50,890 nt of DNA, from NCBI GenBank assembly GCA_017463445.1, contig JAFTPF010000137.1, positions 1 to 50,890 on the forward strand, read 5' to 3'. The position numbers and the translations under genes are program-made. The notes below the pieces were generated by a model. It saw only the letters and a program-made list of their open reading frames with translations. It ran no database searches and was not told where the DNA came from. Positions 1 through 50,890 of this stretch are shown here, in pieces. Numbering within the stretch: the stretch's first letter is position 1; each line of letters opens with the position of its first letter. This stretch comes from Clostridia bacterium (GTDB taxonomy: Bacteria > Bacillota > Clostridia > Oscillospirales > CAG-272).

Positions 1-1
1 A

Positions 2-574
2 ATCGTATTCGGCGGCAGACGCGCTAAGACCGCTCCTCTGGTTTACCAATCCTTCGGCTGGCAGCACGGCTCCTTCGTCGGCTCCATCATGGCCTCCGAG
101 ACCACTGCAGCTGCTGCAGGCGCTCTGGGCGTGGTTCGCCGCGACCCCATGGCTATGCGTCCCTTCGTTGGCTACAACATGGGTGACTACTGGAAGCACT
201 GGCTGGATATGGGCAAGATCATTCCCAACGCTCCTCAGATCTTCCACGTCAACTGGTTCCGTACCGATGACGAAGGCAACTTCATTTGGCCGGGATTTGG
301 CGACAACATGAGAGTTCTGGAGTGGATCCTGGCGCGTTGCGAAGGCAAGGTTGACGCTGTTGAGACCGCTATCGGCTACGTTCCCAAGCCCGAGGACATC
401 AACATCGAGGGTCTGGATCTGTCCGCTGAGACTCTGGCCGATCTGCTTTCGGTTGACGCTGAGTCCTGGAAGGCTGACATCGCCAACATCAAGGACTTCT
501 ACAACATGGTCGGCGACCGTGTTCCCGCCGAAATGTGGGAAGAGCTGGCTGCTCTGGAAGCAAGACTTGGCTAA
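2..574 (+). CDS. pckG: GTP-dependent phosphoenolpyruvate carboxykinase, C-terminal part (5' end outside the window)
   Basis: Frame is open from base 2 (IVFGGRRAKTAPLVYQ...). Motifs VRRDPMAMRPF, IFHVNWFR and FIWPGFGDNMRVLEW are typical of PEPCK(GTP). Confidence 0.95.
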   Translation: MVFGGRRAKTAPLVYQSFGWQHGSFVGSIMASETTAAAAGALGVVRRDPMAMRPFVGYNMGDYWKHWLDMGKIIPNAPQIFHVNWFRTDDEGNFIWPGFGDNMRVLEWILARCEGKVDAVETAIGYVPKPEDINIEGLDLSAETLADLLSVDAESWKADIANIKDFYNMVGDRVPAEMWEELAALEARLG

Positions 575-592
575 TCATTGAATATCTAAAAT

Positions 593-623
593 CAGTGGCT
601 GCCGCAAGGCAGCCATTGTTTTT
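593..623 (+). terminator. Rho-independent terminator after pckG
   Basis: CAGTGGCTGCC-GCAA-GGCAGCCATTG followed by TTTTT. Confidence 0.8.
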
Positions 624-627
624 AGTT

Positions 628-732
628 GTCGGGGAGCACGCTCCCTGACAACCTTGAGGCAACTTCTTGAGAGAAGTTCCCTCAAACTCCCTCAAGAACT
701 GTACTAAAAGCGCCGCTGTTGCTTGCAGCGCA
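628..732 (+). repeat. REP-like multi-hairpin repeat, copy 1
   Basis: GGGGAGC..GCTCCC hairpin, AACTTCT-TGAG-AGAAGTT hairpin, then CAAGAACT..TAAAAGCGCCGC; motifs shared with copies near 8.4, 12.3, 24.0 and 25.7 kb. Confidence 0.7.
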
Positions 733-784
733 GGAGATTTTCGTTCAGAACGGCGACAATTTTTTCGTTTTTTTGAAAAACGTT

Positions 785-819
785 GCAACAAAATGCGCGT
801 ATTTAGGGATTTATAAGTG
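785..819 (+). promoter_or_regulatory. Putative ECF sigma-dependent promoter upstream of the lipoprotein array
   Basis: 28/35 identity to the reverse complement of 19169-19203, which lies directly upstream of the ECF sigma gene. Confidence 0.55.
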
Positions 820-962
820 TAGGAAAAGATGCTTTGCCTTGGAATCGAGGCAGACGATTCCTTTTCTTCGCTAATTCGCAAAAAAGTCTTTACAAATCCA
901 TCGTTTTGTGCTATACTGATGATGACGATACAGAAAAAATAATCTGAAAGGATGATACTGAT

Positions 963-1874
963 ATGAAAAAGATCACCAAGGCTCTTACTCTTCTGCTCTC
1001 CGGACTGCTCTGCTCCGCTTGTCTGCTGTCCTGCGCCGGGGAGGACCCCCGCCGAAATGATCGTGACGATGATGACGATGAGGCGGCCGTACAGACCACT
1101 ACCGGCGAGGCTGTTGACAATGTGCCCGACGGTGATGAGGTCACCGATAAGCTCACCCAGGAAAATGTGCTCAGTCAGGTGACCGAGAGAATGCGTCAGC
1201 TGAAAAGCTACTCTATGGGTGCAGAGATGAAGATGAATATGACTATGATGGGTATGTCCATCGCCGCAAACATGGAAATAGACGCTATTATGGATGCCGA
1301 GGGCAAACGCAACTGGACTGAAACCACCACCGAGATGCTGGGCGAGAATGTTACCGCCGTCGTCTATTACGACGAGGAGGTCTACTACATAGAGTCCGAC
1401 GGTCAGAAGATGGTTGCCGAGATGGACGAAGATGTGCTGGATTCCATGGTCAGCGAGGAGACCGAGGTCACCAATCTGGATCCCTCTTACTTTGAATCCT
1501 TCAAGCTTTACTCCGCCGATGACGGCTATCTGCTGGTCATCTCCGGCCTTAAAGAAGGCAGCAGTCTGCTGGGCTCTGCGATGAATTCGGCTATGCTGGA
1601 GGGCTACGAGGTGGATCTGAGCGACATCGAGATCGAAATGACCATTTCCGCTGACTACTGCGTCACCGAGATGACCATGACGATGACCATGAGCATGAAC
1701 ATGGACGAAGCGCTGGAGGATATGGGCGAAATGCAGATGGGTGATATGACCGCTACGGTGGAGATGAACATCACCTACTCCGATTTCGACAGTGCTGCCG
1801 GCAAGCTCGTTAAGCCCGATATGACCGGTGCGGAAGAATTTGATCTGGAGGATCTGCTGGCACTCACCGCCTGA
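963..1874 (+). CDS. Lipoprotein, acidic and Met-rich, possibly LolA/LppX-like beta-sheet fold
   Basis: GAAAGGA RBS; signal peptide with lipobox LLSC; alternating beta-strand pattern (EMTMTMTMSM). Confidence 0.75.
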   Translation: MKKITKALTLLLSGLLCSACLLSCAGEDPRRNDRDDDDDEAAVQTTTGEAVDNVPDGDEVTDKLTQENVLSQVTERMRQLKSYSMGAEMKMNMTMMGMSIAANMEIDAIMDAEGKRNWTETTTEMLGENVTAVVYYDEEVYYIESDGQKMVAEMDEDVLDSMVSEETEVTNLDPSYFESFKLYSADDGYLLVISGLKEGSSLLGSAMNSAMLEGYEVDLSDIEIEMTISADYCVTEMTMTMTMSMNMDEALEDMGEMQMGDMTATVEMNITYSDFDSAAGKLVKPDMTGAEEFDLEDLLALTA

Positions 1875-1884
1875 TCTTCACCTG

Positions 1885-1921
1885 CAAAAGAGAACTCTGA
1901 AAAGGAGTTCTCTTTTGTTTT
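1885..1921 (+). terminator. Rho-independent terminator
   Basis: CAAAAGAGAACTC-TGAAAAG-GAGTTCTCTTTTG followed by a T run. Confidence 0.75.
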
Positions 1922-1953
1922 GCGGTAAAACAGGGCGTTTTTGCCGTTTTTCC

Positions 1954-1982
1954 TTGACAAATCGGCAGATCGGTGGTATACT
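1954..1982 (+). promoter_or_regulatory. sigmaA promoter for lipoproteins 2-4
   Basis: TTGACA-17 bp-TATACT with a TG extended -10. Confidence 0.75.
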
Positions 1983-2023
1983 GTCAGGTAGATACTCTTC
2001 GAATTACCGAAAGGATGAATTCT

Positions 2024-3322
2024 ATGATAAAACCTATCAAATGGCTGGCTCTGCTGACTGCGGGATTGACCCTGACCGCTTCCCTTCTGTCCTGCGGCGG
2101 CACGAACGAAGGCACCGCTCCGGGCGGCGATGATCCCAACCAGCAGGAAAACGGCGGTCAAAGCAACAATGGAAGTATCGAAAACAATCAAGGATACGAC
2201 GGACTGTCCCCCGAGGGCGTGTATAACGCAATGTTGGAGGCGGATGACTATATTGCCGTTGCTACTATAACCCGCACCTACAACGGAGAAACCGCCACCG
2301 CAACGCTGAAAGCAGAAAAGGACGATCACCGCGTCCGTTTGAGCGAAACCTACAATTCTGCCGACGGCTCCGAATCCGAGACCTTTTACTGCGATCTGAG
2401 CGCAAAACACTGGTATCAGCAGTCGGACGGCATCTGGCTCTATACCTCCAACGACTACACCATCCAGGATCTGCTGAAGAACCTTACCCAAAGCTCCCAC
2501 GAGCTGCTGTTCGAGGACGACCACTACCACGAATACAACGAAACCGCAGGTTATCTTGCCAAAGCCGAGGCGCTTGCCGAGCACTTTGAGGATAGTTCCG
2601 AAGGCATCACCTATACCCTGAGCATGACCCCCGGCGAGGATGTTTACACCTTTTTGATCTCCGGCATCACCGAGGAGATCACGATGGTGCTGGAGCTGAA
2701 GATCACCTTCCAATCGGTGAGCGTGACCCTGCCCGAAGCAGGGACTCCTGAGAGCGGCTCCCCCGACATCGATGACAAGCCTGTTCAAACGCAAGATCCC
2801 GATGATAAACCCTCTCAGCCGACAGTAAATTATCCCTCCACCGACATCTATCAGCGTCTGTTGGAGGTAGATAATGTCGTCATCAACACATCCTACAAGC
2901 TAAACAAGGTTTCGAAGGGCAATTCCGATCTGATCAAGGACGGTCATCTGATCCTGCGGAACAACTATAACGTAGAGTCTTACATCGATTTGAATGACCG
3001 GGTTTCTTACAGATATTCCGATGGCAATTGGGTACTTCAAGACATCGACAACGGAATAAACTGGGAATTTTTCCTGGATAGCGTGGGGCTTTCCAAGGAT
3101 TGGTGGGGATTCCAATATGAGCTCTTTGACTCTTACTCCGAGGAGGCGGGCGGTATGCCCCTCAGCGAAGCCGCCGCCGCGACCTATCGCGTGGAAGACG
3201 CGCTCTTCCGCTACGATGCCGACACCGACACGTATATTTTCACCTATACTATGAGTCCCTACGATTATACATTCAGCATCAGCTTTACCGACACCGCGGT
3301 CACCATACCCGTGGTAGGATAA
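2024..3322 (+). CDS. Lipoprotein with two tandem copies of the array domain
   Basis: GAAAGGA RBS before ATG 2024; lipobox LLSC; two internal domains (SPEGVYNAMLEADD...EKDD...SVTLP and STDIYQRLLEVDN...IKDG...AVTIP). Confidence 0.75.
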   Translation: MIKPIKWLALLTAGLTLTASLLSCGGTNEGTAPGGDDPNQQENGGQSNNGSIENNQGYDGLSPEGVYNAMLEADDYIAVATITRTYNGETATATLKAEKDDHRVRLSETYNSADGSESETFYCDLSAKHWYQQSDGIWLYTSNDYTIQDLLKNLTQSSHELLFEDDHYHEYNETAGYLAKAEALAEHFEDSSEGITYTLSMTPGEDVYTFLISGITEEITMVLELKITFQSVSVTLPEAGTPESGSPDIDDKPVQTQDPDDKPSQPTVNYPSTDIYQRLLEVDNVVINTSYKLNKVSKGNSDLIKDGHLILRNNYNVESYIDLNDRVSYRYSDGNWVLQDIDNGINWEFFLDSVGLSKDWWGFQYELFDSYSEEAGGMPLSEAAAATYRVEDALFRYDADTDTYIFTYTMSPYDYTFSISFTDTAVTIPVVG

Positions 3323-3337
3323 AGAAAGGATAATAGC

Positions 3338-4162
3338 ATGAAACGATCCGCCAAGCTACTCTCCCTGCTGACGGCAGGGCTGCTGACTCTGTCCCTGCTT
3401 GCCGCCTGCGGCGATGCGGATGACGGTAACGAAATCACCACCGTCACGACACAAACAGGCGATCCTGTCACCTATGAGGGACTGACCCCTGCACAGGTCT
3501 ACGACACCCTTCTGCAGACCGAGGATTTCGTCTTTATCACCGTGATGAACCGTCAGGTGACCGGAGCAACGATCTCCATGACCTATATGCTGGAAAAGGA
3601 CGACAATACTCTGCGCTATACCGTCCATCAGGATGCCGAGGATGACACCTACGACGTCAGTTCGGTAATCTATATTGATTTGAAGGAAGGCATCTGCATC
3701 GCCCCCGACGGAGACGAATGGTATGTGCTGGAGCAGTCCGGGGACATCAGCGTGGCAGCTTTGGTGGAGAACTGTACCCCTGCCGATCTGCTGTTTGACA
3801 ACGGCAATTACAGCGTCAGCGGCGGCAAATACACCCTGACTAAGGACGCGATCCTGACGATCATCGGCAGTACCACCGCCACCGTTTCGGGCAAGATGAT
3901 CTCTGATGGCGATACCTATACATTTGACGTGGTGACCAAGGAGGCGGGCAATACCGTTACCATGACCACTAAGGTAATCTTCCGCAATGTGGGCGTGGAT
4001 ATGCCCGAATATTCCCCGGGCGCAGCCGCGAGCGGATCTGCCGCTACCGATGAGGGCGAGCAAGAGCCCGAGGCACCCGTAACCGAAGTGCCCGAAGAAA
4101 ACGAGAACGTTGATGGCGGTGAGAGCGCAGACAACGCCGATGACGCCAACGGCGGAGCGTAA
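3338..4162 (+). CDS. Lipoprotein, paralog of 2024..3322
   Basis: Lipobox LAAC; shared motifs GLTPAQVYDTLL, LEKDD, IYIDL, LLFD. Confidence 0.75.
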   Translation: MKRSAKLLSLLTAGLLTLSLLAACGDADDGNEITTVTTQTGDPVTYEGLTPAQVYDTLLQTEDFVFITVMNRQVTGATISMTYMLEKDDNTLRYTVHQDAEDDTYDVSSVIYIDLKEGICIAPDGDEWYVLEQSGDISVAALVENCTPADLLFDNGNYSVSGGKYTLTKDAILTIIGSTTATVSGKMISDGDTYTFDVVTKEAGNTVTMTTKVIFRNVGVDMPEYSPGAAASGSAATDEGEQEPEAPVTEVPEENENVDGGESADNADDANGGA

Positions 4163-4181
4163 CGCGGCACAGAAAGGATGA

Positions 4182-4880
4182 TTGATGATGCGATTGACTC
4201 AATTTTTGACCGTCTGCCTGTGCGGTCTGCTGATCTGCTCCGCGCTGTGCGGATGCGAGAGCAAGAAAGAGGGGGCTGCCACTCCAAGCGGAGATGAGCC
4301 GGGCGCCAGCGTCGGCTCCGAGCAGTTCACCCCCGAGGACGTGTTTCAGCTGCTGACCGGCGCGGACGATGTGAAGCTGAGCGTAGTCTACACCGAGGTG
4401 GAAAAAAGCGGAACGGTAAACATCAGTGAGTCTGCCGTGGTGGAAAAGGACGGCGATCTGGTGAAGGCCGTGCTTGCCGACAACGACGAGAACAACGTCT
4501 ATTATTACGATCTGGACGCCATGCTGGGCTACGAGCAGAACGACAACGGCACCTGGGAGAGCGTATCGGTAGAAGAATCGGTCCCCGATTGGCAGGCTTG
4601 TCTGGATATGGCGTTTGCCATCGAGGGGATGAACAGCCGCATTGAATGGCTGTTTTCCTCCGACACCTATGAGGCATACGATGCTAAAACGGGGCGCTGT
4701 ATGATGAAAACCGACGAGATGGTCGGCTTCTTCGGCGAAAACTGGACCGAAATGACCGCCTATCTGATGCAGAGCGGTGACACCTACTACCTGTATATGT
4801 CCACCGCCGACGATATCGGCACCTTCACCTACAAGTTGGAAATGGAATACGCCGACGTCAGCGTGACGCTTCCCAAATAA
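4182..4880 (+). CDS. Lipoprotein, paralog of 2024..3322
   Basis: Lipobox LCGC; shared motifs FTPEDVFQLL, VEKDGD, YYYDL, VSVTLPK. Confidence 0.75.
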   Translation: MMMRLTQFLTVCLCGLLICSALCGCESKKEGAATPSGDEPGASVGSEQFTPEDVFQLLTGADDVKLSVVYTEVEKSGTVNISESAVVEKDGDLVKAVLADNDENNVYYYDLDAMLGYEQNDNGTWESVSVEESVPDWQACLDMAFAIEGMNSRIEWLFSSDTYEAYDAKTGRCMMKTDEMVGFFGENWTEMTAYLMQSGDTYYLYMSTADDIGTFTYKLEMEYADVSVTLPK

Positions 4881-4881
4881 G

Positions 4882-4986
4882 AACACCCCTCTGCACGAAC
4901 TGTTGTGCAGAGGGGTGTTGTGTGGTGGGGGAGTGCGAGCATCGACCACCAAAAACAAACCTCTGCACGGCTTTGCCGTGCAGAGG
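4882..4986. terminator. Paired related hairpins between convergent genes (bidirectional terminator region)
   Basis: Two hairpins share the stem CCTCTGCAC...GTGCAGAGG (4882-4919 and 4960-4986). Confidence 0.6.
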
Positions 4987-5023
4987 CGTTGGGTGACTGT
5001 ATATTATCGTCGGAAAAGCCTGC

Positions 5024-6712
5024 TCAGACGCTGTTTTTCTCCAGCCATTCGTCCAGCTCGGCGGTGATCGCCTTCAGCGTGCCTTCCTGCAAGGGTGACT
5101 TGAGTCCCACCGCTTCGATGAGCCCCACGAAGGTCTTGGTTCCGCCCAGCTTCACGAAGTCCAGATACTTCTCCCAGGCGTACTTCGGATCCTGCAGGTG
5201 GAGCGAGAAGAACTCCAGCGACATCGCCTGCGCCATGCAGTAGTCCAGATAGTAGAAGGGATAGAGGTAGATGTGAAGCTGTCTCTGCCAGCCTGCACCT
5301 CTGCCATAGAAGGGGAGACCCTCCATATTCAGATAGGGACGGTAGATCTTCTCCAGCCTTGCCCACTCGGCGTTGCGCTCGGCGGGGGTCAGCTCGGGAT
5401 TGGAGTAGACGATCTCCTGGAAGTGGTCAACCATGGTGCCGTAGGGCAGGAAGATCAGCGCATCCTCGGCGTGGGACTGAGCGTACTTGGCAGTGTCCTC
5501 CTTGAAGAAGAGGTGGTGCCAAGGCGAGGTCAGAAACTCCATAGACATGGAGTGGGTTTCGGCGCCTTCCATGGAAGGCTGACGGATCATCGACCAGGGA
5601 ATAGTCTTGTAGGACATATAGGCGGCGAAGGCGTGACCTGCCTCGTGGGTGAGAACGTCCACGTCGCCTGCGGTTCCGTTGAAGTTGGAAAAGATGAAGG
5701 GAACTTCGTACTCGGACAGCTCGGTGCAGTAGCCGCCGGGGGCTTTGCCCTCCTTTGCCAGCACATCGAAGAGGTCCATTTCAAACATCATGTCGATGAA
5801 CTCGGCGGTCTCGGGGGACATTTCGGTGTACATTTGCTTGCCGGCCGCCAGGATCTCCTCGGGAGTTCCCTTGGGCGTGGGATTGCCGTCGGGGAAGACG
5901 AAGCCGTTGTCGTAGAACTTGAAGTCCGCAACACCGATGCGCTCCTTCTGGCGAGCCTTGATCTTGTCGACCACGGGGACTACGTCCTTGATAATCTGGC
6001 GGCGGAAGGTGGCAACCTCGGGCAGACCGTAACAGTTGCGCTGACGTCGGAGATAGCCCAGCGGGACGAAATTGTCAAAGCCCAGCTTCTTTGCCTGCTC
6101 GGTACGGTTCTTCACCAGCTTGTCGAAGATCTCGTCGAATTTCGCCTGATTGGCGTCAAAGAATCTGCCTTCGGCTTCCACGGCGGCTTTGCGGACGGCA
6201 CGGTCGGGGGACTGCTTGTAGATGCCCAGCTGAGCGACGGTCAGCTCCTTGCCGTCGAAGGGGATCCTTGCAGAGGCGTAGAGCTTCTGGTATTCGGAGG
6301 TGAGGGCGTTCTCCTCCTGCATCAGCGGGATGATTTCGGGAGAGAAGGATCTGATCTCCATCTCGGTGTTGATGAAGGTGACCTCGCCCAGCTCCTTTTC
6401 CAACTCGGCACGGAAGGGAGAGTTCACCATCGCCAGCGAGAGTAGCTGAGACTTCTCGGCGATCAGGGGACCCACTTGGTCGTAAAAGTCACGTTCGCCC
6501 TCGTAAAAGGCGTCACGAGTGTCCACGGAATTGCGGATAGAGGCGATAGTCGCCATAGTGCCGAAGACGGAACTGATCTTCTCTACGTTACGAAGCACAT
6601 CGAGTTGCTCCTTCGCTGAGGTCGCAGCGGCGAACTGCTCGGCAGCATCGGTCAAGTCGGCAAGCAGCCGATCCACGTCGGGGCGGGTGTAGGGCATTTC
6701 GGAAAATTTCAT
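5024..6712 (-). CDS. M3 family oligoendopeptidase (PepF-like)
   Basis: Zinc motif HEAGH, AETHSMSMEF and WQRQLHIYLYPFYYLDY; start MKFSEMPYTRP after a GAAAGGA RBS. Confidence 0.92.
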   Translation of the reverse strand: MKFSEMPYTRPDVDRLLADLTDAAEQFAAATSAKEQLDVLRNVEKISSVFGTMATIASIRNSVDTRDAFYEGERDFYDQVGPLIAEKSQLLSLAMVNSPFRAELEKELGEVTFINTEMEIRSFSPEIIPLMQEENALTSEYQKLYASARIPFDGKELTVAQLGIYKQSPDRAVRKAAVEAEGRFFDANQAKFDEIFDKLVKNRTEQAKKLGFDNFVPLGYLRRQRNCYGLPEVATFRRQIIKDVVPVVDKIKARQKERIGVADFKFYDNGFVFPDGNPTPKGTPEEILAAGKQMYTEMSPETAEFIDMMFEMDLFDVLAKEGKAPGGYCTELSEYEVPFIFSNFNGTAGDVDVLTHEAGHAFAAYMSYKTIPWSMIRQPSMEGAETHSMSMEFLTSPWHHLFFKEDTAKYAQSHAEDALIFLPYGTMVDHFQEIVYSNPELTPAERNAEWARLEKIYRPYLNMEGLPFYGRGAGWQRQLHIYLYPFYYLDYCMAQAMSLEFFSLHLQDPKYAWEKYLDFVKLGGTKTFVGLIEAVGLKSPLQEGTLKAITAELDEWLEKNSV

Positions 6713-6721
6713 GATGGAATC

Positions 6722-6810
6722 CTTTCTTGGAGACACTTCCGAAGGAAATTTCTCCATTAACCTCCCAAAGAACTTCCCTTAGGCAAAATTGCTTTGCAAT
6801 TTTGCGGGGA
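6722..6810 (+). repeat. Degenerate REP-like repeat, copy 2
   Basis: GGAGACACTTCC-GAA-GGAAATTTCTCC hairpin, then CCCAAAGAACTT and a GCAAAATTGC-TTT-GCAATTTTGC hairpin. Confidence 0.4.
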
Positions 6811-6985
6811 TAGGTTTGGAGGTTCGTTTTTCTCATAGTATTATTTTACCATATTACGGCGTGGAATGCAAGTAAATGGCAGAAAATTCCAAGAAATATT
6901 TACAAAATATCGATTGACAAACCGCCACCCCTCGTGTACAATGGGAGGACCAACACCGCTGATTTTGTTTGAAAGGAACGCTAAA

Positions 6986-7834
6986 ATGGGTTCTGAACAT
7001 ACTACGGGCGCATCCACAGCCGCCCCTACCCGAAACTGGGCTCCCGAGCCGGAAAAGATCGTCTCGGGACTGGATTTCACCGTCGATACCGACCGAATGC
7101 TCTCCCTCGCCATCCAGATCTCCTCCAAAATGTTGGAATCGGGAGCGGAGATCCACCGCGTGGAGGACACCCTCACCCGCATCTGCCGCGCATACGGCGC
7201 ACGAGAAGTGCAGGCATTCTCCATTCCCTCGCTGGTGGCGGCTACCGTCACCATGCCCGACGGCTATCATAAGACCGAGATCTTCCGCATCACCTCCATC
7301 TCCAACCGTTACGACGTGCTGGAAAATCTCAACGCCCTCTCCCGCCGTATCTGCGCTTCCCCCATCCCTCTGGATGTGCTGGAAGCGGAATTTGAAAAAG
7401 CCAAGACCCCCGACCACCGTCCCAAATGGCTGCTGATGCTCTGCGGCATCGTTGCGGCTGCCGGATTTACCCTCTTCTTCGGGGGTGACTGGCGGGACGC
7501 CATTGCCGCCCTCCCCGTGGGCGCACTGCTGACCTTCCTGGATCTGACCAAGCCCGTCAAGCTCCACGTCCTCGCCTACACCCTGCTGGCATCGGTAGCG
7601 GCAGGTCTGCTCTGCATTCTCACCTTTTACGTAGGACTCGCCTGCCACATGGATAAGGTGATGATCGGCGGCATTATGCTGCTGATCCCCGGGCTCTCCT
7701 TCGGCGCGTCCATCCGTGAACTGCTCTGCGGGGACATCATCGCCGGTTGCCTAAGAATGATCCAAGCCCTGCTCACCGCCGTCTGCATTGCCGCAGGCTT
7801 CGCGGTTGCCGTCGTTATCGGGGGGTGGTTCTGA
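6986..7834 (+). CDS. Threonine/serine exporter family protein (ThrE domain)
   Basis: MLESGAEIHRVEDT, LNALSRRIC and IMLLIPGL motifs; several TM helices. Confidence 0.88.
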   Translation: MGSEHTTGASTAAPTRNWAPEPEKIVSGLDFTVDTDRMLSLAIQISSKMLESGAEIHRVEDTLTRICRAYGAREVQAFSIPSLVAATVTMPDGYHKTEIFRITSISNRYDVLENLNALSRRICASPIPLDVLEAEFEKAKTPDHRPKWLLMLCGIVAAAGFTLFFGGDWRDAIAALPVGALLTFLDLTKPVKLHVLAYTLLASVAAGLLCILTFYVGLACHMDKVMIGGIMLLIPGLSFGASIRELLCGDIIAGCLRMIQALLTAVCIAAGFAVAVVIGGWF

Positions 7835-8292
7835 TGAATTCAGCCGAACTCATGGAGATGCTCTTTTCCACCTTCGCCATCGCCGCCAGCACCCTGATCT
7901 ACGCCGTCCTCATGCGGGTCAAGCTCCGTCACCTGCCATCCATCGGATTGGGCGCGGGAATGACCTACCTCATCTTCGCACTGCTGAACTCCGTCGGCTT
8001 ATCCCTGCTCCTATCCAATATGATCGCCGCAATGATCGCCACTATCTACGGCGAGATCATGGCGCGCCTCTTCAAAGCCCCAGTTACCATCTATTCCCTA
8101 CCCTCCATCATCCCGCTGGTTCCCGGCGGCAGCCTCTACTACGCCATGGCCGCTCTGATGAACGGCAATGAGGCGGAATTCGTGAGCCGCGGCACCGATA
8201 CCGTCATGATCGCCTTGGGTCTCGCCATTGGCATCATCTCCGTCTCGGTCATTGGCGTCTTTTTGCCCAGACCGGGGTTTAAGCGGAAATGA
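7834..8292 (+). CDS. Threonine/serine exporter family protein (second ThrE subunit)
   Basis: TGATG stop/start overlap; MARLFKAPVT..SIIPLVPGGSLYY motif. Confidence 0.85.
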   Translation: MNSAELMEMLFSTFAIAASTLIYAVLMRVKLRHLPSIGLGAGMTYLIFALLNSVGLSLLLSNMIAAMIATIYGEIMARLFKAPVTIYSLPSIIPLVPGGSLYYAMAALMNGNEAEFVSRGTDTVMIALGLAIGIISVSVIGVFLPRPGFKRK

Positions 8293-8326
8293 AATGCCTC
8301 CGGCGACCCGCTTTCTTGATAAGAAT

Positions 8327-8586
8327 TGTAATTCGCCTTTGGCGAATTACATGGAGTTTATTGTAGTTGCTTTGCAACTGCAATAAACATCTGAGCGGGG
8401 CAAAGAACTTTTATAAAAGGCGGCAAATACTTGCCGTCTACGTAAAACAATATCGCTCCGAATGTTGGATCATCGAAATCCTTCATTCGGAGCGTTGTCT
8501 ATATGTACCGGGCAAGTATTTGCACGGCTTATTAATAGTTCTTGAGGGGTTCTTAGGGGAACTTCTTGAAAGAAGTTCCCCTAAGC
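8327..8586. repeat. Large palindromic REPIN-like element (two head-to-head REP-like arms) preceded by small hairpins, copy 3
   Basis: Left arm CAAAGAACTTTTATAAAAG-GCGGCAAATACTTGCC, central hairpin CGCTCCGAATG...CATTCGGAGCG, right arm GGCAAGTATTTGC...AGTTCTTGAG-GGGGAACTTCTTGAAAGAAGTTCCCC. Confidence 0.75.
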
Positions 8587-8587
8587 G

Positions 8588-9745
8588 TCACTCCAGACTC
8601 AGAATATACTGCATAGCGATTCTGCCGGAGAAGCCTGAGTGGCGGACGCTGAAGGTGCGGGCACCGTCCAACAGCTCCTTCCGATCCATTTCGATACCGT
8701 GGAGGCGGGCGAGATGGAGTACCATTTCGAAGTATTCGTCCTGGGCGGGCTTGCCGAAGCGGACCTGCAGACCAAAGCGGTCGGAGAGCGAGATCTTCTC
8801 CTGGATGGACTCATCCCGATGGATATCGCCGCCGCCCTCGCGGTCGTTGAAGGTCTCCTTGATCAGGTGACGGCGGTTGGAGGTGGCAAAGATCAGCATA
8901 TTGGCAGGGCGCTCCTCCAGTCCGCCCTCGATGGCGGCCTTCAGGTACTTGTACTCGATCTCGAAGTCCTCGAAGGAGAGGTCGTCCATGTAGATAGCGA
9001 AGTTGTAATTTCTGCGGCGGATAGTATCGATGACCTTTGACAGATGAACGAACTGGTACTTTTGCACCTGAATCATGCGGAGACCGTCGGGATAATAGCG
9101 GTTGAGAAGCGCTTTGATGCAGGTGGATTTGCCGGTACCGGCGTCGCCGTAGAGAAGCATATTGTTGGCTCCCCGCCCTTCCAGAAAGGCGACGGTGTTG
9201 GAGATCACCTGCTCCTTTTGCAGGTCGTAGCCCCACAGGTCGTCAAATGTGACCTTACGGAAGTGGGAAACGGGCGTGATCTCGCCTACTTCAGTGAGAT
9301 AGAAGGCGCGGTGGAGTCCGAACTCGCCCACGCCGTAGCGGGCGTAGTAGGTGAGGACGGTTTCGAAGAAGCCCTCCTTCCCTGCCGAGCGCAGGTCGTC
9401 GGCAAGTGCGGCGGCTATGGCACCCACCTGGCTGTCGGCATCCTCGGCGGTGTCCATAGGAATAAAGTCAAGGCCATAGGGGGCTGAAAGATCGAAGAAG
9501 AGGTCAGCGAGAGAGGCAAGATCGGCTCTCGCGAATACGGCAAGGCTGCCGACGGTGTCGGCGGTCACGGTCGTCCGCTCACAGGCGAGGGAGAAGGGGT
9601 TCTCGTCGAAAAGCAGGAGCCACGCAATCGTAGACTGGCGGACGGGTCCCGCCATCCGATAGCGTTGGCAGAGCGCCAGCAGATCGCTGAGGCGATCCGG
9701 GGAGGTAAGATAGGTATATTCGGGATTCTTTCCGTAGAGGATCAT
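8588..9745 (-). CDS. DUF815-type AAA+ ATPase
   Basis: Walker A GDAGTGKS, YMDDLSFE, FATSNRRHLIKE, EKISLSDRFG. Confidence 0.88.
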   Translation of the reverse strand: MILYGKNPEYTYLTSPDRLSDLLALCQRYRMAGPVRQSTIAWLLLFDENPFSLACERTTVTADTVGSLAVFARADLASLADLFFDLSAPYGLDFIPMDTAEDADSQVGAIAAALADDLRSAGKEGFFETVLTYYARYGVGEFGLHRAFYLTEVGEITPVSHFRKVTFDDLWGYDLQKEQVISNTVAFLEGRGANNMLLYGDAGTGKSTCIKALLNRYYPDGLRMIQVQKYQFVHLSKVIDTIRRRNYNFAIYMDDLSFEDFEIEYKYLKAAIEGGLEERPANMLIFATSNRRHLIKETFNDREGGGDIHRDESIQEKISLSDRFGLQVRFGKPAQDEYFEMVLHLARLHGIEMDRKELLDGARTFSVRHSGFSGRIAMQYILSLE

Positions 9746-9788
9746 GGGGCTTTCCTTTCGGTTTTATGAGAAATACCGCCCGCAGGGG

Positions 9789-9817
9789 TTGACAAACAGG
9801 GGACGGTGATGTATAAT
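9789..9817 (+). promoter_or_regulatory. Consensus sigmaA promoter of the antitoxin RNA
   Basis: TTGACA-17 bp-TATAAT with no convincing protein-coding gene downstream. Confidence 0.8.
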
Positions 9818-9823
9818 GTAGTT

Positions 9824-9912
9824 ACAGGGAGCGCACCGGCGACGGTCTGCTTCCAAGACTTGACGAAATAAACCGCTAAGTTTGGGAGACTATGGGCGGT
9901 TTATTTCTTTTT
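9824..9912 (+). ncRNA. Putative type I antitoxin sRNA (about 90 nt), antisense to the toxin 3' end
   Basis: Consensus promoter upstream; terminator hairpin GAAATAAACCGC...GCGGTTTATTTC plus TTTTT at 9865-9912, overlapping the toxin stop codon; start position is approximate. Confidence 0.7.
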
Positions 9913-10002
9913 GTTGTTACGGTTGGTGATCGAGACGATCAGATCAATCAGAGCCAGTACGAAAGCCCCGAGCAGCATCAGCTGTTCGAAGGTTATGTAC
10001 AT
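9901..10002 (-). CDS. Type I toxin-like hydrophobic peptide, 33 aa (MYITFEQLMLLGAFVLALIDLIVSITNRNNKKK)
   Basis: GGAGGTGAT RBS, single TM helix with Lys tail, own consensus promoter; below the ORF-track size cutoff. Confidence 0.8.
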   Translation of the reverse strand: MYITFEQLMLLGAFVLALIDLIVSITNRNNKKK

Positions 10003-10105
10003 AGGCATCACCTCCCTCGAATCTCGAAGGAGTTTCAAAATGACGCTCCTTGGCAAAGATCACGAAGAAAGCATACCGCCACCGTTTGGGTGCGCTCCGT
10101 GGGGT

Positions 10106-10134
10106 ATTATAGCACAGAATCTCCCCCTTGTCAA
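10106..10134 (-). promoter_or_regulatory. sigmaA promoter of the toxin mRNA
   Basis: Minus strand reads TTGACA-17 bp-TATAAT with a TG extended -10. Confidence 0.8.
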
Positions 10135-10144
10135 GAAAATTCAC

Positions 10145-10182
10145 AAAATTCCCTTGTCAAGGGGATTTTTCTGTGCTATAAT
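10145..10182 (+). promoter_or_regulatory. Promoter of the metal regulator/suf operon with an overlapping 25-bp palindrome
   Basis: TTGTCA-17 bp-TATAAT; palindrome AAAATTCCCTTG-T-CAAGGGGATTTT at 10145-10169. Confidence 0.6.
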
Positions 10183-10240
10183 ATAAAGAATGATAGTGCA
10201 AACTATCGCCGAAATCACATCTCAAGGAGTGTCTAACCGT

Positions 10241-10621
10241 ATGAAGCTGTATGAATCCGGCGAAGATTATCTTGAAGCCATCCTGCGCCTTTCCCGAACC
10301 GGGGTCTCCGTGCGGAGCGTGGACGTTGCCGCGGAGCTGGGCTTCTCGAAACCCAGTGTCAGCGTTGCCATGAAACATCTTCGTGCGGGTGGACTGGTAG
10401 TCACCGAAGCAGACGGCAGTCTGAAGCTGACGCCCGAGGGGCTTGCCATCGCCGAGCGGGTCTGGGAACGCCACAGCGTCCTCACTTCCCTCTTTGCCCG
10501 TCTGGGCGTATCCCCCGAGGTGGCAAGAGCCGACGCCTGCAAGATCGAGCACGATCTATCCGAAGAGACTTTTGAAAAGATCAAGGCTTTCGTTGCCACC
10601 ATGGAACAGGCGACAGACTAA
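10241..10621 (+). CDS. DtxR/MntR family metal-dependent transcriptional regulator
   Basis: SGEDYLEAI, VRSVDVA..LGFSKPSVS, DACKIEHDLS; AAGGAG RBS. Confidence 0.92.
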   Translation: MKLYESGEDYLEAILRLSRTGVSVRSVDVAAELGFSKPSVSVAMKHLRAGGLVVTEADGSLKLTPEGLAIAERVWERHSVLTSLFARLGVSPEVARADACKIEHDLSEETFEKIKAFVATMEQATD

Positions 10622-10662
10622 CCGCCCCGCTAAAATCATTGAATAACAAAAGGATATAGAGT

Positions 10663-11394
10663 ATGCTGGAATTCCAAAATGTTTCCTTCGCCGCAGGAGA
10701 TGCCGAGATCCTGCGGAACGTGAGCTTTTCGGTGGACGAGCGGTTCGTTGCGATCACGGGACCCAACGGAAGCGGTAAGTCTACCATTGCCAAGCTGATC
10801 GCAGGTATTTACACCCCCACGTCGGGCAGGATCCTGCTGGACGGCGTGGACATCACCGAGCTTTCTATCACCGAACGCGCGCGGATGGGCGTCTCCTTTG
10901 CCTTCCAACAGCCGGTTCGCTTCAAGGGACTGACCGTCAAGGATCTGATCTCCCTGGCGGCAGGCACCGAGAACGGCAAGAAGATCTCCGCCGCCGCTGC
11001 CTGCGCCTACCTCTCCGAGGTGGGGCTTTGCGCCCGCGAGTACATCGACCGCGAGGTGAACGCTTCCCTGTCAGGCGGCGAGCTCAAACGCATCGAGATC
11101 GCCATGACCATGGCGAGAGGCAGTAAGTTGACCGTATTTGACGAGCCCGAGGCAGGCATCGACCTGTGGTCCTTCAACAACTTGATTGACGTCTTCCGCA
11201 AAATGTACGAGAAGACCAAGGGTAGTATCATCATCATCTCCCACCAGGAGCGCATTCTCGACATCGCCGACAAGATCATCGTGGTCTCGGGCGGCGAGAT
11301 CGCCGCGATAGGTGAGAAGAGCGAGATCCTCCCCGAACTACTGAAGGGTAGCGGCGGTTGCCGCTTCACCGCACCCCGAAAGGAGGAGGCATAA
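10663..11394 (+). CDS. sufC: SufC-like ABC ATPase (Fe-S assembly)
   Basis: Walker A GPNGSGKS, signature LSGGELKRIEIA, DEPEAGIDLWS; next to a SufB/D gene. Confidence 0.8.
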   Translation: MLEFQNVSFAAGDAEILRNVSFSVDERFVAITGPNGSGKSTIAKLIAGIYTPTSGRILLDGVDITELSITERARMGVSFAFQQPVRFKGLTVKDLISLAAGTENGKKISAAAACAYLSEVGLCAREYIDREVNASLSGGELKRIEIAMTMARGSKLTVFDEPEAGIDLWSFNNLIDVFRKMYEKTKGSIIIISHQERILDIADKIIVVSGGEIAAIGEKSEILPELLKGSGGCRFTAPRKEEA

Positions 11395-11395
11395 T

Positions 11396-12319
11396 ATGGC
11401 ACTGGATCCTATTCAGCTGGAGCTGCTCCGGCAGGTCGCCGATCTGCACGAGGTGCCTCAGGGTGCGTACAGTCTGCGCATCAACGGCGCCCTCCACGGC
11501 AAAAATTCCTCGGAAAACATCACCATTGAGAAAAAAAACGACAAGCCCGGTATTGACATCTACATCAAAGCAGGCACCAAAAAAGAGAGCGTGCACATCC
11601 CCGTACTCCTCTCCCAAAGCGGTCTCTCCGAGCTGGTCTACAACGACTTTCACATCGGTGAGGGTGCCGATGTGACCATCGTTGCCGGCTGCGGCATCCA
11701 CAACGGCGGCAGTGAGAAGTCCGAACATAGCGGCATTCACGCCTTCTACCTTGCCAAGGATGCGAAGGTGAAGTATATCGAGAAGCACTACGGCTCGGGC
11801 GACGGCTCGGGCGAGCGGATCATGAATCCCACCACCGAAGTCTACCTGTCCGAGGGTGCGTACATGGAGATGGAAACCGCCCAGATCAAGGGCGTGGACT
11901 CCACCGACCGCATCACCAAAGCCGAGCTTGCCGCTCACGCTACGCTGGTGATCCACGAGAAGCTGATGACCCACGGCAAGCAGTTCGCCAAGACCACCTT
12001 CGAGGTCGCCCTCAATGGCGAAGGCAGCGGCACCCACGTTGTCTCCCGCGCGGTGGCAAAGGACGACAGCCGTCAGGTGTTCCTCTCCAAGATCCACGGC
12101 AACAACCGTTGCTCCGGTCACACCGAGTGCGATGCTATCCTGATGGACAATGCCGTGATCTCCGCTATCCCCGAGATCTCCGCCTCCCATGTGGATGCGG
12201 CTCTCATCCACGAAGCCGCCATCGGTAAGATCGCCGGTGAGCAGCTGATGAAGCTGATGACCCTGGGACTGACCGAACAGGAAGCCGAAGAACAGATCAT
12301 CAACGGATTTTTAAAGTAA
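11396..12319 (+). CDS. sufB: SufB/SufD family Fe-S assembly scaffold
   Basis: GHTECDAI, HEAAIGKIAGEQLMKLMTLGL and terminal IINGFLK. Confidence 0.8.
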   Translation: MALDPIQLELLRQVADLHEVPQGAYSLRINGALHGKNSSENITIEKKNDKPGIDIYIKAGTKKESVHIPVLLSQSGLSELVYNDFHIGEGADVTIVAGCGIHNGGSEKSEHSGIHAFYLAKDAKVKYIEKHYGSGDGSGERIMNPTTEVYLSEGAYMEMETAQIKGVDSTDRITKAELAAHATLVIHEKLMTHGKQFAKTTFEVALNGEGSGTHVVSRAVAKDDSRQVFLSKIHGNNRCSGHTECDAILMDNAVISAIPEISASHVDAALIHEAAIGKIAGEQLMKLMTLGLTEQEAEEQIINGFLK

Positions 12320-12322
12320 GCA

Positions 12323-12535
12323 GGGACGCTGTCCCTTGGAACCCCTGAAGGAATCTTCTTGAAAGAAGATTGTTCCCTGTAGTACGCCTTTCTGGCGTAC
12401 TACAGCAATTCGGCAATGCCGAATTGCATTTCACTCTCCAAGAACTTTCATAAAAGCGACAAATACTTGCCACCTACATAAACAAACGCGCTCCGAATGA
12501 AGGATTTCGATATCCAACATTCGGAGCGTTTTTTC
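12323..12535 (+). repeat. REP-like multi-hairpin repeat, copy 4
   Basis: AATCTTCT-TGAA-AGAAGATT, CAAGAACTTTCATAAAAG, CAAATACTTGCC and CGCTCCGAATG..CATTCGGAGCG; resembles the reverse complement of 8456-8586. Confidence 0.75.
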
Positions 12536-12544
12536 ATTTGGTAT

Positions 12545-13735
12545 TCAGATCTTCTCCGTACGGAAAGCGAGTCCTGCCTCATGGACGGGAATCGCGCGCA
12601 GAAGCTTGCTCAGACAGTACATCAGCGCGTCCTCGTCGTCAAAGGCGGCAAGCACCAGCAGTTGGGTGAGACTGTAGCGGGTGTATACATCCCCCGGGGA
12701 GAGGTTTTCCTGCAGGCTCTCCTCCAACACAGCAAGAGTTCGATCCAGCACTTTGGGCACAGGGATCTCTCCGCTGCGATCAGGGTTGACCACGGTCAGC
12801 AGAATCAGATAGCGGCGGCTGTCGGTGCCGCACGCTCCCGTGCCGCTGTATTGCTGGTAGAGCAGTCTGAACGTATCGTATTCACAGCGGATAGCGCGAA
12901 AAGCGCGGTCAACGTCCAGCTTTTCCCGCACAAGAGTGAGGTCGGGTTCAATGCCGTTATCCACGCGGCAGAGATTGCGATACAAATTCCGCAGACGGTC
13001 GGAGGGCGTTTGACGGTAGATCTGATAGAACCGATCCATCGCTCTGTCGTAGGCAGAAAGGGCTTCCCTGTCCTCTCCTTTGGCGATCAGCGCGCTGACC
13101 TCGTTGTAGTAGAAGCTCTCTTGCCGAGGATCGATCTCCATAGCGTGTCGGGACAGGAAGACGATCTGATCGTACCGCTCTTCTCCCGCCAGGATCTGGA
13201 CTGCCGCGTTGTAGCAGTAAAGATACATCGCCTCATAACGGTCTGCTGCCTCCCGCGCCCACGGCTCGTCCGCATACTTTCCGCCGAGATAGCGCCCCTT
13301 GTACAGCGCCATGGCGCGGAGCGCGGCGTTGAGCTTTTCCTCCGGCAGATCGGTCGTTTTGGTGCGTTCCGCCATCTCCAGAAAATCGTCGGTGTCGATC
13401 TTCACGGGCAGGCGCGGATTCCAGAAATAACTTCCATCCCGCCGAAGGATCACTCGGCGACTCTCCTCAAAATCCAGCAGATCCAGCGCATTGCGCGCAC
13501 GGCAAAGCAGGGTCTTCAGAGAGGGTGCCCGATCTTCCTGTCCGCCGGGCTCCTGCCACAGCAAGGTCAACAGCTCCTCTCGGGAAATGCGGCGGTGTCG
13601 GTTATGTACGATGTATTCCAGCAGCTTCCATAGCTTTTTGGAGCGATTGTCCGACTCCGAAATAATATTGTCGCCCTGTCGGATGGAAAATTCTCCAAAG
13701 GTTTTGATGATAAGGGGTTCGGTCTCACTGAGCAT
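12545..13735 (-). CDS. SARP/BTAD-domain transcriptional regulator
   Basis: N-terminal IKTFGEFSI..KLWKLLEY..LLWQE winged helix; BTAD-like segment LYKGRYL...EIDPRQE. Confidence 0.8.
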   Translation of the reverse strand: MLSETEPLIIKTFGEFSIRQGDNIISESDNRSKKLWKLLEYIVHNRHRRISREELLTLLWQEPGGQEDRAPSLKTLLCRARNALDLLDFEESRRVILRRDGSYFWNPRLPVKIDTDDFLEMAERTKTTDLPEEKLNAALRAMALYKGRYLGGKYADEPWAREAADRYEAMYLYCYNAAVQILAGEERYDQIVFLSRHAMEIDPRQESFYYNEVSALIAKGEDREALSAYDRAMDRFYQIYRQTPSDRLRNLYRNLCRVDNGIEPDLTLVREKLDVDRAFRAIRCEYDTFRLLYQQYSGTGACGTDSRRYLILLTVVNPDRSGEIPVPKVLDRTLAVLEESLQENLSPGDVYTRYSLTQLLVLAAFDDEDALMYCLSKLLRAIPVHEAGLAFRTEKI

Positions 13736-13764
13736 GGTAAGGACTCCTATGGTGTGCCGTTTGG

Positions 13765-14604
13765 TTACACATGGATAAACTTCAAGACGATCACCGCGCC
13801 TGATGCCAAAACAGCGATCACCGCAAAGGTGACGATGAGAGTATTCAGCATCTCACCGCGGGCGGGATCGGTCTGATCAGACTCGCCCGGATCGGGGGCA
13901 TCGGTCCCGGCAGGATCGGTATTGTCCGTGTCGCCGCCGAGGATATTCCCCGAGGAGGAGGGAGACTGCGGTCCGGTGGTCCCAATCACGGCAGGAGGAG
14001 TACCGACCGGATAGGTGGTCACTGCCGTGGTGGTGGAGGCATCGGTAGACAGCGGGTCCGCGGGAGCGGATTGAAGTGCGCCGGTGAGGGTGATGGGCAT
14101 GGTGGAATAGGTAGGCGGGTCGGTGACTACCGGCGCTTTGGTGGTAGTAATCTTGGTGGTGGTGACCTGAGGCGTGGTGATGATCGGCACGATAGTGGTA
14201 GCAGGAAGCCAGGAGGAAAGATCGCCGGAGCCCTCCACGGGAGTGGAACCCGACAGATTGGGGGCGTATGAGCTGCCGTCCACTACACCCGACGAGCTGT
14301 CGGGGAGGGCGGTGGTGTCCGAGGGGGTGGGCATAGAGCCGTCGGGATCGGCGGTGGTTTCGGTGGGGAGATCGGTGACGGTGCCGTCCTCGGGGACAGT
14401 GGGCTCGGCGGAGGTCTCTCCTACCGTTTCGGCAACCGACTCGGCTTCGGCAGTGGTTGTAGCTTCCGCCTGGGTCATGTCGGCGGCAAGGGGTGGCTCC
14501 TCGGCATCTGCCAGCGCCAGCAGTCCGCTGCAGGCGACCAGCAGTAGCAGGACGGCAAGCAAGGTCAGCGTCAGCCGCAGGGTCAGATCGGATCGTGTAT
14601 TCAT
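13765..14604 (-). CDS. Secreted, membrane-anchored Thr/Pro/Ser-rich low-complexity protein
   Basis: N-terminal signal peptide, low-complexity T/P/S/D body, C-terminal TM helix; GGAG RBS before ATG 14604. Confidence 0.65.
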   Translation of the reverse strand: MNTRSDLTLRLTLTLLAVLLLLVACSGLLALADAEEPPLAADMTQAEATTTAEAESVAETVGETSAEPTVPEDGTVTDLPTETTADPDGSMPTPSDTTALPDSSSGVVDGSSYAPNLSGSTPVEGSGDLSSWLPATTIVPIITTPQVTTTKITTTKAPVVTDPPTYSTMPITLTGALQSAPADPLSTDASTTTAVTTYPVGTPPAVIGTTGPQSPSSSGNILGGDTDNTDPAGTDAPDPGESDQTDPARGEMLNTLIVTFAVIAVLASGAVIVLKFIHV

Positions 14605-14842
14605 AAATACTCCGTAATATATAGAAGTTGCGGGCGGGGTAGGTGATCGGTAACAAAATCCGCTCCGTGGCATCATTATAACACGAAAATGTGAAATTTT
14701 CATTGCCATTTTTTCAAAAAAAGCGATTTCCCCGTTTTCCACAAAAATATTTGCAAATTTCGTGCAATTTGTACTATTGATTTTGCCGCCGCTCTGTGGT
14801 ATCCTAAGAGCAGTTTGATAAAATATCAAGGAGGGCTTGATC

Positions 14843-15424
14843 GTGAGCAAAATTACCTGGAAGGGCGGTGCGCTGTTGGCGCCTGTTCCTGCGGTGATGG
14901 TGTCCTGCGGAAGCATGGAGGCACCCAATATCGTGACGGTGGCGTGGACCGGCATCACCTGCACCCAGCCACCAAAGACCTACATTTCTCTCCGAAAGAG
15001 CCGTCATTCCTACGGGCTGATCAAGGAGAGCGGCTGCTTTGTGATCAATCTGACCACCGAGGCGCTGGTGCGCGCCACCGATTTCTGCGGCGTGCGCTCG
15101 GGTCGGGATGTGAACAAGTTCGAGGTTTGCCATCTGACCCCCGAGGCGGCGGAGCATATCCCCTGCCCTGCCATCGCCGAGTCGCCGCTGTCCATCGAGT
15201 GCAGAGTCACAGATATGATCGAGTTGGGCTCCCACGATATGTTCCTTGCCGACATCGTGGGCGTTTCGGTAGACGAGACTCTGCTGGATGCAAACGGCCG
15301 TCTGGCGCTGGAAAAGGCGGGGCTTGCCGCCTACTGCCACGGCGAGTATTACGCGCTGGGCAAGAGACTTGGCAAGTTCGGCTACTCTGTGGAAAAGAAA
15401 AAGAAGAAAAAGAAGAACAAATGA
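14843..15424 (+). CDS. Flavin reductase family protein (flavoredoxin-like)
   Basis: PVPAVMVSCG, NIVTVAWTG, DFCGVRSGRDVNKF, LGSHDMFLA; GTG start after AGGAGG. Confidence 0.9.
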   Translation: MSKITWKGGALLAPVPAVMVSCGSMEAPNIVTVAWTGITCTQPPKTYISLRKSRHSYGLIKESGCFVINLTTEALVRATDFCGVRSGRDVNKFEVCHLTPEAAEHIPCPAIAESPLSIECRVTDMIELGSHDMFLADIVGVSVDETLLDANGRLALEKAGLAAYCHGEYYALGKRLGKFGYSVEKKKKKKKNK

Positions 15425-15469
15425 ATGCGAGACGACCTCTCGCGCTCTGCAAACTTCAAAGACTCCTGT

Positions 15470-15504
15470 AAAAAGCTCCCGACGAATCTCGTCGGGAGCT
15501 TTTT
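15470..15504. terminator. Bidirectional terminator
   Basis: AAAAAGCTCCCGACGA-ATC-TCGTCGGGAGCTTTTT between convergent genes. Confidence 0.8.
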
Positions 15505-15529
15505 CGTTGATCGTGTCAGATACGGCGCA

Positions 15530-18500
15530 TCAATCGTAACAGTTCCACTCGTATTCCAGGTAGGTCTCCACCAGATAACGAGCGTTGTTTCGGGCGTTAG
15601 ACAGCGTTCCCATCGAACGGATTCCGTCTGCGCTCATCCCGTCGATCACGACCACCCAGCCCTGCTGTGTTTCGAAGGTCACGTCGTACAGGTTGTTGTA
15701 GCAGTGATGGAACGCATTGGGAAAGATCCTCTTCACGGTGGACGGAATGGTGATCGACTCCAGACCGCAGGAGGCAAATGCATATTGGCCGATCTCCCGC
15801 ACAGCCGCAAGATCGATCTTTTGCAGGGAGCTACATTCCCTGAACGCATCCGACAGGATCGTCTTGACGGTATCGGGAATGATTACGGTCTGCAATGAGG
15901 AGCAATATTCAAATAAGCCCACCGACACGCACTCGATCTCAGGGAGTGCAACATAAACCAGATCGTCACAGCCGGAGAAAACATAGTCATCTACCGTCTC
16001 TATGGGCAGCTCCGCCCAATCGATCCGCTTCAGCGAACCGCACTCCGTAAATGCCCCTGCCTGCACCGTGTTCAAGGTATTCGGGAAGTCTATAGTCGTC
16101 AGGGCGGTACAGCTTGCAAAGGCGCAAACGCCGATGGAGCGGATACCGCTGTTCCCCAGTTCCACCGTCTTCAAGGATGGACAGTAGGCAAATGCATACT
16201 CGCTCAGCGCGTTCACCGAGCCGGGAACGGTCACCGACCGCAGTCCGCTCTCGGCAAACGCCCAATCTCCAATGATCTCCAGCGCATGGGGAAGGGTGAT
16301 TTTGGTAAGGGCGGTACAACCGAGGAAAGCTCTTGCCCCGATGGTCCGAATGCTCCCGGGGATCGTGATGCTTTGCAGATTCTCCATGCCCTCAAAAGCG
16401 GATTCGCCGATCACGGTAACTGCCACGCCTTGATAGGTGGCGGGGATGGTTACTTTAGCGGCGTTTTTATCCTCATAGCCCGTCACGCCCCAGGTTCCAT
16501 CCTCCTGCATTTGGTAGGTCAGATATTTGGAGGTAGGGTCGCTCCACGTCCAAGTCATCTCCGCAAAGGTGTCGGTCAACGCTTCTGCCGCCACCGCAGG
16601 ATCGGAAAGGTCCGCGTCCACGTTCCAGCCGATGGGAGATTCGAATGTCACTTCCTTCAGCCGAGTGGACATAAAGCTGAACGCTCCGGCACTGATAGCG
16701 GTTACCGATACGGGGATGGTGATGGATTCGATCCTGCCGTTGAAAAAGATCCGGCTTCCGATAGTCGTAAGACCTGACGGCAGGGTCAGCGACTTCAGAG
16801 GACAATTGTAAAACGCCTCGTCACAGATCTTGGTTATACCGTCCGGAAGACTCAGTGTACCAAGCGCGATGCAATCCTTGAACAGGCGAATGGGGATCTC
16901 GGTCAGATTTTCGGACAGGGTCACGCTCTTCAGATTTGAGCAGTATTCAAAAGCCCCGGTACCAAGGGTAGTAACGCTGTCGGGCAGGATGATGCTATTG
17001 AGTCCTTTACATTGGCTGAATGCGTTACCGCCGATCTCCTGCAATCCGTCGGGGAGATCTACCGACTCAAGAGCGGTACAACTGCTGAAGGCGGCGGAAT
17101 CAATAATCTCTAGCGTAGAGGGGAAGGTCACCGATCGTAGTGCGGTACAGCCCGAGAATGCCATTTCTCCGATCTCCACGATTCCTGTTTTCAATACGAG
17201 GGTGGTAAGATCGGTACATTCACCGAACGCCAGCGCCCCCATTTCGGCAAGCGATCCGGGCAGGGTCAGGGACTTGACGGCGCAACCGTAGAATGCTTCC
17301 TGCCCGATAGCAGTAAGAGTCGAGGGGAAATTGACGGTGGTCAGCTTGGGGCAATACAGAAAGGCTTGATCTTCAATGATCCGAAGTCCCTCGGAAAGCG
17401 TCACCGACCGCAGATTTCCGCATTCCATGAACGCCGCCTCGCAGACGGCGGTCACGTCGATTCCCTTATAGGTAGCGGGAATCGTAACTGTGGTGGCGTT
17501 ACGGTTATCGTAATAGAATACGCCATAGGTTCCGTCGTCCAGCTTACGGAACACCAGATCGGGGTCTGCGGAAGTATCTTCTTTCGTCCACTCCACGGTA
17601 GCAAAGGTTTCGGTCAACGCGGCAGCGGCGGCGGCAGGATCGGAAAGATCTGCCGTGACACTCCAATAAGCGGTCTCATTGAAATGCGCTCTCGTCAGTC
17701 CGCTGTATTGGAAGGCGAATTTGCCGATCTGTGCCAAGGAAGCGGGGAGCGTGATCTCTTTCAGCGCTTCGCATTTATAGAATGCCGCCGTGTCGATACG
17801 CTGCAGGGTCTCGGGAAGCGTGACCGTATGCAATGCGTGGCAGTTCTGGAATGCGCTTTCCGAAAGGGCTTTCACACCCGTCTCTACCGTGACCGTGGTC
17901 AGAGAAGTGCAGGCGGTGAATACGCCTTCCATCACCGTCTCTACCGAACCCGGGATGGTAACACTCTTCAGTCCGCAACCGTAAAAGGCGTTTTTGCCAA
18001 GATCGGTCAGGGTAACGGGCAGACGGATCTCGCTGAGATCGGTACAGCCTTCGAAGGCATTCGCTCCGATATAGGTAATGCCGTCCTGAATGATGACACT
18101 CTTCAGATCATCGCTGTTCAGAAATGCGGAGTTCAGAACATACTTGACCGGTGTGTCCTTATAGGTCGCAGGAATCACAACCTGCTCCGATTCCTGCGAA
18201 TCATCGTAATCAGAGATCGCATAATACCCGTCGGTCATCAGCACGAAGGACAGTCCCGGATCGGGCGTGGTCACCGGCTCGTTGACATCGGGCGGATCCT
18301 CGGTCTCGGGCGGGGTGGTGGTGACTACGGGCGGGAGGCTGTTGGTAGGATCGGTGCCCACGGGATCGTCCGCACTCTCCAGCAAACGGGTAGCAAAGAA
18401 GATTCCCACAAACAGGAAAACAATGCCCATAGCATAGGCAACCACCGCTTTGGAGATCCGTCGGACATGGATGCCCGCATAGGCGCGGGGACGGTAGGGG

Positions 18501-18622
18501 ACGCCGCTGATGGCTGCTGCCGTCAGGGCGGCGGGAGCTTTGACCTTGCCGCCAAGCCCCTGCAGACGCAAAGTGAGCGCGTCGGTCTCGGGCAGGTCGA
18601 GGGGATGCCTGTCTTTATACAT
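15530..18622 (-). CDS. Membrane-anchored BspA-type leucine-rich-repeat protein, probable anti-sigma factor
   Basis: Short cytoplasmic N-terminus, one TM helix, Pro/Thr linker, then many LxxIxLPxxLxxIGxxAFxxC repeats in three modules; overlaps the stop of the upstream ECF sigma. Confidence 0.85.
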   Translation of the reverse strand: MYKDRHPLDLPETDALTLRLQGLGGKVKAPAALTAAAISGVPYRPRAYAGIHVRRISKAVVAYAMGIVFLFVGIFFATRLLESADDPVGTDPTNSLPPVVTTTPPETEDPPDVNEPVTTPDPGLSFVLMTDGYYAISDYDDSQESEQVVIPATYKDTPVKYVLNSAFLNSDDLKSVIIQDGITYIGANAFEGCTDLSEIRLPVTLTDLGKNAFYGCGLKSVTIPGSVETVMEGVFTACTSLTTVTVETGVKALSESAFQNCHALHTVTLPETLQRIDTAAFYKCEALKEITLPASLAQIGKFAFQYSGLTRAHFNETAYWSVTADLSDPAAAAAALTETFATVEWTKEDTSADPDLVFRKLDDGTYGVFYYDNRNATTVTIPATYKGIDVTAVCEAAFMECGNLRSVTLSEGLRIIEDQAFLYCPKLTTVNFPSTLTAIGQEAFYGCAVKSLTLPGSLAEMGALAFGECTDLTTLVLKTGIVEIGEMAFSGCTALRSVTFPSTLEIIDSAAFSSCTALESVDLPDGLQEIGGNAFSQCKGLNSIILPDSVTTLGTGAFEYCSNLKSVTLSENLTEIPIRLFKDCIALGTLSLPDGITKICDEAFYNCPLKSLTLPSGLTTIGSRIFFNGRIESITIPVSVTAISAGAFSFMSTRLKEVTFESPIGWNVDADLSDPAVAAEALTDTFAEMTWTWSDPTSKYLTYQMQEDGTWGVTGYEDKNAAKVTIPATYQGVAVTVIGESAFEGMENLQSITIPGSIRTIGARAFLGCTALTKITLPHALEIIGDWAFAESGLRSVTVPGSVNALSEYAFAYCPSLKTVELGNSGIRSIGVCAFASCTALTTIDFPNTLNTVQAGAFTECGSLKRIDWAELPIETVDDYVFSGCDDLVYVALPEIECVSVGLFEYCSSLQTVIIPDTVKTILSDAFRECSSLQKIDLAAVREIGQYAFASCGLESITIPSTVKRIFPNAFHHCYNNLYDVTFETQQGWVVVIDGMSADGIRSMGTLSNARNNARYLVETYLEYEWNCYD

Positions 18623-19127
18623 CTATGCCATCTCCTTTCAGTAGTTGTCTGAGCAGTTCCTTGCCGCGGGACAGTCTGGAGCGGAAGCTGCCAGGACGCA
18701 GTCCGAGAATCTCGGCGCAGGTCTCGGCTGGGATCTCCTCTATGTAGTACAGTTGGATGGGGATGCGGTATTTTGCCGGCATCTTCAGGAGAGCAGCGAA
18801 CAGTCCGTGCTCCTCCTCGGGTACGGATGCCAGATCGCCCACCTCCTCCAGGGTAAGCGTGGTGTCTTTGAAGGCTGCCGAAAAATAGCGTTTACAACAG
18901 ACCAACGTAGTGCGGATCAGCCACGCTTTGCGATGCTCCTCGCTATCAAAGGTGCGTTCTTTTTCAAACAGTCGCATAAATACTTCCTGAAATACTTCTT
19001 CCGCCGCTTCTTCCTTGCGGGTACGGGACAGCGCGATGCGCCAGACCGTATCGGCGTGGAGGCGGACGATTTCATCCCGCCGGTCCGCTCCGGGCGGTTG
19101 TGGGATGTCCGTGTAGGGTTTTGGCAT
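18615..19127 (-). CDS. ECF-type RNA polymerase sigma factor
   Basis: Region 2 (AEEVFQEVFMRL, KAWLIR) and region 4 (MPAKYRIPIQLYY..AEILGL..RSRLSRGKELLR); AGGAGG RBS. Confidence 0.9.
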   Translation of the reverse strand: MPKPYTDIPQPPGADRRDEIVRLHADTVWRIALSRTRKEEAAEEVFQEVFMRLFEKERTFDSEEHRKAWLIRTTLVCCKRYFSAAFKDTTLTLEEVGDLASVPEEEHGLFAALLKMPAKYRIPIQLYYIEEIPAETCAEILGLRPGSFRSRLSRGKELLRQLLKGDGIDV

Positions 19128-19168
19128 AGCCGATCCTCCTCTCGTTATGGGATAGTCAAAACTCCTTT

Positions 19169-19203
19169 CACCCATAATTCCGCAATTACGGGCATTTTGT
19201 TGC
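19169..19203 (-). promoter_or_regulatory. Putative autoregulatory ECF promoter (GCAAC...CGGAAT)
   Basis: AAC-type -35 and CGxA-type -10 directly upstream of the ECF gene; near copy at 785-819. Confidence 0.55.
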
Positions 19204-19290
19204 GTAAGGCGTAAAGAAATTTCAAAAATTTTTCAAAAAGCGAAAAGAGCCTTGGAGTAAGGCTCTTTCGGGGTGAAACGGTGTTTGCGG

Positions 19291-19983
19291 TCATCTTCTA
19301 CGCTCTTTGGCGTGGAGGATGTCCTTGGCAAAGGCTTCTTTGGTATAATCGTCGATCAATACGGGGGTGGAAAAGATCTGCTCGTCGCCCTTCTTCAGGC
19401 AGAAGGCGTATGCCTTGCCAAGCTCGTTTGCCACAGGCTCTACGCCTGCGCCGTCAAAGTCGGTAAAGTCGTACTCGGCGCTCTTGTCTTCCGACCACTC
19501 CTCGCACAGCGAAATGCGGCGTGTCAGAACGGTGAGACGGTCGCGACGGATGTACAGATAGGCGAGGGTGACCACAGGGTACAAAAGTCCGCCTGCCTTC
19601 AGCGTGCGAGGGGGCAAAAGCTTGCTCTGTTCATCCTCGCCCGATTGGCTACCCACAAGAATCAGAGAGTTTGCGGACAGATCGGAGGGATAATTCAGCT
19701 TATCTTCGCAATATTCCTTGAAGTCTCGCTTGCTGGTGTCGATCAGATCCATCACATCCGATTCCTTCACCTTCATACTGAGAGAGACCGCCCAGAGAGG
19801 GCCGCCCACCACCAGCGGGATCCAGCCCAAGCGTCCCAAAAACCACAGCCCCAAGCCGTGGAACGAGGACAGCACCAGCATCAGTGCGCCGATCAGCATC
19901 AGCGGAATTCCCACCACTTGCAGAAATTTTACCTTTTTACAGTGTTTAACATCAAAAAATTTAATATTGGTTGCAAAGTCCAT
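19291..19983 (-). CDS. Hypothetical membrane protein (two N-terminal TM segments)
   Basis: 230-aa ORF with GAAAGGA RBS and hydrophobic segments. Confidence 0.7.
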   Translation of the reverse strand: MDFATNIKFFDVKHCKKVKFLQVVGIPLMLIGALMLVLSSFHGLGLWFLGRLGWIPLVVGGPLWAVSLSMKVKESDVMDLIDTSKRDFKEYCEDKLNYPSDLSANSLILVGSQSGEDEQSKLLPPRTLKAGGLLYPVVTLAYLYIRRDRLTVLTRRISLCEEWSEDKSAEYDFTDFDGAGVEPVANELGKAYAFCLKKGDEQIFSTPVLIDDYTKEAFAKDILHAKERRR

Positions 19984-20069
19984 TGTTTATTTCCTTTCCA
20001 AGTTGCAATTACAGATTCATTTGATCATATTATAGCACATTTCTCGACTGAATGCAATAGAGAATCGTT

Positions 20070-20858
20070 CTATTCCCGTGATTTTCCCTGCTCTGCCTTA
20101 GGGCGACAACGATAACGCTCCTTATAAGCTTTGGAAAAGTGGGAAAGATCGCAGAATCCGCAGGAGAGGGCGATCTCGGTGAGGCTGATGCCTCCCTTTT
20201 CCACCAGCAGAGAGGCTTTCTCCAGGCGGAAATTGAGGATCGCCCGCTGGGGAGAGATGCCCAGCCCCGATTTGAAGATGCGGTAGAGATAGGATCTGCT
20301 GACGTTCAGATGCTCTGCCAGCGATTCCACCGTCAGCGAGTCGGAATAGGCGTTTTCCATATAGTCGTAGCTCATCTGCAGATAGCGGTCGCCCTTTGCC
20401 GCCAATTCCCGTTCATCGACAGCAACGGTGCTCATCAGCATATAGAACGCGCCCTGTGCTTGCTCGTAATTGTAGAGGGTAGTCTCGGTAGTCAGCCGCT
20501 TCAGATAAGGGATCACCTCGTCCTTGTCCCGATAGACGAAGCAATGGACGCCCGCCTCCAACCCATGACGGCGCAAGACCGCCTCGTTCTCCTTGGCGGC
20601 GCCCACGCCTACCCAAAGATATTCCCAGGGATCGTCGGGATCGGCGGTGTAGGTGGTCACTTCGCCGGGGATGATGAAAAAGCCCTCTCCCTGCTCCAAC
20701 AGAAACTCTCCGTCCTCGGTCTGCAGTCTTCCCTTTCCACGGATGACGAAATGGAGCAGAAAACAGTCTCTGATAGCGGGACCGAAGCGGTGTCCGCCGG
20801 GACATTGCTCGTGTCCCATGAATGCCCGCCCGTTACCGTCTGAAAATGCGATCGGCAT
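20070..20858 (-). CDS. AraC family transcriptional regulator
   Basis: Cupin-type N-terminus (GHRFGPAIRDCFLLHFV, ADPDDPWEYLWV) and C-terminal double HTH (LAEHLNVSRSYLYRIFK, CGFCDLSHFSKAYK). Confidence 0.92.
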   Translation of the reverse strand: MPIAFSDGNGRAFMGHEQCPGGHRFGPAIRDCFLLHFVIRGKGRLQTEDGEFLLEQGEGFFIIPGEVTTYTADPDDPWEYLWVGVGAAKENEAVLRRHGLEAGVHCFVYRDKDEVIPYLKRLTTETTLYNYEQAQGAFYMLMSTVAVDERELAAKGDRYLQMSYDYMENAYSDSLTVESLAEHLNVSRSYLYRIFKSGLGISPQRAILNFRLEKASLLVEKGGISLTEIALSCGFCDLSHFSKAYKERYRCRPKAEQGKSRE

Positions 20859-20916
20859 AGCACATCCTCCTTGGTGCTGATATTCACCTGTATTATAGCA
20901 TATTTTTACGCAGCTT

Positions 20917-20979
20917 GCAACATAGATACCAAAAAAAGCAACAATAATAATAGCGTTTTTTTGCCGCGGAAGCTATAAT
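20917..20979 (+). promoter_or_regulatory. Probable AraC tandem operator and GH97 promoter
   Basis: GCAACA direct repeats 21 bp apart (20917, 20938) next to a weak -35; TATAAT at 20974. Confidence 0.5.
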
Positions 20980-21033
20980 GGGATTAATAGCACTGTCGAA
21001 GATCATCTATTATATAGAAAGGAAGAAAAACAG

Positions 21034-23954
21034 ATGAAAAGAATTCAACTGATCGCACTACTACTGGCGGGCGGAATACTGGCAGGCTGCTCCTCCTCGG
21101 GCGACTCCGACACCACTGCCGCGTCCACCACCGTCACCGTCACTCCCTCCAATACTACCGCTCCCTCCGATCCCGAAAAGAACCCCGTGGGTGCCATCAC
21201 CCCCGGCGAGGCAAAGGATCATCTGGTGCAGGACGGCGGCGTCTACACCCTCTACTCTCCCGACGGCACCCTTGCCATCAAGATCAACACCGCCGAGCAG
21301 ATGTCCTACTCGGTCTACCGCGTCCGTGACGGTGAAACCACCGAATGGGTCCGCGAGTCTGCGCTGGGCGTGGAAGCCGGACGCAAAACCTACTACAAAA
21401 ACGCCACCGTTACCTCTGCCACGGCCACCGAGGTGAACATCAGCTATCCCCTCTACGGCAATCAGCGGACCGCCGACGGTCACTGCATGGAGGCGGTGCT
21501 CTCCCTATCCCAGGGCAATTACAGCTACTCGCTGGAGGTGCGCGCCTACGACAACGGCGTTGCCTTCCGCTATGTCCTGCCCGAGCTGTCCAGCGTCAGC
21601 GGTCTTACCGAGCTGACCACCTACGCTCTGCGTACCGACATTGAAAAGTGCTGGTACGGCGTCAACAATCAGGACTACGAATCGGAGATCGCCTCTCACA
21701 GTCCCACCCGCGCCTCCAGCGACATTATTACCGCTCCCCTGACCGCCGAGCTGAAGTCGGGACGTGGCTATATCTCCATTATGGAGGGCGCGCTGAACGA
21801 GTCCTATCCCGGCGTGAACCTGAAGGCAGAGGGCAGATCCACCTACTCCACCTGCTTCTACACCACCCCCACCGTCAATGCAGGAACGCTGTCCTCCGGC
21901 TGGCGGCTCATCAACATCGCCGACGACCTGAACGGGCTGGTGAACAACTACAATATCTACACCGTCAACGAAGCGGCTGACGAGACGCTGTTTGCCGACA
22001 CCTCCTGGATCGAGGCGGGGCGCTCTGCCTGGTCCTGGAATATGACCCACAGCGCACCCACCTACGAGCAGATGAAGGAATACATCGTTGCCGCTGCATT
22101 GCTTGGCTACGAGTATAACATCATCGACGACGGCTGGCCCGCATGGACCGATTACAAGGCAAAGCTCACCGATCTGGGCGTTATGGGCGAGGAGCTGAAC
22201 GTCAAACAGCTGCTGTGGGGCGCGATCACCGCCGGCACCTCGGGCTACAACAAGACTCCCGACAAGGTATCGGTTGACACCTACTTCAAGCTGCTCGCCG
22301 AACCCACATGTACGGTGCCAAGGTGGACTTCTGGTGGAGCGACGCCAACACCAACACCACCGCGCTCCAAAAGTACATTCTGGAAGAGGCGGCAAAGCTG
22401 CAGTACATCATCGACTTCCACGGCTGCAACAAGAACACCGGCTTTAACGTGACCTACCCCAACGAGCTTTCCCGTGAGGGCGTGCGCGGTCTGGAAAATA
22501 TCGGCTCCAGCAATACCACCAATTACTCCACCTACGCCGCTTGGCTCAACGCTCAGCTCTACACCCGCTTCCTCTGCGGTCACGCTGACTGGACCCCCGG
22601 CACCTACAACGCCATGGAACTGGCTTCGCTGATCTGTATCGACTCGCCTTTGATGGTAGTCGCCTCCGATCCCGCTCACATTCTGGCAAGCCCCGCGGTG
22701 GAATTCATCAAGTCCATCCCCACTGTTTGGGATAAGACCGTGGTCCTCTCCGACAGTAAGATCGGCAAGTATTCGGTCTACGCCAAGGAAAATAACGGCA
22801 CCTGGTTCGTGGGCGGCATAGCCTCCTCCACCGTGAACGGTGCGAAGGTAGATCTCGCCGAGTTCCTGCCCGACGGCAGCTACACCGCCGAGGTATGGGT
22901 AGACGGCGCCTCCGGTATGGAGAAGACGATCGTCACCGTCACAAACGGCGACGTCATCAACATCGGCAATCTCACCTCCGGCAAGGGCTTTGCCATCCGC
23001 ATCTCCAAGCTGTCCCTGAGTCAGTACGGCGGTATGGTCGGAACCATCACCGTTACCGCTCCCGCAGGCGCTACCGTGAAGTACACCGTGGACGGCTCCG
23101 ATCCCATGACCTCCACCACCGTGGTGGCGTGCGACGGCTCCATCACTCTGACCGAGTCCTGCCGTTTGCAGGTCGCTATCACCGACGGTGACGGCAAGGG
23201 CACGCTTCTATCCTATCAGTTCAACGAGATCGATCCCGTCTACACCTTCTCCTCCTCTATGGATTACGAGGACGGTAAGACCACCGTTCATCTGAGCGTC
23301 GGTGACGGTGCTACTATCCACTACACGCTGGACGGCAGCGCGCCTACCACATCCTCTCCCGTTGCGGGTGACAGCATCGTGATCACAGATTCCTGCACAC
23401 TCCGCTATCTGATCGTCTCTGAAATTGTGTCTAAAGAAGGCAGTTTGGACGTGAAAGTGACCAAAGCATTGGAGGTGCCCAAGTCTGATCTTTCGCTGAC
23501 CGATGCCAATCCCACCTCCGTCTCTATCGGTTGGGGTGGCGCGCATTACAACACCTCCATGTCCCCCGACAACGGCATGGCGGCAAGACCCATCTCTCTG
23601 GGCGGCACCAATATCGACAACGGCACCAAGTTTGACCGCGGCATCTCCTCCAACGCTATCTCCACCTACACCTACGCGGTTCCCTCGGGCTACACCCGCT
23701 TCGTGGGCGTGGTTGGCATCGACGACTGCGTTTACAACAACGCCGCCGCTTGCGGTGAAGCAGCCTCCACCCTCTCCCTCGCCTTTGACGGCAATGTGGT
23801 CTACACCTCCCAGGTCTTCCGCATGGGCGAATACGTTTACTTTGACGTAGCGATCCCCGCAGGCGCAAAGACCCTGACCATCACCTTCGGCGACGGCGGC
23901 AACGGCGTGACCTGCGACAACGTCTCCTTGGCCGCCCCCGGCTGGGTGAAGTAA
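21034..23954 (+). CDS. GH97-like glycoside hydrolase lipoprotein with Fn3-associated (YTxDGS) repeats and a C-terminal NPCBM-like module; single -1 frameshift near 22301
   Basis: Lipobox LAGC; VRAYDNGVAFRY, GRSAWSW, GAKVDF, IDFHGCNK, YPNELSREGVRGLE, HADWTP, IPTVWDKT; ORFs 21034..22452 and 22308..23954 join if one base is added. Confidence 0.8.
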
Positions 23955-23959
23955 GATAC

Positions 23960-24054
23960 GCGCGGGCTCGGCCCGCACCCGCCAGCCCCTTTTTGAAAAA
24001 AGGGGCTGGACCCCCAAAAACTTTTGTAAAAGCGCCGCAAATACTTGCGGCGCA
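23960..24054 (+). repeat. REP-like multi-hairpin repeat, copy 5
   Basis: GCGGGC-TCG-GCCCGC, CAGCCCCTTTT-TGAA-AAAAGGGGCTG, CAAAAACTTTTGTAAAAG, GCGCCGCAAATACTTGCGGCGC. Confidence 0.7.
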
Positions 24055-24129
24055 TAGGATACACAGAGGCACTTCCAATGAAGTGCCTCGATTGCAATAT
24101 CCGATTTCATTGGAAAGGATGCAAATTGT

Positions 24130-25689
24130 ATGAAACACTATTTGCGATTGTTCTGTATGCTGCTGCCCCTCTCCCTTTTCGCAGGCGCACTCATCGCCTG
24201 CGGCTCCGATGACACTTCCACACTCGCTGACGACGCCGTCCCCGCTACCGAGTTTGCGGTGGGAGGCGACTTCGTGATCATCCTGCCCGCATCTCCCACC
24301 AACGGTGAGCTGCAGGCTGCCGCCGACCTCTCCTCCGCGCTGGGTAGGCTGGGCGTGACCGTTTCCACGGGAAACGACAGCGCCGAGGCAAAAAACGAGA
24401 TCCTCGTGGGCAAAACCAGCCGCAACGCCTCTCAGGAAGCACTCAGCGGACTGGCAGGCGGCGATTTCACCGTTAAGGTCACCGGCAACGCGGATCAGGG
24501 CTACAAGATCGTGCTTGCCGCCTCCGACGATAACGGCGTGGCATTTGCCGCTGATTATCTGATCAACACTTGCCTGACGGGCGAGACGGCGGGAACCATC
24601 TCGGTCTCGCTGGCACACACCTATCGGCGCGGTGACGTGAGCGTAGCGGGCACACCGTTGTCCGCATACACCGTGGTTTATGCGCAAGAAGGTGTCGGCG
24701 GTGACAAGGACGTGGAAGCGGCAAAATACGCTGACACCGCAAAAGTCTTTGCCGATCTGGCGGAGAAGACCACCGGCGTGCGGCTTACCGTAATCCCCGA
24801 CAGCGAGACGCTTCCCGAGGGCAAACTCATCCACTTCGGAAACACCTCTTCCCGAAACGATAACAGCGTTTATACTTCCAAGCTATCGCGCAATATCTGC
24901 GCATACACGGTTCGCTTCCTGCAAAACGGCGATCTTGCATTGGCAGGGGGCAACGCTTGCTCCGCCCTGGCGGCGGGTGAGGCATTCCTGTCCGCGATTC
25001 GCGCAGCAGAGGCAGAGATCACCGACGAGCTGGCTCTGGCGGGTGAAAAGGAGCTAATCCGCGTTGCCTGCGTGGGCGACAGCATCACCTACGGCACCAA
25101 CTCCACCGATCCGTCCATGCAAAGCTATCCCGTTTATCTCCAGCGGATGCTGGGCTACGATTACTATGTTGAAAAGTTCGGTGCGCCCAGTCACTCCCTC
25201 ATCGAGACCGACACCCAGAGCTTTTTGAAGCACGAATACTTCAAACGGAGCACGGCAGGCGATCCCGATGTGGTCATCGTGATGCTGGGCACCAATGACT
25301 GCCGCACCCAGAAATGGGAGGACTCCGCTTACAAGGATTGGAGCGATCCCGCCCGCAAGGAAGCGTTCCTCTCCTCGGGTCAGAAGCTGATCGATGCTTA
25401 TCGGAAGGCAAACAGCGAGGTGCAGATCATCTTCTCCACCTGTCCCACCGTTCCCCAGGACGCATGGCTGGGCACCGACTGGACCGCCCGCATCAGACGC
25501 TACGGCAATCCCGCCATCAATGAGCTTGCCGGTGCGAACGGCTATCCGGTGATCGACATCTTCTCCTACTCCGAAGATCATCCCGAGATGTTCGAGGGCG
25601 GCGACGGTCTGCATCCCCAGAACGAGCAGTACCAGATCTTGGCACAGGGGATCTACGATCTGGTTAAGGATATGATCAAGAAGCCTTAA
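24130..25689 (+). CDS. SGNH/GDSL family esterase lipoprotein (possible carbohydrate esterase)
   Basis: Lipobox LIAC; blocks VACVGDSITYG, MLGTND and DGLHP; N-terminal accessory domains (NEILVGKTSR). Confidence 0.85.
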   Translation: MKHYLRLFCMLLPLSLFAGALIACGSDDTSTLADDAVPATEFAVGGDFVIILPASPTNGELQAAADLSSALGRLGVTVSTGNDSAEAKNEILVGKTSRNASQEALSGLAGGDFTVKVTGNADQGYKIVLAASDDNGVAFAADYLINTCLTGETAGTISVSLAHTYRRGDVSVAGTPLSAYTVVYAQEGVGGDKDVEAAKYADTAKVFADLAEKTTGVRLTVIPDSETLPEGKLIHFGNTSSRNDNSVYTSKLSRNICAYTVRFLQNGDLALAGGNACSALAAGEAFLSAIRAAEAEITDELALAGEKELIRVACVGDSITYGTNSTDPSMQSYPVYLQRMLGYDYYVEKFGAPSHSLIETDTQSFLKHEYFKRSTAGDPDVVIVMLGTNDCRTQKWEDSAYKDWSDPARKEAFLSSGQKLIDAYRKANSEVQIIFSTCPTVPQDAWLGTDWTARIRRYGNPAINELAGANGYPVIDIFSYSEDHPEMFEGGDGLHPQNEQYQILAQGIYDLVKDMIKKP

Positions 25690-25699
25690 TTCAAAAAAG

Positions 25700-25793
25700 A
25701 AAAAGCCCGCAAGAAATTGCGGGCTTTTTTGAAAGTTCTTTGATCCAAACTTTCTTTCAAGAAAGTTTGGCGGGGTGTGGGGCGGTGCCCCAC
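25700..25793 (-). repeat. REP-like multi-hairpin repeat, copy 6
   Basis: Minus strand: GTGGGGC-ACC-GCCCCAC, AAACTTTCT-TGAA-AGAAAGTTT, CAAAGAACTTT, GCCCGCAATTTCTTGCGGGC. Confidence 0.7.
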
Positions 25794-25839
25794 CTATCAC
25801 GACAGCATTGCTCTATCAATAACGATCGGCAACGCTGCC

Positions 25840-26633
25840 TTACGACAGCATTGCTCGATCGTTAGCAAATTCGCAGCCGCTGGCTACCGAGAATTTCGCC
25901 AGCAGGTCATCAACGGTCAGTTTCTTCTTTTCCTCGCCGGAGATGTCCAGGATCACGCGTCCCTCGTGCATCATGATCAGACGGTTACCGTGGGCAATAG
26001 CGTCCTTCATATTGTGGGTAATCATTACGGTAGTCAGCTTGTTCTCGTTGACGATCCGATCGGTGAGAGAAAGCACTTTCGCGGCGGTCTTGGGGTCAAG
26101 GGCGGCGGTGTGCTCGTCCAAAGGAGCAGCTTGGGTCGCTGCAGGGTCGCCATCAGGAGGGTCAACGCCTGCCGCTGACCGCCCGAGAGAAGTCCCACCT
26201 TGGTGGTCATACGGTTCTCAAGCCCCAGCTCCAGCATCGCCAGCTTTTCTCTGTATTCCGCACGCTCGGCTTTGCGGATGCCCCAGCCCAGTCCGCGGGA
26301 TTTGCCGCGACGGGCGGCAAGGGCCAGATTTTCCTCAATGTTCATCCCTGCTGCAGTTCCCATCATGGGATCCTGGAATACGCGTCCCAAGAACTTCGCC
26401 CGACGGTGTTCGGGCATAGCGGTAACGTCCACGCCGTCGATGGTGATGCTACCTGCATCCACCCGCCACACACCTGCAATGGCGTTGAGCATAGTGGATT
26501 TACCCGCGCCGTTACCGCCGATGACGGTAACGAAATCGCCGTCATTCAGGGTAAGAGAGAGATTCTTCAGCGCGATCTTCTCGTTGACGGTGTTGGGATT
26601 GAAAACTTTATAAATGTTAGAGAGTTCAAGCAT
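25840..26633 (-). CDS. ABC transporter ATP-binding protein; -1 frameshift near 26121
   Basis: Walker A GGNGAGKS and signature LSGGQRQ; Walker B LLLLDEHTAALDP is restored by one added T. Confidence 0.85.
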
Positions 26634-27567
26634 TGGTACTGTCCTCCTCTTGCGCCATGATGGATTTGATGGAGGGACGGACGAAACGCCGCTTCAGATA
26701 GGGAATGCCCAGGAAGATGGCTACGACTGCCGCAGACAGCAGCTTCAGAAGGTCGGCATCCAGACCCAGCCAGATGACCGTCTGATAAACGATATAATAG
26801 ATGATGCCGCCCACCACTACCGCACACAGACGGAGCGCGAAGTTCCTCAGCAACTTGGAGAGGAGCACCTCGCCGATGATCACGGCGGCAAGTCCGATGA
26901 CGATGGCACCTCTGCCCTTCTGTACGTCTGCCTGACCATCGTACTGAGCAAGCAGTGCGCCCGACAGAGCAACGATGCCGTTGGAGAGCATCAGTCCGAA
27001 GACCTTCATGGTGTTGGTGTTGATGCCCTGGGCGCGGCTCATATTCGGATTGTTACCGGTGGCGCGGAGAGCGGAGCCCATGGCGGTACCGAACAGCCAA
27101 TACAGCACGCAGATCACCACGATAACGAAGATCGCGGTCACGAAGATAGGATTCTGATAGAAGGGTACGCCCTTCAGCTCGCCCATTGATACCAGCACGT
27201 CGTATTTGCGGGTGTTGATGGTCTGGTTGCCCGAGCCGAGGATCTTCAGGTTGACCGAGTAGAGAGAAAGCTGGGTGAGAATGCCCGCCAGAATAGGGGG
27301 GATCCCCAGCAGAGTGTGGAGAAGACCGGTGATCATACCTGCCAGCATTCCGGCGATCACCGCACCGATGATCGCAACGGGCATACTGTAGCCGTTAATG
27401 AGCAGCATAACGCAGACGGCACCGCCGGTTGCCATGGTACCGTCTACCGTCAGATCGGCGATATCCAGCACGCGGTAAGTGATGTACACGCCGATCGCCA
27501 TAATGCCCCAGATCAGACCCTGGGCAACGGCTCCCGGCATTTGGTTTAAGAGAGTGGAGATATCCAT
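26626..27567 (-). CDS. ABC transporter permease (aromatic amino acid-type family)
   Basis: DIADLTVDG, GSALRATGNN, GAIVIGLAAVIIGE; multiple TM helices. Confidence 0.88.
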   Translation of the reverse strand: MDISTLLNQMPGAVAQGLIWGIMAIGVYITYRVLDIADLTVDGTMATGGAVCVMLLINGYSMPVAIIGAVIAGMLAGMITGLLHTLLGIPPILAGILTQLSLYSVNLKILGSGNQTINTRKYDVLVSMGELKGVPFYQNPIFVTAIFVIVVICVLYWLFGTAMGSALRATGNNPNMSRAQGINTNTMKVFGLMLSNGIVALSGALLAQYDGQADVQKGRGAIVIGLAAVIIGEVLLSKLLRNFALRLCAVVVGGIIYYIVYQTVIWLGLDADLLKLLSAAVVAIFLGIPYLKRRFVRPSIKSIMAQEEDSTNA

Positions 27568-27649
27568 ATACGGTTCCTTTCGGATGGAATATATGCTTTT
27601 TGACACAAAATCGGGGTTTGAAAGAGATTCTTCAAACCCCGTTTGTCAA

Positions 27650-28627
27650 TTATTCAGCGGAAGTCTCGATGGCGGTGTAGCCTTCGGGAATGGTGATGCC
27701 CAGCTCGTCGCAGATCGCCTTGTTGTACTTCTTGGTAAACTCGGGAGCGTATTCGATGGGCATTTCGGAGATCTTTGCCTCGCCCTTCAGGATCTTGGCA
27801 GCCATCAGACCGGTAGCATAGCCCAGATCGTAGTAGCTGATAGACAGGGTAGCGATACCGCCGCCGGAGCACATACCTTCCTCACCGGTGATCACGGGAA
27901 CCTTAGCGGGACGGGCAACCTGATCCAGGATGCTCATGTAGGTAGCAACGGTGTTATCGGTGGGAACGTAGATCGCGTCGCATTCGGAAACGGCGTTGGT
28001 GCATACGCCGGACATATCGTTGGAGTCGGTGAAGGTGTAGACCTTGCAGGTCTTACCTGCCGCTTCCAGATAACCCTTGACCTTGTCAACCTGATACTTG
28101 GAGTTTGCCTCTGCGGAACAGTAGATCAGACCGATGGTGTTCTTATCGGGGATGAGCTCGGTAAACAGAGCAGCCTGCTGATCCAGAGGAGCAAGGTCGG
28201 AGGTACCGGAAACGTTGCCGCCAACGGTGCCGTTAAAGTTGTCGATGTCCAGTGCTACGCCGTACTCGGTGACAGAGGTACCCAGGATCGGGATGGTCTG
28301 GGTAGCGTTATAGGCAGTCTGCAGAACGGGGGTAGCGTTGGCAAGGATCAGATCCACTTCGTCGGAAACAAAGCTGTTGATGATGGTGGTGCAGGCAGAC
28401 TGATCGCCGCCGGCGTCCTGTACCTTGAAGGTGACTTTGTCGCCCAGTTCAGCCTTCAGTGCATCCTGGAAGCCCTGGGTAGCGGCGTCCAGCGCAACGT
28501 GGGGCTGGATCTGGCAGATGCCGACGGTATAGGTGTCTTTGGTGGAAGTGGTGTCTTCGGAGCAAGCTGCCATACCGAGCATCATCGTACCGGCAAGTAA
28601 AAGAGAAAACAGTTTTTTCATAATCAT
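27650..28627 (-). CDS. ABC transporter substrate-binding lipoprotein (Trp/Tyr-binding-like family)
   Basis: Lipobox MAAC; HVALDAATQGF, NVSGTSD, EANS, YVPTDNT. Confidence 0.88.
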   Translation of the reverse strand: MIMKKLFSLLLAGTMMLGMAACSEDTTSTKDTYTVGICQIQPHVALDAATQGFQDALKAELGDKVTFKVQDAGGDQSACTTIINSFVSDEVDLILANATPVLQTAYNATQTIPILGTSVTEYGVALDIDNFNGTVGGNVSGTSDLAPLDQQAALFTELIPDKNTIGLIYCSAEANSKYQVDKVKGYLEAAGKTCKVYTFTDSNDMSGVCTNAVSECDAIYVPTDNTVATYMSILDQVARPAKVPVITGEEGMCSGGGIATLSISYYDLGYATGLMAAKILKGEAKISEMPIEYAPEFTKKYNKAICDELGITIPEGYTAIETSAE

Positions 28628-28836
28628 TCTCCTATTTTTTGGGGGGTTACTTTACCCTGTAATATTTAAAAATACATATTTATTATACTCGTTTAGCGGT
28701 AAAAAGTCAATTCCCATTCCCACAAAATTATACACTTTTTTTTGTATATTTTTCACAAATCTCCCTGTTCGATTGACGAAAAAGCGTTTCTCTGCTATAA
28801 TAAATATGCAAATACTTTTGTTTTTCGCGCGTGCGC

Positions 28837-28872
28837 GTTACCTTTTCCGAAGAATTGCGTCTTTAGGGTAAA
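28837..28872 (+). promoter_or_regulatory. Putative ECF promoter upstream of the second sigma gene
   Basis: GTTACC-N15-CGTCTT; shares the AATTGCG..GGGT.AAGG layout with 19169-19203. Confidence 0.4.
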
Positions 28873-28908
28873 GGCAAGCGATCTCGGATCGCAGAAAGGA
28901 GGGCGACC

Positions 28909-29271
28909 ATGACCGATCATCAAATCATAGACCAATTCTGGGCGCGCTCGGAAACTGCCATTGCCGAAGTCCAGAACCGTTACGGTGCCGCCGGGGAGGC
29001 GGTCGCCAACAATTTGCTGCAAAACTCCGCCGACGCGGAGGAATGCGTCAACGACGCCCTGCTCCGTCTTTGGAACTCCATCCCACCCCAGCGTCCCGTC
29101 TCCCTGTGGGCGTATTTCGTGAAGGTGATCCGCAATCTGGCGCTGGATCGTCTACGAAAAAAGTCTGCCGCCAAGGCGGTAGGACTGTCCACCCACGCCG
29201 CCAAGATGCGGCTGTCCAGAATGCGCTCTCGCCTGCGAGAGAAGCTGAAAGAGGAAGGGATCAACGTATGA
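28909..29271 (+). pseudogene. ECF sigma factor with an in-frame internal deletion
   Basis: Region 2 is intact (DAEECVNDALL, IRNLALD) but joins directly to the end of region 4 (AVGLS..KMRLSRMR); only 120 aa. Confidence 0.7.
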
Positions 29272-30667
29272 CGAGGACAAATTCTAATACCGAACGGTTA
29301 TACAAGCTGATGGGCGCCCTCTCGCCCGAGCTACTGTCCGACTCTTTCCCAGAGGGAGCGGGCATCCACAATGCGCCCTCCTTTCGCTCCCGTCACTCAA
29401 GGCGGATCGGGAAAGCAGTGCTGGCATACGCGGCGTGCGCGGTGGTGCTGGTGGGCGCGTTGCTGTTCGTGCCGAAGCTGATGGATCAGTCGAGCGACCC
29501 GCCTGCAGCGACCAACGTCGACAGCTATTTTACCGAGGACGGCGGTTGGGATTTAACCAAGCTGTCCCCTTCCGCCAATACGCGCGACATTTATTCCTGC
29601 GTAGAAGGCAGGCTGGAGGATCCGATCATTTGTCTGTCCCAGCAGCGTTCGCTCTCTCTCACGCTGACCGCTCAGCATCAGGGCACCGAAAGCGCGCCCT
29701 ATTCTCACACTGTAGGTGACGTGGGTCTGGAGGTGCTTTTGGACGGCAATGGTACGCGCTCCCGACCACCGCGGGCGGTCTGCAAACGGTCGCGAGCGGA
29801 TCGACCGAGCTGACCCTGCGCGGTGACAGTACCCAGATCGAGATCACGCTTCCTGTAGAAGATTACAACAACCTGCCCGCCGGTCACTATCGGGTTGCCG
29901 TAGACTTCGAAGTGGACCATCTGTACACCTATCATACCCCCGACGCCTCCCGCGGCATGGTATACACTGCCTTTACCATCGTGGATGAGCCCGATGCGCC
30001 CTTCCTGACAGACGAAGGGTGGCAAATCGACGGGTTACCGCTCGCTCCTTCCCGCAAGGTGCCGGATTGTATCACCGCAATCACCAACACACCCAGCCTC
30101 TGCCTTTCCGAGAGCCGCCGCTTCCACGTAGACTTCGAATACGCGTGGGTGGGCAATCATCGGAGCTGGGGAGAGCACTCGCACTACTATCTCAAAGGGG
30201 ACGCTTTGCTGCTGGAAGTGTATTTGAACGGGCAATGGTATACCATTCCCTCTACTATGAGCAGTCAAACGACTTCTACGTCTTTGATGGGCGAGATGGA
30301 ATTCATCCTGCCGGAGGAGTATGCGCAAACCTTCCCCACGGGAATACGGATCATGGACGGGCTGGACACAACGCACGATTGGTATCCCGCCGCAACCGCC
30401 GACCAACGATTTGCCGTTTCCGCTACCATCGTCGTCAGAGGGCAGACCGTTTCAGCGGCAGACTACCTCCGATCGCTGGGGTGGGAGATCCTTCCCGACG
30501 AGCTCCACAGAGTGCAGACGCATTATTTCCCCGACACTACCGAAACGGCGTTGGCGGCAGTGACCAGAGAGCAGATCTATTCGGTGACTCTGGAGGACAT
30601 CGCCACGTTTTACGGTTGCGAGGCTAGAGACGTGGGGGCTACCTTCATCGGTGCCGTTCACGGTTAA
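29268..30667 (+). CDS. Probable anti-sigma membrane protein with a duplicated Ig-like extracellular domain; -1 frameshift near 29745
   Basis: ATGA overlap with the sigma stop; TM helix; one added G restores LEVLLDGQWYALP, matching the second repeat LEVYLNGQWYTIP. Confidence 0.7.
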
Positions 30668-30781
30668 CTCAACCAAACTCCCGCATTCCACCGAATGCGG
30701 GAGTTTTGCTTGACATTTTCGAAAAATCCTGCTATACTGAAAAAAACGCCCCTTGCGAGGGCGACGAAGGAGTGATACGCT

Positions 30782-31648
30782 ATGTGGAAGCAAAAACTGG
30801 GACTTGGTATCTTAGGTCTGCCCGGGATGAGCGTTGCCGATGAGATCCGTGCCATGCGGAAGGTGGGCTTCGAGGCCTTCTTCACCGGATGGAGCAAGGG
30901 AGATCCCGTGGAGGAATGGGCCAAGGTCGCCGCCGAGTGCGGGATGATCTATCAATCCATCCACGCGCCCTTCGGAAGGGCCGCCGACATCTGGGGCGCG
31001 GATGATGAAAAGGGCAACGCCGCCGTCGCCGAGCTGTGCGACTGTCTGGACGCCTGCCGGCGTGCGGGAGTGCCGATCATGGTGGCACACGCCTTTATCG
31101 GCTTCAAGGATCATTCTCCCACCGAAATCGGGCTTACCCGTTTTGAGAGAGTCGTCCGCCACGCAGAGAAGCGCGGAGTCAAGATCGCCCTGGAGAACAC
31201 CGAGGGCATCGAGTATCTGGATGCTCTGCTGGCGCACTTCAAGGACAACAAAACGGTGGGATTTTGCTGGGACACGGGGCACGAGATGTGCTACAACTAC
31301 TCCGAGGACCTCCTTGCCCGCTGGGGTGATCGGCTCCTTGCCACCCACGTCAACGACAATCTGGGTATCCGTGACGTATCGGGCGAGATCACCTGGATCG
31401 ACGATCTGCATCTTCTCCCCTTCGACGGCATCGGCGACTTTAGCGAAAAGATGGCACGGCTCGCCCGTGCGCGCACGCCCGATGTGCTAACCTTCGAGCT
31501 GTCCCTGCGCTCCAAGCCCGACCGCCGCGAGAACGCGCCCTACGCCCGTATGGAGCCGATAGACTATCTCACCGCCTGCTATATCCGTGCCTGCAGAGTG
31601 GGTGCGCTGCTCATCCGCGCGCGGGGAAATGGACATTTTGATTTTTGA
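30782..31648 (+). CDS. Sugar phosphate isomerase/epimerase (xylose isomerase-like TIM barrel)
   Basis: SIHAPF, IALEN, CWDTGHE, HVNDN, DLHLLPFDG. Confidence 0.85.
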   Translation: MWKQKLGLGILGLPGMSVADEIRAMRKVGFEAFFTGWSKGDPVEEWAKVAAECGMIYQSIHAPFGRAADIWGADDEKGNAAVAELCDCLDACRRAGVPIMVAHAFIGFKDHSPTEIGLTRFERVVRHAEKRGVKIALENTEGIEYLDALLAHFKDNKTVGFCWDTGHEMCYNYSEDLLARWGDRLLATHVNDNLGIRDVSGEITWIDDLHLLPFDGIGDFSEKMARLARARTPDVLTFELSLRSKPDRRENAPYARMEPIDYLTACYIRACRVGALLIRARGNGHFDF

Positions 31649-31766
31649 TATTTTTTCGTCCTTCGATGTCCGATTTTGATAGAATTGTTCATACATATAT
31701 GGTATAATCAAACTAACATAGTGTACATATGCACCACTGTATTTTTTAGAAATGAGGTAACAGAAC

Positions 31767-32588
31767 ATGAAAAAGAAACTGACCGCACTGGTTCTGCTGG
31801 CGTCTCTGCTCTTCGCTACTACCGCTTGCGCGAGCGATGCAGCCGATGAGACTTCCGCCGCAGACACCACCCCCGCACAGCAGACCACTACTGCAAAGCA
31901 GACCACCACTCTGACTCCCCCCGTGGTCGTTCCTCCCGAGACCAATGGCGAAGAGGACGACTGGACAGACATCTCCGAGATGTTCATCCCCTACGGCTCC
32001 GCTACTGTTGACGGCACCAAGGACGAGTCCTGGGCAAACGCCGCTACCGTTTCTCTTGACCTGGTCAAGAAAGACAAGCCCAACGAGGACACCGTCGTTG
32101 AGGCAAGCGCAATGTGGGACGAGAACGGCCTCTACTTCCTGTTTGAGATCACCGACTCCGACATCTACACCGGCGGCTCTGTGGGCGACTACAACAACGA
32201 TGGCATCTACGTATACGTTTCCGAGGATCCTCTGGCTTACTGGACTTCTTTCGAAGCCTTCGCAGGCGGCACCTATCAGTTCGCACTGATCGATAACGGT
32301 CTGGAAATGCTGCCCCGTCACGGTGACACCACGGTCAACCTGAACGCAAAGACCGCTTACACCCGCACCGAGACCGGCATGATCATCGAATTCTCCTACG
32401 TTCCCTACCACACTCCCGTTGCAGCAGGCAACTTCCTGCTGATGGACTTCCAGTACAACGACTGCACCTCCAGCGGCACCCGCTCCGGCGGTATGGGCTG
32501 GTACAACGGCTCCGACACTAACGCTGACACCTCTCTGTGGGCAGTTGTAAAGCTGCTGGCACAGGGCGAGACCGCTCCTGAGCTGTAA
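31767..32588 (+). CDS. Lipoprotein with a CBM9/DOMON-like sugar-binding domain
   Basis: Signal peptide ending TAC; Thr/Pro linker; VDGTKDESW, AMWDENGLYFLFEITD, DFQYND. Confidence 0.75.
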   Translation: MKKKLTALVLLASLLFATTACASDAADETSAADTTPAQQTTTAKQTTTLTPPVVVPPETNGEEDDWTDISEMFIPYGSATVDGTKDESWANAATVSLDLVKKDKPNEDTVVEASAMWDENGLYFLFEITDSDIYTGGSVGDYNNDGIYVYVSEDPLAYWTSFEAFAGGTYQFALIDNGLEMLPRHGDTTVNLNAKTAYTRTETGMIIEFSYVPYHTPVAAGNFLLMDFQYNDCTSSGTRSGGMGWYNGSDTNADTSLWAVVKLLAQGETAPEL

Positions 32589-32599
32589 TTTCATCCATA

Positions 32600-32630
32600 A
32601 AAAAATCACTGCTTTCGCAGTGATTTTTTT
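32600..32630. terminator. Bidirectional terminator
   Basis: AAAAAAATCACTGC-TTTC-GCAGTGATTTTTTT. Confidence 0.8.
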
Positions 32631-32638
32631 ATTGCGGT

Positions 32639-32951
32639 TTATCGGTTGGGCACTGCGCTGACGATCACGTTCCGATTGCGCCAAGTGTCTTCTTTACTGC
32701 CCGACACACTGTAACGGAGATACAGATCCTTACTGAGCCGCGAGATGTCAAGGGCGATCTCCAAAGTAGTGAATCCCCACGAGCTGTCCAGCATACCGGA
32801 ACCGTGTTCAAAGGGGTGTACATACAGCAAGGATGCTTCTTCCTCAGGGGGATTGCCAAAACGTACTTGTCGTAAAATTCCATCAGCGCAAAACAGGAGG
32901 TCATGGTTCCCACCAGCAGGGTGCTCAACAATACTGCTAATGCTTTTTCAT
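32639..32951 (-). pseudogene. Small lipoprotein gene with two -1 frameshifts (reconstructs to MKKALAVLLSTLLVGTMTSC...AVPNR)
   Basis: AAGGAG RBS before ATG 32951; adding one base in each of the runs at 32944-32948 and 32858-32861 gives a continuous ORF of about 104 aa. Confidence 0.55.
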
Positions 32952-33115
32952 TTAACTCCTTTGTTTTCACGCACGCCGCCCTGCGACTGTGCGGCATTTA
33001 TCGCAGATCGATCTGAGCTTCTATTCTACATAGTCGTATTATTTTTGAAATCGTCCCATCTTTTCGGAAAATTCTTTAATTTTTTTGCGTCGCTTGCCCG
33101 GCGCGGACGCAACAC

Positions 33116-33146
33116 AAAAAACGACAGGCCAAAACCTGTCGTTTTT
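33116..33146 (-). terminator. Terminator after tRNA-Thr
   Basis: AAAAACGACAGG-CCAAAA-CCTGTCGTTTTT. Confidence 0.7.
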
Positions 33147-33221
33147 GGAGCTAATGGCGGGACTCGAACCCGCGACCTGCTGATTACGAATCAGCTGCTC
33201 TACCAACTGAGCCACATTAGC
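33146..33221 (-). tRNA. tRNA-Thr (anticodon CGT)
   Basis: 76-nt cloverleaf GCTAATG...CTGATT-CGT-AATCAG...GGTTCGAGTCC...CATTAGCTCCA with encoded CCA. Confidence 0.97.
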
Positions 33222-33350
33222 ATATGAGGAGTGATGAACGAAACTATTATAGCACATCAAATTCCGTTTGTCAAGTTTTTTTCGCAGAGTGATTGCTTTT
33301 TTTTCGAGAATATGTTACAATTGTATCATCCTACATTTCTGCGAGGTTTT

Positions 33351-34229
33351 ATGAAACTGACCGACCTTTCGGTGATCCGCTCCTTGCTGGGCGAGGAGGG
33401 CACCTCCTTCAAAAAGAAATACGGACAGAACTTTCTCACCAACGAATCGGTGGTAGAGCGCATCGCCGCCTCCGCTCTGCCTGATGTCCCCGATCCCGTC
33501 GAGCGTCTGGGTATTCTGGAGATCGGCCCCGGCATCGGCGTGCTGACCCAGAAGCTCTCAGCCGTGGCCCAAAAGGTGACCGCTGTGGAGATTGACTCAA
33601 CCCTCCTTCCCATCCTAGAGAAGACCCTTGCCGACTGCGATAACGTCCACGTAGTCAACAACGATATTATGAAGGTGGATCTGCCCGCGCTGGTGGCAGA
33701 GGAGTTTGCGGACTGCACCCGTCTGGCGGTCTGCGCCAATCTTCCTTATTATATTACCACCCCCATCCTGATGGCACTGCTGGAATCCAAGCTTCCCTTC
33801 TCTTCCATCACGGTCATGGTGCAGAAGGAGGTCGCCGAACGGCTCTGCGCACCTGCCGGATCGGACGCTTACGGTGCCATTACGGCGGTGCTCTGCTATT
33901 ACGGCACGCCCAGACGGCTCTTCACGGTCAGCGCGGGAAATTTCGTCCCTGCGCCCAAGGTGGACAGCGCGGTAGTGCAGATCAAGCTCCACAAGTCGCC
34001 GCCCGTGAAGGTTGCCGACGAGGCCAAGCTGTTCGCCGTCATCAAAGCCGCTTTCGGACAGCGGCGCAAGACCCTGCAAAACGCTCTCGCTGCCCTGCCC
34101 GGAATCGGCAAAGAGCAGATCGCCTGTGCCATCGCCGCCGCAGGGCTGTCGCCCACGGTACGGGGAGAAGCGCTTGGGCTGGAGCAGTTTGCGCAGATCA
34201 CCGATCTCTTGTACGAGGGCGCCCATTGA
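33351..34229 (+). CDS. rsmA: 16S rRNA adenine dimethyltransferase
   Basis: KKYGQNFL, LEIGPGIG, ANLPYYITTPI, FVPAPKVDSAV, AFGQRRKTL. Confidence 0.97.
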   Translation: MKLTDLSVIRSLLGEEGTSFKKKYGQNFLTNESVVERIAASALPDVPDPVERLGILEIGPGIGVLTQKLSAVAQKVTAVEIDSTLLPILEKTLADCDNVHVVNNDIMKVDLPALVAEEFADCTRLAVCANLPYYITTPILMALLESKLPFSSITVMVQKEVAERLCAPAGSDAYGAITAVLCYYGTPRRLFTVSAGNFVPAPKVDSAVVQIKLHKSPPVKVADEAKLFAVIKAAFGQRRKTLQNALAALPGIGKEQIACAIAAAGLSPTVRGEALGLEQFAQITDLLYEGAH

Positions 34230-34240
34230 TCTCATCCATG

Positions 34241-34281
34241 CAAAAACGAGAACATCCCCTAATGGGGATGTTCTCGTTTTT
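34241..34281. terminator. Bidirectional terminator
   Basis: CAAAAACGAGAACATCCCC-TAAT-GGGGATGTTCTCGTTTTTG-type stem between convergent genes. Confidence 0.75.
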
Positions 34282-34316
34282 GCGTATTGGATCTATATAT
34301 TCCCGATAACGCCGAT

Positions 34317-35153
34317 TTACTTCTTTTTCTTTTTGAGAACGACGGTCACGACTACTGCCGCCACCGCGATCACCGCAACGGCTGTGATCACAATGGGAAT
34401 CACAGGAGCGTCTGCGTCGCTATCGGTGTCGCCGGAGGCAGAGCCGTCGGTCGCAGGCGCGGTACCGGTGGGCGCGGTAGTACCGGCGGGCGGTTCATCG
34501 GAAGGAGGATCGGCGGGCTCTTCTTCCGCTCCCACATCGCCGAACAGAACGATCTCGTTGAGCTGGAAGTACTCGCCCGAGACGACAAATTCAATGAAAT
34601 ACTCGGAATATTTACCCACGTTTTCAGCAGGCACCTGGTAGGTGTAAGGGGCGCAGTTAATCGCCTGCATACCGGTAGAGACGCTCTCATTGGATACGAC
34701 ATCGTGAAGGATGTGTATATCGCCGTTGCCATCCACCCCGTAGAGTGTCCATTCAATGGGATTACGCCTGGGCTCCATCGCCGTATCAAAGCCGGTATAG
34801 AAGGTGTAATATCGAATGGCGGAAGCTTCCTCGGTAAAGAAATCCACCGTAACCATGGGAGCGGTTACTTGACCGCCCAGTTTGGTTCCCTTTTCTTCAT
34901 CGGTACGGAAGTGAGATGCCATCGCATCGTCGGATGGTACGCCGTACAGACCGTCAAAGAGCTTATCGACCTCCTCGCCGCCCCAGGGGACGATTCCCTT
35001 GGCGAAAGGATCCACGACGGGGATCACCGTCATTTCGCCGGTATCAACATCCACATTCAGTGTAGGGATCTCTGCAGACTCGGCAAATACACCCGTGCCG
35101 GACATCAGACCCATCAGCATAACGATCACTAAGATCAGCGACATTTTTTTCAT
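34317..35153 (-). CDS. Surface protein with a galactose-binding-like (F5/8-type) domain and C-terminal TM anchor
   Basis: Signal peptide; KLFDG..YTGFD..RNPIEWTLYG..FQLNEI; P/T linker; TM helix plus KKKKK. Confidence 0.7.
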   Translation of the reverse strand: MKKMSLILVIVMLMGLMSGTGVFAESAEIPTLNVDVDTGEMTVIPVVDPFAKGIVPWGGEEVDKLFDGLYGVPSDDAMASHFRTDEEKGTKLGGQVTAPMVTVDFFTEEASAIRYYTFYTGFDTAMEPRRNPIEWTLYGVDGNGDIHILHDVVSNESVSTGMQAINCAPYTYQVPAENVGKYSEYFIEFVVSGEYFQLNEIVLFGDVGAEEEPADPPSDEPPAGTTAPTGTAPATDGSASGDTDSDADAPVIPIVITAVAVIAVAAVVVTVVLKKKKK

Positions 35154-35342
35154 TGTTTCCTCCCAAGGTGTATAGCGCGCACCGTATGATTTGGTTTGCT
35201 GATCTATTTTACCATATTCTGTGCTGTTTGTCAATACAAAAAGAACCTGTCGCAAATGCGGTTTGATTCGCATTTGCGACAGGTCCTTTTGTCTATCACC
35301 GATTCTGCTTTTTCGTGTCACACAAACGGTGTCATCAATCTA

Positions 35343-36659
35343 TCAATAGGCAAGATTCAGCTGGTAGACGTCGTAATATGCCAGCAGCTGTAGAACGACG
35401 ACGATGCCTGCAGGCTGCATCACATCGTTGTCGTAGTAGTTCTTATCCCAGAAGTCGGTGCCTTTGGAGCAGAAGAAGGGATCGTACTGTCCGTTTGCAT
35501 CCTTAGTCAGCAGGGTCTGATCCATAACGTTTTTCAGCAACGTCATATAGGTGTTGGACTTCTTGGAGGTGTCGGTCTCCACATACTTTACCATACCGCG
35601 GGTCAGCCAGCCCACGCACCAGGATTTGTAGATAGGATTGCGCTTCATGGTCGCTACCATTTCCTCTCCTCTTCCCGAGGTGCTGAACATATGGGAAGCG
35701 ACAGCGGTAGCGGATCTGCGCGCCAGCTTCAGATACTCACTATCTTGGGTGATCTCGTACATCAGACAGCTGGCGTAGAGCATCGTGCCCTGGTCGTATG
35801 CGGGCTGCCAGGGATCGTTGACGCCTGCATAGTAAATGCCGCCCGACGTGCGCAGGTTGTCGTTGACCCAATCGTAGAGCAGTTTACCGCGCTCGAAGTA
35901 GATCTCCTCGCCGGTAAGCTGGTACATCCACAGGTGAGAGATCGCAGCGGGGCCGTTGGTACAGGTGCCCTTATTGCTCTTGCCGTTATCGTCAAACAGC
36001 TTGCTCCAGTAGATGCCGCCGCCCTGATAGTCGTCATAGCCGGTCCACAGGAACTTCAGGATCTCCTTCGCGCGGTTCAGGTAGTCCTCGTTGCCGAACT
36101 GCTCGTAGGCGGTCAGGTAACGGATGCAGATCCATGCGTTATCGTCGTAATAGAAGTCGCCGGAGGAGCCGCGCCAGGAATTGTAATAGGTAATTCCCGT
36201 ATGTCTGCCCGAAGGGGTGGTCAGAGTCACGTTAGAGACCTTGAAGATGTCAAAGCCGTTGTCCAGCATATCGATATAGCAGTTTCTGATGGTAGCGTTG
36301 TCGGGATACATCGTATAAGACTCCGACAGTGCCTCCACGAACGCAGTGGTAGGCCAAACGCAGGCAGGGTTGCCGGGGTTCGACAGACTTTCCTTCAAGC
36401 CGTGACTGCGCTTGTCGTAATACTTTTCGATTGTCTCCTCCATCAAGGTCTCGGCGGGAGCACCGTAGGGGTTGGATGCCAGAAGTGCGGCATACTCCTC
36501 GGGAGTGAGTTGCACTTCGGGGGCTTCGGTTTCGACATCAGGCGCCGTCGTAGTGACTGCCGCTGTAGTCACGGCAGCTTCGCCGCCGCAGGCGAGCAAT
36601 GTGGGAGCCGTCATTAGCACGGCAAGTGCCGCCGACATCAGTTTAAGCTGAAATTTCAT
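35343..36659 (-). CDS. GH76 family alpha-1,6-mannanase-like lipoprotein
   Basis: Lipobox LLAC; catalytic YYDDNAW, GGGIYW, KGTCTNGP, YDQG. Confidence 0.85.
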   Translation of the reverse strand: MKFQLKLMSAALAVLMTAPTLLACGGEAAVTTAAVTTTAPDVETEAPEVQLTPEEYAALLASNPYGAPAETLMEETIEKYYDKRSHGLKESLSNPGNPACVWPTTAFVEALSESYTMYPDNATIRNCYIDMLDNGFDIFKVSNVTLTTPSGRHTGITYYNSWRGSSGDFYYDDNAWICIRYLTAYEQFGNEDYLNRAKEILKFLWTGYDDYQGGGIYWSKLFDDNGKSNKGTCTNGPAAISHLWMYQLTGEEIYFERGKLLYDWVNDNLRTSGGIYYAGVNDPWQPAYDQGTMLYASCLMYEITQDSEYLKLARRSATAVASHMFSTSGRGEEMVATMKRNPIYKSWCVGWLTRGMVKYVETDTSKKSNTYMTLLKNVMDQTLLTKDANGQYDPFFCSKGTDFWDKNYYDNDVMQPAGIVVVLQLLAYYDVYQLNLAY

Positions 36660-36795
36660 CTTTTCCTCCATTTATATGTATGTAGTTTAATCATTTTAAC
36701 ACATTTTCCGCGTTCTGTCAACTGCTTATTTCCCAAATACACAGAAATAGGACCCGAGAAAAACTCGGGTCCTATTGAAATATTCTCGGTTTGCT

Positions 36796-38202
36796 TTAGC
36801 AAGCGGAGCTTCTCTTCTTGGAAACTACTGCAAAGCCTGCCAGTGCTACGATGGAAACTGCAACTGCAACCAGTGCTACGTCGCCGGTCTTGGGAGACTC
36901 GGGCTGCTCGGGCTGCTCGGTGGTACCGGGCTGCTCGGGCTGAGTAGCGGTGGGTACGGTGCCGTTGTAAGCAACAGCGCCGGTCTTTACTTCGTAGATG
37001 TCGGTCATGCCTGCATCATCGGAGTAGATCTCCAGCTCGCCCAGCTGGAACCAGTCATTCTGGTTTGCGGTCTGGGGACGGTCGATTCTGGAGGTGATCA
37101 CCATCTTGAAGGAGTTGTATGCTACGGTAGCGTCGATATCAATCGCATAAGGAGTAAAGTTAAAGTTCTGCATACCGGAATCTGCAACGTCCTTGATCAG
37201 CTCTTCTGCGCCGTCAGCGGTAACGCCGTACAGCTTGAATGCCTTGGGAGCACGGTTGTTCCAATTAGCATCGTCGCCGCCGGTGTAAAGAATCATCGTG
37301 TTGACCTTAACTGCATCAGCAGTCTTAAAGGTGATGATAACGGGATCGGTTTCGGTAGGAACACCGCCCTCAACCTTTTCAGAAGTACCGTCGATCAGGT
37401 TGGAGCCGGGCTTGTTATCACGGTTGATGGTAGCCTCGGTGATAGCGATCTTGGTACCGCTGATCTCGCTCTTTACATAGGTGTTGTACTCGTTGATGGT
37501 AGCGGATACCCAGTAATCCTTGTACTCACCCTCGGAGGTGACCTTCAGCTCCAGCAGGGACTGAGTGGTTACAAAATTGGTGGACTCGATGGTGTACATC
37601 TTGGTAACTTCGTCGTACTTGGTTACGGTGAAGGTGCCTTTCGAGCCGTGGTCGTCATGGCAGCTACCCTCGAAGGTAGTGCCGATTTCGAAGCCGGGAT
37701 CGGTGTTGAACACGATCTCTGCCTTAGCGGTCTTTGCCTTCGCATCGCCGGTTACCTTCGCATAAGAAGTACCCAGAATGTTGGTGTTAGAGGTAAAGGT
37801 CTGGGTATAGGTGTCTTCGCCGACAGTAAACTTAATGGTATTCTCGCCCGCTACTACATCAGCACCAACGATACCAAGCTGAAGGGACGCCTTAGGCAGA
37901 TTGTGATTAGAGTCATCGCGGAGCTGGCAGTGTCTATAACCCATGTAACCATTGTTCCAATATGCAACCTTGCCATTGACCTCAACCTTAATGTCAGAGA
38001 GATCCTCTGCATTTAGGGACTCGGTAAAGGTCAGGTCACCTTCAATAAAGCCGTGGCCGTCATTAACCACGGCAGAAGTACCGCCATACATAGGATTATC
38101 GGTCTGCAAAGTCAGTTCTGCCGCAGATACGCTCATTGCGGCGGGTACTACCATGGACGCTGCGAGAGCTGCGCACAGCAGTACTTTTGTGAATTTCTTC
38201 AT
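36796..38202 (-). CDS. Sortase-anchored surface protein with a galactose-binding-like domain
   Basis: Signal peptide; NLIDG..LYTGGDDA..RAPKAFKLYG..FQLGELEI; SPKTGD, TM helix and SKKRSSAC tail. Confidence 0.78.
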   Translation of the reverse strand: MKKFTKVLLCAALAASMVVPAAMSVSAAELTLQTDNPMYGGTSAVVNDGHGFIEGDLTFTESLNAEDLSDIKVEVNGKVAYWNNGYMGYRHCQLRDDSNHNLPKASLQLGIVGADVVAGENTIKFTVGEDTYTQTFTSNTNILGTSYAKVTGDAKAKTAKAEIVFNTDPGFEIGTTFEGSCHDDHGSKGTFTVTKYDEVTKMYTIESTNFVTTQSLLELKVTSEGEYKDYWVSATINEYNTYVKSEISGTKIAITEATINRDNKPGSNLIDGTSEKVEGGVPTETDPVIITFKTADAVKVNTMILYTGGDDANWNNRAPKAFKLYGVTADGAEELIKDVADSGMQNFNFTPYAIDIDATVAYNSFKMVITSRIDRPQTANQNDWFQLGELEIYSDDAGMTDIYEVKTGAVAYNGTVPTATQPEQPGTTEQPEQPESPKTGDVALVAVAVSIVALAGFAVVSKKRSSAC

Positions 38203-38378
38203 AAAAATTTCCTCCTTAAATCACTCCCCGCGCGCCTTGCGGCGGGTTCTTAGATTGTTAATTCGATTTTAACACACAATTTACAATTTGTCAATAGGTA
38301 AAACCGCAATTTTTGCACTAATTGTCGCAATTTTCGCAAAAAAGCAGAGCCGAAGCTCTGCTTTTTCGTTGATATGCT

Positions 38379-39926
38379 TTAGCAAGCGGTGCTTCTCTTC
38401 TTGGAGATCGCCGCCGTGATCGCCGCCATTGCCACTGCGGAGACTGCGATCATCACAGTCAGCGCATCGCCGGTCTTGGGAGACTCGGGCTGCTCAGTGG
38501 TGCCGGGCTGCTCAGTGGTACCGGGCTGCTCGGTGGTGCCGGGCTGCTCAGTGGTACCGGGCTGCTCAGTGGTGCCGGGCTGCTCAGTGGTGCCGGGCTG
38601 CTCGGGTTCGGGAATGGGAGCGTTCAGATTCTTGGTGTAATCGGTGCTCTCAGCATTTGCGCCTGCTACGGTAGCAGAAGGCAGTCTGCCGGTGTTACCT
38701 TCCAAAGTTGCTTCAACGCTCTGCCCCAGAGAAGTGTAGGAGCCGTCGCCAAATACTACCAGGATGGAAACCATCTCACCTGCGGTAAGAGTAGGATCAG
38801 AGCAAACGACCTTCATGTATCTGGTATTGCCGTTATCGTCGCCGATAGAGACTACGGCAGTCTCGTCCAGAACGCCATTCACATAAACCTTGTTTTCGGT
38901 GGATGCGACCTTGGCAGCCAGCATCTCTGCGTTCATACCCATGTAGGTGCCCGCGGTGACCGTATTCGCCGCAGCGTCAATTACCACCTTGCCGCTGGTC
39001 TGCTGGTCGTGACCTTCAACGATTCTGGTATCGTTGATCTTGGAGATCTCCTGACCCAGAACGGTAACCTTTGCGGTCTGCGTGCAGTTCTCATAGGTGG
39101 GAACGCCGTTGGTGTAACGAGCGTAGCTGCCTACCCATGCGGATGCAAGAATGTACTCGCCCACAACCTCGCCGTCGGAAGCACAGTCCTTGAAGGTTAC
39201 GTTGACCTGGTCGCCGGTGTTGTGGTGCATAATGCCGATAAAGCCGCCTGCACCGCGCTTGTCGGACCATTCGGAGTAGTTGGTAACCTTGCCGTTGAAG
39301 GTGCAGTTTTCGAAAATCTCAACGGCACCCTGGTTACGAATCAAACCGATAAAGCCGCCTACGCCGCGCTTTGCGCGAACGGTAGCGGAAGAGGTGCAGT
39401 TCTTGAAGGTTACAGTCTGACCCTCATTTACGCCCAGAATACCGCCTGCGCCGCTGGAGCCTTCGCTGTCGCTGTCAGCGGAAAGGTTGATCTTAGAGGT
39501 CACATTCTCGAAGGTGATGGGACCCTTTGCGGTTCCTACCACGCCGCCCAGAGAGTTACCTTTGCTGGTGATGGTACCCTCCACAGTCAGGTTCTTGATG
39601 GTACAGCCTTCGCCGCCTGCCTGTGCAAAGATACCGGTACGGTAGTTGGTATCGGTGAGGTTGATGGTAATGGTCTTGCCGTTACCGTCGAAGGTACCGG
39701 TGAAAACCTTGGATTCATCGACACTTGCGCCGTCAGCGTTCATACCTACTACGCTGGTAACGGTAATGTCATTCATCAGCTTGTAGTTTCCGCCGAGGTT
39801 ATCCACGATAGCCGCCAGCTGTTCGGCGGTGGTGATCTCGATAACGCCTTCATCAGCAAAAACGCCGAAGGACGCCATGGTGAGAAGCATCACACAGGCA
39901 AGTACGAAAGAGAGAAGTTTTTTCAT
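38379..39926 (-). CDS. Sortase-anchored surface protein with GLUG-like beta-helix repeats
   Basis: IEITTAEQL, FTGTFDGNGKTI, repeated GG(I/F/V)xG motifs; EQPGTT repeats; SPKTGD, TM helix and SKKRSTAC tail. Confidence 0.8.
   Translation of the reverse strand: MKKLLSFVLACVMLLTMASFGVFADEGVIEITTAEQLAAIVDNLGGNYKLMNDITVTSVVGMNADGASVDESKVFTGTFDGNGKTITINLTDTNYRTGIFAQAGGEGCTIKNLTVEGTITSKGNSLGGVVGTAKGPITFENVTSKINLSADSDSEGSSGAGGILGVNEGQTVTFKNCTSSATVRAKRGVGGFIGLIRNQGAVEIFENCTFNGKVTNYSEWSDKRGAGGFIGIMHHNTGDQVNVTFKDCASDGEVVGEYILASAWVGSYARYTNGVPTYENCTQTAKVTVLGQEISKINDTRIVEGHDQQTSGKVVIDAAANTVTAGTYMGMNAEMLAAKVASTENKVYVNGVLDETAVVSIGDDNGNTRYMKVVCSDPTLTAGEMVSILVVFGDGSYTSLGQSVEATLEGNTGRLPSATVAGANAESTDYTKNLNAPIPEPEQPGTTEQPGTTEQPGTTEQPGTTEQPGTTEQPGTTEQPESPKTGDALTVMIAVSAVAMAAITAAISKKRSTAC
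38486..38603 (-). repeat. 18-bp tandem repeat, about 6.5 copies (EQPGTT linker)
   Basis: CGGGCTGCTC(A/G)GTGGT(G/A)C repeated on the plus strand. Confidence 0.9.
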
Positions 39927-40170
39927 AATTATCCTCCTGATTTGTTTTCGGCCGTCTCTTAGCGACCGTATGCGCTTTTATTATAACATATCGTTCACAA
40001 TTTGTCAATTGCAAGAAGCGCAATTTTTTCAAAATCCACCTTTTACGCCGCCAAAATTTCGCGCCGTTTTTTGTACATTTTCTATAAGCAAATTCAATTT
40101 TCACCGACTTTTATCCAATTATTACGGACACCAACAGAACCGAGGCGATTGCCTCGGTTCCGGTGCTTTT

Positions 40171-40448
40171 TTAGCAAGCGGTGCTTCTCTTCTTGGAAAC
40201 GATCACGCCCATACCGATCAGAGCCAGAACAGCTGCAGTCGCAATCAGAACGGTCATATCGCCGGTCTTGGGAGGATCAACCTCGGCGCCGGTAGCGGGA
40301 ATGACCTTACCTGCCTCAACGGTCTCGCCGCAGTCCTTGCAGACCTTGTCGCCGGTGACGGTGATGGTCTTGCCGCTGAGACAGTTAGCGTCAACATTGG
40401 TGGTTGCCGCCAGCGCAATCATCAGAATGAATGCAATTGTTTTTTCAT
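40171..40448 (-). pseudogene. Internally deleted remnant of a sortase-anchored protein (signal peptide joined to the sorting end); -1 frameshift near the start
   Basis: GGAGG RBS; MKKTIAFILMIAL after adding one A; TGDKVCKDCG..IPATG; PPKTGD, TM helix and SKKRSTAC tail. Confidence 0.6.
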
Positions 40449-40667
40449 AAGTTTCTTCCTCCAAAACAAATCACAAAACAAATTTATTCATGTCGGGCAT
40501 TTTGTCAATACTTTAGACAAATATTTTCACAAATTCCTTGACATTTTTCAACAAATCCGCCACATTGCATTGATTGGAAAGACGCTGCGGGAAAACCGTC
40601 CACAGACTGCGGCATAGTCGCCCCGCACTTTGATATTTTGAAAAAAATTTCTCTTTTTCGCAATTTT

Positions 40668-40681
40668 CGAACATTTGTTCA
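40668..40681. promoter_or_regulatory. LexA (SOS) box
   Basis: CGAAC-ATTT-GTTCA matches the Firmicutes GAAC-N4-GTTC box, upstream of lexA. Confidence 0.8.
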
Positions 40682-40770
40682 TAATTTGGTTACAAATCTC
40701 TGTTAAACTATAAATAAGCTATCTATATCATAGCACCACTTCGCCGTTATGGCAGAGAAAGGATCTCACT

Positions 40771-41382
40771 ATGGAACCACTCACTTCCAAAGAAAAAGCA
40801 TTCTACGAGTATATCTCCGAAACGATCCACGCACAGGGCTATCCTCCCAGCGTGCGGGACATCCAACAGGCACTGGGCATCAAGTCCACCTCCACCGTTC
40901 ACGCCTATCTCCAGCGTCTGGAGGAAAAGGGCTACATCCGCAAGACCGATCGCAAGAGCCGCTCCCTGCGGGTCAGCGATCCCACTCCCGCCTCCAGCGA
41001 CATTGCTCATGTTCCGGTGGTGGGCACGGTCGCCGCCGGCATCCCCATCCTTGCCGCCGAGAACATTGAGGACTACGTGGATGTTCCCCTGACCCGCCGC
41101 TCGCTGAGAAGCAGCGATCTGTTCGCGCTCCGGGTCAAGGGCGAGAGTATGATCGGCGTGGGTATTATGGACGGCGACATCATCGTGGTCAAGAAAGAAA
41201 ACGTAGCACAGAACGGCGAGATCGTGGTAGCTCTGGTGGGCGATGAGGCCACCGTCAAGACCTACTACAAAGAAAACGGTCACTTCCGCCTCCAACCCGA
41301 GAATCCCACCATGGCCCCCATCATCGTGGAGGACGAGCTACTGATCCTGGGCAAGGTCGTCTCGGTTCACCGTTTCTATTAA
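40771..41382 (+). CDS. lexA: LexA repressor
   Basis: GYPPSVRDI, cleavage site VAAG|IP, catalytic Ser (GESM) and Lys (ATVK). Confidence 0.97.
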   Translation: MEPLTSKEKAFYEYISETIHAQGYPPSVRDIQQALGIKSTSTVHAYLQRLEEKGYIRKTDRKSRSLRVSDPTPASSDIAHVPVVGTVAAGIPILAAENIEDYVDVPLTRRSLRSSDLFALRVKGESMIGVGIMDGDIIVVKKENVAQNGEIVVALVGDEATVKTYYKENGHFRLQPENPTMAPIIVEDELLILGKVVSVHRFY

Positions 41383-41391
41383 GGAGCGCCC

Positions 41392-42255
41392 ATGAAGAAA
41401 AATACTCCCCCTGCCGCAAAATCCGCGGCGAATGCCAAAGGCGGCAGATCCGCAAAGACTTCGCCTCCCGCGACGCTGTCCGCGGCAGCCGTCAAAAAGC
41501 TGTCCCGGCTGACCCTGCTTCTGGCGCTGGTCGCTCCCCTGATCGACGCCGTGGTGATCTTCCCGCTACGGCAGATCATTCTTTCGAACCATGGCGCAGG
41601 AACGGTCTATCAGATCTTCTTCCAAGCAACCGAGCTCTTCAATCTTGCCGCTTTCTTCTTACTGCTGGCGCTGGCGGTCTACTGTGCCGTTGCAGATTCT
41701 ACTAAAACGCTGGGGCGCATTCTTGCGCTTCACGGTATCTCATCGGTATTCGTGGTGATCCTGCTGCGGTTGGCGGTCTACTATCTGCTGGCCTGGTTGG
41801 ATTCCACGCTGGTGCTCCCCTTCGAGCTGTGCAACGTGACGCTGAATACCCTGACCGCCGACAGCTCGGAGATGGTCTATACGGGGCTGTCCCTCTTCAT
41901 CAGCCAGGTGTTTTTGTTCGTCATCCTGCTGATCGCCTCGCTGTTCGCCTTGCGTCGCCGGCAGACAGCTTTGCGCGCCCGTCAGGATCTGTCTCCTTCG
42001 TCGCTGTATCAGAATTACGACGATACTCCCCTGCCCGTTGCGCTTCGATTGGGGCTGATCGCTTACGGCGTGCTGGCGTTTGTTAATTCCGTGCTGAATA
42101 CCGTAGGCACCGTCCTGCAGGCGGGTGCCCCCGACAGCTTCAACACGCTGCTGTCGCTGGTAGTTCCCTACTTCCTGCTGGCGATCTACTGTCTCCTCTG
42201 TTACCTGGTGCTGGATTACGGCACACGGTACATTGCAAGAGAGTGTGCGCAATAA
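41392..42255 (+). CDS. Hypothetical integral membrane protein, probably co-transcribed with lexA
   Basis: AAGGAG RBS overlapping the lexA stop, 9-bp gap; about 6 TM segments. Confidence 0.7.
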   Translation: MKKNTPPAAKSAANAKGGRSAKTSPPATLSAAAVKKLSRLTLLLALVAPLIDAVVIFPLRQIILSNHGAGTVYQIFFQATELFNLAAFFLLLALAVYCAVADSTKTLGRILALHGISSVFVVILLRLAVYYLLAWLDSTLVLPFELCNVTLNTLTADSSEMVYTGLSLFISQVFLFVILLIASLFALRRRQTALRARQDLSPSSLYQNYDDTPLPVALRLGLIAYGVLAFVNSVLNTVGTVLQAGAPDSFNTLLSLVVPYFLLAIYCLLCYLVLDYGTRYIARECAQ

Positions 42256-42345
42256 TTAGATTTGACTGAAATCGCCGCGTTTGCGGCGATTTTTCATTTG
42301 TGGGAGGTTGCCTGCCGAAGGGCAAACGGTATTCGATATTCGGCA

Positions 42346-42370
42346 CGGGAGGAGCAAGCCCCTCTCCTAC
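42346..42370 (-). repeat. GTAG-type REP-like palindrome
   Basis: Minus strand GTAGGAGAGGGGCTTGCTCCTCCCG: GTAG tetranucleotide followed by a GC-rich hairpin. Confidence 0.5.
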
Positions 42371-42517
42371 CCGGTGCGATAGAAAGGGAGAGGTTGTGGG
42401 TCGAGGGGCGATTTCCCTTCGTTTGTACGAAAATATTTCGCCGCGCAGTACAAACGGAAACAAAACTTTAACATTTGCGTGATACAATGAGATCATTATT
42501 GTAGGGAGGTTTTTCTT

Positions 42518-43189
42518 ATGTTCAAAATTCTGGTGTTGGAAGACGATGTGGATCTTAACCGCACCGTGTGCTCTTTTCTGAGTCACAGCGGTTACGAGGC
42601 CACAGGCTGTCTGAATGCCGCAGATGCCTACGACGCGATGTACGAGACCGTGTTCGATCTGATCGTTTCGGATATTATGATGCCCGACGTAGACGGCTTT
42701 GAATTCGTCCGCAACGTCCGCACACAGAGCGAGAATATCCCCATCCTCTTTATGACTGCCCGTGACGATTTTGCCTCCAAACAGAAGGGATATCGGGTGG
42801 GCGTAGACGATTATATGGTCAAGCCCGTGGATCTGGATGAGCTGTTTCTGCGGATCGGCGCGCTCCTCAGGCGGGCGAAGATCGCTTCCAGTCGCAAGCT
42901 GGAGGTGGGAGCCTTTGTCATGGATGCCGACGAGCATACCGCTTATCTTGACGGCGAGGAGATCGCCCTCACCAATCGGGAGTTCAGCCTACTCTACAAG
43001 CTGCTCTCCTACCCCAAGAAGACCTTCACCCGCACTCAACTGATGGATGAGTTCTGGGACGTGGATACCGCTTCGGGTCCCCGCACGGTGGACGTGTATA
43101 TGACCAAGCTTCGCAGTAAGCTTGCCGATTGCAAAGATTTCGAGATCGTTACCGTCCACGGACTGGGCTACAAGGCGGTGATCAAATGA
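42518..43189 (+). CDS. OmpR family response regulator
   Basis: VLEDD, SDIMMP, MTA, DDYMVKP, RTVDVYMTKLR, TVHGLGYK. Confidence 0.95.
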   Translation: MFKILVLEDDVDLNRTVCSFLSHSGYEATGCLNAADAYDAMYETVFDLIVSDIMMPDVDGFEFVRNVRTQSENIPILFMTARDDFASKQKGYRVGVDDYMVKPVDLDELFLRIGALLRRAKIASSRKLEVGAFVMDADEHTAYLDGEEIALTNREFSLLYKLLSYPKKTFTRTQLMDEFWDVDTASGPRTVDVYMTKLRSKLADCKDFEIVTVHGLGYKAVIK

Positions 43190-44262
43190 GCAGACCGCCT
43201 CGGTTTGCCGCTGTTATCCGTTCGGTAAATCGCTTTCTGGTCTTCTTTCTGCTGGTCGCCTTCGTCACCACCTGCTGTCTGATGCTCTTTATCACGGTCA
43301 TGTCTCAAACCATGGAGATCGATCTGACCTCGGACAACATCCAGGCGGCAGCAAAGCTCACCTTCGCCAACGTGATCCTGCTGAGTCTCGCCTGCGCTAC
43401 CGTCGACTCTATCAGACGGAAGCTTACCGTCACCCGACCCGCGCGGATCATCGTCCAGACTACCCAAAAGCTGATGAAGGGCGATTTCACCGCCCGTGTT
43501 CCCACCCTTGCCAAAATGGACGATGAGGACACCTTCAACCGCATCGGCAAGGGCATTAACCGCCTTGCCGAGGAGCTGTCGGGGGTGGAGACCCTGCGTA
43601 CCGATTTCGTTGCCAACGTCTCCCACGAGCTGAAGACACCGCTGGCGGTCATCGGCAATTACGCCGCTATGCTGCGGGAGCCGGGGCTCTCCGAGGAAAA
43701 GCGGATCGAATATTCGAAGGCGATCTCCGACACCTCCCGTCGGCTGGCAAATCTCATCACCAACATCCTCAAGCTGAACAAGCTGGAGAATCAGCAGATC
43801 TTCCCCGAAAACACCGTCTACGATCTGGGCGAGCAGCTTTGCGAATGTCTGCTCCAATTCGAGGGCGAGTGGGAGAAGAAGAACATCGAGATCGAAACCG
43901 ACATCGCCGAGGACGTGGAGGTCTGTGCGGATCGGGAGCTTTTGTCTCTGGTCTGGAACAATCTGCTATCCAACGCCTTTAAATTCACCGACGAGGGCGG
44001 CAGAGTCTCGGTGTGTCTTACCACCGACGATACCTTCGCCACGGTCAGCGTCACCGACACCGGCTGCGGTATGACTCCCGAGGTGGGCGCACACATTTTC
44101 GAAAAATTCTATCAGGGCGACACCTCTCACGCCACTCGCGGCAACGGCCTCGGTCTGGCGCTGGTCAAGCGGGTCGTGGATATTGTGGAAGGAGAGATCT
44201 CGGTGGAGAGCGTCAGCGGTAAAGGCTCTACCTTCACCGTTCGGATCAAAAAACGGCTATGA
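43186..44262 (+). CDS. Sensor histidine kinase (HAMP, HisKA, HATPase) with a very short extracellular loop
   Basis: ATGA overlap; H-box VSHELKTPL; NAFKFT; DTGCG; GNGLGL. Confidence 0.95.
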   Translation: MSRPPRFAAVIRSVNRFLVFFLLVAFVTTCCLMLFITVMSQTMEIDLTSDNIQAAAKLTFANVILLSLACATVDSIRRKLTVTRPARIIVQTTQKLMKGDFTARVPTLAKMDDEDTFNRIGKGINRLAEELSGVETLRTDFVANVSHELKTPLAVIGNYAAMLREPGLSEEKRIEYSKAISDTSRRLANLITNILKLNKLENQQIFPENTVYDLGEQLCECLLQFEGEWEKKNIEIETDIAEDVEVCADRELLSLVWNNLLSNAFKFTDEGGRVSVCLTTDDTFATVSVTDTGCGMTPEVGAHIFEKFYQGDTSHATRGNGLGLALVKRVVDIVEGEISVESVSGKGSTFTVRIKKRL

Positions 44263-45191
44263 AAGATCTCTTTTTCGGCATCCTCGCTTATTGCAAGCAA
44301 AATTGGCGGCGCATCCTTACCGTTCTGCTCTATCCGCCTGTGTGGATAGTCGTTCTATCGACTGTCGTCAGCGGCGGCGCGACCGTAGCGGTCTTTCTGA
44401 TGCGGTGGGAGCAGAGCCCCATTGCCATTCCCGCATATGTGGCAGCCGCATATGCACTGACCGTCGTTGTGATGCGGTGTATCAAGTATTTCCCCCGCTG
44501 GTTCCGCACGGGCAAAGGCAAGCTCCACTCTACCCACTACAGCGGGCTCTTTCTCAACGATGTGGAATTCCGCACCACGGTGACACTTTACGGATCGCTT
44601 GCCATCAACCTGCTCTATATCGTTTTTAACGCCTGCCTCGCCGTCTATTACCACACCAACTGGTTCGGCATTCTCTCCGGTTACTACGCCATCCTTGCCG
44701 CGATGCGCTTTTTGCTGGCTCGCTATGTGAGACGGGTAGGCATCGGAACCGATCAGATCGGAGAATATCGCCGTTCTCGGCTGTGCGGTATCATCCTGCT
44801 GACCCTTAATCTGACGCTAACCGGTGCGGTGCTGATGATCCTGTATCAGGACAAGGGCTACGAGTATAGCGGAATGCTGATCTACATTATGGCCGCCTAT
44901 ACCTTCTACATCACCACTCACGCCATCATCGACATCGTCAAATTCCGCAAGTACAACAGCCCCGTGATGTCTGCCACCAAGCGGATCAATCTGTCCGCCG
45001 CGCTGGTCTCGATGCTGGCGCTGGAAACTGCGATGATCTCTCAGTTCGGCGCAGAACAGACACCCGAGTTCCGACGGATCATGATCGCCTCCACCGGCGC
45101 GGGGATCAGCCTCATCGTGATCACTCTGTCAGTCTTTATGATCGTCACGGCAAACCGTGCCATCCGTAAGTTCAAAGAAATGGAGCGGTGA
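44259..45191 (+). CDS. Hypothetical integral membrane protein
   Basis: ATGA overlap with the kinase; about 8 TM segments. Confidence 0.75.
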   Translation: MKDLFFGILAYCKQNWRRILTVLLYPPVWIVVLSTVVSGGATVAVFLMRWEQSPIAIPAYVAAAYALTVVVMRCIKYFPRWFRTGKGKLHSTHYSGLFLNDVEFRTTVTLYGSLAINLLYIVFNACLAVYYHTNWFGILSGYYAILAAMRFLLARYVRRVGIGTDQIGEYRRSRLCGIILLTLNLTLTGAVLMILYQDKGYEYSGMLIYIMAAYTFYITTHAIIDIVKFRKYNSPVMSATKRINLSAALVSMLALETAMISQFGAEQTPEFRRIMIASTGAGISLIVITLSVFMIVTANRAIRKFKEMER

Positions 45192-45210
45192 TCCGCTTCG
45201 GGAGTTTATT

Positions 45211-45624
45211 ATGGAAGAGAAAAATAAGACCGAGACCTTCTCCTTCTCGTATTCCGCCAAGGAACAAAAGGAGATCCAAACCATCCGAAGCAAATACGCC
45301 CCGCCTGTTCCCGCAGACGATAAGAAGCGCATGATGGATCGGCTCCGCGCGCTGGATCGAAGCGTCACCCGCAAGGCGTCCGCCATTGCGCTGACCATCG
45401 GCATCATCGGCGCACTGCTGCTGGGGATTGGCATGAGCCTGGTCACCACCGACCTGGGCGACACCATCGGGATCGGCGATCCTATGATCCCCGGTATCAT
45501 CTTCGGACTTTTAGGCATCGGAATTGCCGCACTGTCCTATCCCGTCTACATCGCCGTCACCCGTCGGGAACGGAAACGGATCGCGCCTGAGATCCTGCGA
45601 CTTTCCGACGAGCTGCTTAAATAA
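45211..45624 (+). CDS. Conserved hypothetical two-TM membrane protein
   Basis: GGGAG RBS; EIQTIRSKY..LRALD..LLGIGMS..IAPEILRLSDELLK. Confidence 0.75.
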   Translation: MEEKNKTETFSFSYSAKEQKEIQTIRSKYAPPVPADDKKRMMDRLRALDRSVTRKASAIALTIGIIGALLLGIGMSLVTTDLGDTIGIGDPMIPGIIFGLLGIGIAALSYPVYIAVTRRERKRIAPEILRLSDELLK

Positions 45625-45625
45625 A

Positions 45626-45667
45626 CAGTAAAAGACCGCACAGCTTCTGCTGTGCGGTCTTTTACTG
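45626..45667. terminator. Bidirectional terminator
   Basis: CAGTAAAAGACCGCACAGC-TTCT-GCTGTGCGGTCTTTTACTG. Confidence 0.8.
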
Positions 45668-45688
45668 CGTCGATCTCTGCCGACATTC

Positions 45689-45961
45689 TTATTCGGCGAT
45701 CTTATCGGCCTTTACGATCAGCTTGATAGCGGTACGCTGCTCGTCGTTGACCGAAACCTCTGCGAAAGAAGGCTTGCAGCTGATCTCCAGCTGATCCTCG
45801 CTCAGGAATGCGCCTGCAACGGCTACTGCCTTGACAGCCTGGTTCACTGCGCCTGCGCCGATCGCCTGTACTTCTACTTCACCGCATTCACGGATAACGC
45901 CGGCAATGGCTCCCGCAACGAGATTGGGGCTGGATTTAGCTGATACTTTCAAAACTTCCAT
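45689..45961 (-). CDS. spoVS: Stage V sporulation protein S
   Basis: MEVLKVSAKSSPN.VAGAIAG..QAIGAGAVNQAVKA. Confidence 0.95.
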   Translation of the reverse strand: MEVLKVSAKSSPNLVAGAIAGVIRECGEVEVQAIGAGAVNQAVKAVAVAGAFLSEDQLEISCKPSFAEVSVNDEQRTAIKLIVKADKIAE

Positions 45962-46056
45962 GGTCTTTCTCCTCTCACAAATTGAGAATTAGGTAAGGAT
46001 ACCTGTTACTCTATTATATCAAATTCTGAAAAATGGTTCAAGAGGAAAGCGGATTC

Positions 46057-46833
46057 TTATGAAAATTCTACTCTTGTTACAAATTCCGCGCCCACCGTTT
46101 GTGGGCTTTTGACAAACTCCGCCCCTTGAAAAGTTACATTTCCATTCGAAAGCTCAAATTTTGTCGGAATTTTGTATCTCAGCTTTTGGATGATGCAATC
46201 TACGTCAACCCCCAGCGCGCTCTCGAAAACGCCGCACATTCCAAGGTCGGTAACATAGCCGCTCCCCTTCGGAAGAATTCTTGCATCAGCGGTAGGGACG
46301 TGAGTATGGGTGCCTACGATGACGTCGATCTTTCCGTCAAAGTGCCGTGCCAGCGCAATTTTTTCGGAGGTGGCTTCGGCGTGGATATCCATCAGCGAGA
46401 GGTCGTAGCGTCCCGCGTTGCGCTCCAAGATCTTCTCCACGGTGCGAAAAGGACAGTCCAGCGCGTCCATAAAGACGGTTCCCTGCACATTGATCACCAA
46501 AATGCGCCAGCCGTTGACATCCAGGATGGTGTCGCCCTTGCCCGGCAGCTCGGAGGGGTAGTTGGCAGGGCGGAGGATCCGCTCCTCGTCGTCCAGGTAG
46601 CGGTAGACCTCCCGTTTTTTAAAGATGTGGTTGCCGCCGGTGATCACGTCCACTCCCGCGGCAAACAGCCGCTGGGCGGTGGCTTTGGTGATGCCGTTGC
46701 CTGCGTCGGCGTTCTCACCGTTGAGCATCACGAAATCGATCTGCCGCTCCTTCCGATATTTCCACAGCGTACCACACAGCCGATCTACGGCGACAGGTCC
46801 CACCACGTCGCCAAGGCAAAGTATTTTCATCAT
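46057..46833 (-). CDS. ymdB: YmdB-like metallophosphoesterase
   Basis: GDVVG, NGENA, GNH, HAEATSEK, GTHTHV, TDLGMCG; lies between rny and spoVS. Confidence 0.92.
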   Translation of the reverse strand: MMKILCLGDVVGPVAVDRLCGTLWKYRKERQIDFVMLNGENADAGNGITKATAQRLFAAGVDVITGGNHIFKKREVYRYLDDEERILRPANYPSELPGKGDTILDVNGWRILVINVQGTVFMDALDCPFRTVEKILERNAGRYDLSLMDIHAEATSEKIALARHFDGKIDVIVGTHTHVPTADARILPKGSGYVTDLGMCGVFESALGVDVDCIIQKLRYKIPTKFELSNGNVTFQGAEFVKSPQTVGAEFVTRVEFS

Positions 46834-47012
46834 GATTTCCTTTCCGAAAAAGAAGGAGAAGTCAGCTCCTCACAGAGCGTCTCTTCTCCTTCCGAGATCC
46901 ATATTTCATAATATATCGCTATTTATGAGAAGTCGGCGGTGCCGAACAAACTTGCAAGCTAACTTTATATTATTTATATGTTCCCCACGGCGATTGCCGC
47001 CGCGAGCGTTGT

Positions 47013-48590
47013 TTATTTGGCGTAATCGACTGCTCTGCTCTCGCGCACCACGTTGATCTTGATCTGACCGGGATACTTGAGCTCTGCCTCGATCTTCTTG
47101 GCAACGTCTCTTGCCACCAGGATCATCTGTTGATCGGAAACCGCCTCGGGCTTTACCATGATCCGCACTTCTCTGCCCGCCTGGATCGCGAAGGACTTCT
47201 CCACTCCGGGGAAGGATTCTGCGATTTCCTCCAGCTTCTGCAGGCGCTTGATGTAATTCTCCAGATTCTCGCGTCTTGCACCGGGACGGGCTGCCGAAAT
47301 GGCGTCTGCCGCCTGTACGATGAAGGCGATGGGAGTCTTGGGATCCACGTCTCCGTGGTGCGCCTCGATGGCGTGAATGATCTCTTTGCTCTCCTTGTAC
47401 TTCTTGGCAACGTCTACGCCGATCTGGACGTGGCTGCCTTCGGTCTCGTGGGTCAGTGCCTTGCCGATGTCATGGAGCAGACCCGCACGCTTGGCGACGG
47501 TGCTGTCTACACCCATCTCGTCTGCGATCATTCCCGAGAGGAGCGATACCTCGATGGAGTGATCCAGTACGTTCTGTCCGTAGCTGGTACGGTAACGGAG
47601 TCGTCCCAGCAGCTTCACCAGCTCCTGAGAGATGCCGTGGATGCCGGTCTCGAAGGTGGCGCGGTCGCCTGCCTGCTTGATGGACAGCTCCACTTCCTTC
47701 TTTGCCTTTTCCACCATTTCTTCGATGCGGGCGGGATGGATACGCCCGTCTGCGATGAGCTTTTCCAGCGCCAGTCTCGCGGTCTCTCTCCGAACGGGAT
47801 CGAAGCAAGAGACGGTGATGGCCTCGGGGGTATCGTCGATGATCAGATCGACGCCGGTGAGGTTCTCCACTGCGCGGATATTTCTGCCCTCGCGTCCGAT
47901 GATGCGACCCTTCATGTCGTCGTTGGGAAGGGGAACCACCGACACGGTCGCCTCGGCAACATGCTCGGATGCCAGGCGGGAGATCGCCAGAGACAGGATG
48001 CTGCGCGCCTTTTCATCGGCGTCTTCCTTCAGCTGCTCCTCAATCTCGGCAAGCTTCATGGCGGCCTCGTAGCGCGCCTGCTCCTCGATCTGTCCTATGA
48101 TCTCAGCCTTTGCCTCCTCAACGGTAAGTCCGGACAGCTCCTGCAGCTTTTCCAGCTGCTGTGTCTTGATGGCCTCCAGCTCTTCCCCGCGGGCGGTGTT
48201 TTCCTTGATCTTGTTGTCCAGTTGGGCTTCCTTGCGCTCGCACTGCTCGATCTTGCGGTCCAGCTGTTCTTCGCGGGATGCGACGCGGCGTTCCAGACGG
48301 GTCACTTCGTTACGACGATCCTTGATCTCGCGTTCGCTTTCCTTCTTCGCGGCGAGGATCTCTTCCTTGGCTTCCAGAACGGCTTCCTTTTTCTTGGTCT
48401 CGGCGACCTTCATCGCCTCTGCCACGATACGCTCTGCTTCCTGCTCGGCGGAACCGATCTTAGCCTCTGCCACCCGTTTGCGCCACAACTTGCCAACGAT
48501 AAATCCGACTGCCAAGCCGATCACTGCCACGGCGGCAGCAATGCCGATCCAACCGAACAGCGGAATATTCAGTTGTGTTGGGTAAAACAA
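47013..48590 (-). CDS. rny: Ribonuclease Y
   Basis: N-terminal TM, coiled coil, KH domain ([13 protein letters not shown]), HD domain (LLHDIGK); TTG start after AAGGAGG. Confidence 0.97.
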
Positions 48591-48927
48591 ATTTTACACC
48601 TCCTTTTGATTTGCGTTATAATTTATACACACGAATCTCCGTAAGTAAAATTATATCCATTATTATTTTAATCATTTTTGCCCCGTCTGTCAAGGGGCTA
48701 CCGCCCCTTTGCGAAAAATTTATATTTGTTTCACAATTTGATATTTTTACCAAAAGCGGCGACTCGATTTTGTGCACTTTGCTACGCTAAATCAATCCGC
48801 TTTGCGGCGGCTTCCGCGTATCCTCTAAAAAAGCAAGGAAATCAACCGAAAAGTATTGATTTTTCGCGCCGATTGTACTATAATAATACCATTCAATGTA
48901 CGGTATCATCACGAAAGGATCATCCCT

Positions 48928-49935
48928 ATGAACAAAATACAAATCCCCGCAGGCTACGCTCCCGCCCTTGACGCATACAACACCCAAAAAGCCATCGCTT
49001 ACATCAAGCAGACCTTCCAACAGGAATTTTCCGACGCGCTCCACTTAAAGCGCGTCTCCGCTCCCCTCTTCGTGACCGAGGAGTCGGGTCTCAACGATAA
49101 TCTGAACGGCTACGAGCGTCCCGTCTCCTTTGACGTGCCTGCGGTAGGGGAGAACGCACAGGTAGTACACTCGCTGGCAAAGTGGAAGCGGCTGGCGCTG
49201 AAGCGCTACGGCTTTGACGTGGGCAACGGTCTGTACACCGACATGAACGCCATCCGACGGGACGAGGAGCTGGATAATCTCCACTCTATCTATGTGGATC
49301 AGTGGGACTGGGAGAAGGTCATCACCCGCGAGACCCGTACCCTCGATTATCTGCAGCTGATCGTCCGCGCTATCGTGGGCGCCATCTGCGACACTTGCGA
49401 CCGTCTGCACGTCCGCTTCCCTCAGCTGAAAACCGAGCTTTGCCGCGAGGTTGCCTTCGTCACCACCCAGGAGCTGGAGGATCGCTATCCCGATTATACC
49501 GCCAAGGAGCGTGAGGACGCCTTCGTAAAGGAGCACAAGACCGCCTTCATTATGCAGATCGGCGGCAAGCTGAGATCCGGCAAGCCCCACGACGGGCGCG
49601 CCCCCGACTACGACGACTGGACTTTGAACGGGGATATTTTCTTCTGGAACGAGGTCCTTGGACGGGGTGTGGAGCTGTCCTCCATGGGAATCCGTGTGGA
49701 TGCCGAGGCGCTGGACCGTCAGCTGACCCTTGCGGGCTGTGATGACCGCCGTGCCCTTCCCTTCCACAAGATGCTGCTGGCGGGTGAGCTGCCGCTGACC
49801 ATCGGCGGCGGTATCGGGCAGTCGCGCCTTTGTATGCTGATGATGGGCTGCGCCCACATCGGCGAGGTGCAGTCCAGCATCTGGGATGCCGAGACAGTAC
49901 GGGTGTGCGAGGCGGCGGGAGTGCGGTTGCTGTAA
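48928..49935 (+). CDS. asnA: Aspartate--ammonia ligase
   Basis: VVHSLAKWKR, HSIYVDQWDWE, RAPDYDDW, TIGGGIGQSRL. Confidence 0.97.
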   Translation: MNKIQIPAGYAPALDAYNTQKAIAYIKQTFQQEFSDALHLKRVSAPLFVTEESGLNDNLNGYERPVSFDVPAVGENAQVVHSLAKWKRLALKRYGFDVGNGLYTDMNAIRRDEELDNLHSIYVDQWDWEKVITRETRTLDYLQLIVRAIVGAICDTCDRLHVRFPQLKTELCREVAFVTTQELEDRYPDYTAKEREDAFVKEHKTAFIMQIGGKLRSGKPHDGRAPDYDDWTLNGDIFFWNEVLGRGVELSSMGIRVDAEALDRQLTLAGCDDRRALPFHKMLLAGELPLTIGGGIGQSRLCMLMMGCAHIGEVQSSIWDAETVRVCEAAGVRLL

Positions 49936-50002
49936 GGGTAAAGAAGAAAGAATATTGATTGAAGAATAAATATGGTAGTTTTTCGGCAATGCCGAAAAAC
50001 GA

Positions 50003-50668
50003 TTGGGCGAGGTGAATGATGTAACAAAAGAGATTTTGACGCTTGCCGAGTGTCGGGAAAGATTGCTTGCAGAGAACAAAGTCACACCTCAATCCGTTTG
50101 GATAGCTACCTTGATGTGGCTAATCCCTTCCGCCATCATCAGCGGATTGCTGGCACTGATCTTTGGGATTCTGCTTACTCATACAGTCGATGATTTGCAT
50201 GTGGCATTCCACATCATAGGCTGGAGTATTTGCGCACTACCTTCGATATTTCTTTTTATCTTATTCCTCAAAACGCTTGTGTCAGCCCGCCGACTCTACC
50301 GCAAGATCCAAACCGCCGGTATAGAGATTGTGGAGGATTCCCTTCTGCGCGCCTACGAAGACGGGGAAATTCGCGGTAGCGGTAGAAATCGCCGGTACGA
50401 GTTATTCTTCGTTCTGGATTTTCGTGATCATGGCAAATACCGGCTCCCCGAGCATCAACACTATACATGGAGCGAGCTTTACGCTATGAGCCATCGGGGG
50501 ATCTATAACACCTCCATTCCCGGCGACACGTTTTATATCGTCCGCGTGGTCGGCGACCGTTCCTGCAAGCCGATGCAAGTATACAACACCAAGCTGTTCG
50601 AGCTCTGCCCCGACGGCACTGAGCGCAAGCCTCGCAAATCCTGGCGGGACAGCGTGAGTCTGGAGTAG
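50003..50668 (+). CDS. Hypothetical membrane protein (two TM segments); start codon uncertain
   Basis: 221-aa ORF with a hydrophobic hairpin and a soluble C-terminus ending VYNTKLFE. Confidence 0.6.
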   Translation: MGEVNDVTKEILTLAECRERLLAENKVTPQSVWIATLMWLIPSAIISGLLALIFGILLTHTVDDLHVAFHIIGWSICALPSIFLFILFLKTLVSARRLYRKIQTAGIEIVEDSLLRAYEDGEIRGSGRNRRYELFFVLDFRDHGKYRLPEHQHYTWSELYAMSHRGIYNTSIPGDTFYIVRVVGDRSCKPMQVYNTKLFELCPDGTERKPRKSWRDSVSLE

Positions 50669-50723
50669 GAGAAAAAATAGGGGAGAACCGCAGTTTTCTC
50701 CTGTTTTCATTGCATAAAACCAG

Positions 50724-50750
50724 CCCGACGAATCCTCGTCGGGCTTTTTT
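50724..50750 (+). terminator. Rho-independent terminator
   Basis: GCCCGACGA-ATCC-TCGTCGGGC plus TTTTTT; nearly the same core as the 15470-15504 hairpin. Confidence 0.7.
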
Positions 50751-50890
50751 CGGCTCTATAATAAATGTTGGGGTACCGACAGATAGAGCTCAAAAAAATA
50801 ACAAAAAAAAGAGCATATCTGACAAAAATCTGATAGAATGAAGTTACCACACAAAACATTCATCGGAGGAGTCGGATATGCTCAATTCAT

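Follow-up and report, generated by a model that had tools for sequence, protein, structure and literature searches.

Systems in which one genome holds multiple paralogous pairs of sigma and anti-sigma factors, each pair with a different extracellular sensor domain, are known from the SigI/RsgI proteins of cellulolytic clostridia. Among extracytoplasmic function (ECF) sigma factors, promoters with an AAC-containing -35 element and a CGT-type -10 element are typical of many groups, but not of all. ECF sigma factors usually autoregulate and are usually encoded together with their regulators (PMC7826278). In the portions of that source at hand, the term 'LRR' (leucine-rich repeat) occurs neither in the main text nor in the supplement text on ECF groups; the main text likewise lacks the term 'leucine', and the supplement text lacks 'BspA' and has 'leucine' only in the name leucine carboxyl methyltransferase. 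No anti-sigma factor with an LRR ectodomain is described in the titles and abstract openings of the literature searched.

The stretch of DNA analysed here, 50,890 nucleotides of a Clostridia bacterium (hereafter the window), encodes an ECF sigma factor, a large LRR membrane protein and an array of lipoproteins, and two similar 35-nucleotide elements, sites A and B, precede the array and the sigma gene, respectively. We put at roughly two in three the probability that both sites belong to one promoter class, (T)GCAACAAA-N13/14-GGA(A/T)TTAT, that is read by this sigma factor and defines an envelope regulon under control of the anti-sigma factor. This assessment comes from comparative sequence analysis, and the alternatives are weighed below with the evidence that bears on each.

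The Sigma Factor and Its Membrane Partner

The sigma gene (18615..19127, minus strand) encodes 170 amino acids that match Pfam Sigma70_r2 (E = 7e-11) and Sigma70_r4_2 (E = 2e-9), which is the composition of an ECF sigma factor, with sigma-2 and sigma-4 regions only and a length of about 170-200 amino acids. Its initial annotation as an ECF protein is borne out by TIGR02937, which it matches with 64.1 bits at a cut-off of 42.9; none of the equivalog models reached its cut-off against this protein. The closest solved relative is SigW (5wuq, E = 8.9e-16). On the tree, the protein falls within a five-member ortholog clade (support 96/96), and the operon that it forms with the anti-sigma gene belongs to a paralog family confined to part of the genus. 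The sigma paralogues are 57-72% identical, and one of them, on C65, is broken into two frames, so members of this family do decay.

The gene directly downstream (15530..18622, minus strand) overlaps the sigma stop codon with its start by 8 nt and encodes a putative single-pass anti-sigma factor of 1030 amino acids. It comprises an N-terminal domain (residues ~1-57), a transmembrane helix (~58-80), a Pro/Thr linker and an ectodomain of BspA-type LRR_5 repeats, which match above the Pfam cut-off in 8 stretches (E = 1.6e-199, 652 bits). The proposal that this LRR protein has an anti-sigma architecture gains support from the rest of the family, in which the overlap between partner start and sigma stop measures 8 or 11 nt, or 17 nt in two loci, and the partner proteins keep the N-domain while their C-termini vary. 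In the collected loci besides that of the window itself, 26 proteins of alignment A2 have genes that directly follow a family sigma gene, and all 26 share the N-domain and the layout. A profile of the domain retrieves 104 clusters from 1.84 billion proteins, with the match at residue 1 in every case. By this layout, the 57-residue N-domain is putatively cytoplasmic and the protein putatively a transmembrane anti-sigma factor.

Described anti-sigma domains (zf-HC2/class I, RsgI_N and others) were not recognised in the LRR protein by sequence, and the HxxxCxxC motif is absent from it. Residues 1-100 have no Pfam match even at E values up to 10, a search with the same residues returned only 2 relatives of similar length, neither of them carrying a name, and no solved chain matches the N-domain with an E value below 0.67. 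A gene for an M50 site-2 protease is present in the genome.

Site B (19169..19203, minus strand) has the character of an autoregulatory promoter of this operon. Its proposed -35 is GCAACAAA at 19203-19196 and its proposed -10 is GGAATTAT at 19181-19174; the sigma ATG at 19127 lies 41 nt downstream of the end of the site. The element is conserved ahead of the 4 orthologous sigma genes, so that all 5/5 orthologues have it, and it recurs as a family motif ahead of 26 paralogues, giving 31 family upstream regions in all. Such conservation of a sigma gene's own promoter is as expected for autoregulation. No sigma-70-type promoter was found ahead of the operon in positions 15300-19400, and the gene upstream ends in a terminator-like hairpin (19243..19269, minus strand).

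Two Similar Sites and a Family Motif

Sites A (785-819, plus strand) and B (19203-19169, minus strand) are identical at 28/35 positions in an ungapped alignment, exactly as first reported. One reading of this likeness is chance, since intergenic DNA is A/T-rich here: for a match of at least 28/35, the binomial expectation per genome is 5e-5 with genome composition, and 0.07 if the match probability is set to 0.33. When both strands of the whole genome containing the window (G000; 2,395,955 bases in 147 contigs) were searched with up to 9 mismatches, however, A and B matched only each other, and the wide, random intergenic spread that would have told against a shared function was not seen. The second-best match to B has 23/35 identities, which is also the best found in 5 block-shuffled genomes. 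Site A is moreover conserved in the closest relative, G009, and is found by a profile built without it, as described next. Chance is thus effectively refuted as an explanation.

The 31 sigma upstream regions, from this genome and 6 relatives, share the motif TTG(C/T)AACAAAA, a spacer and G(A/G)NTTA(T/G), and this two-block motif stops immediately short of the ribosome-binding site of the sigma gene. An nhmmer profile trained on these 31 regions only scores site A at 28.0 bits (E = 4e-6) and site B at 28.6 bits. That a profile of sigma upstream regions finds site A upholds the central point of the initial annotation, namely that the sigma operon and the lipoprotein array share the 35-mer as an ECF-type promoter element. 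Variants of the motif follow the sigma clades on the tree; sigma paralogues and promoters have diverged together, which makes them candidates for orthogonal regulatory parts.

Other details fared less well. The -10 had been expected to be of the CGx type, but CGT lies only 8 nt past AAC in both sites and is not conserved in the orthologous promoters; what is conserved is GGA(A/T)TTAT, 17 nt past GCAAC. The promoter class therefore would combine a GCAAC -35 with a -10 that is not of the CGT type. The tract TTTTCG(T/C)TTTTT..GAAAAA that was said to precede both elements does occur at A (760-780, plus strand) and at B (19247-19229, minus strand), but out of register, its end lying 4 nt ahead of GCAAC at the former and 25 nt ahead at the latter. 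The copy near B consists of the 3' arm and T-tail ('TTTTCGCTTTTT') of the upstream gene's terminator (stem 19269-19243); that near A is the A/T tract TTTTTTCGTTTTTTTGAAAAA (760..780, plus strand) just upstream of the site. A TTTGAAA-like tract is found ahead of many sites of the sigma-family motif. The 18-kb linkage of A and B also does not hold in G009, where they lie on separate contigs.

Orphan Sites Across the Genus

A scan of the genome and its relatives with the motif model shows the link to be wider than proposed, with five orphan sites in G000, that is, sites with no sigma gene behind them. Besides A, the 31-region profile finds C2:2591 (E = 0.006), ahead of a paralogous three-gene lipoprotein array, C19:8207 (E = 0.003), ahead of a small lipoprotein and an ABC ATPase, and C100:33094 (E = 0.03), ahead of a secreted LRR_5 protein. 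When 21 sites were used to make another profile, it recovered in addition C17:5637-5678 (E = 9.4e-5), which lies ahead of an LRR_5 lipoprotein. All five (5/5) are upstream of envelope genes. One further nhmmer match, C39:15213-15256 (E = 0.027), was set aside as apparently coding, A/T-rich DNA.

A strict pattern, GCAACAAA-N12-15-GGAWTTAT, written after the sites had been seen, has 5 matches in G000 and none in 10 block shuffles. In 20 genomes of the genus it has 23 matches, against 0 for a reversed control, and 22/23 fall in genomes with members of the sigma family. It is present in 5/7 genomes with a family sigma (at least 57% identity) and in 1/13 without one, where the 20 genomes are related rather than independent samples and 4 of the 7 family-bearing ones are 58-75% complete. 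A single match in G016, without an ORF behind it and without the flanking features, is probably due to chance.

Across the genus, 19 of the pattern matches are orphans, mostly before lipoprotein genes. A co-oriented ORF of at least 100 amino acids starts within 450 nt of 18/19, and 13/19 have a lipobox-positive target, as compared with 124/1983 (6.3%) in a rough genome gene set. LRR_5 proteins are targets at two sites in G000, where they are BspA-type, and at one in G017. Features outside the search pattern also recur in the 10 independent orphans: a T precedes GCAAC in 9/10, and a T-run occupies the spacer in 6 to 9/10. In the groups found in three species (C2-type and C19-type), the two hexamer blocks do not vary at all, whereas the spacers between them are scrambled. 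At several sites, the likeness to sigma promoters continues past the -10 with GTG, an SD-like AAGGAGG and TTTTG. Since the likeness reaches the SD-like region, the orphans would have descended from sigma promoters by duplication rather than arisen independently. We rejected the idea that a MITE-like mobile element carried the motif, since the loci differ in their flanks beyond about 45 nt.

This descent invites the reading that site A, and perhaps other orphans, are decaying stubs of deleted sigma/anti-sigma cassettes, a history that the broken paralogue on C65 makes conceivable. The distribution of the orphans argues otherwise. The hexamer blocks are retained across species while the spacers have diverged, and the sites are strongly biased toward correctly oriented lipoprotein and LRR_5 genes. 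Several orphans lie 52-82 nt from a start codon with no other promoter-sized gap. Moreover, the 5/5 orphans of G000 and the 19/19 pattern orphans belong to one promoter class, whereas patterns for two other sigma clades (among them GTAACAAA-N14-17-AGTTAT, searched in the genus genomes) matched only those clades' own sigma promoters (5/5 and 4/4 matches) and no orphans. The alternative has a further side at site A itself, where a second promoter is found.

Site A, Its Leader and the Lipoprotein Array

Site A (785..819, plus strand) resembles an ECF-type promoter with a proposed -35 of GCAACAAA (785-792) and, after a 14-nt gap, a proposed -10 of GGATTTAT (807-814). The first ATG of the array, at 963, is 143 nt downstream of its end. 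In G009, both hexamer blocks are identical and 8/14 spacer positions are. Site A is retained only in this relative: the homologous lipoprotein genes of G017 and G012 lack it, although both species carry an ortholog of the sigma factor, and about 100 nt including the site, present in G000 and G009, are missing from G017 in an indel-like manner.

The array begins with a 303-residue lipoprotein (963..1874, plus strand) that has an LLSC lipobox and a DUF6612 domain (E = 6.1e-11; 42.8 bits, gathering cut-off 23.7), and its Atlas matches are likewise DUF6612 clusters; a literature search found no paper on DUF6612. The second lipoprotein gene (1973..3322, plus strand) probably starts at the Met at 2024, and its Atlas entry begins at residue 18. 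It is homologous to the genes for 274 and 232 amino acids that follow and to three C2 lipoproteins (blastp E = 3e-14 to 3e-4). Of these two following lipoproteins, both with an N-terminal lipobox, the 274-residue one (3338..4162, plus strand) is tied to the others by homology within the array and the 232-residue one (4182..4880, plus strand) has a homologue in C2_431 (E = 1.3e-11). The array that follows the C2 site is homologous to the one that follows A. Genes 2-4 have no Pfam match and only weak Atlas leads to DUF6612. Lipoboxes were assigned to the array products from their N-termini, a rough regular expression being positive for gene 1.

Between site A and the first lipoprotein lies a strong sigma-70-type promoter that the initial annotation overlooked (889..917, plus strand; TTTACA-17-(TG)TATACT, with 10/12 matches and a TG). 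It is kept in 6/6 lipoprotein homologues examined and alone could explain expression of the array. If site A were a stub, this housekeeping promoter would be the only one in use, and the indel-like distribution of the ~100 nt around the site would fit such a history. The leader (820-962, 143 nt) nevertheless contains no remnant of a cassette, either by blastx against the sigma/anti-sigma family (best E = 0.88) or by blastn against all DNA loci collected. We therefore regard the decaying-stub reading as unlikely, and the earlier suggestion that A is left over from a deleted ECF gene is the less likely account of its evolutionary origin. On the preferred reading of A as a working promoter, the array would have inducible expression from the ECF promoter and basal expression from the conserved housekeeping promoter some 70 nt further downstream.

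It is also conceivable that transcription from site A yields a small RNA, or a leader ending at a hairpin, rather than lipoprotein mRNA. The hairpin in question, terminator-like and followed by a T-run (833..861, plus strand), lies in the leader and folds with z = -3.35 in G000, and strongly conserved non-coding stretches of 50-110 nt follow the C2-type and C19-type orphans. The hairpin, however, is not conserved in G009 (z = -0.8), its T-run pairs within the predicted stem, and comparison of 7 loci around orphans and own promoters with Rfam yielded no family, only two sub-threshold chance matches. A short transcript of this kind thus seems quite improbable.

A Proposed Regulon

With one promoter type before the sigma gene and several lipoprotein operons, the sigma factor and its LRR membrane partner very probably switch on surface lipoproteins together. 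In the mechanism that we favor, the anti-sigma factor from the overlapping downstream gene would hold the sigma factor at the membrane through its lineage-specific 57-residue domain, and a signal received by the single-pass protein's BspA-type LRR_5 ectodomain would inactivate it, probably via regulated proteolysis. The freed sigma factor would transcribe its own operon from B, as positive feedback, together with a small envelope regulon that in G000 would consist of the four-gene array behind A and the genes behind the C2, C19, C100 and C17 sites.

It may be that the orphans are functional but are read by another paralog, such as that on C15, or by several at once, in which case A would not be specific to the sigma factor of the window. 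The C15 sigma gene has the same -35 in its own promoter (TGCAACAAAA) with GGGATTTTAG as its -10, and its partner is also an LRR_5 protein; given this shared -35 and the resemblance at the -10 (GGATTTTAG), some sites could be read by the C15 sigma factor. The A, C2 and C17 sites carry GGATTT, not GGAATT, and the paralogues are, as noted, close in sequence. Against this, the gap between the blocks and the TTAT end agree with B and not with the C15 promoter, and A and B are each other's closest matches in the genome. In G009, the sole GCAAC-type own promoter belongs to the ortholog of the window's sigma factor, yet there are 7 orphan sites, 5 of them with GGATTTAT. We accordingly hold a different reader to be improbable for these sites.

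As to the signal, three predicted targets carry the repeat type of the sensor, and for this reason the LRR_5 ectodomain might monitor the layer of BspA-type LRR proteins and DUF6612-like lipoproteins on the surface of the same cell, or a protein of a partner cell or host bound by that layer, with engagement or loss releasing the sigma factor. This is a speculative and rather doubtful extension of the model. If true, release of the sigma factor would induce more of the same surface proteins, and this uncultured genus of Bacillota would have a surface-adhesin circuit that refers to itself and relies on a family of anti-sigma domains not described before.

The general picture of ECF signalling is unchanged by these results. 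What they offer is a lineage-specific ECF system, in a genus not yet cultured, whose proposed regulon is concrete enough to test: one promoter class, six sites in the genome and a defined set of envelope targets. They also tie BspA-type LRR proteins, a numerous group here (about 26 genes) whose function is obscure, to a dedicated signalling pathway, and they define a small family of putative anti-sigma N-domains (the 104 clusters) outside current domain libraries.

Comparison with Known Systems

The locus is most readily compared with Bacillus subtilis SigW/RsiW, with which it shares a two-domain sigma factor, a directly downstream and translationally coupled gene for a single-pass membrane partner, a conserved own promoter, predicted envelope targets and a site-2 protease gene in the genome. 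It differs in that neither a Pfam family nor a solved chain matches the cytoplasmic domain of the partner, the ectodomain is composed of BspA-type LRR_5 repeats, and the -10 block is GGAWTTAT rather than CGT-type. In its logic, the family resembles SigI/RsgI: a genome has many paralogous pairs, their promoter variants differ from pair to pair, and a conserved N-terminus bears a variable ectodomain. However, the sigma factor here has a canonical Sigma70_r4_2 region and, in place of cellulosome components, has lipoproteins and LRR proteins as its predicted targets; the presence of that region, together with a partner N-terminus that lacks a Pfam match, indicates that the pair is not a member of the SigI/RsgI family. 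Finally, the ectodomain of the putative anti-sigma factor and three predicted targets have LRR_5 repeats like those of BspA-type surface proteins, but in the anti-sigma factor the repeats are fused to a transmembrane helix and a sigma-associated N-domain.

The sigma factor operon and its probable own promoter

The gene at 18615-19127 (minus strand) encodes a 170-aa ECF sigma factor with Sigma70_r2 and Sigma70_r4_2 domains. It scores 64.1 bits with TIGR02937, the ECF superfamily model, whose cut-off is 42.9, and its closest solved relative is SigW (5wuq, E = 8.9e-16). A family of sigma paralogues at 57% identity or more is present in 7 of 20 genomes of the genus (the source genome G000, G002, G003, G008, G009, G012 and G017); the orthologues in G009, G012, G017 and G008, at 84-88% identity, form one clade with the G000 protein (support 96/96). 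All 31 extracted upstream regions of family sigma genes share a two-block motif, TTG(C/T)AAC AAAA, about 12 variable bases mostly ending in a T-run, then G(A/G)(A/G/T)TTA(T/G)(A/G)GGTG, which in the paralogues is followed directly by the AAAGGAGG ribosome-binding site of the sigma gene. Motif variants track the sigma clades: GCAAC...GGAATTAT, GTAATTTT...GGAATTAGGAG and GTAAC...AGTTATAGG.

Because site B (19203-19169, minus strand) carries this clade-tracking family motif, a terminator is located upstream of it, and a search for sigma-70-type promoters across 15300-19400 found none, it is best read as the sigma operon's own, autoregulatory-type ECF promoter; such a reading is standard for ECF factors, which according to the Introduction of PMC7826278 usually autoregulate. 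The CGT implied as the -10 element by the initial annotation lies only 8 nt past AAC and is not retained in orthologues; GGAATTAT, located 17 nt past GCAAC, is the second block that is conserved.

In the ortholog clade, the sigma leader (19128-19170, minus strand, in the window; loci L002-L004) has about 45 extra bases and a second SD (GAGAGGAGG) ahead of the ATG, stranding a first SD-like GAAAGGAG that is the real ribosome-binding site in paralogues. A partly conserved inverted repeat, TTATGGG...CCCATAA, spans this insert. One G000 paralog (contig C65:3626-4101, locus L057) is broken near residue 70 into two frames, as a frameshifted pseudogene or an assembly error, with promoter and partner gene intact. 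The 2.4-Mb genome has 30 Sigma70_r4_2 matches in all, and several open frames with a sigma-domain match run to 440-860 aa, which suggests fused or extended sigma-like proteins.

The putative anti-sigma factor

The partner gene (15530-18622, minus strand; 1030 aa) starts 8 nt ahead of the sigma stop; the corresponding overlap is 8 or 11 nt in most loci and 17 nt in two. Its product begins with a cytoplasmic stretch of about 57 residues, continues with a single hydrophobic helix and a Pro/Thr linker, and then carries BspA-type LRR_5 repeats (E = 1.6e-199). The N-terminal 55-60 residues, with the consensus ...NDxL...APxxLxxAAKxGxPLR...HVRRFxKAVxAYA, are common to this protein and to the products of the genes immediately behind 26 family sigma genes in the other loci examined. 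In these partners, the N-domain is followed by a hydrophobic helix and then by unrelated C-terminal parts, and LRR_5 repeats are confined to the ortholog clade and the partner of the paralog on contig C15. Searches with the N-domain found nothing in Pfam, even at E values up to 10, nor any related solved structure; in a set of 1.84 billion representative proteins, its profile detected 104 clusters, in every case from residue 1, in proteins of 67-915 aa. As judged from sequence, these partners are organised like membrane anti-sigma factors whose sensor domains are exchangeable, with putative sigma binding. Release might occur by regulated proteolysis, given an M50 site-2 protease gene in the genome; such genes are near-universal, and its presence thus adds little to the idea.

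Site A and other orphan sites in the source genome

As the initial annotation claimed, site A (785-819, plus strand) and site B agree, ungapped, at 28 of 35 positions. The 35-mer is not widespread between genes: across the whole G000 assembly (2,395,955 bases, 147 contigs, the window being C122), the two are the sole mutual match at nine or fewer mismatches. The next best match to B reaches only 23/35, as do the best matches in five block-shuffled genomes, so the resemblance is not due to chance. The accompanying A/T tract is found at both sites as described, but out of register, and the copy at B forms the T-tail of the terminator (stem 19269-19243) belonging to the upstream gene.

An nhmmer profile trained only on the 31 sigma-upstream regions was used to scan the whole genome and recovered the four G000 sigma promoters of its training set. 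It also finds site A at 28.0 bits (E = 4e-6), compared with 28.6 bits for B. The central proposal of an ECF promoter common to the sigma operon and the lipoprotein array is supported. Further sites with no sigma gene behind them (orphan sites) were recovered at C19:8207-8241 (E = 0.003), C2:2591-2622 (E = 0.006) and C100:33094-33128 (E = 0.03), and a second profile, from 21 sites of the class, recovered C17:5637-5678 (E = 9.4e-5). The next match after C17, on C39, was set aside, as it appears to be coding DNA. A pattern composed after the sites had been seen, GCAACAAA-N12-15-GGAWTTAT, has five matches in G000, namely A, B and the sites on C2, C19 and C100, and none in 10 block-shuffled genomes.

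All five G000 orphans are intergenic and directed at envelope genes. Behind A are four lipoprotein genes in a row (963-4880, plus strand), the first encoding a DUF6612 protein and the other three mutually homologous with no Pfam family match. The C2 site precedes three lipoproteins (431, 448 and 447 aa) homologous to those three (blastp E = 1e-11 to 3e-4), the C19 site a 170-aa lipoprotein and then an ABC ATPase, the C100 site a secreted LRR_5 protein (571 aa) and the C17 site an LRR_5 lipoprotein (346 aa).

Several other features were observed around these genes. In the array, the longest ORF at 1973-3322 (plus strand) opens at a GTG; the signal peptide starts at the Met at nucleotide 2024, as does the Atlas record. 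About 26 separate BspA-type LRR_5 genes are present in G000. A REP-like hairpin family has 34 copies in this genome, several of them at contig ends and none in the window, with an invariant 18-base loop and G/A-rich stems that vary between copies yet remain complementary; one copy (C100:33160-33215) separates the C100 orphan promoter from its LRR_5 gene, and another precedes a G002 sigma paralog (L006). Non-coding stretches of 50-110 nt located 3' of the C2-type and C19-type promoters are near-invariant in three species (L061, G000 C2, ~2700-2775; L067, G000 C19, ~8250-8345; counterparts L080, L075, L073 and L072), and some of their stems show compensatory changes. An Rfam search of these stretches matched no family, and it is possible that they are new leader or small-RNA elements.

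Conservation across the genus

The 20 genomes contain 23 pattern matches, against none for a reversed control: eight in G009, five each in G000 and G017, two each in G012 and G002, one in G016 and none in the other 14. Matches thus occur in 5/7 family-bearing genomes versus 1/13 family-free genomes. Of the two family-bearing exceptions, G003 has a single family gene containing a stop, and G008 is 58% complete with an own promoter that departs from the pattern; the G016 match has no downstream ORF and no flanking features.

Four matches are sigma genes' own promoters and 19 are orphans, 18 of which have a co-oriented ORF of at least 100 aa starting within 450 nt. By a rough regular expression, 13/19 orphans face lipobox-positive ORFs, versus 124/1983 (6.3%) in a rough G000 gene set; orthologous sites are not independent, and by locus about 6 of 11 are lipoprotein loci. 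The ORF at one further G009 orphan (C51) is missed by the regex window, and its G000 and G017 counterparts are lipobox-positive. The remaining targets comprise a TPR membrane protein found in two species, an LRR_5 protein that is secreted, a protein of unknown type and two unclear cases.

Alignments of the C2-type and C19-type groups (each from G000, G009 and G017) have both hexamer blocks invariant and the spacer scrambled, the pattern that a working two-block promoter would leave. Features outside the search pattern also recur among ten independent orphans: a T ahead of GCAAC (9/10), an A behind GCAACAAA (8/10) and a spacer whose 3' end is a T-run (6 to 9 of 10).

Site A is retained in G009, ahead of a lipoprotein 78% identical, with both blocks identical and 8/14 spacer positions shared; there, A and B are on different contigs. 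G015, with a lipoprotein homologue at 64% identity and no sigma ortholog, lacks the site, and so do G017 and G012, where the sigma is present but the lipoprotein homologue is just 50-51% identical. Given this distribution, regulon membership of the array is probably recent and variable. In G009, the entire module around site A occurs twice, the second copy heading another lipoprotein. The two copies, at L059 (G009 C19) and L065 (G009 C26), are near-identical and head 300-aa and 225-aa lipoproteins. The duplicated unit is a promoter-plus-signal-peptide cassette that runs from the A/T tract and ECF promoter through the leader, sigma-70-type promoter and RBS to the first 14 codons.

Which sigma factor may read the orphan sites

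Among the G009 family members, only the ortholog of the window sigma is preceded by an own promoter of the GCAAC type (GTAAC or GTAAT in the other three), yet this genome has seven GCAAC-class orphans. Patterns written for two other clades, that of GTAATTTT and that of GTAAC...AGTTAT, recover own promoters only (5/5 and 4/4 matches) and no orphans, so the orphan sites are predicted to belong to the window-sigma clade alone. The C15 paralog, whose partner also bears LRR_5 repeats, may be a second reader of some sites, as its own promoter has the same -35 as the orphan class and a -10 of GGGATTTTAG.

It may instead be that site A is a non-functional relic. At several sites, the similarity between orphans and sigma promoters reaches past the -10 into an SD-like segment, and the orphans probably arose by sigma-promoter duplication. 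The suggestion in the initial annotation that site A is a leftover of a deleted ECF gene may describe how orphans originate, even should they be functional today. No coding remnant of a sigma cassette is detectable behind A. Restriction to one clade, the other two being without orphans, fits a regulon and not random relics of a decaying gene family. A role in producing a short transcript is suggested by a hairpin with a T-run (833-861) located 3' of A, although the structure is not kept in G009. Between A and the start codon, there is also a sigma-70-type promoter at 889-917, a strong one (TTTACA-17-TATACT, preceded by a TG), kept in 6/6 lipoprotein homologues examined, including ones that lack A; the array would thus not depend on A.

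Overall, site A is read as a regulon promoter with a probability of roughly two in three, the remainder being shared by a different paralog as reader, a non-functional relic and a short transcript. The proposed regulon now extends to at least five envelope operons, with its -10 element and the meaning of the 18-kb linkage corrected. Judged from the titles and abstract openings listed in literature searches and from term look-ups in PMC7826278 and part of its supplement, three features appear undescribed, namely the sensor made of LRR_5 repeats, the unclassified N-domain of the anti-sigma factor and the -10 of the form GGAWTTAT; in kind, the system is an ordinary ECF sigma/anti-sigma pair.

What the first reader, a model, noticed from the sequence alone, without database searches (positions are those of the whole stretch)
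9789..10134. Unannotated, complete type I toxin-antitoxin module
Seen: a 33-aa ORF on the minus strand (10002-9901; MYITFEQLMLLGAFVLALIDLIVSITNRNNKKK) with a GGAGGTGAT RBS and a TTGACA-17-TATAAT promoter. A second consensus promoter on the plus strand (9789-9817) would drive a roughly 90-nt RNA ending in a hairpin and U run that overlap the toxin stop codon. Established: single-TM peptides with basic tails and 3'-overlapping antisense RNAs are the architecture of Firmicutes type I TA systems such as TxpA/RatA and BsrG/SR4. The peptide is absent from the supplied ORF track.
Basis: partly seen in the sequence, partly recalled or inferred. Interest (0 to 1): 0.75.

Follow-up and report, generated by a model that had tools for sequence, protein, structure and literature searches.

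The report
Type I toxin-antitoxin module, BsrG/SR4-like
A 33-residue membrane-toxin gene and the small antisense RNA that should silence it lie between a housekeeping gene and its promoter; the pair looks real, but it belongs to a known kind of toxin-antitoxin system that is widespread and mostly unannotated in Clostridia.

Summary
The 33-aa ORF (10002..9901, -), its GGAGGTGAT ribosome site and two convergent 12/12 consensus promoters are present. Only 4 perfect promoters occur in the 50.9-kb window, against 0 in 100 shuffles.

The reading as a type I toxin-antitoxin module is supported by comparison:
- The peptide, both promoters and a ~95-nt two-hairpin antisense RNA recur together in 18 of 150 other genomes of the same family.
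- A strict 3'-end motif recurs in an estimated ~840 stretches of public Bacillota genomes.
- Stems covary, codon third positions vary most, and the ribosome site is predicted to be buried.

The peptide is weakly like Hol_Tox and S. aureus PepG1.

The RNA layout matches B. subtilis bsrG/SR4. The toxin leader pairs with a 3' segment (helix P1) that is the complement of the antitoxin's 5' hairpin. So the toxin mRNA probably runs ~330 nt to a second, weak terminator, and the antitoxin lies wholly inside it.

Neither Rfam BsrG nor RatA detects this copy.

In this genome the module sits inside the leader of a DUF815 ATPase gene; relatives lack it at that site.

Expression and toxicity are untested. 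Verdict: a new member of a known kind, of moderate interest.

The parts
10106..10134 (-). Toxin promoter, TTGACA-17-TGcTATAAT (12/12, extended -10). The same promoter directly precedes the DUF815 gene in relatives without the module.
   Evidence: empty sites in G017 and G012
9768..10099 (-). Predicted full toxin mRNA (~330 nt). Both ends are inferred, not mapped.
   Evidence: fold of 10099..9766: -122.2 kcal/mol, z -5.74; bsrG mRNA is 296 nt with the same layout
10067..10098 (-). Leader element, 5' strand of the long-range helix P1 (GGAGCGCACC..ACGGUGGCGGU..GCUUUC). A same-sense look-alike of the antitoxin's 5' hairpin.
10024..10032 (-). Local anti-SD CUCCUUCGA, which pairs with the ribosome site in the fold of the long transcript.
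10007..10015 (-). Shine-Dalgarno GGAGGUGAU, predicted to be paired.
   Evidence: probability unpaired 0.001 against 0.266 with shuffled leaders
9901..10002 (-). Toxin ORF of 33 aa plus stop; predicted single helix with an NKKK tail.
9865..9907 (.). Hairpin holding the stop codon in its toxin-strand 5' arm. On the + strand it is the antitoxin terminator (U run 9908-9918). On the - strand it is the counterpart of bsrG SL3.
9789..9817 (+). Antitoxin promoter, TTGACA-17-TATAAT (12/12).
   Evidence: 12/12 in 73 of 123 related copies
9824..9916 (+). Predicted antitoxin RNA, about 95 nt with two hairpins.
9827..9854 (+). Antitoxin 5' hairpin (GGGAGCG/UGCUUCC, ACCG/CGGU, loop GCGA). Its complement on the - strand is the 3' strand of toxin helix P1.
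9768..9806 (-). Weak hairpin (9806..9776, -7.7 kcal/mol) plus UAUUUCUC. Candidate toxin-mRNA terminator (SL4 counterpart), 23 nt before the DUF815 start codon.

Best explanation
This is a chromosomal type I toxin-antitoxin module of the BsrG/SR4 - SprG/SprF - TxpA/RatA group.

The minus strand encodes a 33-aa single-helix membrane peptide with a lysine tail. A strong promoter drives its mRNA, which is kept poorly translatable because the ribosome site is base-paired.

A convergent strong promoter makes a ~95-nt antisense RNA with two hairpins. Its terminator hairpin is complementary to the hairpin that holds the toxin stop codon. Its 5' hairpin is complementary to the segment just behind that hairpin.

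The toxin transcript most likely reads through the stop-codon hairpin, so that this segment pairs with the toxin's own leader (helix P1). It would then end about 125 nt after the stop at a weak terminator.

By analogy with bsrG/SR4, the proposed sequence of events is:
1. The antitoxin first touches the toxin RNA loop to loop at the terminator hairpin.
2. It then invades the 3' strand of P1.
3. The resulting ~95-bp duplex is cut by RNase III.
4. The displaced leader, which carries a longer anti-SD (GGUAUGCUUUCUUCG), clamps the ribosome site more tightly.
5. If the unstable antitoxin is lost, the peptide is made and damages the membrane.

Shown here by computation: the elements themselves, their conservation, the covariation, and the predicted pairings. 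Inferred: the transcript ends, the order of binding, RNase III action and toxicity.
For: Elements present and non-random:
-.

Coding:
- Among 4 same-length copies, differences by codon position are 16/12/49.
- AlphaFold predicts a helix over residues 5-32, pLDDT 91.
- Pfam Hol_Tox scores 22.6 bits (cut-off 23.3) for the window. It matches 11 of 21 family peptides at E<=0.01.
- NCBIfam PepG1 matches 7 of 21.
- A profile of the 21 peptides aligns end to end with the 31-residue PDB chain 7ns1_A, E 0.0019.
- A same-genus paralogue hits annotated pepG1 genes at 48.6% identity, E about 1-5.

Antisense RNA:
- A covariance model built from 11 copies finds it in 18 of 150 other genomes of the family.
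- 25 of 39 matches have an intact hydrophobic ORF opposite (24 by script, stop in a fixed register; one by tblastn).
- 96.1% of pair cells are paired, 6 pairs have double changes, and 0 of 500 shuffles reach this.
- The antitoxin promoter is 12/12 in 73 of 123 copies.
- UUGG occurs in 64 of 117 antisense terminator loops, against 1 of 117 on the other strand.

Buried ribosome site:
- Mean probability unpaired is 0.072, against 0.281 with shuffled leaders. It is lower than the shuffles in 59 of 62 modules.

Helix P1:
- The leader and the antitoxin 5' end are same-sense look-alikes that change together from module to module. Cognate score is 31.9 against 19.0, and the cognate ranks first in 22 of 43 (also 10 of 19).
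- Of 194 mismatches, 122 would still give G-U pairs with the complement of the antitoxin, 18 are the reverse transitions and 54 are transversions. The bias remains outside the conserved core.
- Leader x 3'-segment duplex energy is -45.0 kcal/mol for cognates against -29.2 for non-cognates, with 0 of 20000 permutations as low. The window scores -49.9.
- The 334-nt fold forms P1.
- A toxin-strand terminator lies 95-200 nt after the stop in 70 of 144 modules, against 7 of 144 shuffled.

Precedent:
- bsrG mRNA pairs nt 1-35 with nt 232-262 and has its stop codon in the 5' part of SL3.
- SR4's terminator loop contacts L3 and then the 3' arm of P1. The SD duplex grows from 4 to 8 bp (PMC3834814, abstract and sections 13 and 19).
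- Loci sharing the same 3' motif match Rfam BsrG at 58-126 bits.
Against: - No expression data could be obtained.
- Toxicity is untested, and some relatives of such peptides are not toxic when overproduced (YhzE-2 in PMC2887945).
- The window peptide is 0.7 bits below Pfam's Hol_Tox cut-off and far below NCBIfam's PepG1 cut-off of 70.
- Rfam BsrG, RatA and rli28 do not match the window at E<=10, nor 9 related loci at E<=0.1.
- Profile comparison with BsrG-class peptides is weak: probability 33% over 11 columns.
- 14 of 39 RNA copies and 43 of 124 lack an intact toxin ORF by my script. The RNA therefore often outlives the toxin, or the script misses starts.
- The window's toxin-strand terminator is weak (-7.7 kcal/mol) and falls below the threshold used.
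- The G-U bias would also arise if the leader merely folds as a wobble-rich copy of the antitoxin hairpin.
- Related genomes are not independent samples, so the permutation and shuffle figures overstate significance.
Confidence: 0.82

Rival explanations
1. The ORF encodes a small membrane protein with a physiological rather than lethal role, for example a regulator like ComI. Its level is tuned by an antisense RNA, so the architecture is that of a type I system but without addiction or killing.
For: - NCBIfam's ComI model (competence inhibitor) matches 3 of 21 family peptides and 2 of 7 BsrG-class peptides.
- Fozo et al. found no toxicity for YhzE-2 in its own host (PMC2887945, passages).
- The module is single-copy in this genome and sits among housekeeping genes.
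Against: - The closest characterised peptides by the matches obtained here are toxins. PepG1 is annotated as a type I toxin. BsrG is described as the toxin of a type I system (PMC3834814).
- The module is multi-copy, occurs in tandem and varies in presence among relatives, as selfish modules do.
- Heavy burial of the ribosome site plus a consensus antitoxin promoter suggests that expression must be prevented, not tuned.
Confidence: 0.1
2. In this genome the module has been co-opted as a leader cassette that gates transcription of the downstream DUF815 ATPase gene. The gating would come from read-through of two hairpins against a convergent promoter, and the toxin would be incidental.
For: - In G017 and G012 the same promoter lies about 55 nt before the DUF815 start. 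In G000 the ~345-bp module is inserted between them. G009 and G003 carry two tandem modules there.
- No promoter-like site was found on the minus strand between the toxin stop and the DUF815 start.
- The candidate toxin terminator is weak.
Against: - The same module occurs in many unrelated contexts and as tandem arrays, so it is an autonomous unit.
- The toxin ORF is intact and under purifying selection.
- A weak DUF815 promoter below the scan's threshold cannot be excluded.
Confidence: 0.06
3. It is a chance ORF between two unrelated promoters, or a miniature mobile element whose terminal inverted repeats merely resemble RNA elements.
For: - The unit is bounded by an inverted repeat (the leader and the complement of the antitoxin 5' hairpin).
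- It is an insertion/deletion polymorphism and is multi-copy.
Against: - Third-codon-position bias is seen.
- The ORF register opposite the RNA is conserved.
- Stems covary.
- Mismatches between the repeat arms are biased towards G-U-compatible transitions, which points to selection on RNA.
- No target-site duplication was recognisable at the filled versus empty sites.
- No transposase is nearby.
Confidence: 0.02

Closest known systems
bsrG/SR4 of Bacillus subtilis prophage SPbeta (Rfam BsrG RF01412; Jahn & Brantl 2013, PMC3834814)
   Same: - A convergent antisense RNA whose terminator hairpin is complementary to the toxin-mRNA hairpin holding the stop codon.
- A long 5'-3' helix P1 in the toxin mRNA, whose 3' strand is covered by the antitoxin.
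- The ribosome site lies in a duplex.
- A small hydrophobic peptide ending in KKK.
- Loci with the identical KKK-stop/terminator nucleotide motif score 58-126 bits with RF01412.
   Different: - RF01412 does not match the window or 9 related Clostridia loci.
- The antitoxin here is about 95 nt with 2 hairpins and lies wholly inside the toxin transcript. SR4 is 183 nt with 4 stem-loops.
- The YUNR-type UUGG sits in the antitoxin loop here, but in loop 3 of the toxin RNA in bsrG.
- Peptide profiles are only weakly alike.
sprG1/SprF1 of Staphylococcus aureus (toxin PepG1, NCBIfam NF041589; PDB 7ns1)
   Same: - Best peptide resemblance. The family profile aligns over all 31 residues of 7ns1_A (E 0.0019), and 7 of 21 peptides match NF041589.
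- The SD-to-start stretch GGAGGUGNUGCCUAUG is alike.
- The antisense RNA overlaps the 3' end.
- The S. aureus toxin leader and antitoxin also share a same-sense stretch. The score of 39 was reached by 2 of 2000 shuffles.
   Different: - Scores are far below the equivalog cut-off (22.9 against 70).
- In S. aureus the toxin mRNA matches Rfam rli28 (94.6 bits) and the antitoxin matches RatA (46 bits, gathering score 49). The window matches neither.
- sprG1 encodes two peptides from two in-frame starts (PMC10579593, abstract in the search listing). Only one start with a ribosome site is evident here.
txpA/RatA of B. subtilis and the wider TxpA or 'holin-like toxin' family (Pfam Hol_Tox PF16935; Fozo et al. 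2010)
   Same: - Gram-positive type I layout with the antisense RNA on the 3' side overlapping the end of the ORF (PMC8594479, passages).
- Fozo et al. already reported TxpA-like ORFs in Clostridiales, with a few annotated as holin-like toxins.
- Hol_Tox matches 11 of 21 family peptides.
   Different: - The window peptide is just under the Pfam gathering score.
- There is no RatA match.
fst/RNAII (par) of Enterococcus faecalis pAD1
   Same: Convergent transcription towards a shared hairpin, and a 33-aa membrane peptide.
   Different: - In par the 5' repeats make the two RNAs complementary at their 5' ends (PMC3834814, section 19).
- Here the 5' ends are same-sense. The reverse-complement control is 17.2 for cognates against 15.3 for non-cognates.
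- Direct leader-antitoxin duplexes show no cognate advantage: -26.6 against -26.9 kcal/mol.
- No Fst family match was found.

Membership tests
Type I toxin-antitoxin system (generic) | Small (<60 aa) hydrophobic peptide gene with its own promoter and ribosome site | tested here: met
Type I toxin-antitoxin system (generic) | Antisense RNA gene with base complementarity to the toxin mRNA | tested here: met
   Promoter, two covarying hairpins and a U run are conserved in relatives. Transcription itself has not been observed.
Type I toxin-antitoxin system (generic) | Peptide is toxic when overproduced, and the RNA prevents this | not testable with these tools
   Needs expression experiments.
bsrG/SR4 | Toxin mRNA matches Rfam RF01412 at or above 55 bits | tested here: not met
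   No match for the window at E<=10 or for L001 at E<=0.1. Loci L101, L125 and L094, which share the 3' motif, do match.
bsrG/SR4 | Long 5'-3' helix P1 whose 3' strand is complementary to the antitoxin | tested here: met
   Predicted fold; module-by-module co-variation and G-U bias.
bsrG/SR4 | Stop codon in the 5' arm of the hairpin that pairs with the antitoxin terminator; ribosome site in a duplex | tested here: met
   compared with PMC3834814 section 13
bsrG/SR4 | Peptide homologous to BsrG-class peptides | tested here: inconclusive
   hhalign probability 33%, E 4.5e-4, 11 columns. No BsrG peptide sequence from B. subtilis itself was available from a tool.
sprG/SprF (PepG1, NCBIfam NF041589) | Score at or above the equivalog cut-off (70 bits) | tested here: not met
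   22.9 bits
sprG/SprF and txpA/RatA | Antitoxin matches Rfam RatA RF01776 | tested here: not met
   No match at E<=10. The S. aureus locus gives 46 bits.
Pfam Hol_Tox PF16935 | Score at or above the gathering score (23.3 bits) | tested here: not met
   22.6 bits, E 9.3e-5. 11 of 21 relatives match at E<=0.01, best 1.2e-6.
fst/RNAII (par) | 5' repeats that make toxin and antitoxin RNAs complementary at their 5' ends | tested here: not met
   The 5' ends are same-sense, not complementary.

The most novel reading that the evidence does not exclude
The module is more than a passenger. It was inserted between the DUF815 ATPase gene and its only recognisable promoter. DUF815 expression would then require transcription through the toxin gene, two hairpins and a head-on consensus promoter. 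The toxin-antitoxin pair would thus act as an RNA and transcription gate on a conserved housekeeping gene. Copy number at this site is 0, 1 or 2 among species of the genus.
Probability: 0.12. Interest if true: 0.55.

Novelty: new member of a known kind. Interest (0 to 1): 0.4.

Why it matters
- Small toxin genes and their RNA partners are routinely missed in genome annotation. The window's peptide, and the 6 of 9 relatives' peptides that are in the protein collection, carry no name there. No Rfam model sees either RNA of this copy.
- One strict 3'-end motif marks an estimated ~840 stretches across species-representative genomes. These are labelled Oscillospiraceae, Ruminococcaceae, Acutalibacteraceae, Lachnospiraceae, Sporomusa, Selenomonas and Cohnella.
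- A covariance model for this minimal antitoxin, together with the rule that the leader is complementary to the segment behind the stop-codon hairpin, would allow systematic annotation.
- The comparative data give independent sequence-level support, from dozens of diverged modules, for the P1 helix that was mapped biochemically only in B. subtilis bsrG.
- Locally, the insertion may alter expression of the DUF815 gene.

Tried and rejected
- RNA evidence: the look-up of sequencing runs (kind rna) listed no RNA holder.
- Earlier notes of this scan: nothing was returned by place or by sequence.
- Window peptide against plasmids and phages by tblastn: no match at E<=1. A 40-aa paralogue (P0004) was needed to reach the S. 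aureus pepG1 genes.
- The search for related loci on genome contigs failed twice for technical reasons. The alignment had no conserved 7-10-column stretch and the peptide was too short.
- par-like pairing between the 5' ends of toxin and antitoxin RNAs: rejected. Duplex energies show no cognate advantage (-26.6 against -26.9 kcal/mol; 14119 of 20000 permutations as low), and the similarity is same-sense.
- Ideas considered for the look-alike 5' ends before reading the bsrG structure: invertible segment, terminal repeats of a mobile element, gene conversion, shared protein or ribosome binding, and a trans-acting anti-SD mimic. P1 pairing explains the data more simply. The similarity stops at the transcribed part, because the promoter spacers are unrelated. 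The others are not formally excluded.
- Profile comparison of the peptide family with BsrG-class peptides: too weak to decide.
- The search of protein representatives, the search for homologous proteins, fold search and complex prediction were not used. The peptide is below the 40-residue minimum of the search for homologous proteins, and the other three would not have changed the reading.
- Six RNA-model matches (L029, L033 x2, L036, L039, L047, L050 among them) gave no ORF in my script and were not inspected by eye.
- The taxon of the window's genome was not determined.
Full report
**Observation**

- The minus strand carries ATG (10002..10000) to TAA (9903..9901), encoding MYITFEQLMLLGAFVLALIDLIVSITNRNNKKK. 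GGAGGTGAT lies at 10015..10007.
- The consensus scan found three promoter-like sites in 9400-10700, against 0.7 expected. Two are perfect: TTGACA-17-TATAAT at 10134..10106 (-) and at 9789..9817 (+). The third, 11 of 12, at 10154..10182 (+), serves the divergent DtxR/MntR-like gene.
- The perfect pattern occurs only four times in the 50,890-base window and never in 100 shuffles. The other two copies precede a tRNA gene and a signal-peptide gene.
- An RNA started near 9824 folds into a 5' hairpin and a 13-bp hairpin followed by a U run that covers the toxin's last codons and stop. Free energy is -38.2 kcal/mol and z is -5.2.

**Is the ORF a gene?**

- In relatives the peptide is conserved as a protein.
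- Among four 33-codon copies, differences fall 16, 12 and 49 times on codon positions 1, 2 and 3.
- AlphaFold2, given the 21-sequence alignment A3, predicts one helix over residues 5-32, mean pLDDT 91.
- Pfam Hol_Tox matches at 22.6 bits, 0.7 bits below its cut-off. NCBIfam's PepG1 model matches at 22.9 bits against a cut-off of 70.
- Of 21 family peptides, 11 match Hol_Tox, 7 match PepG1 and 3 match ComI at E<=0.01.
- A profile of the 21 peptides aligns over the whole 31-residue PDB chain 7ns1_A at E 0.0019.
- The window peptide itself found nothing in the phage and plasmid collections. A 40-aa paralogue from the same genus hit S. aureus phage and plasmid genes annotated as pepG1 or holin-like toxin, at 48.6% identity and E of 1 to 5.
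- The exact peptide is in the public protein collection without a name.

**Is the antisense RNA a gene?**

No Rfam family matches the region at E<=10, apart from chance microRNA-type hits on the palindromic divergent promoter.

BLASTN of the intergenic region against 40 relatives gave matches in 13 of them.
- The part that belongs to the module matched in five of 19 same-genus genomes: G003, G008, G009, G014 and G019. It was often present in several copies or in tandem.
- It also matched once more in the window's own genome.

I aligned 11 copies of the antisense region (A1) and built a covariance model (R1).
- R1 found the RNA in 18 of 150 other genomes of the same family. With G000 that is 18 of 97 genera.
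- Re-searching the fetched loci gave 39 good matches.
- Opposite 25 of these lies a 26-45-aa hydrophobic ORF with a ribosome site. In the 24 found by script its stop codon lies exactly 15 nt inside the 3' end of the model; the 25th was located by tblastn.
- Fourteen had no such ORF by my script. Some are frameshifted or truncated, and six were not inspected by eye.
- On the 41-row model alignment, 96.1% of pair cells are paired and six pairs show changes on both sides. All five measures exceed 500 of 500 shuffles, and slid controls give 31-55% paired. That alignment is fitted to the model, which favours the structure.
- In 24 modules both promoters keep near-consensus hexamers while the spacers differ.

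**Breadth**

A pattern built from the shared 3' end has 24 specified bases covering the lysine codons, the stop and the antitoxin terminator.
- The records are labelled Oscillospiraceae, Ruminococcaceae, Acutalibacteraceae, Lachnospiraceae, Clostridia, Sporomusa, Anaerospora, Selenomonas, Cohnella and others.
- Of the 124 matches, 81 have an intact hydrophobic ORF with a ribosome site in the lysine-tail frame, and 43 do not.
- The antitoxin promoter is 12 of 12 in 73 of 123 cases and at least 10 of 12 in 105.
- R1 matched 100 of these loci 132 times at E<=0.01. Part of each score is by construction, because the loci were chosen by the terminator.
- The antisense terminator loop contains UUGG in 64 of 117 parsed loops. 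The opposite strand has it in 1 of 117.

**The unexpected feature and its explanation**

The first ~30 nt of the toxin mRNA and of the antisense RNA are alike in the same sense. For the window these are GGAGCGCACC..ACGGU..GCUUUC and GGAGCGCACCGGCGACGGUCUGCUUCC. They change together from module to module.
- Cognate alignment scores were 30.5 against 19.3 in 19 modules from the first set.
- They were 31.9 against 19.0 in 43 modules from the independent pattern set, with the cognate ranked first in 22 of 43. No permutation out of 20000 reached the observed sum in either set.
- The two RNAs are not complementary there. The reverse-complement control gave 17.2 against 15.3, and direct duplex energies show no cognate advantage. 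A par-like 5' interaction is therefore rejected.
- Of 194 mismatches between cognate pairs, 122 put G or U in the toxin leader where the antitoxin has A or C. 18 are the reverse transitions and 54 are transversions. The bias holds outside the conserved core: 17 against 2, and 19 against 6.

This is what is expected if the leader pairs, as RNA, with the complement of the antitoxin's 5' hairpin. That complement is the toxin-strand segment just behind the stop-codon hairpin.

The published structure of B. subtilis bsrG mRNA has exactly this layout (PMC3834814, sections 13 and 19 read).
- Nucleotides 1-35 pair with 232-262 in helix P1.
- The stop codon lies in the 5' part of SL3.
- A separate terminator SL4 follows.
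- SR4 covers SL3, the 3' half of P1 and SL4.

The same layout is predicted here.
- The 334-nt window transcript 10099..9766 folds with P1, with the ribosome site paired to a local CUCCUUCGA, and with a terminal hairpin plus UAUUUCUC. Free energy is -122.2 kcal/mol and z is -5.74.
- Leader x 3'-segment duplexes average -45.0 kcal/mol for cognates against -29.2 for non-cognates. The cognate is the best partner in 29 of 62 modules and in the top three in 50 of 62. The window scores -49.9.
- A terminator-like hairpin on the toxin strand ends 95-200 nt after the stop in 70 of 144 modules, against 7 of 144 shuffled. The window's own hairpin is -7.7 kcal/mol, just under my threshold, and is not among the 70.
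- The S. aureus sprG1/SprF1 locus shows the same kind of same-sense stretch. Its score of 39 was reached by 2 of 2000 shuffles.

**Family placement**

- Loci that share the 3' motif and come from a Bacillota metagenome genome, Cohnella and Sporomusa match Rfam BsrG at 125.8, 87.2, 68.3 and 58.3 bits, against a gathering score of 55.
- The window and eight other Clostridia loci do not match at E<=0.1.
- In the S. aureus locus the toxin mRNA matches rli28 (94.6 bits) and the antitoxin matches RatA (46 bits, gathering score 49). The window matches neither.
- Profile comparison of the 21 peptides with seven BsrG-class peptides is weak: probability 33%.
- Fozo et al. [quoted passage not shown] - This module is therefore a diverged member of that group. 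Its RNA architecture is closest to bsrG/SR4, and its peptide is closest to PepG1.

**Mechanism**

Shown by computation:
- The ribosome site is buried. The probability that it is unpaired is 0.001 in the window and 0.072 on average over 62 modules, against 0.281 with shuffled leaders. It is lower than the shuffles in 59 of 62 modules.
- In the transcript cut at the stop-codon hairpin, the leader's GGUAUGCUUUCUUCG pairs with the ribosome site over 15 positions.
- In the long transcript the leader is held in P1 and a 9-bp local hairpin covers the site.

Inferred by analogy with SR4 (abstract and section 19 of PMC3834814):
- The antitoxin's terminator loop contacts the toxin's stop-codon loop.
- Pairing spreads into the 3' strand of P1.
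- RNase III cuts the duplex.
- The released leader strengthens the block on the ribosome site. In bsrG the SD duplex grows from 4 to 8 bp.
- SprF1 is reported to bind ribosomes through a purine-rich 5' end (PMC8158120, passages). The antitoxin here begins ACAGGGAGCG, but I did not test whether that matters.

**Context**

- The neighbours are ThrE-type exporter genes, a DUF815 AAA ATPase gene (9745..8588, -), a DtxR/MntR-like repressor gene and SufC/SufBD genes.
- In G017 and G012 the promoter that drives the toxin here lies about 55 nt before the DUF815 start codon, with no module between.
- G015 has an unrelated 274-bp insert at that position. G009 and G003 have two tandem modules there.
- The module is thus a ~345-bp presence/absence polymorphism (about 9762-10105) inside the DUF815 leader.
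- No other promoter-like site was found before DUF815.
- The genome holds one further promoter-less antitoxin remnant, with the last toxin codons, on another contig directly after a gene's stop codon.

**Limits**

- No RNA run was listed, so expression is unproven.
- Toxicity is inferred from family resemblance only.
- Related genomes are not independent, so shuffle and permutation counts overstate significance.
- The G-U bias could also arise if the leader simply folds as a wobble-rich copy of the antitoxin hairpin.
- ORF calls in relatives come from my own simple script.

**Verdict**

This is a new member of a known kind, with a clean comparative confirmation of the bsrG-type P1 helix and an unusual insertion site.

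Noticed in passing
window 10105-10185: The divergent promoter region between the toxin/DUF815 promoter and the DtxR/MntR-like gene is itself a near-palindrome. Two TGcTATAAT boxes face outward, and two copies of CCCTTGTCAAG(GG) supply both -35 boxes (79 nt, 76% self-complementary). It may be an operator for the adjacent metal repressor. It also explains the spurious microRNA-type Rfam hits.
   Followed up: partly
G000 contig C138:4794-4884 (L018 1511-1601, - strand): A second copy of the antitoxin RNA in the same genome (88.6 bits with R1). It has no recognisable promoter and only the last few toxin codons opposite. It lies directly after the stop codon of a membrane-protein gene, so it may now serve as that gene's terminator.
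   Followed up: partly
window 8588-9745 (-) and loci L006, L007, L008: The DUF815 AAA ATPase gene has lost its short leader to the inserted module. At the same site G015 carries an unrelated 274-bp insert, so this leader seems to be a hot spot for insertions.
   Followed up: partly
L052-L171 (public genome records): About a third of the antitoxin-type RNA copies (43 of 124) have no intact toxin ORF opposite by my script. Even so, 27 of 42 of them keep an 11-12/12 promoter. Orphan antitoxins may be maintained, perhaps to neutralise incoming modules.
   Followed up: partly
L101, L139, L094, L148, L162 and others: BsrG-class peptides from these loci match NCBIfam's ComI (competence inhibitor) model (2 of 7, best E 1.3e-8). 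This suggests that ComI belongs to the same peptide superfamily.
   Followed up: no
window 33145-33274 (-) and 39940-40008 (-): The only other perfect TTGACA-17-TATAAT promoters in the window precede a tRNA gene with a strong terminator and a gene for a signal-peptide protein.
   Followed up: no
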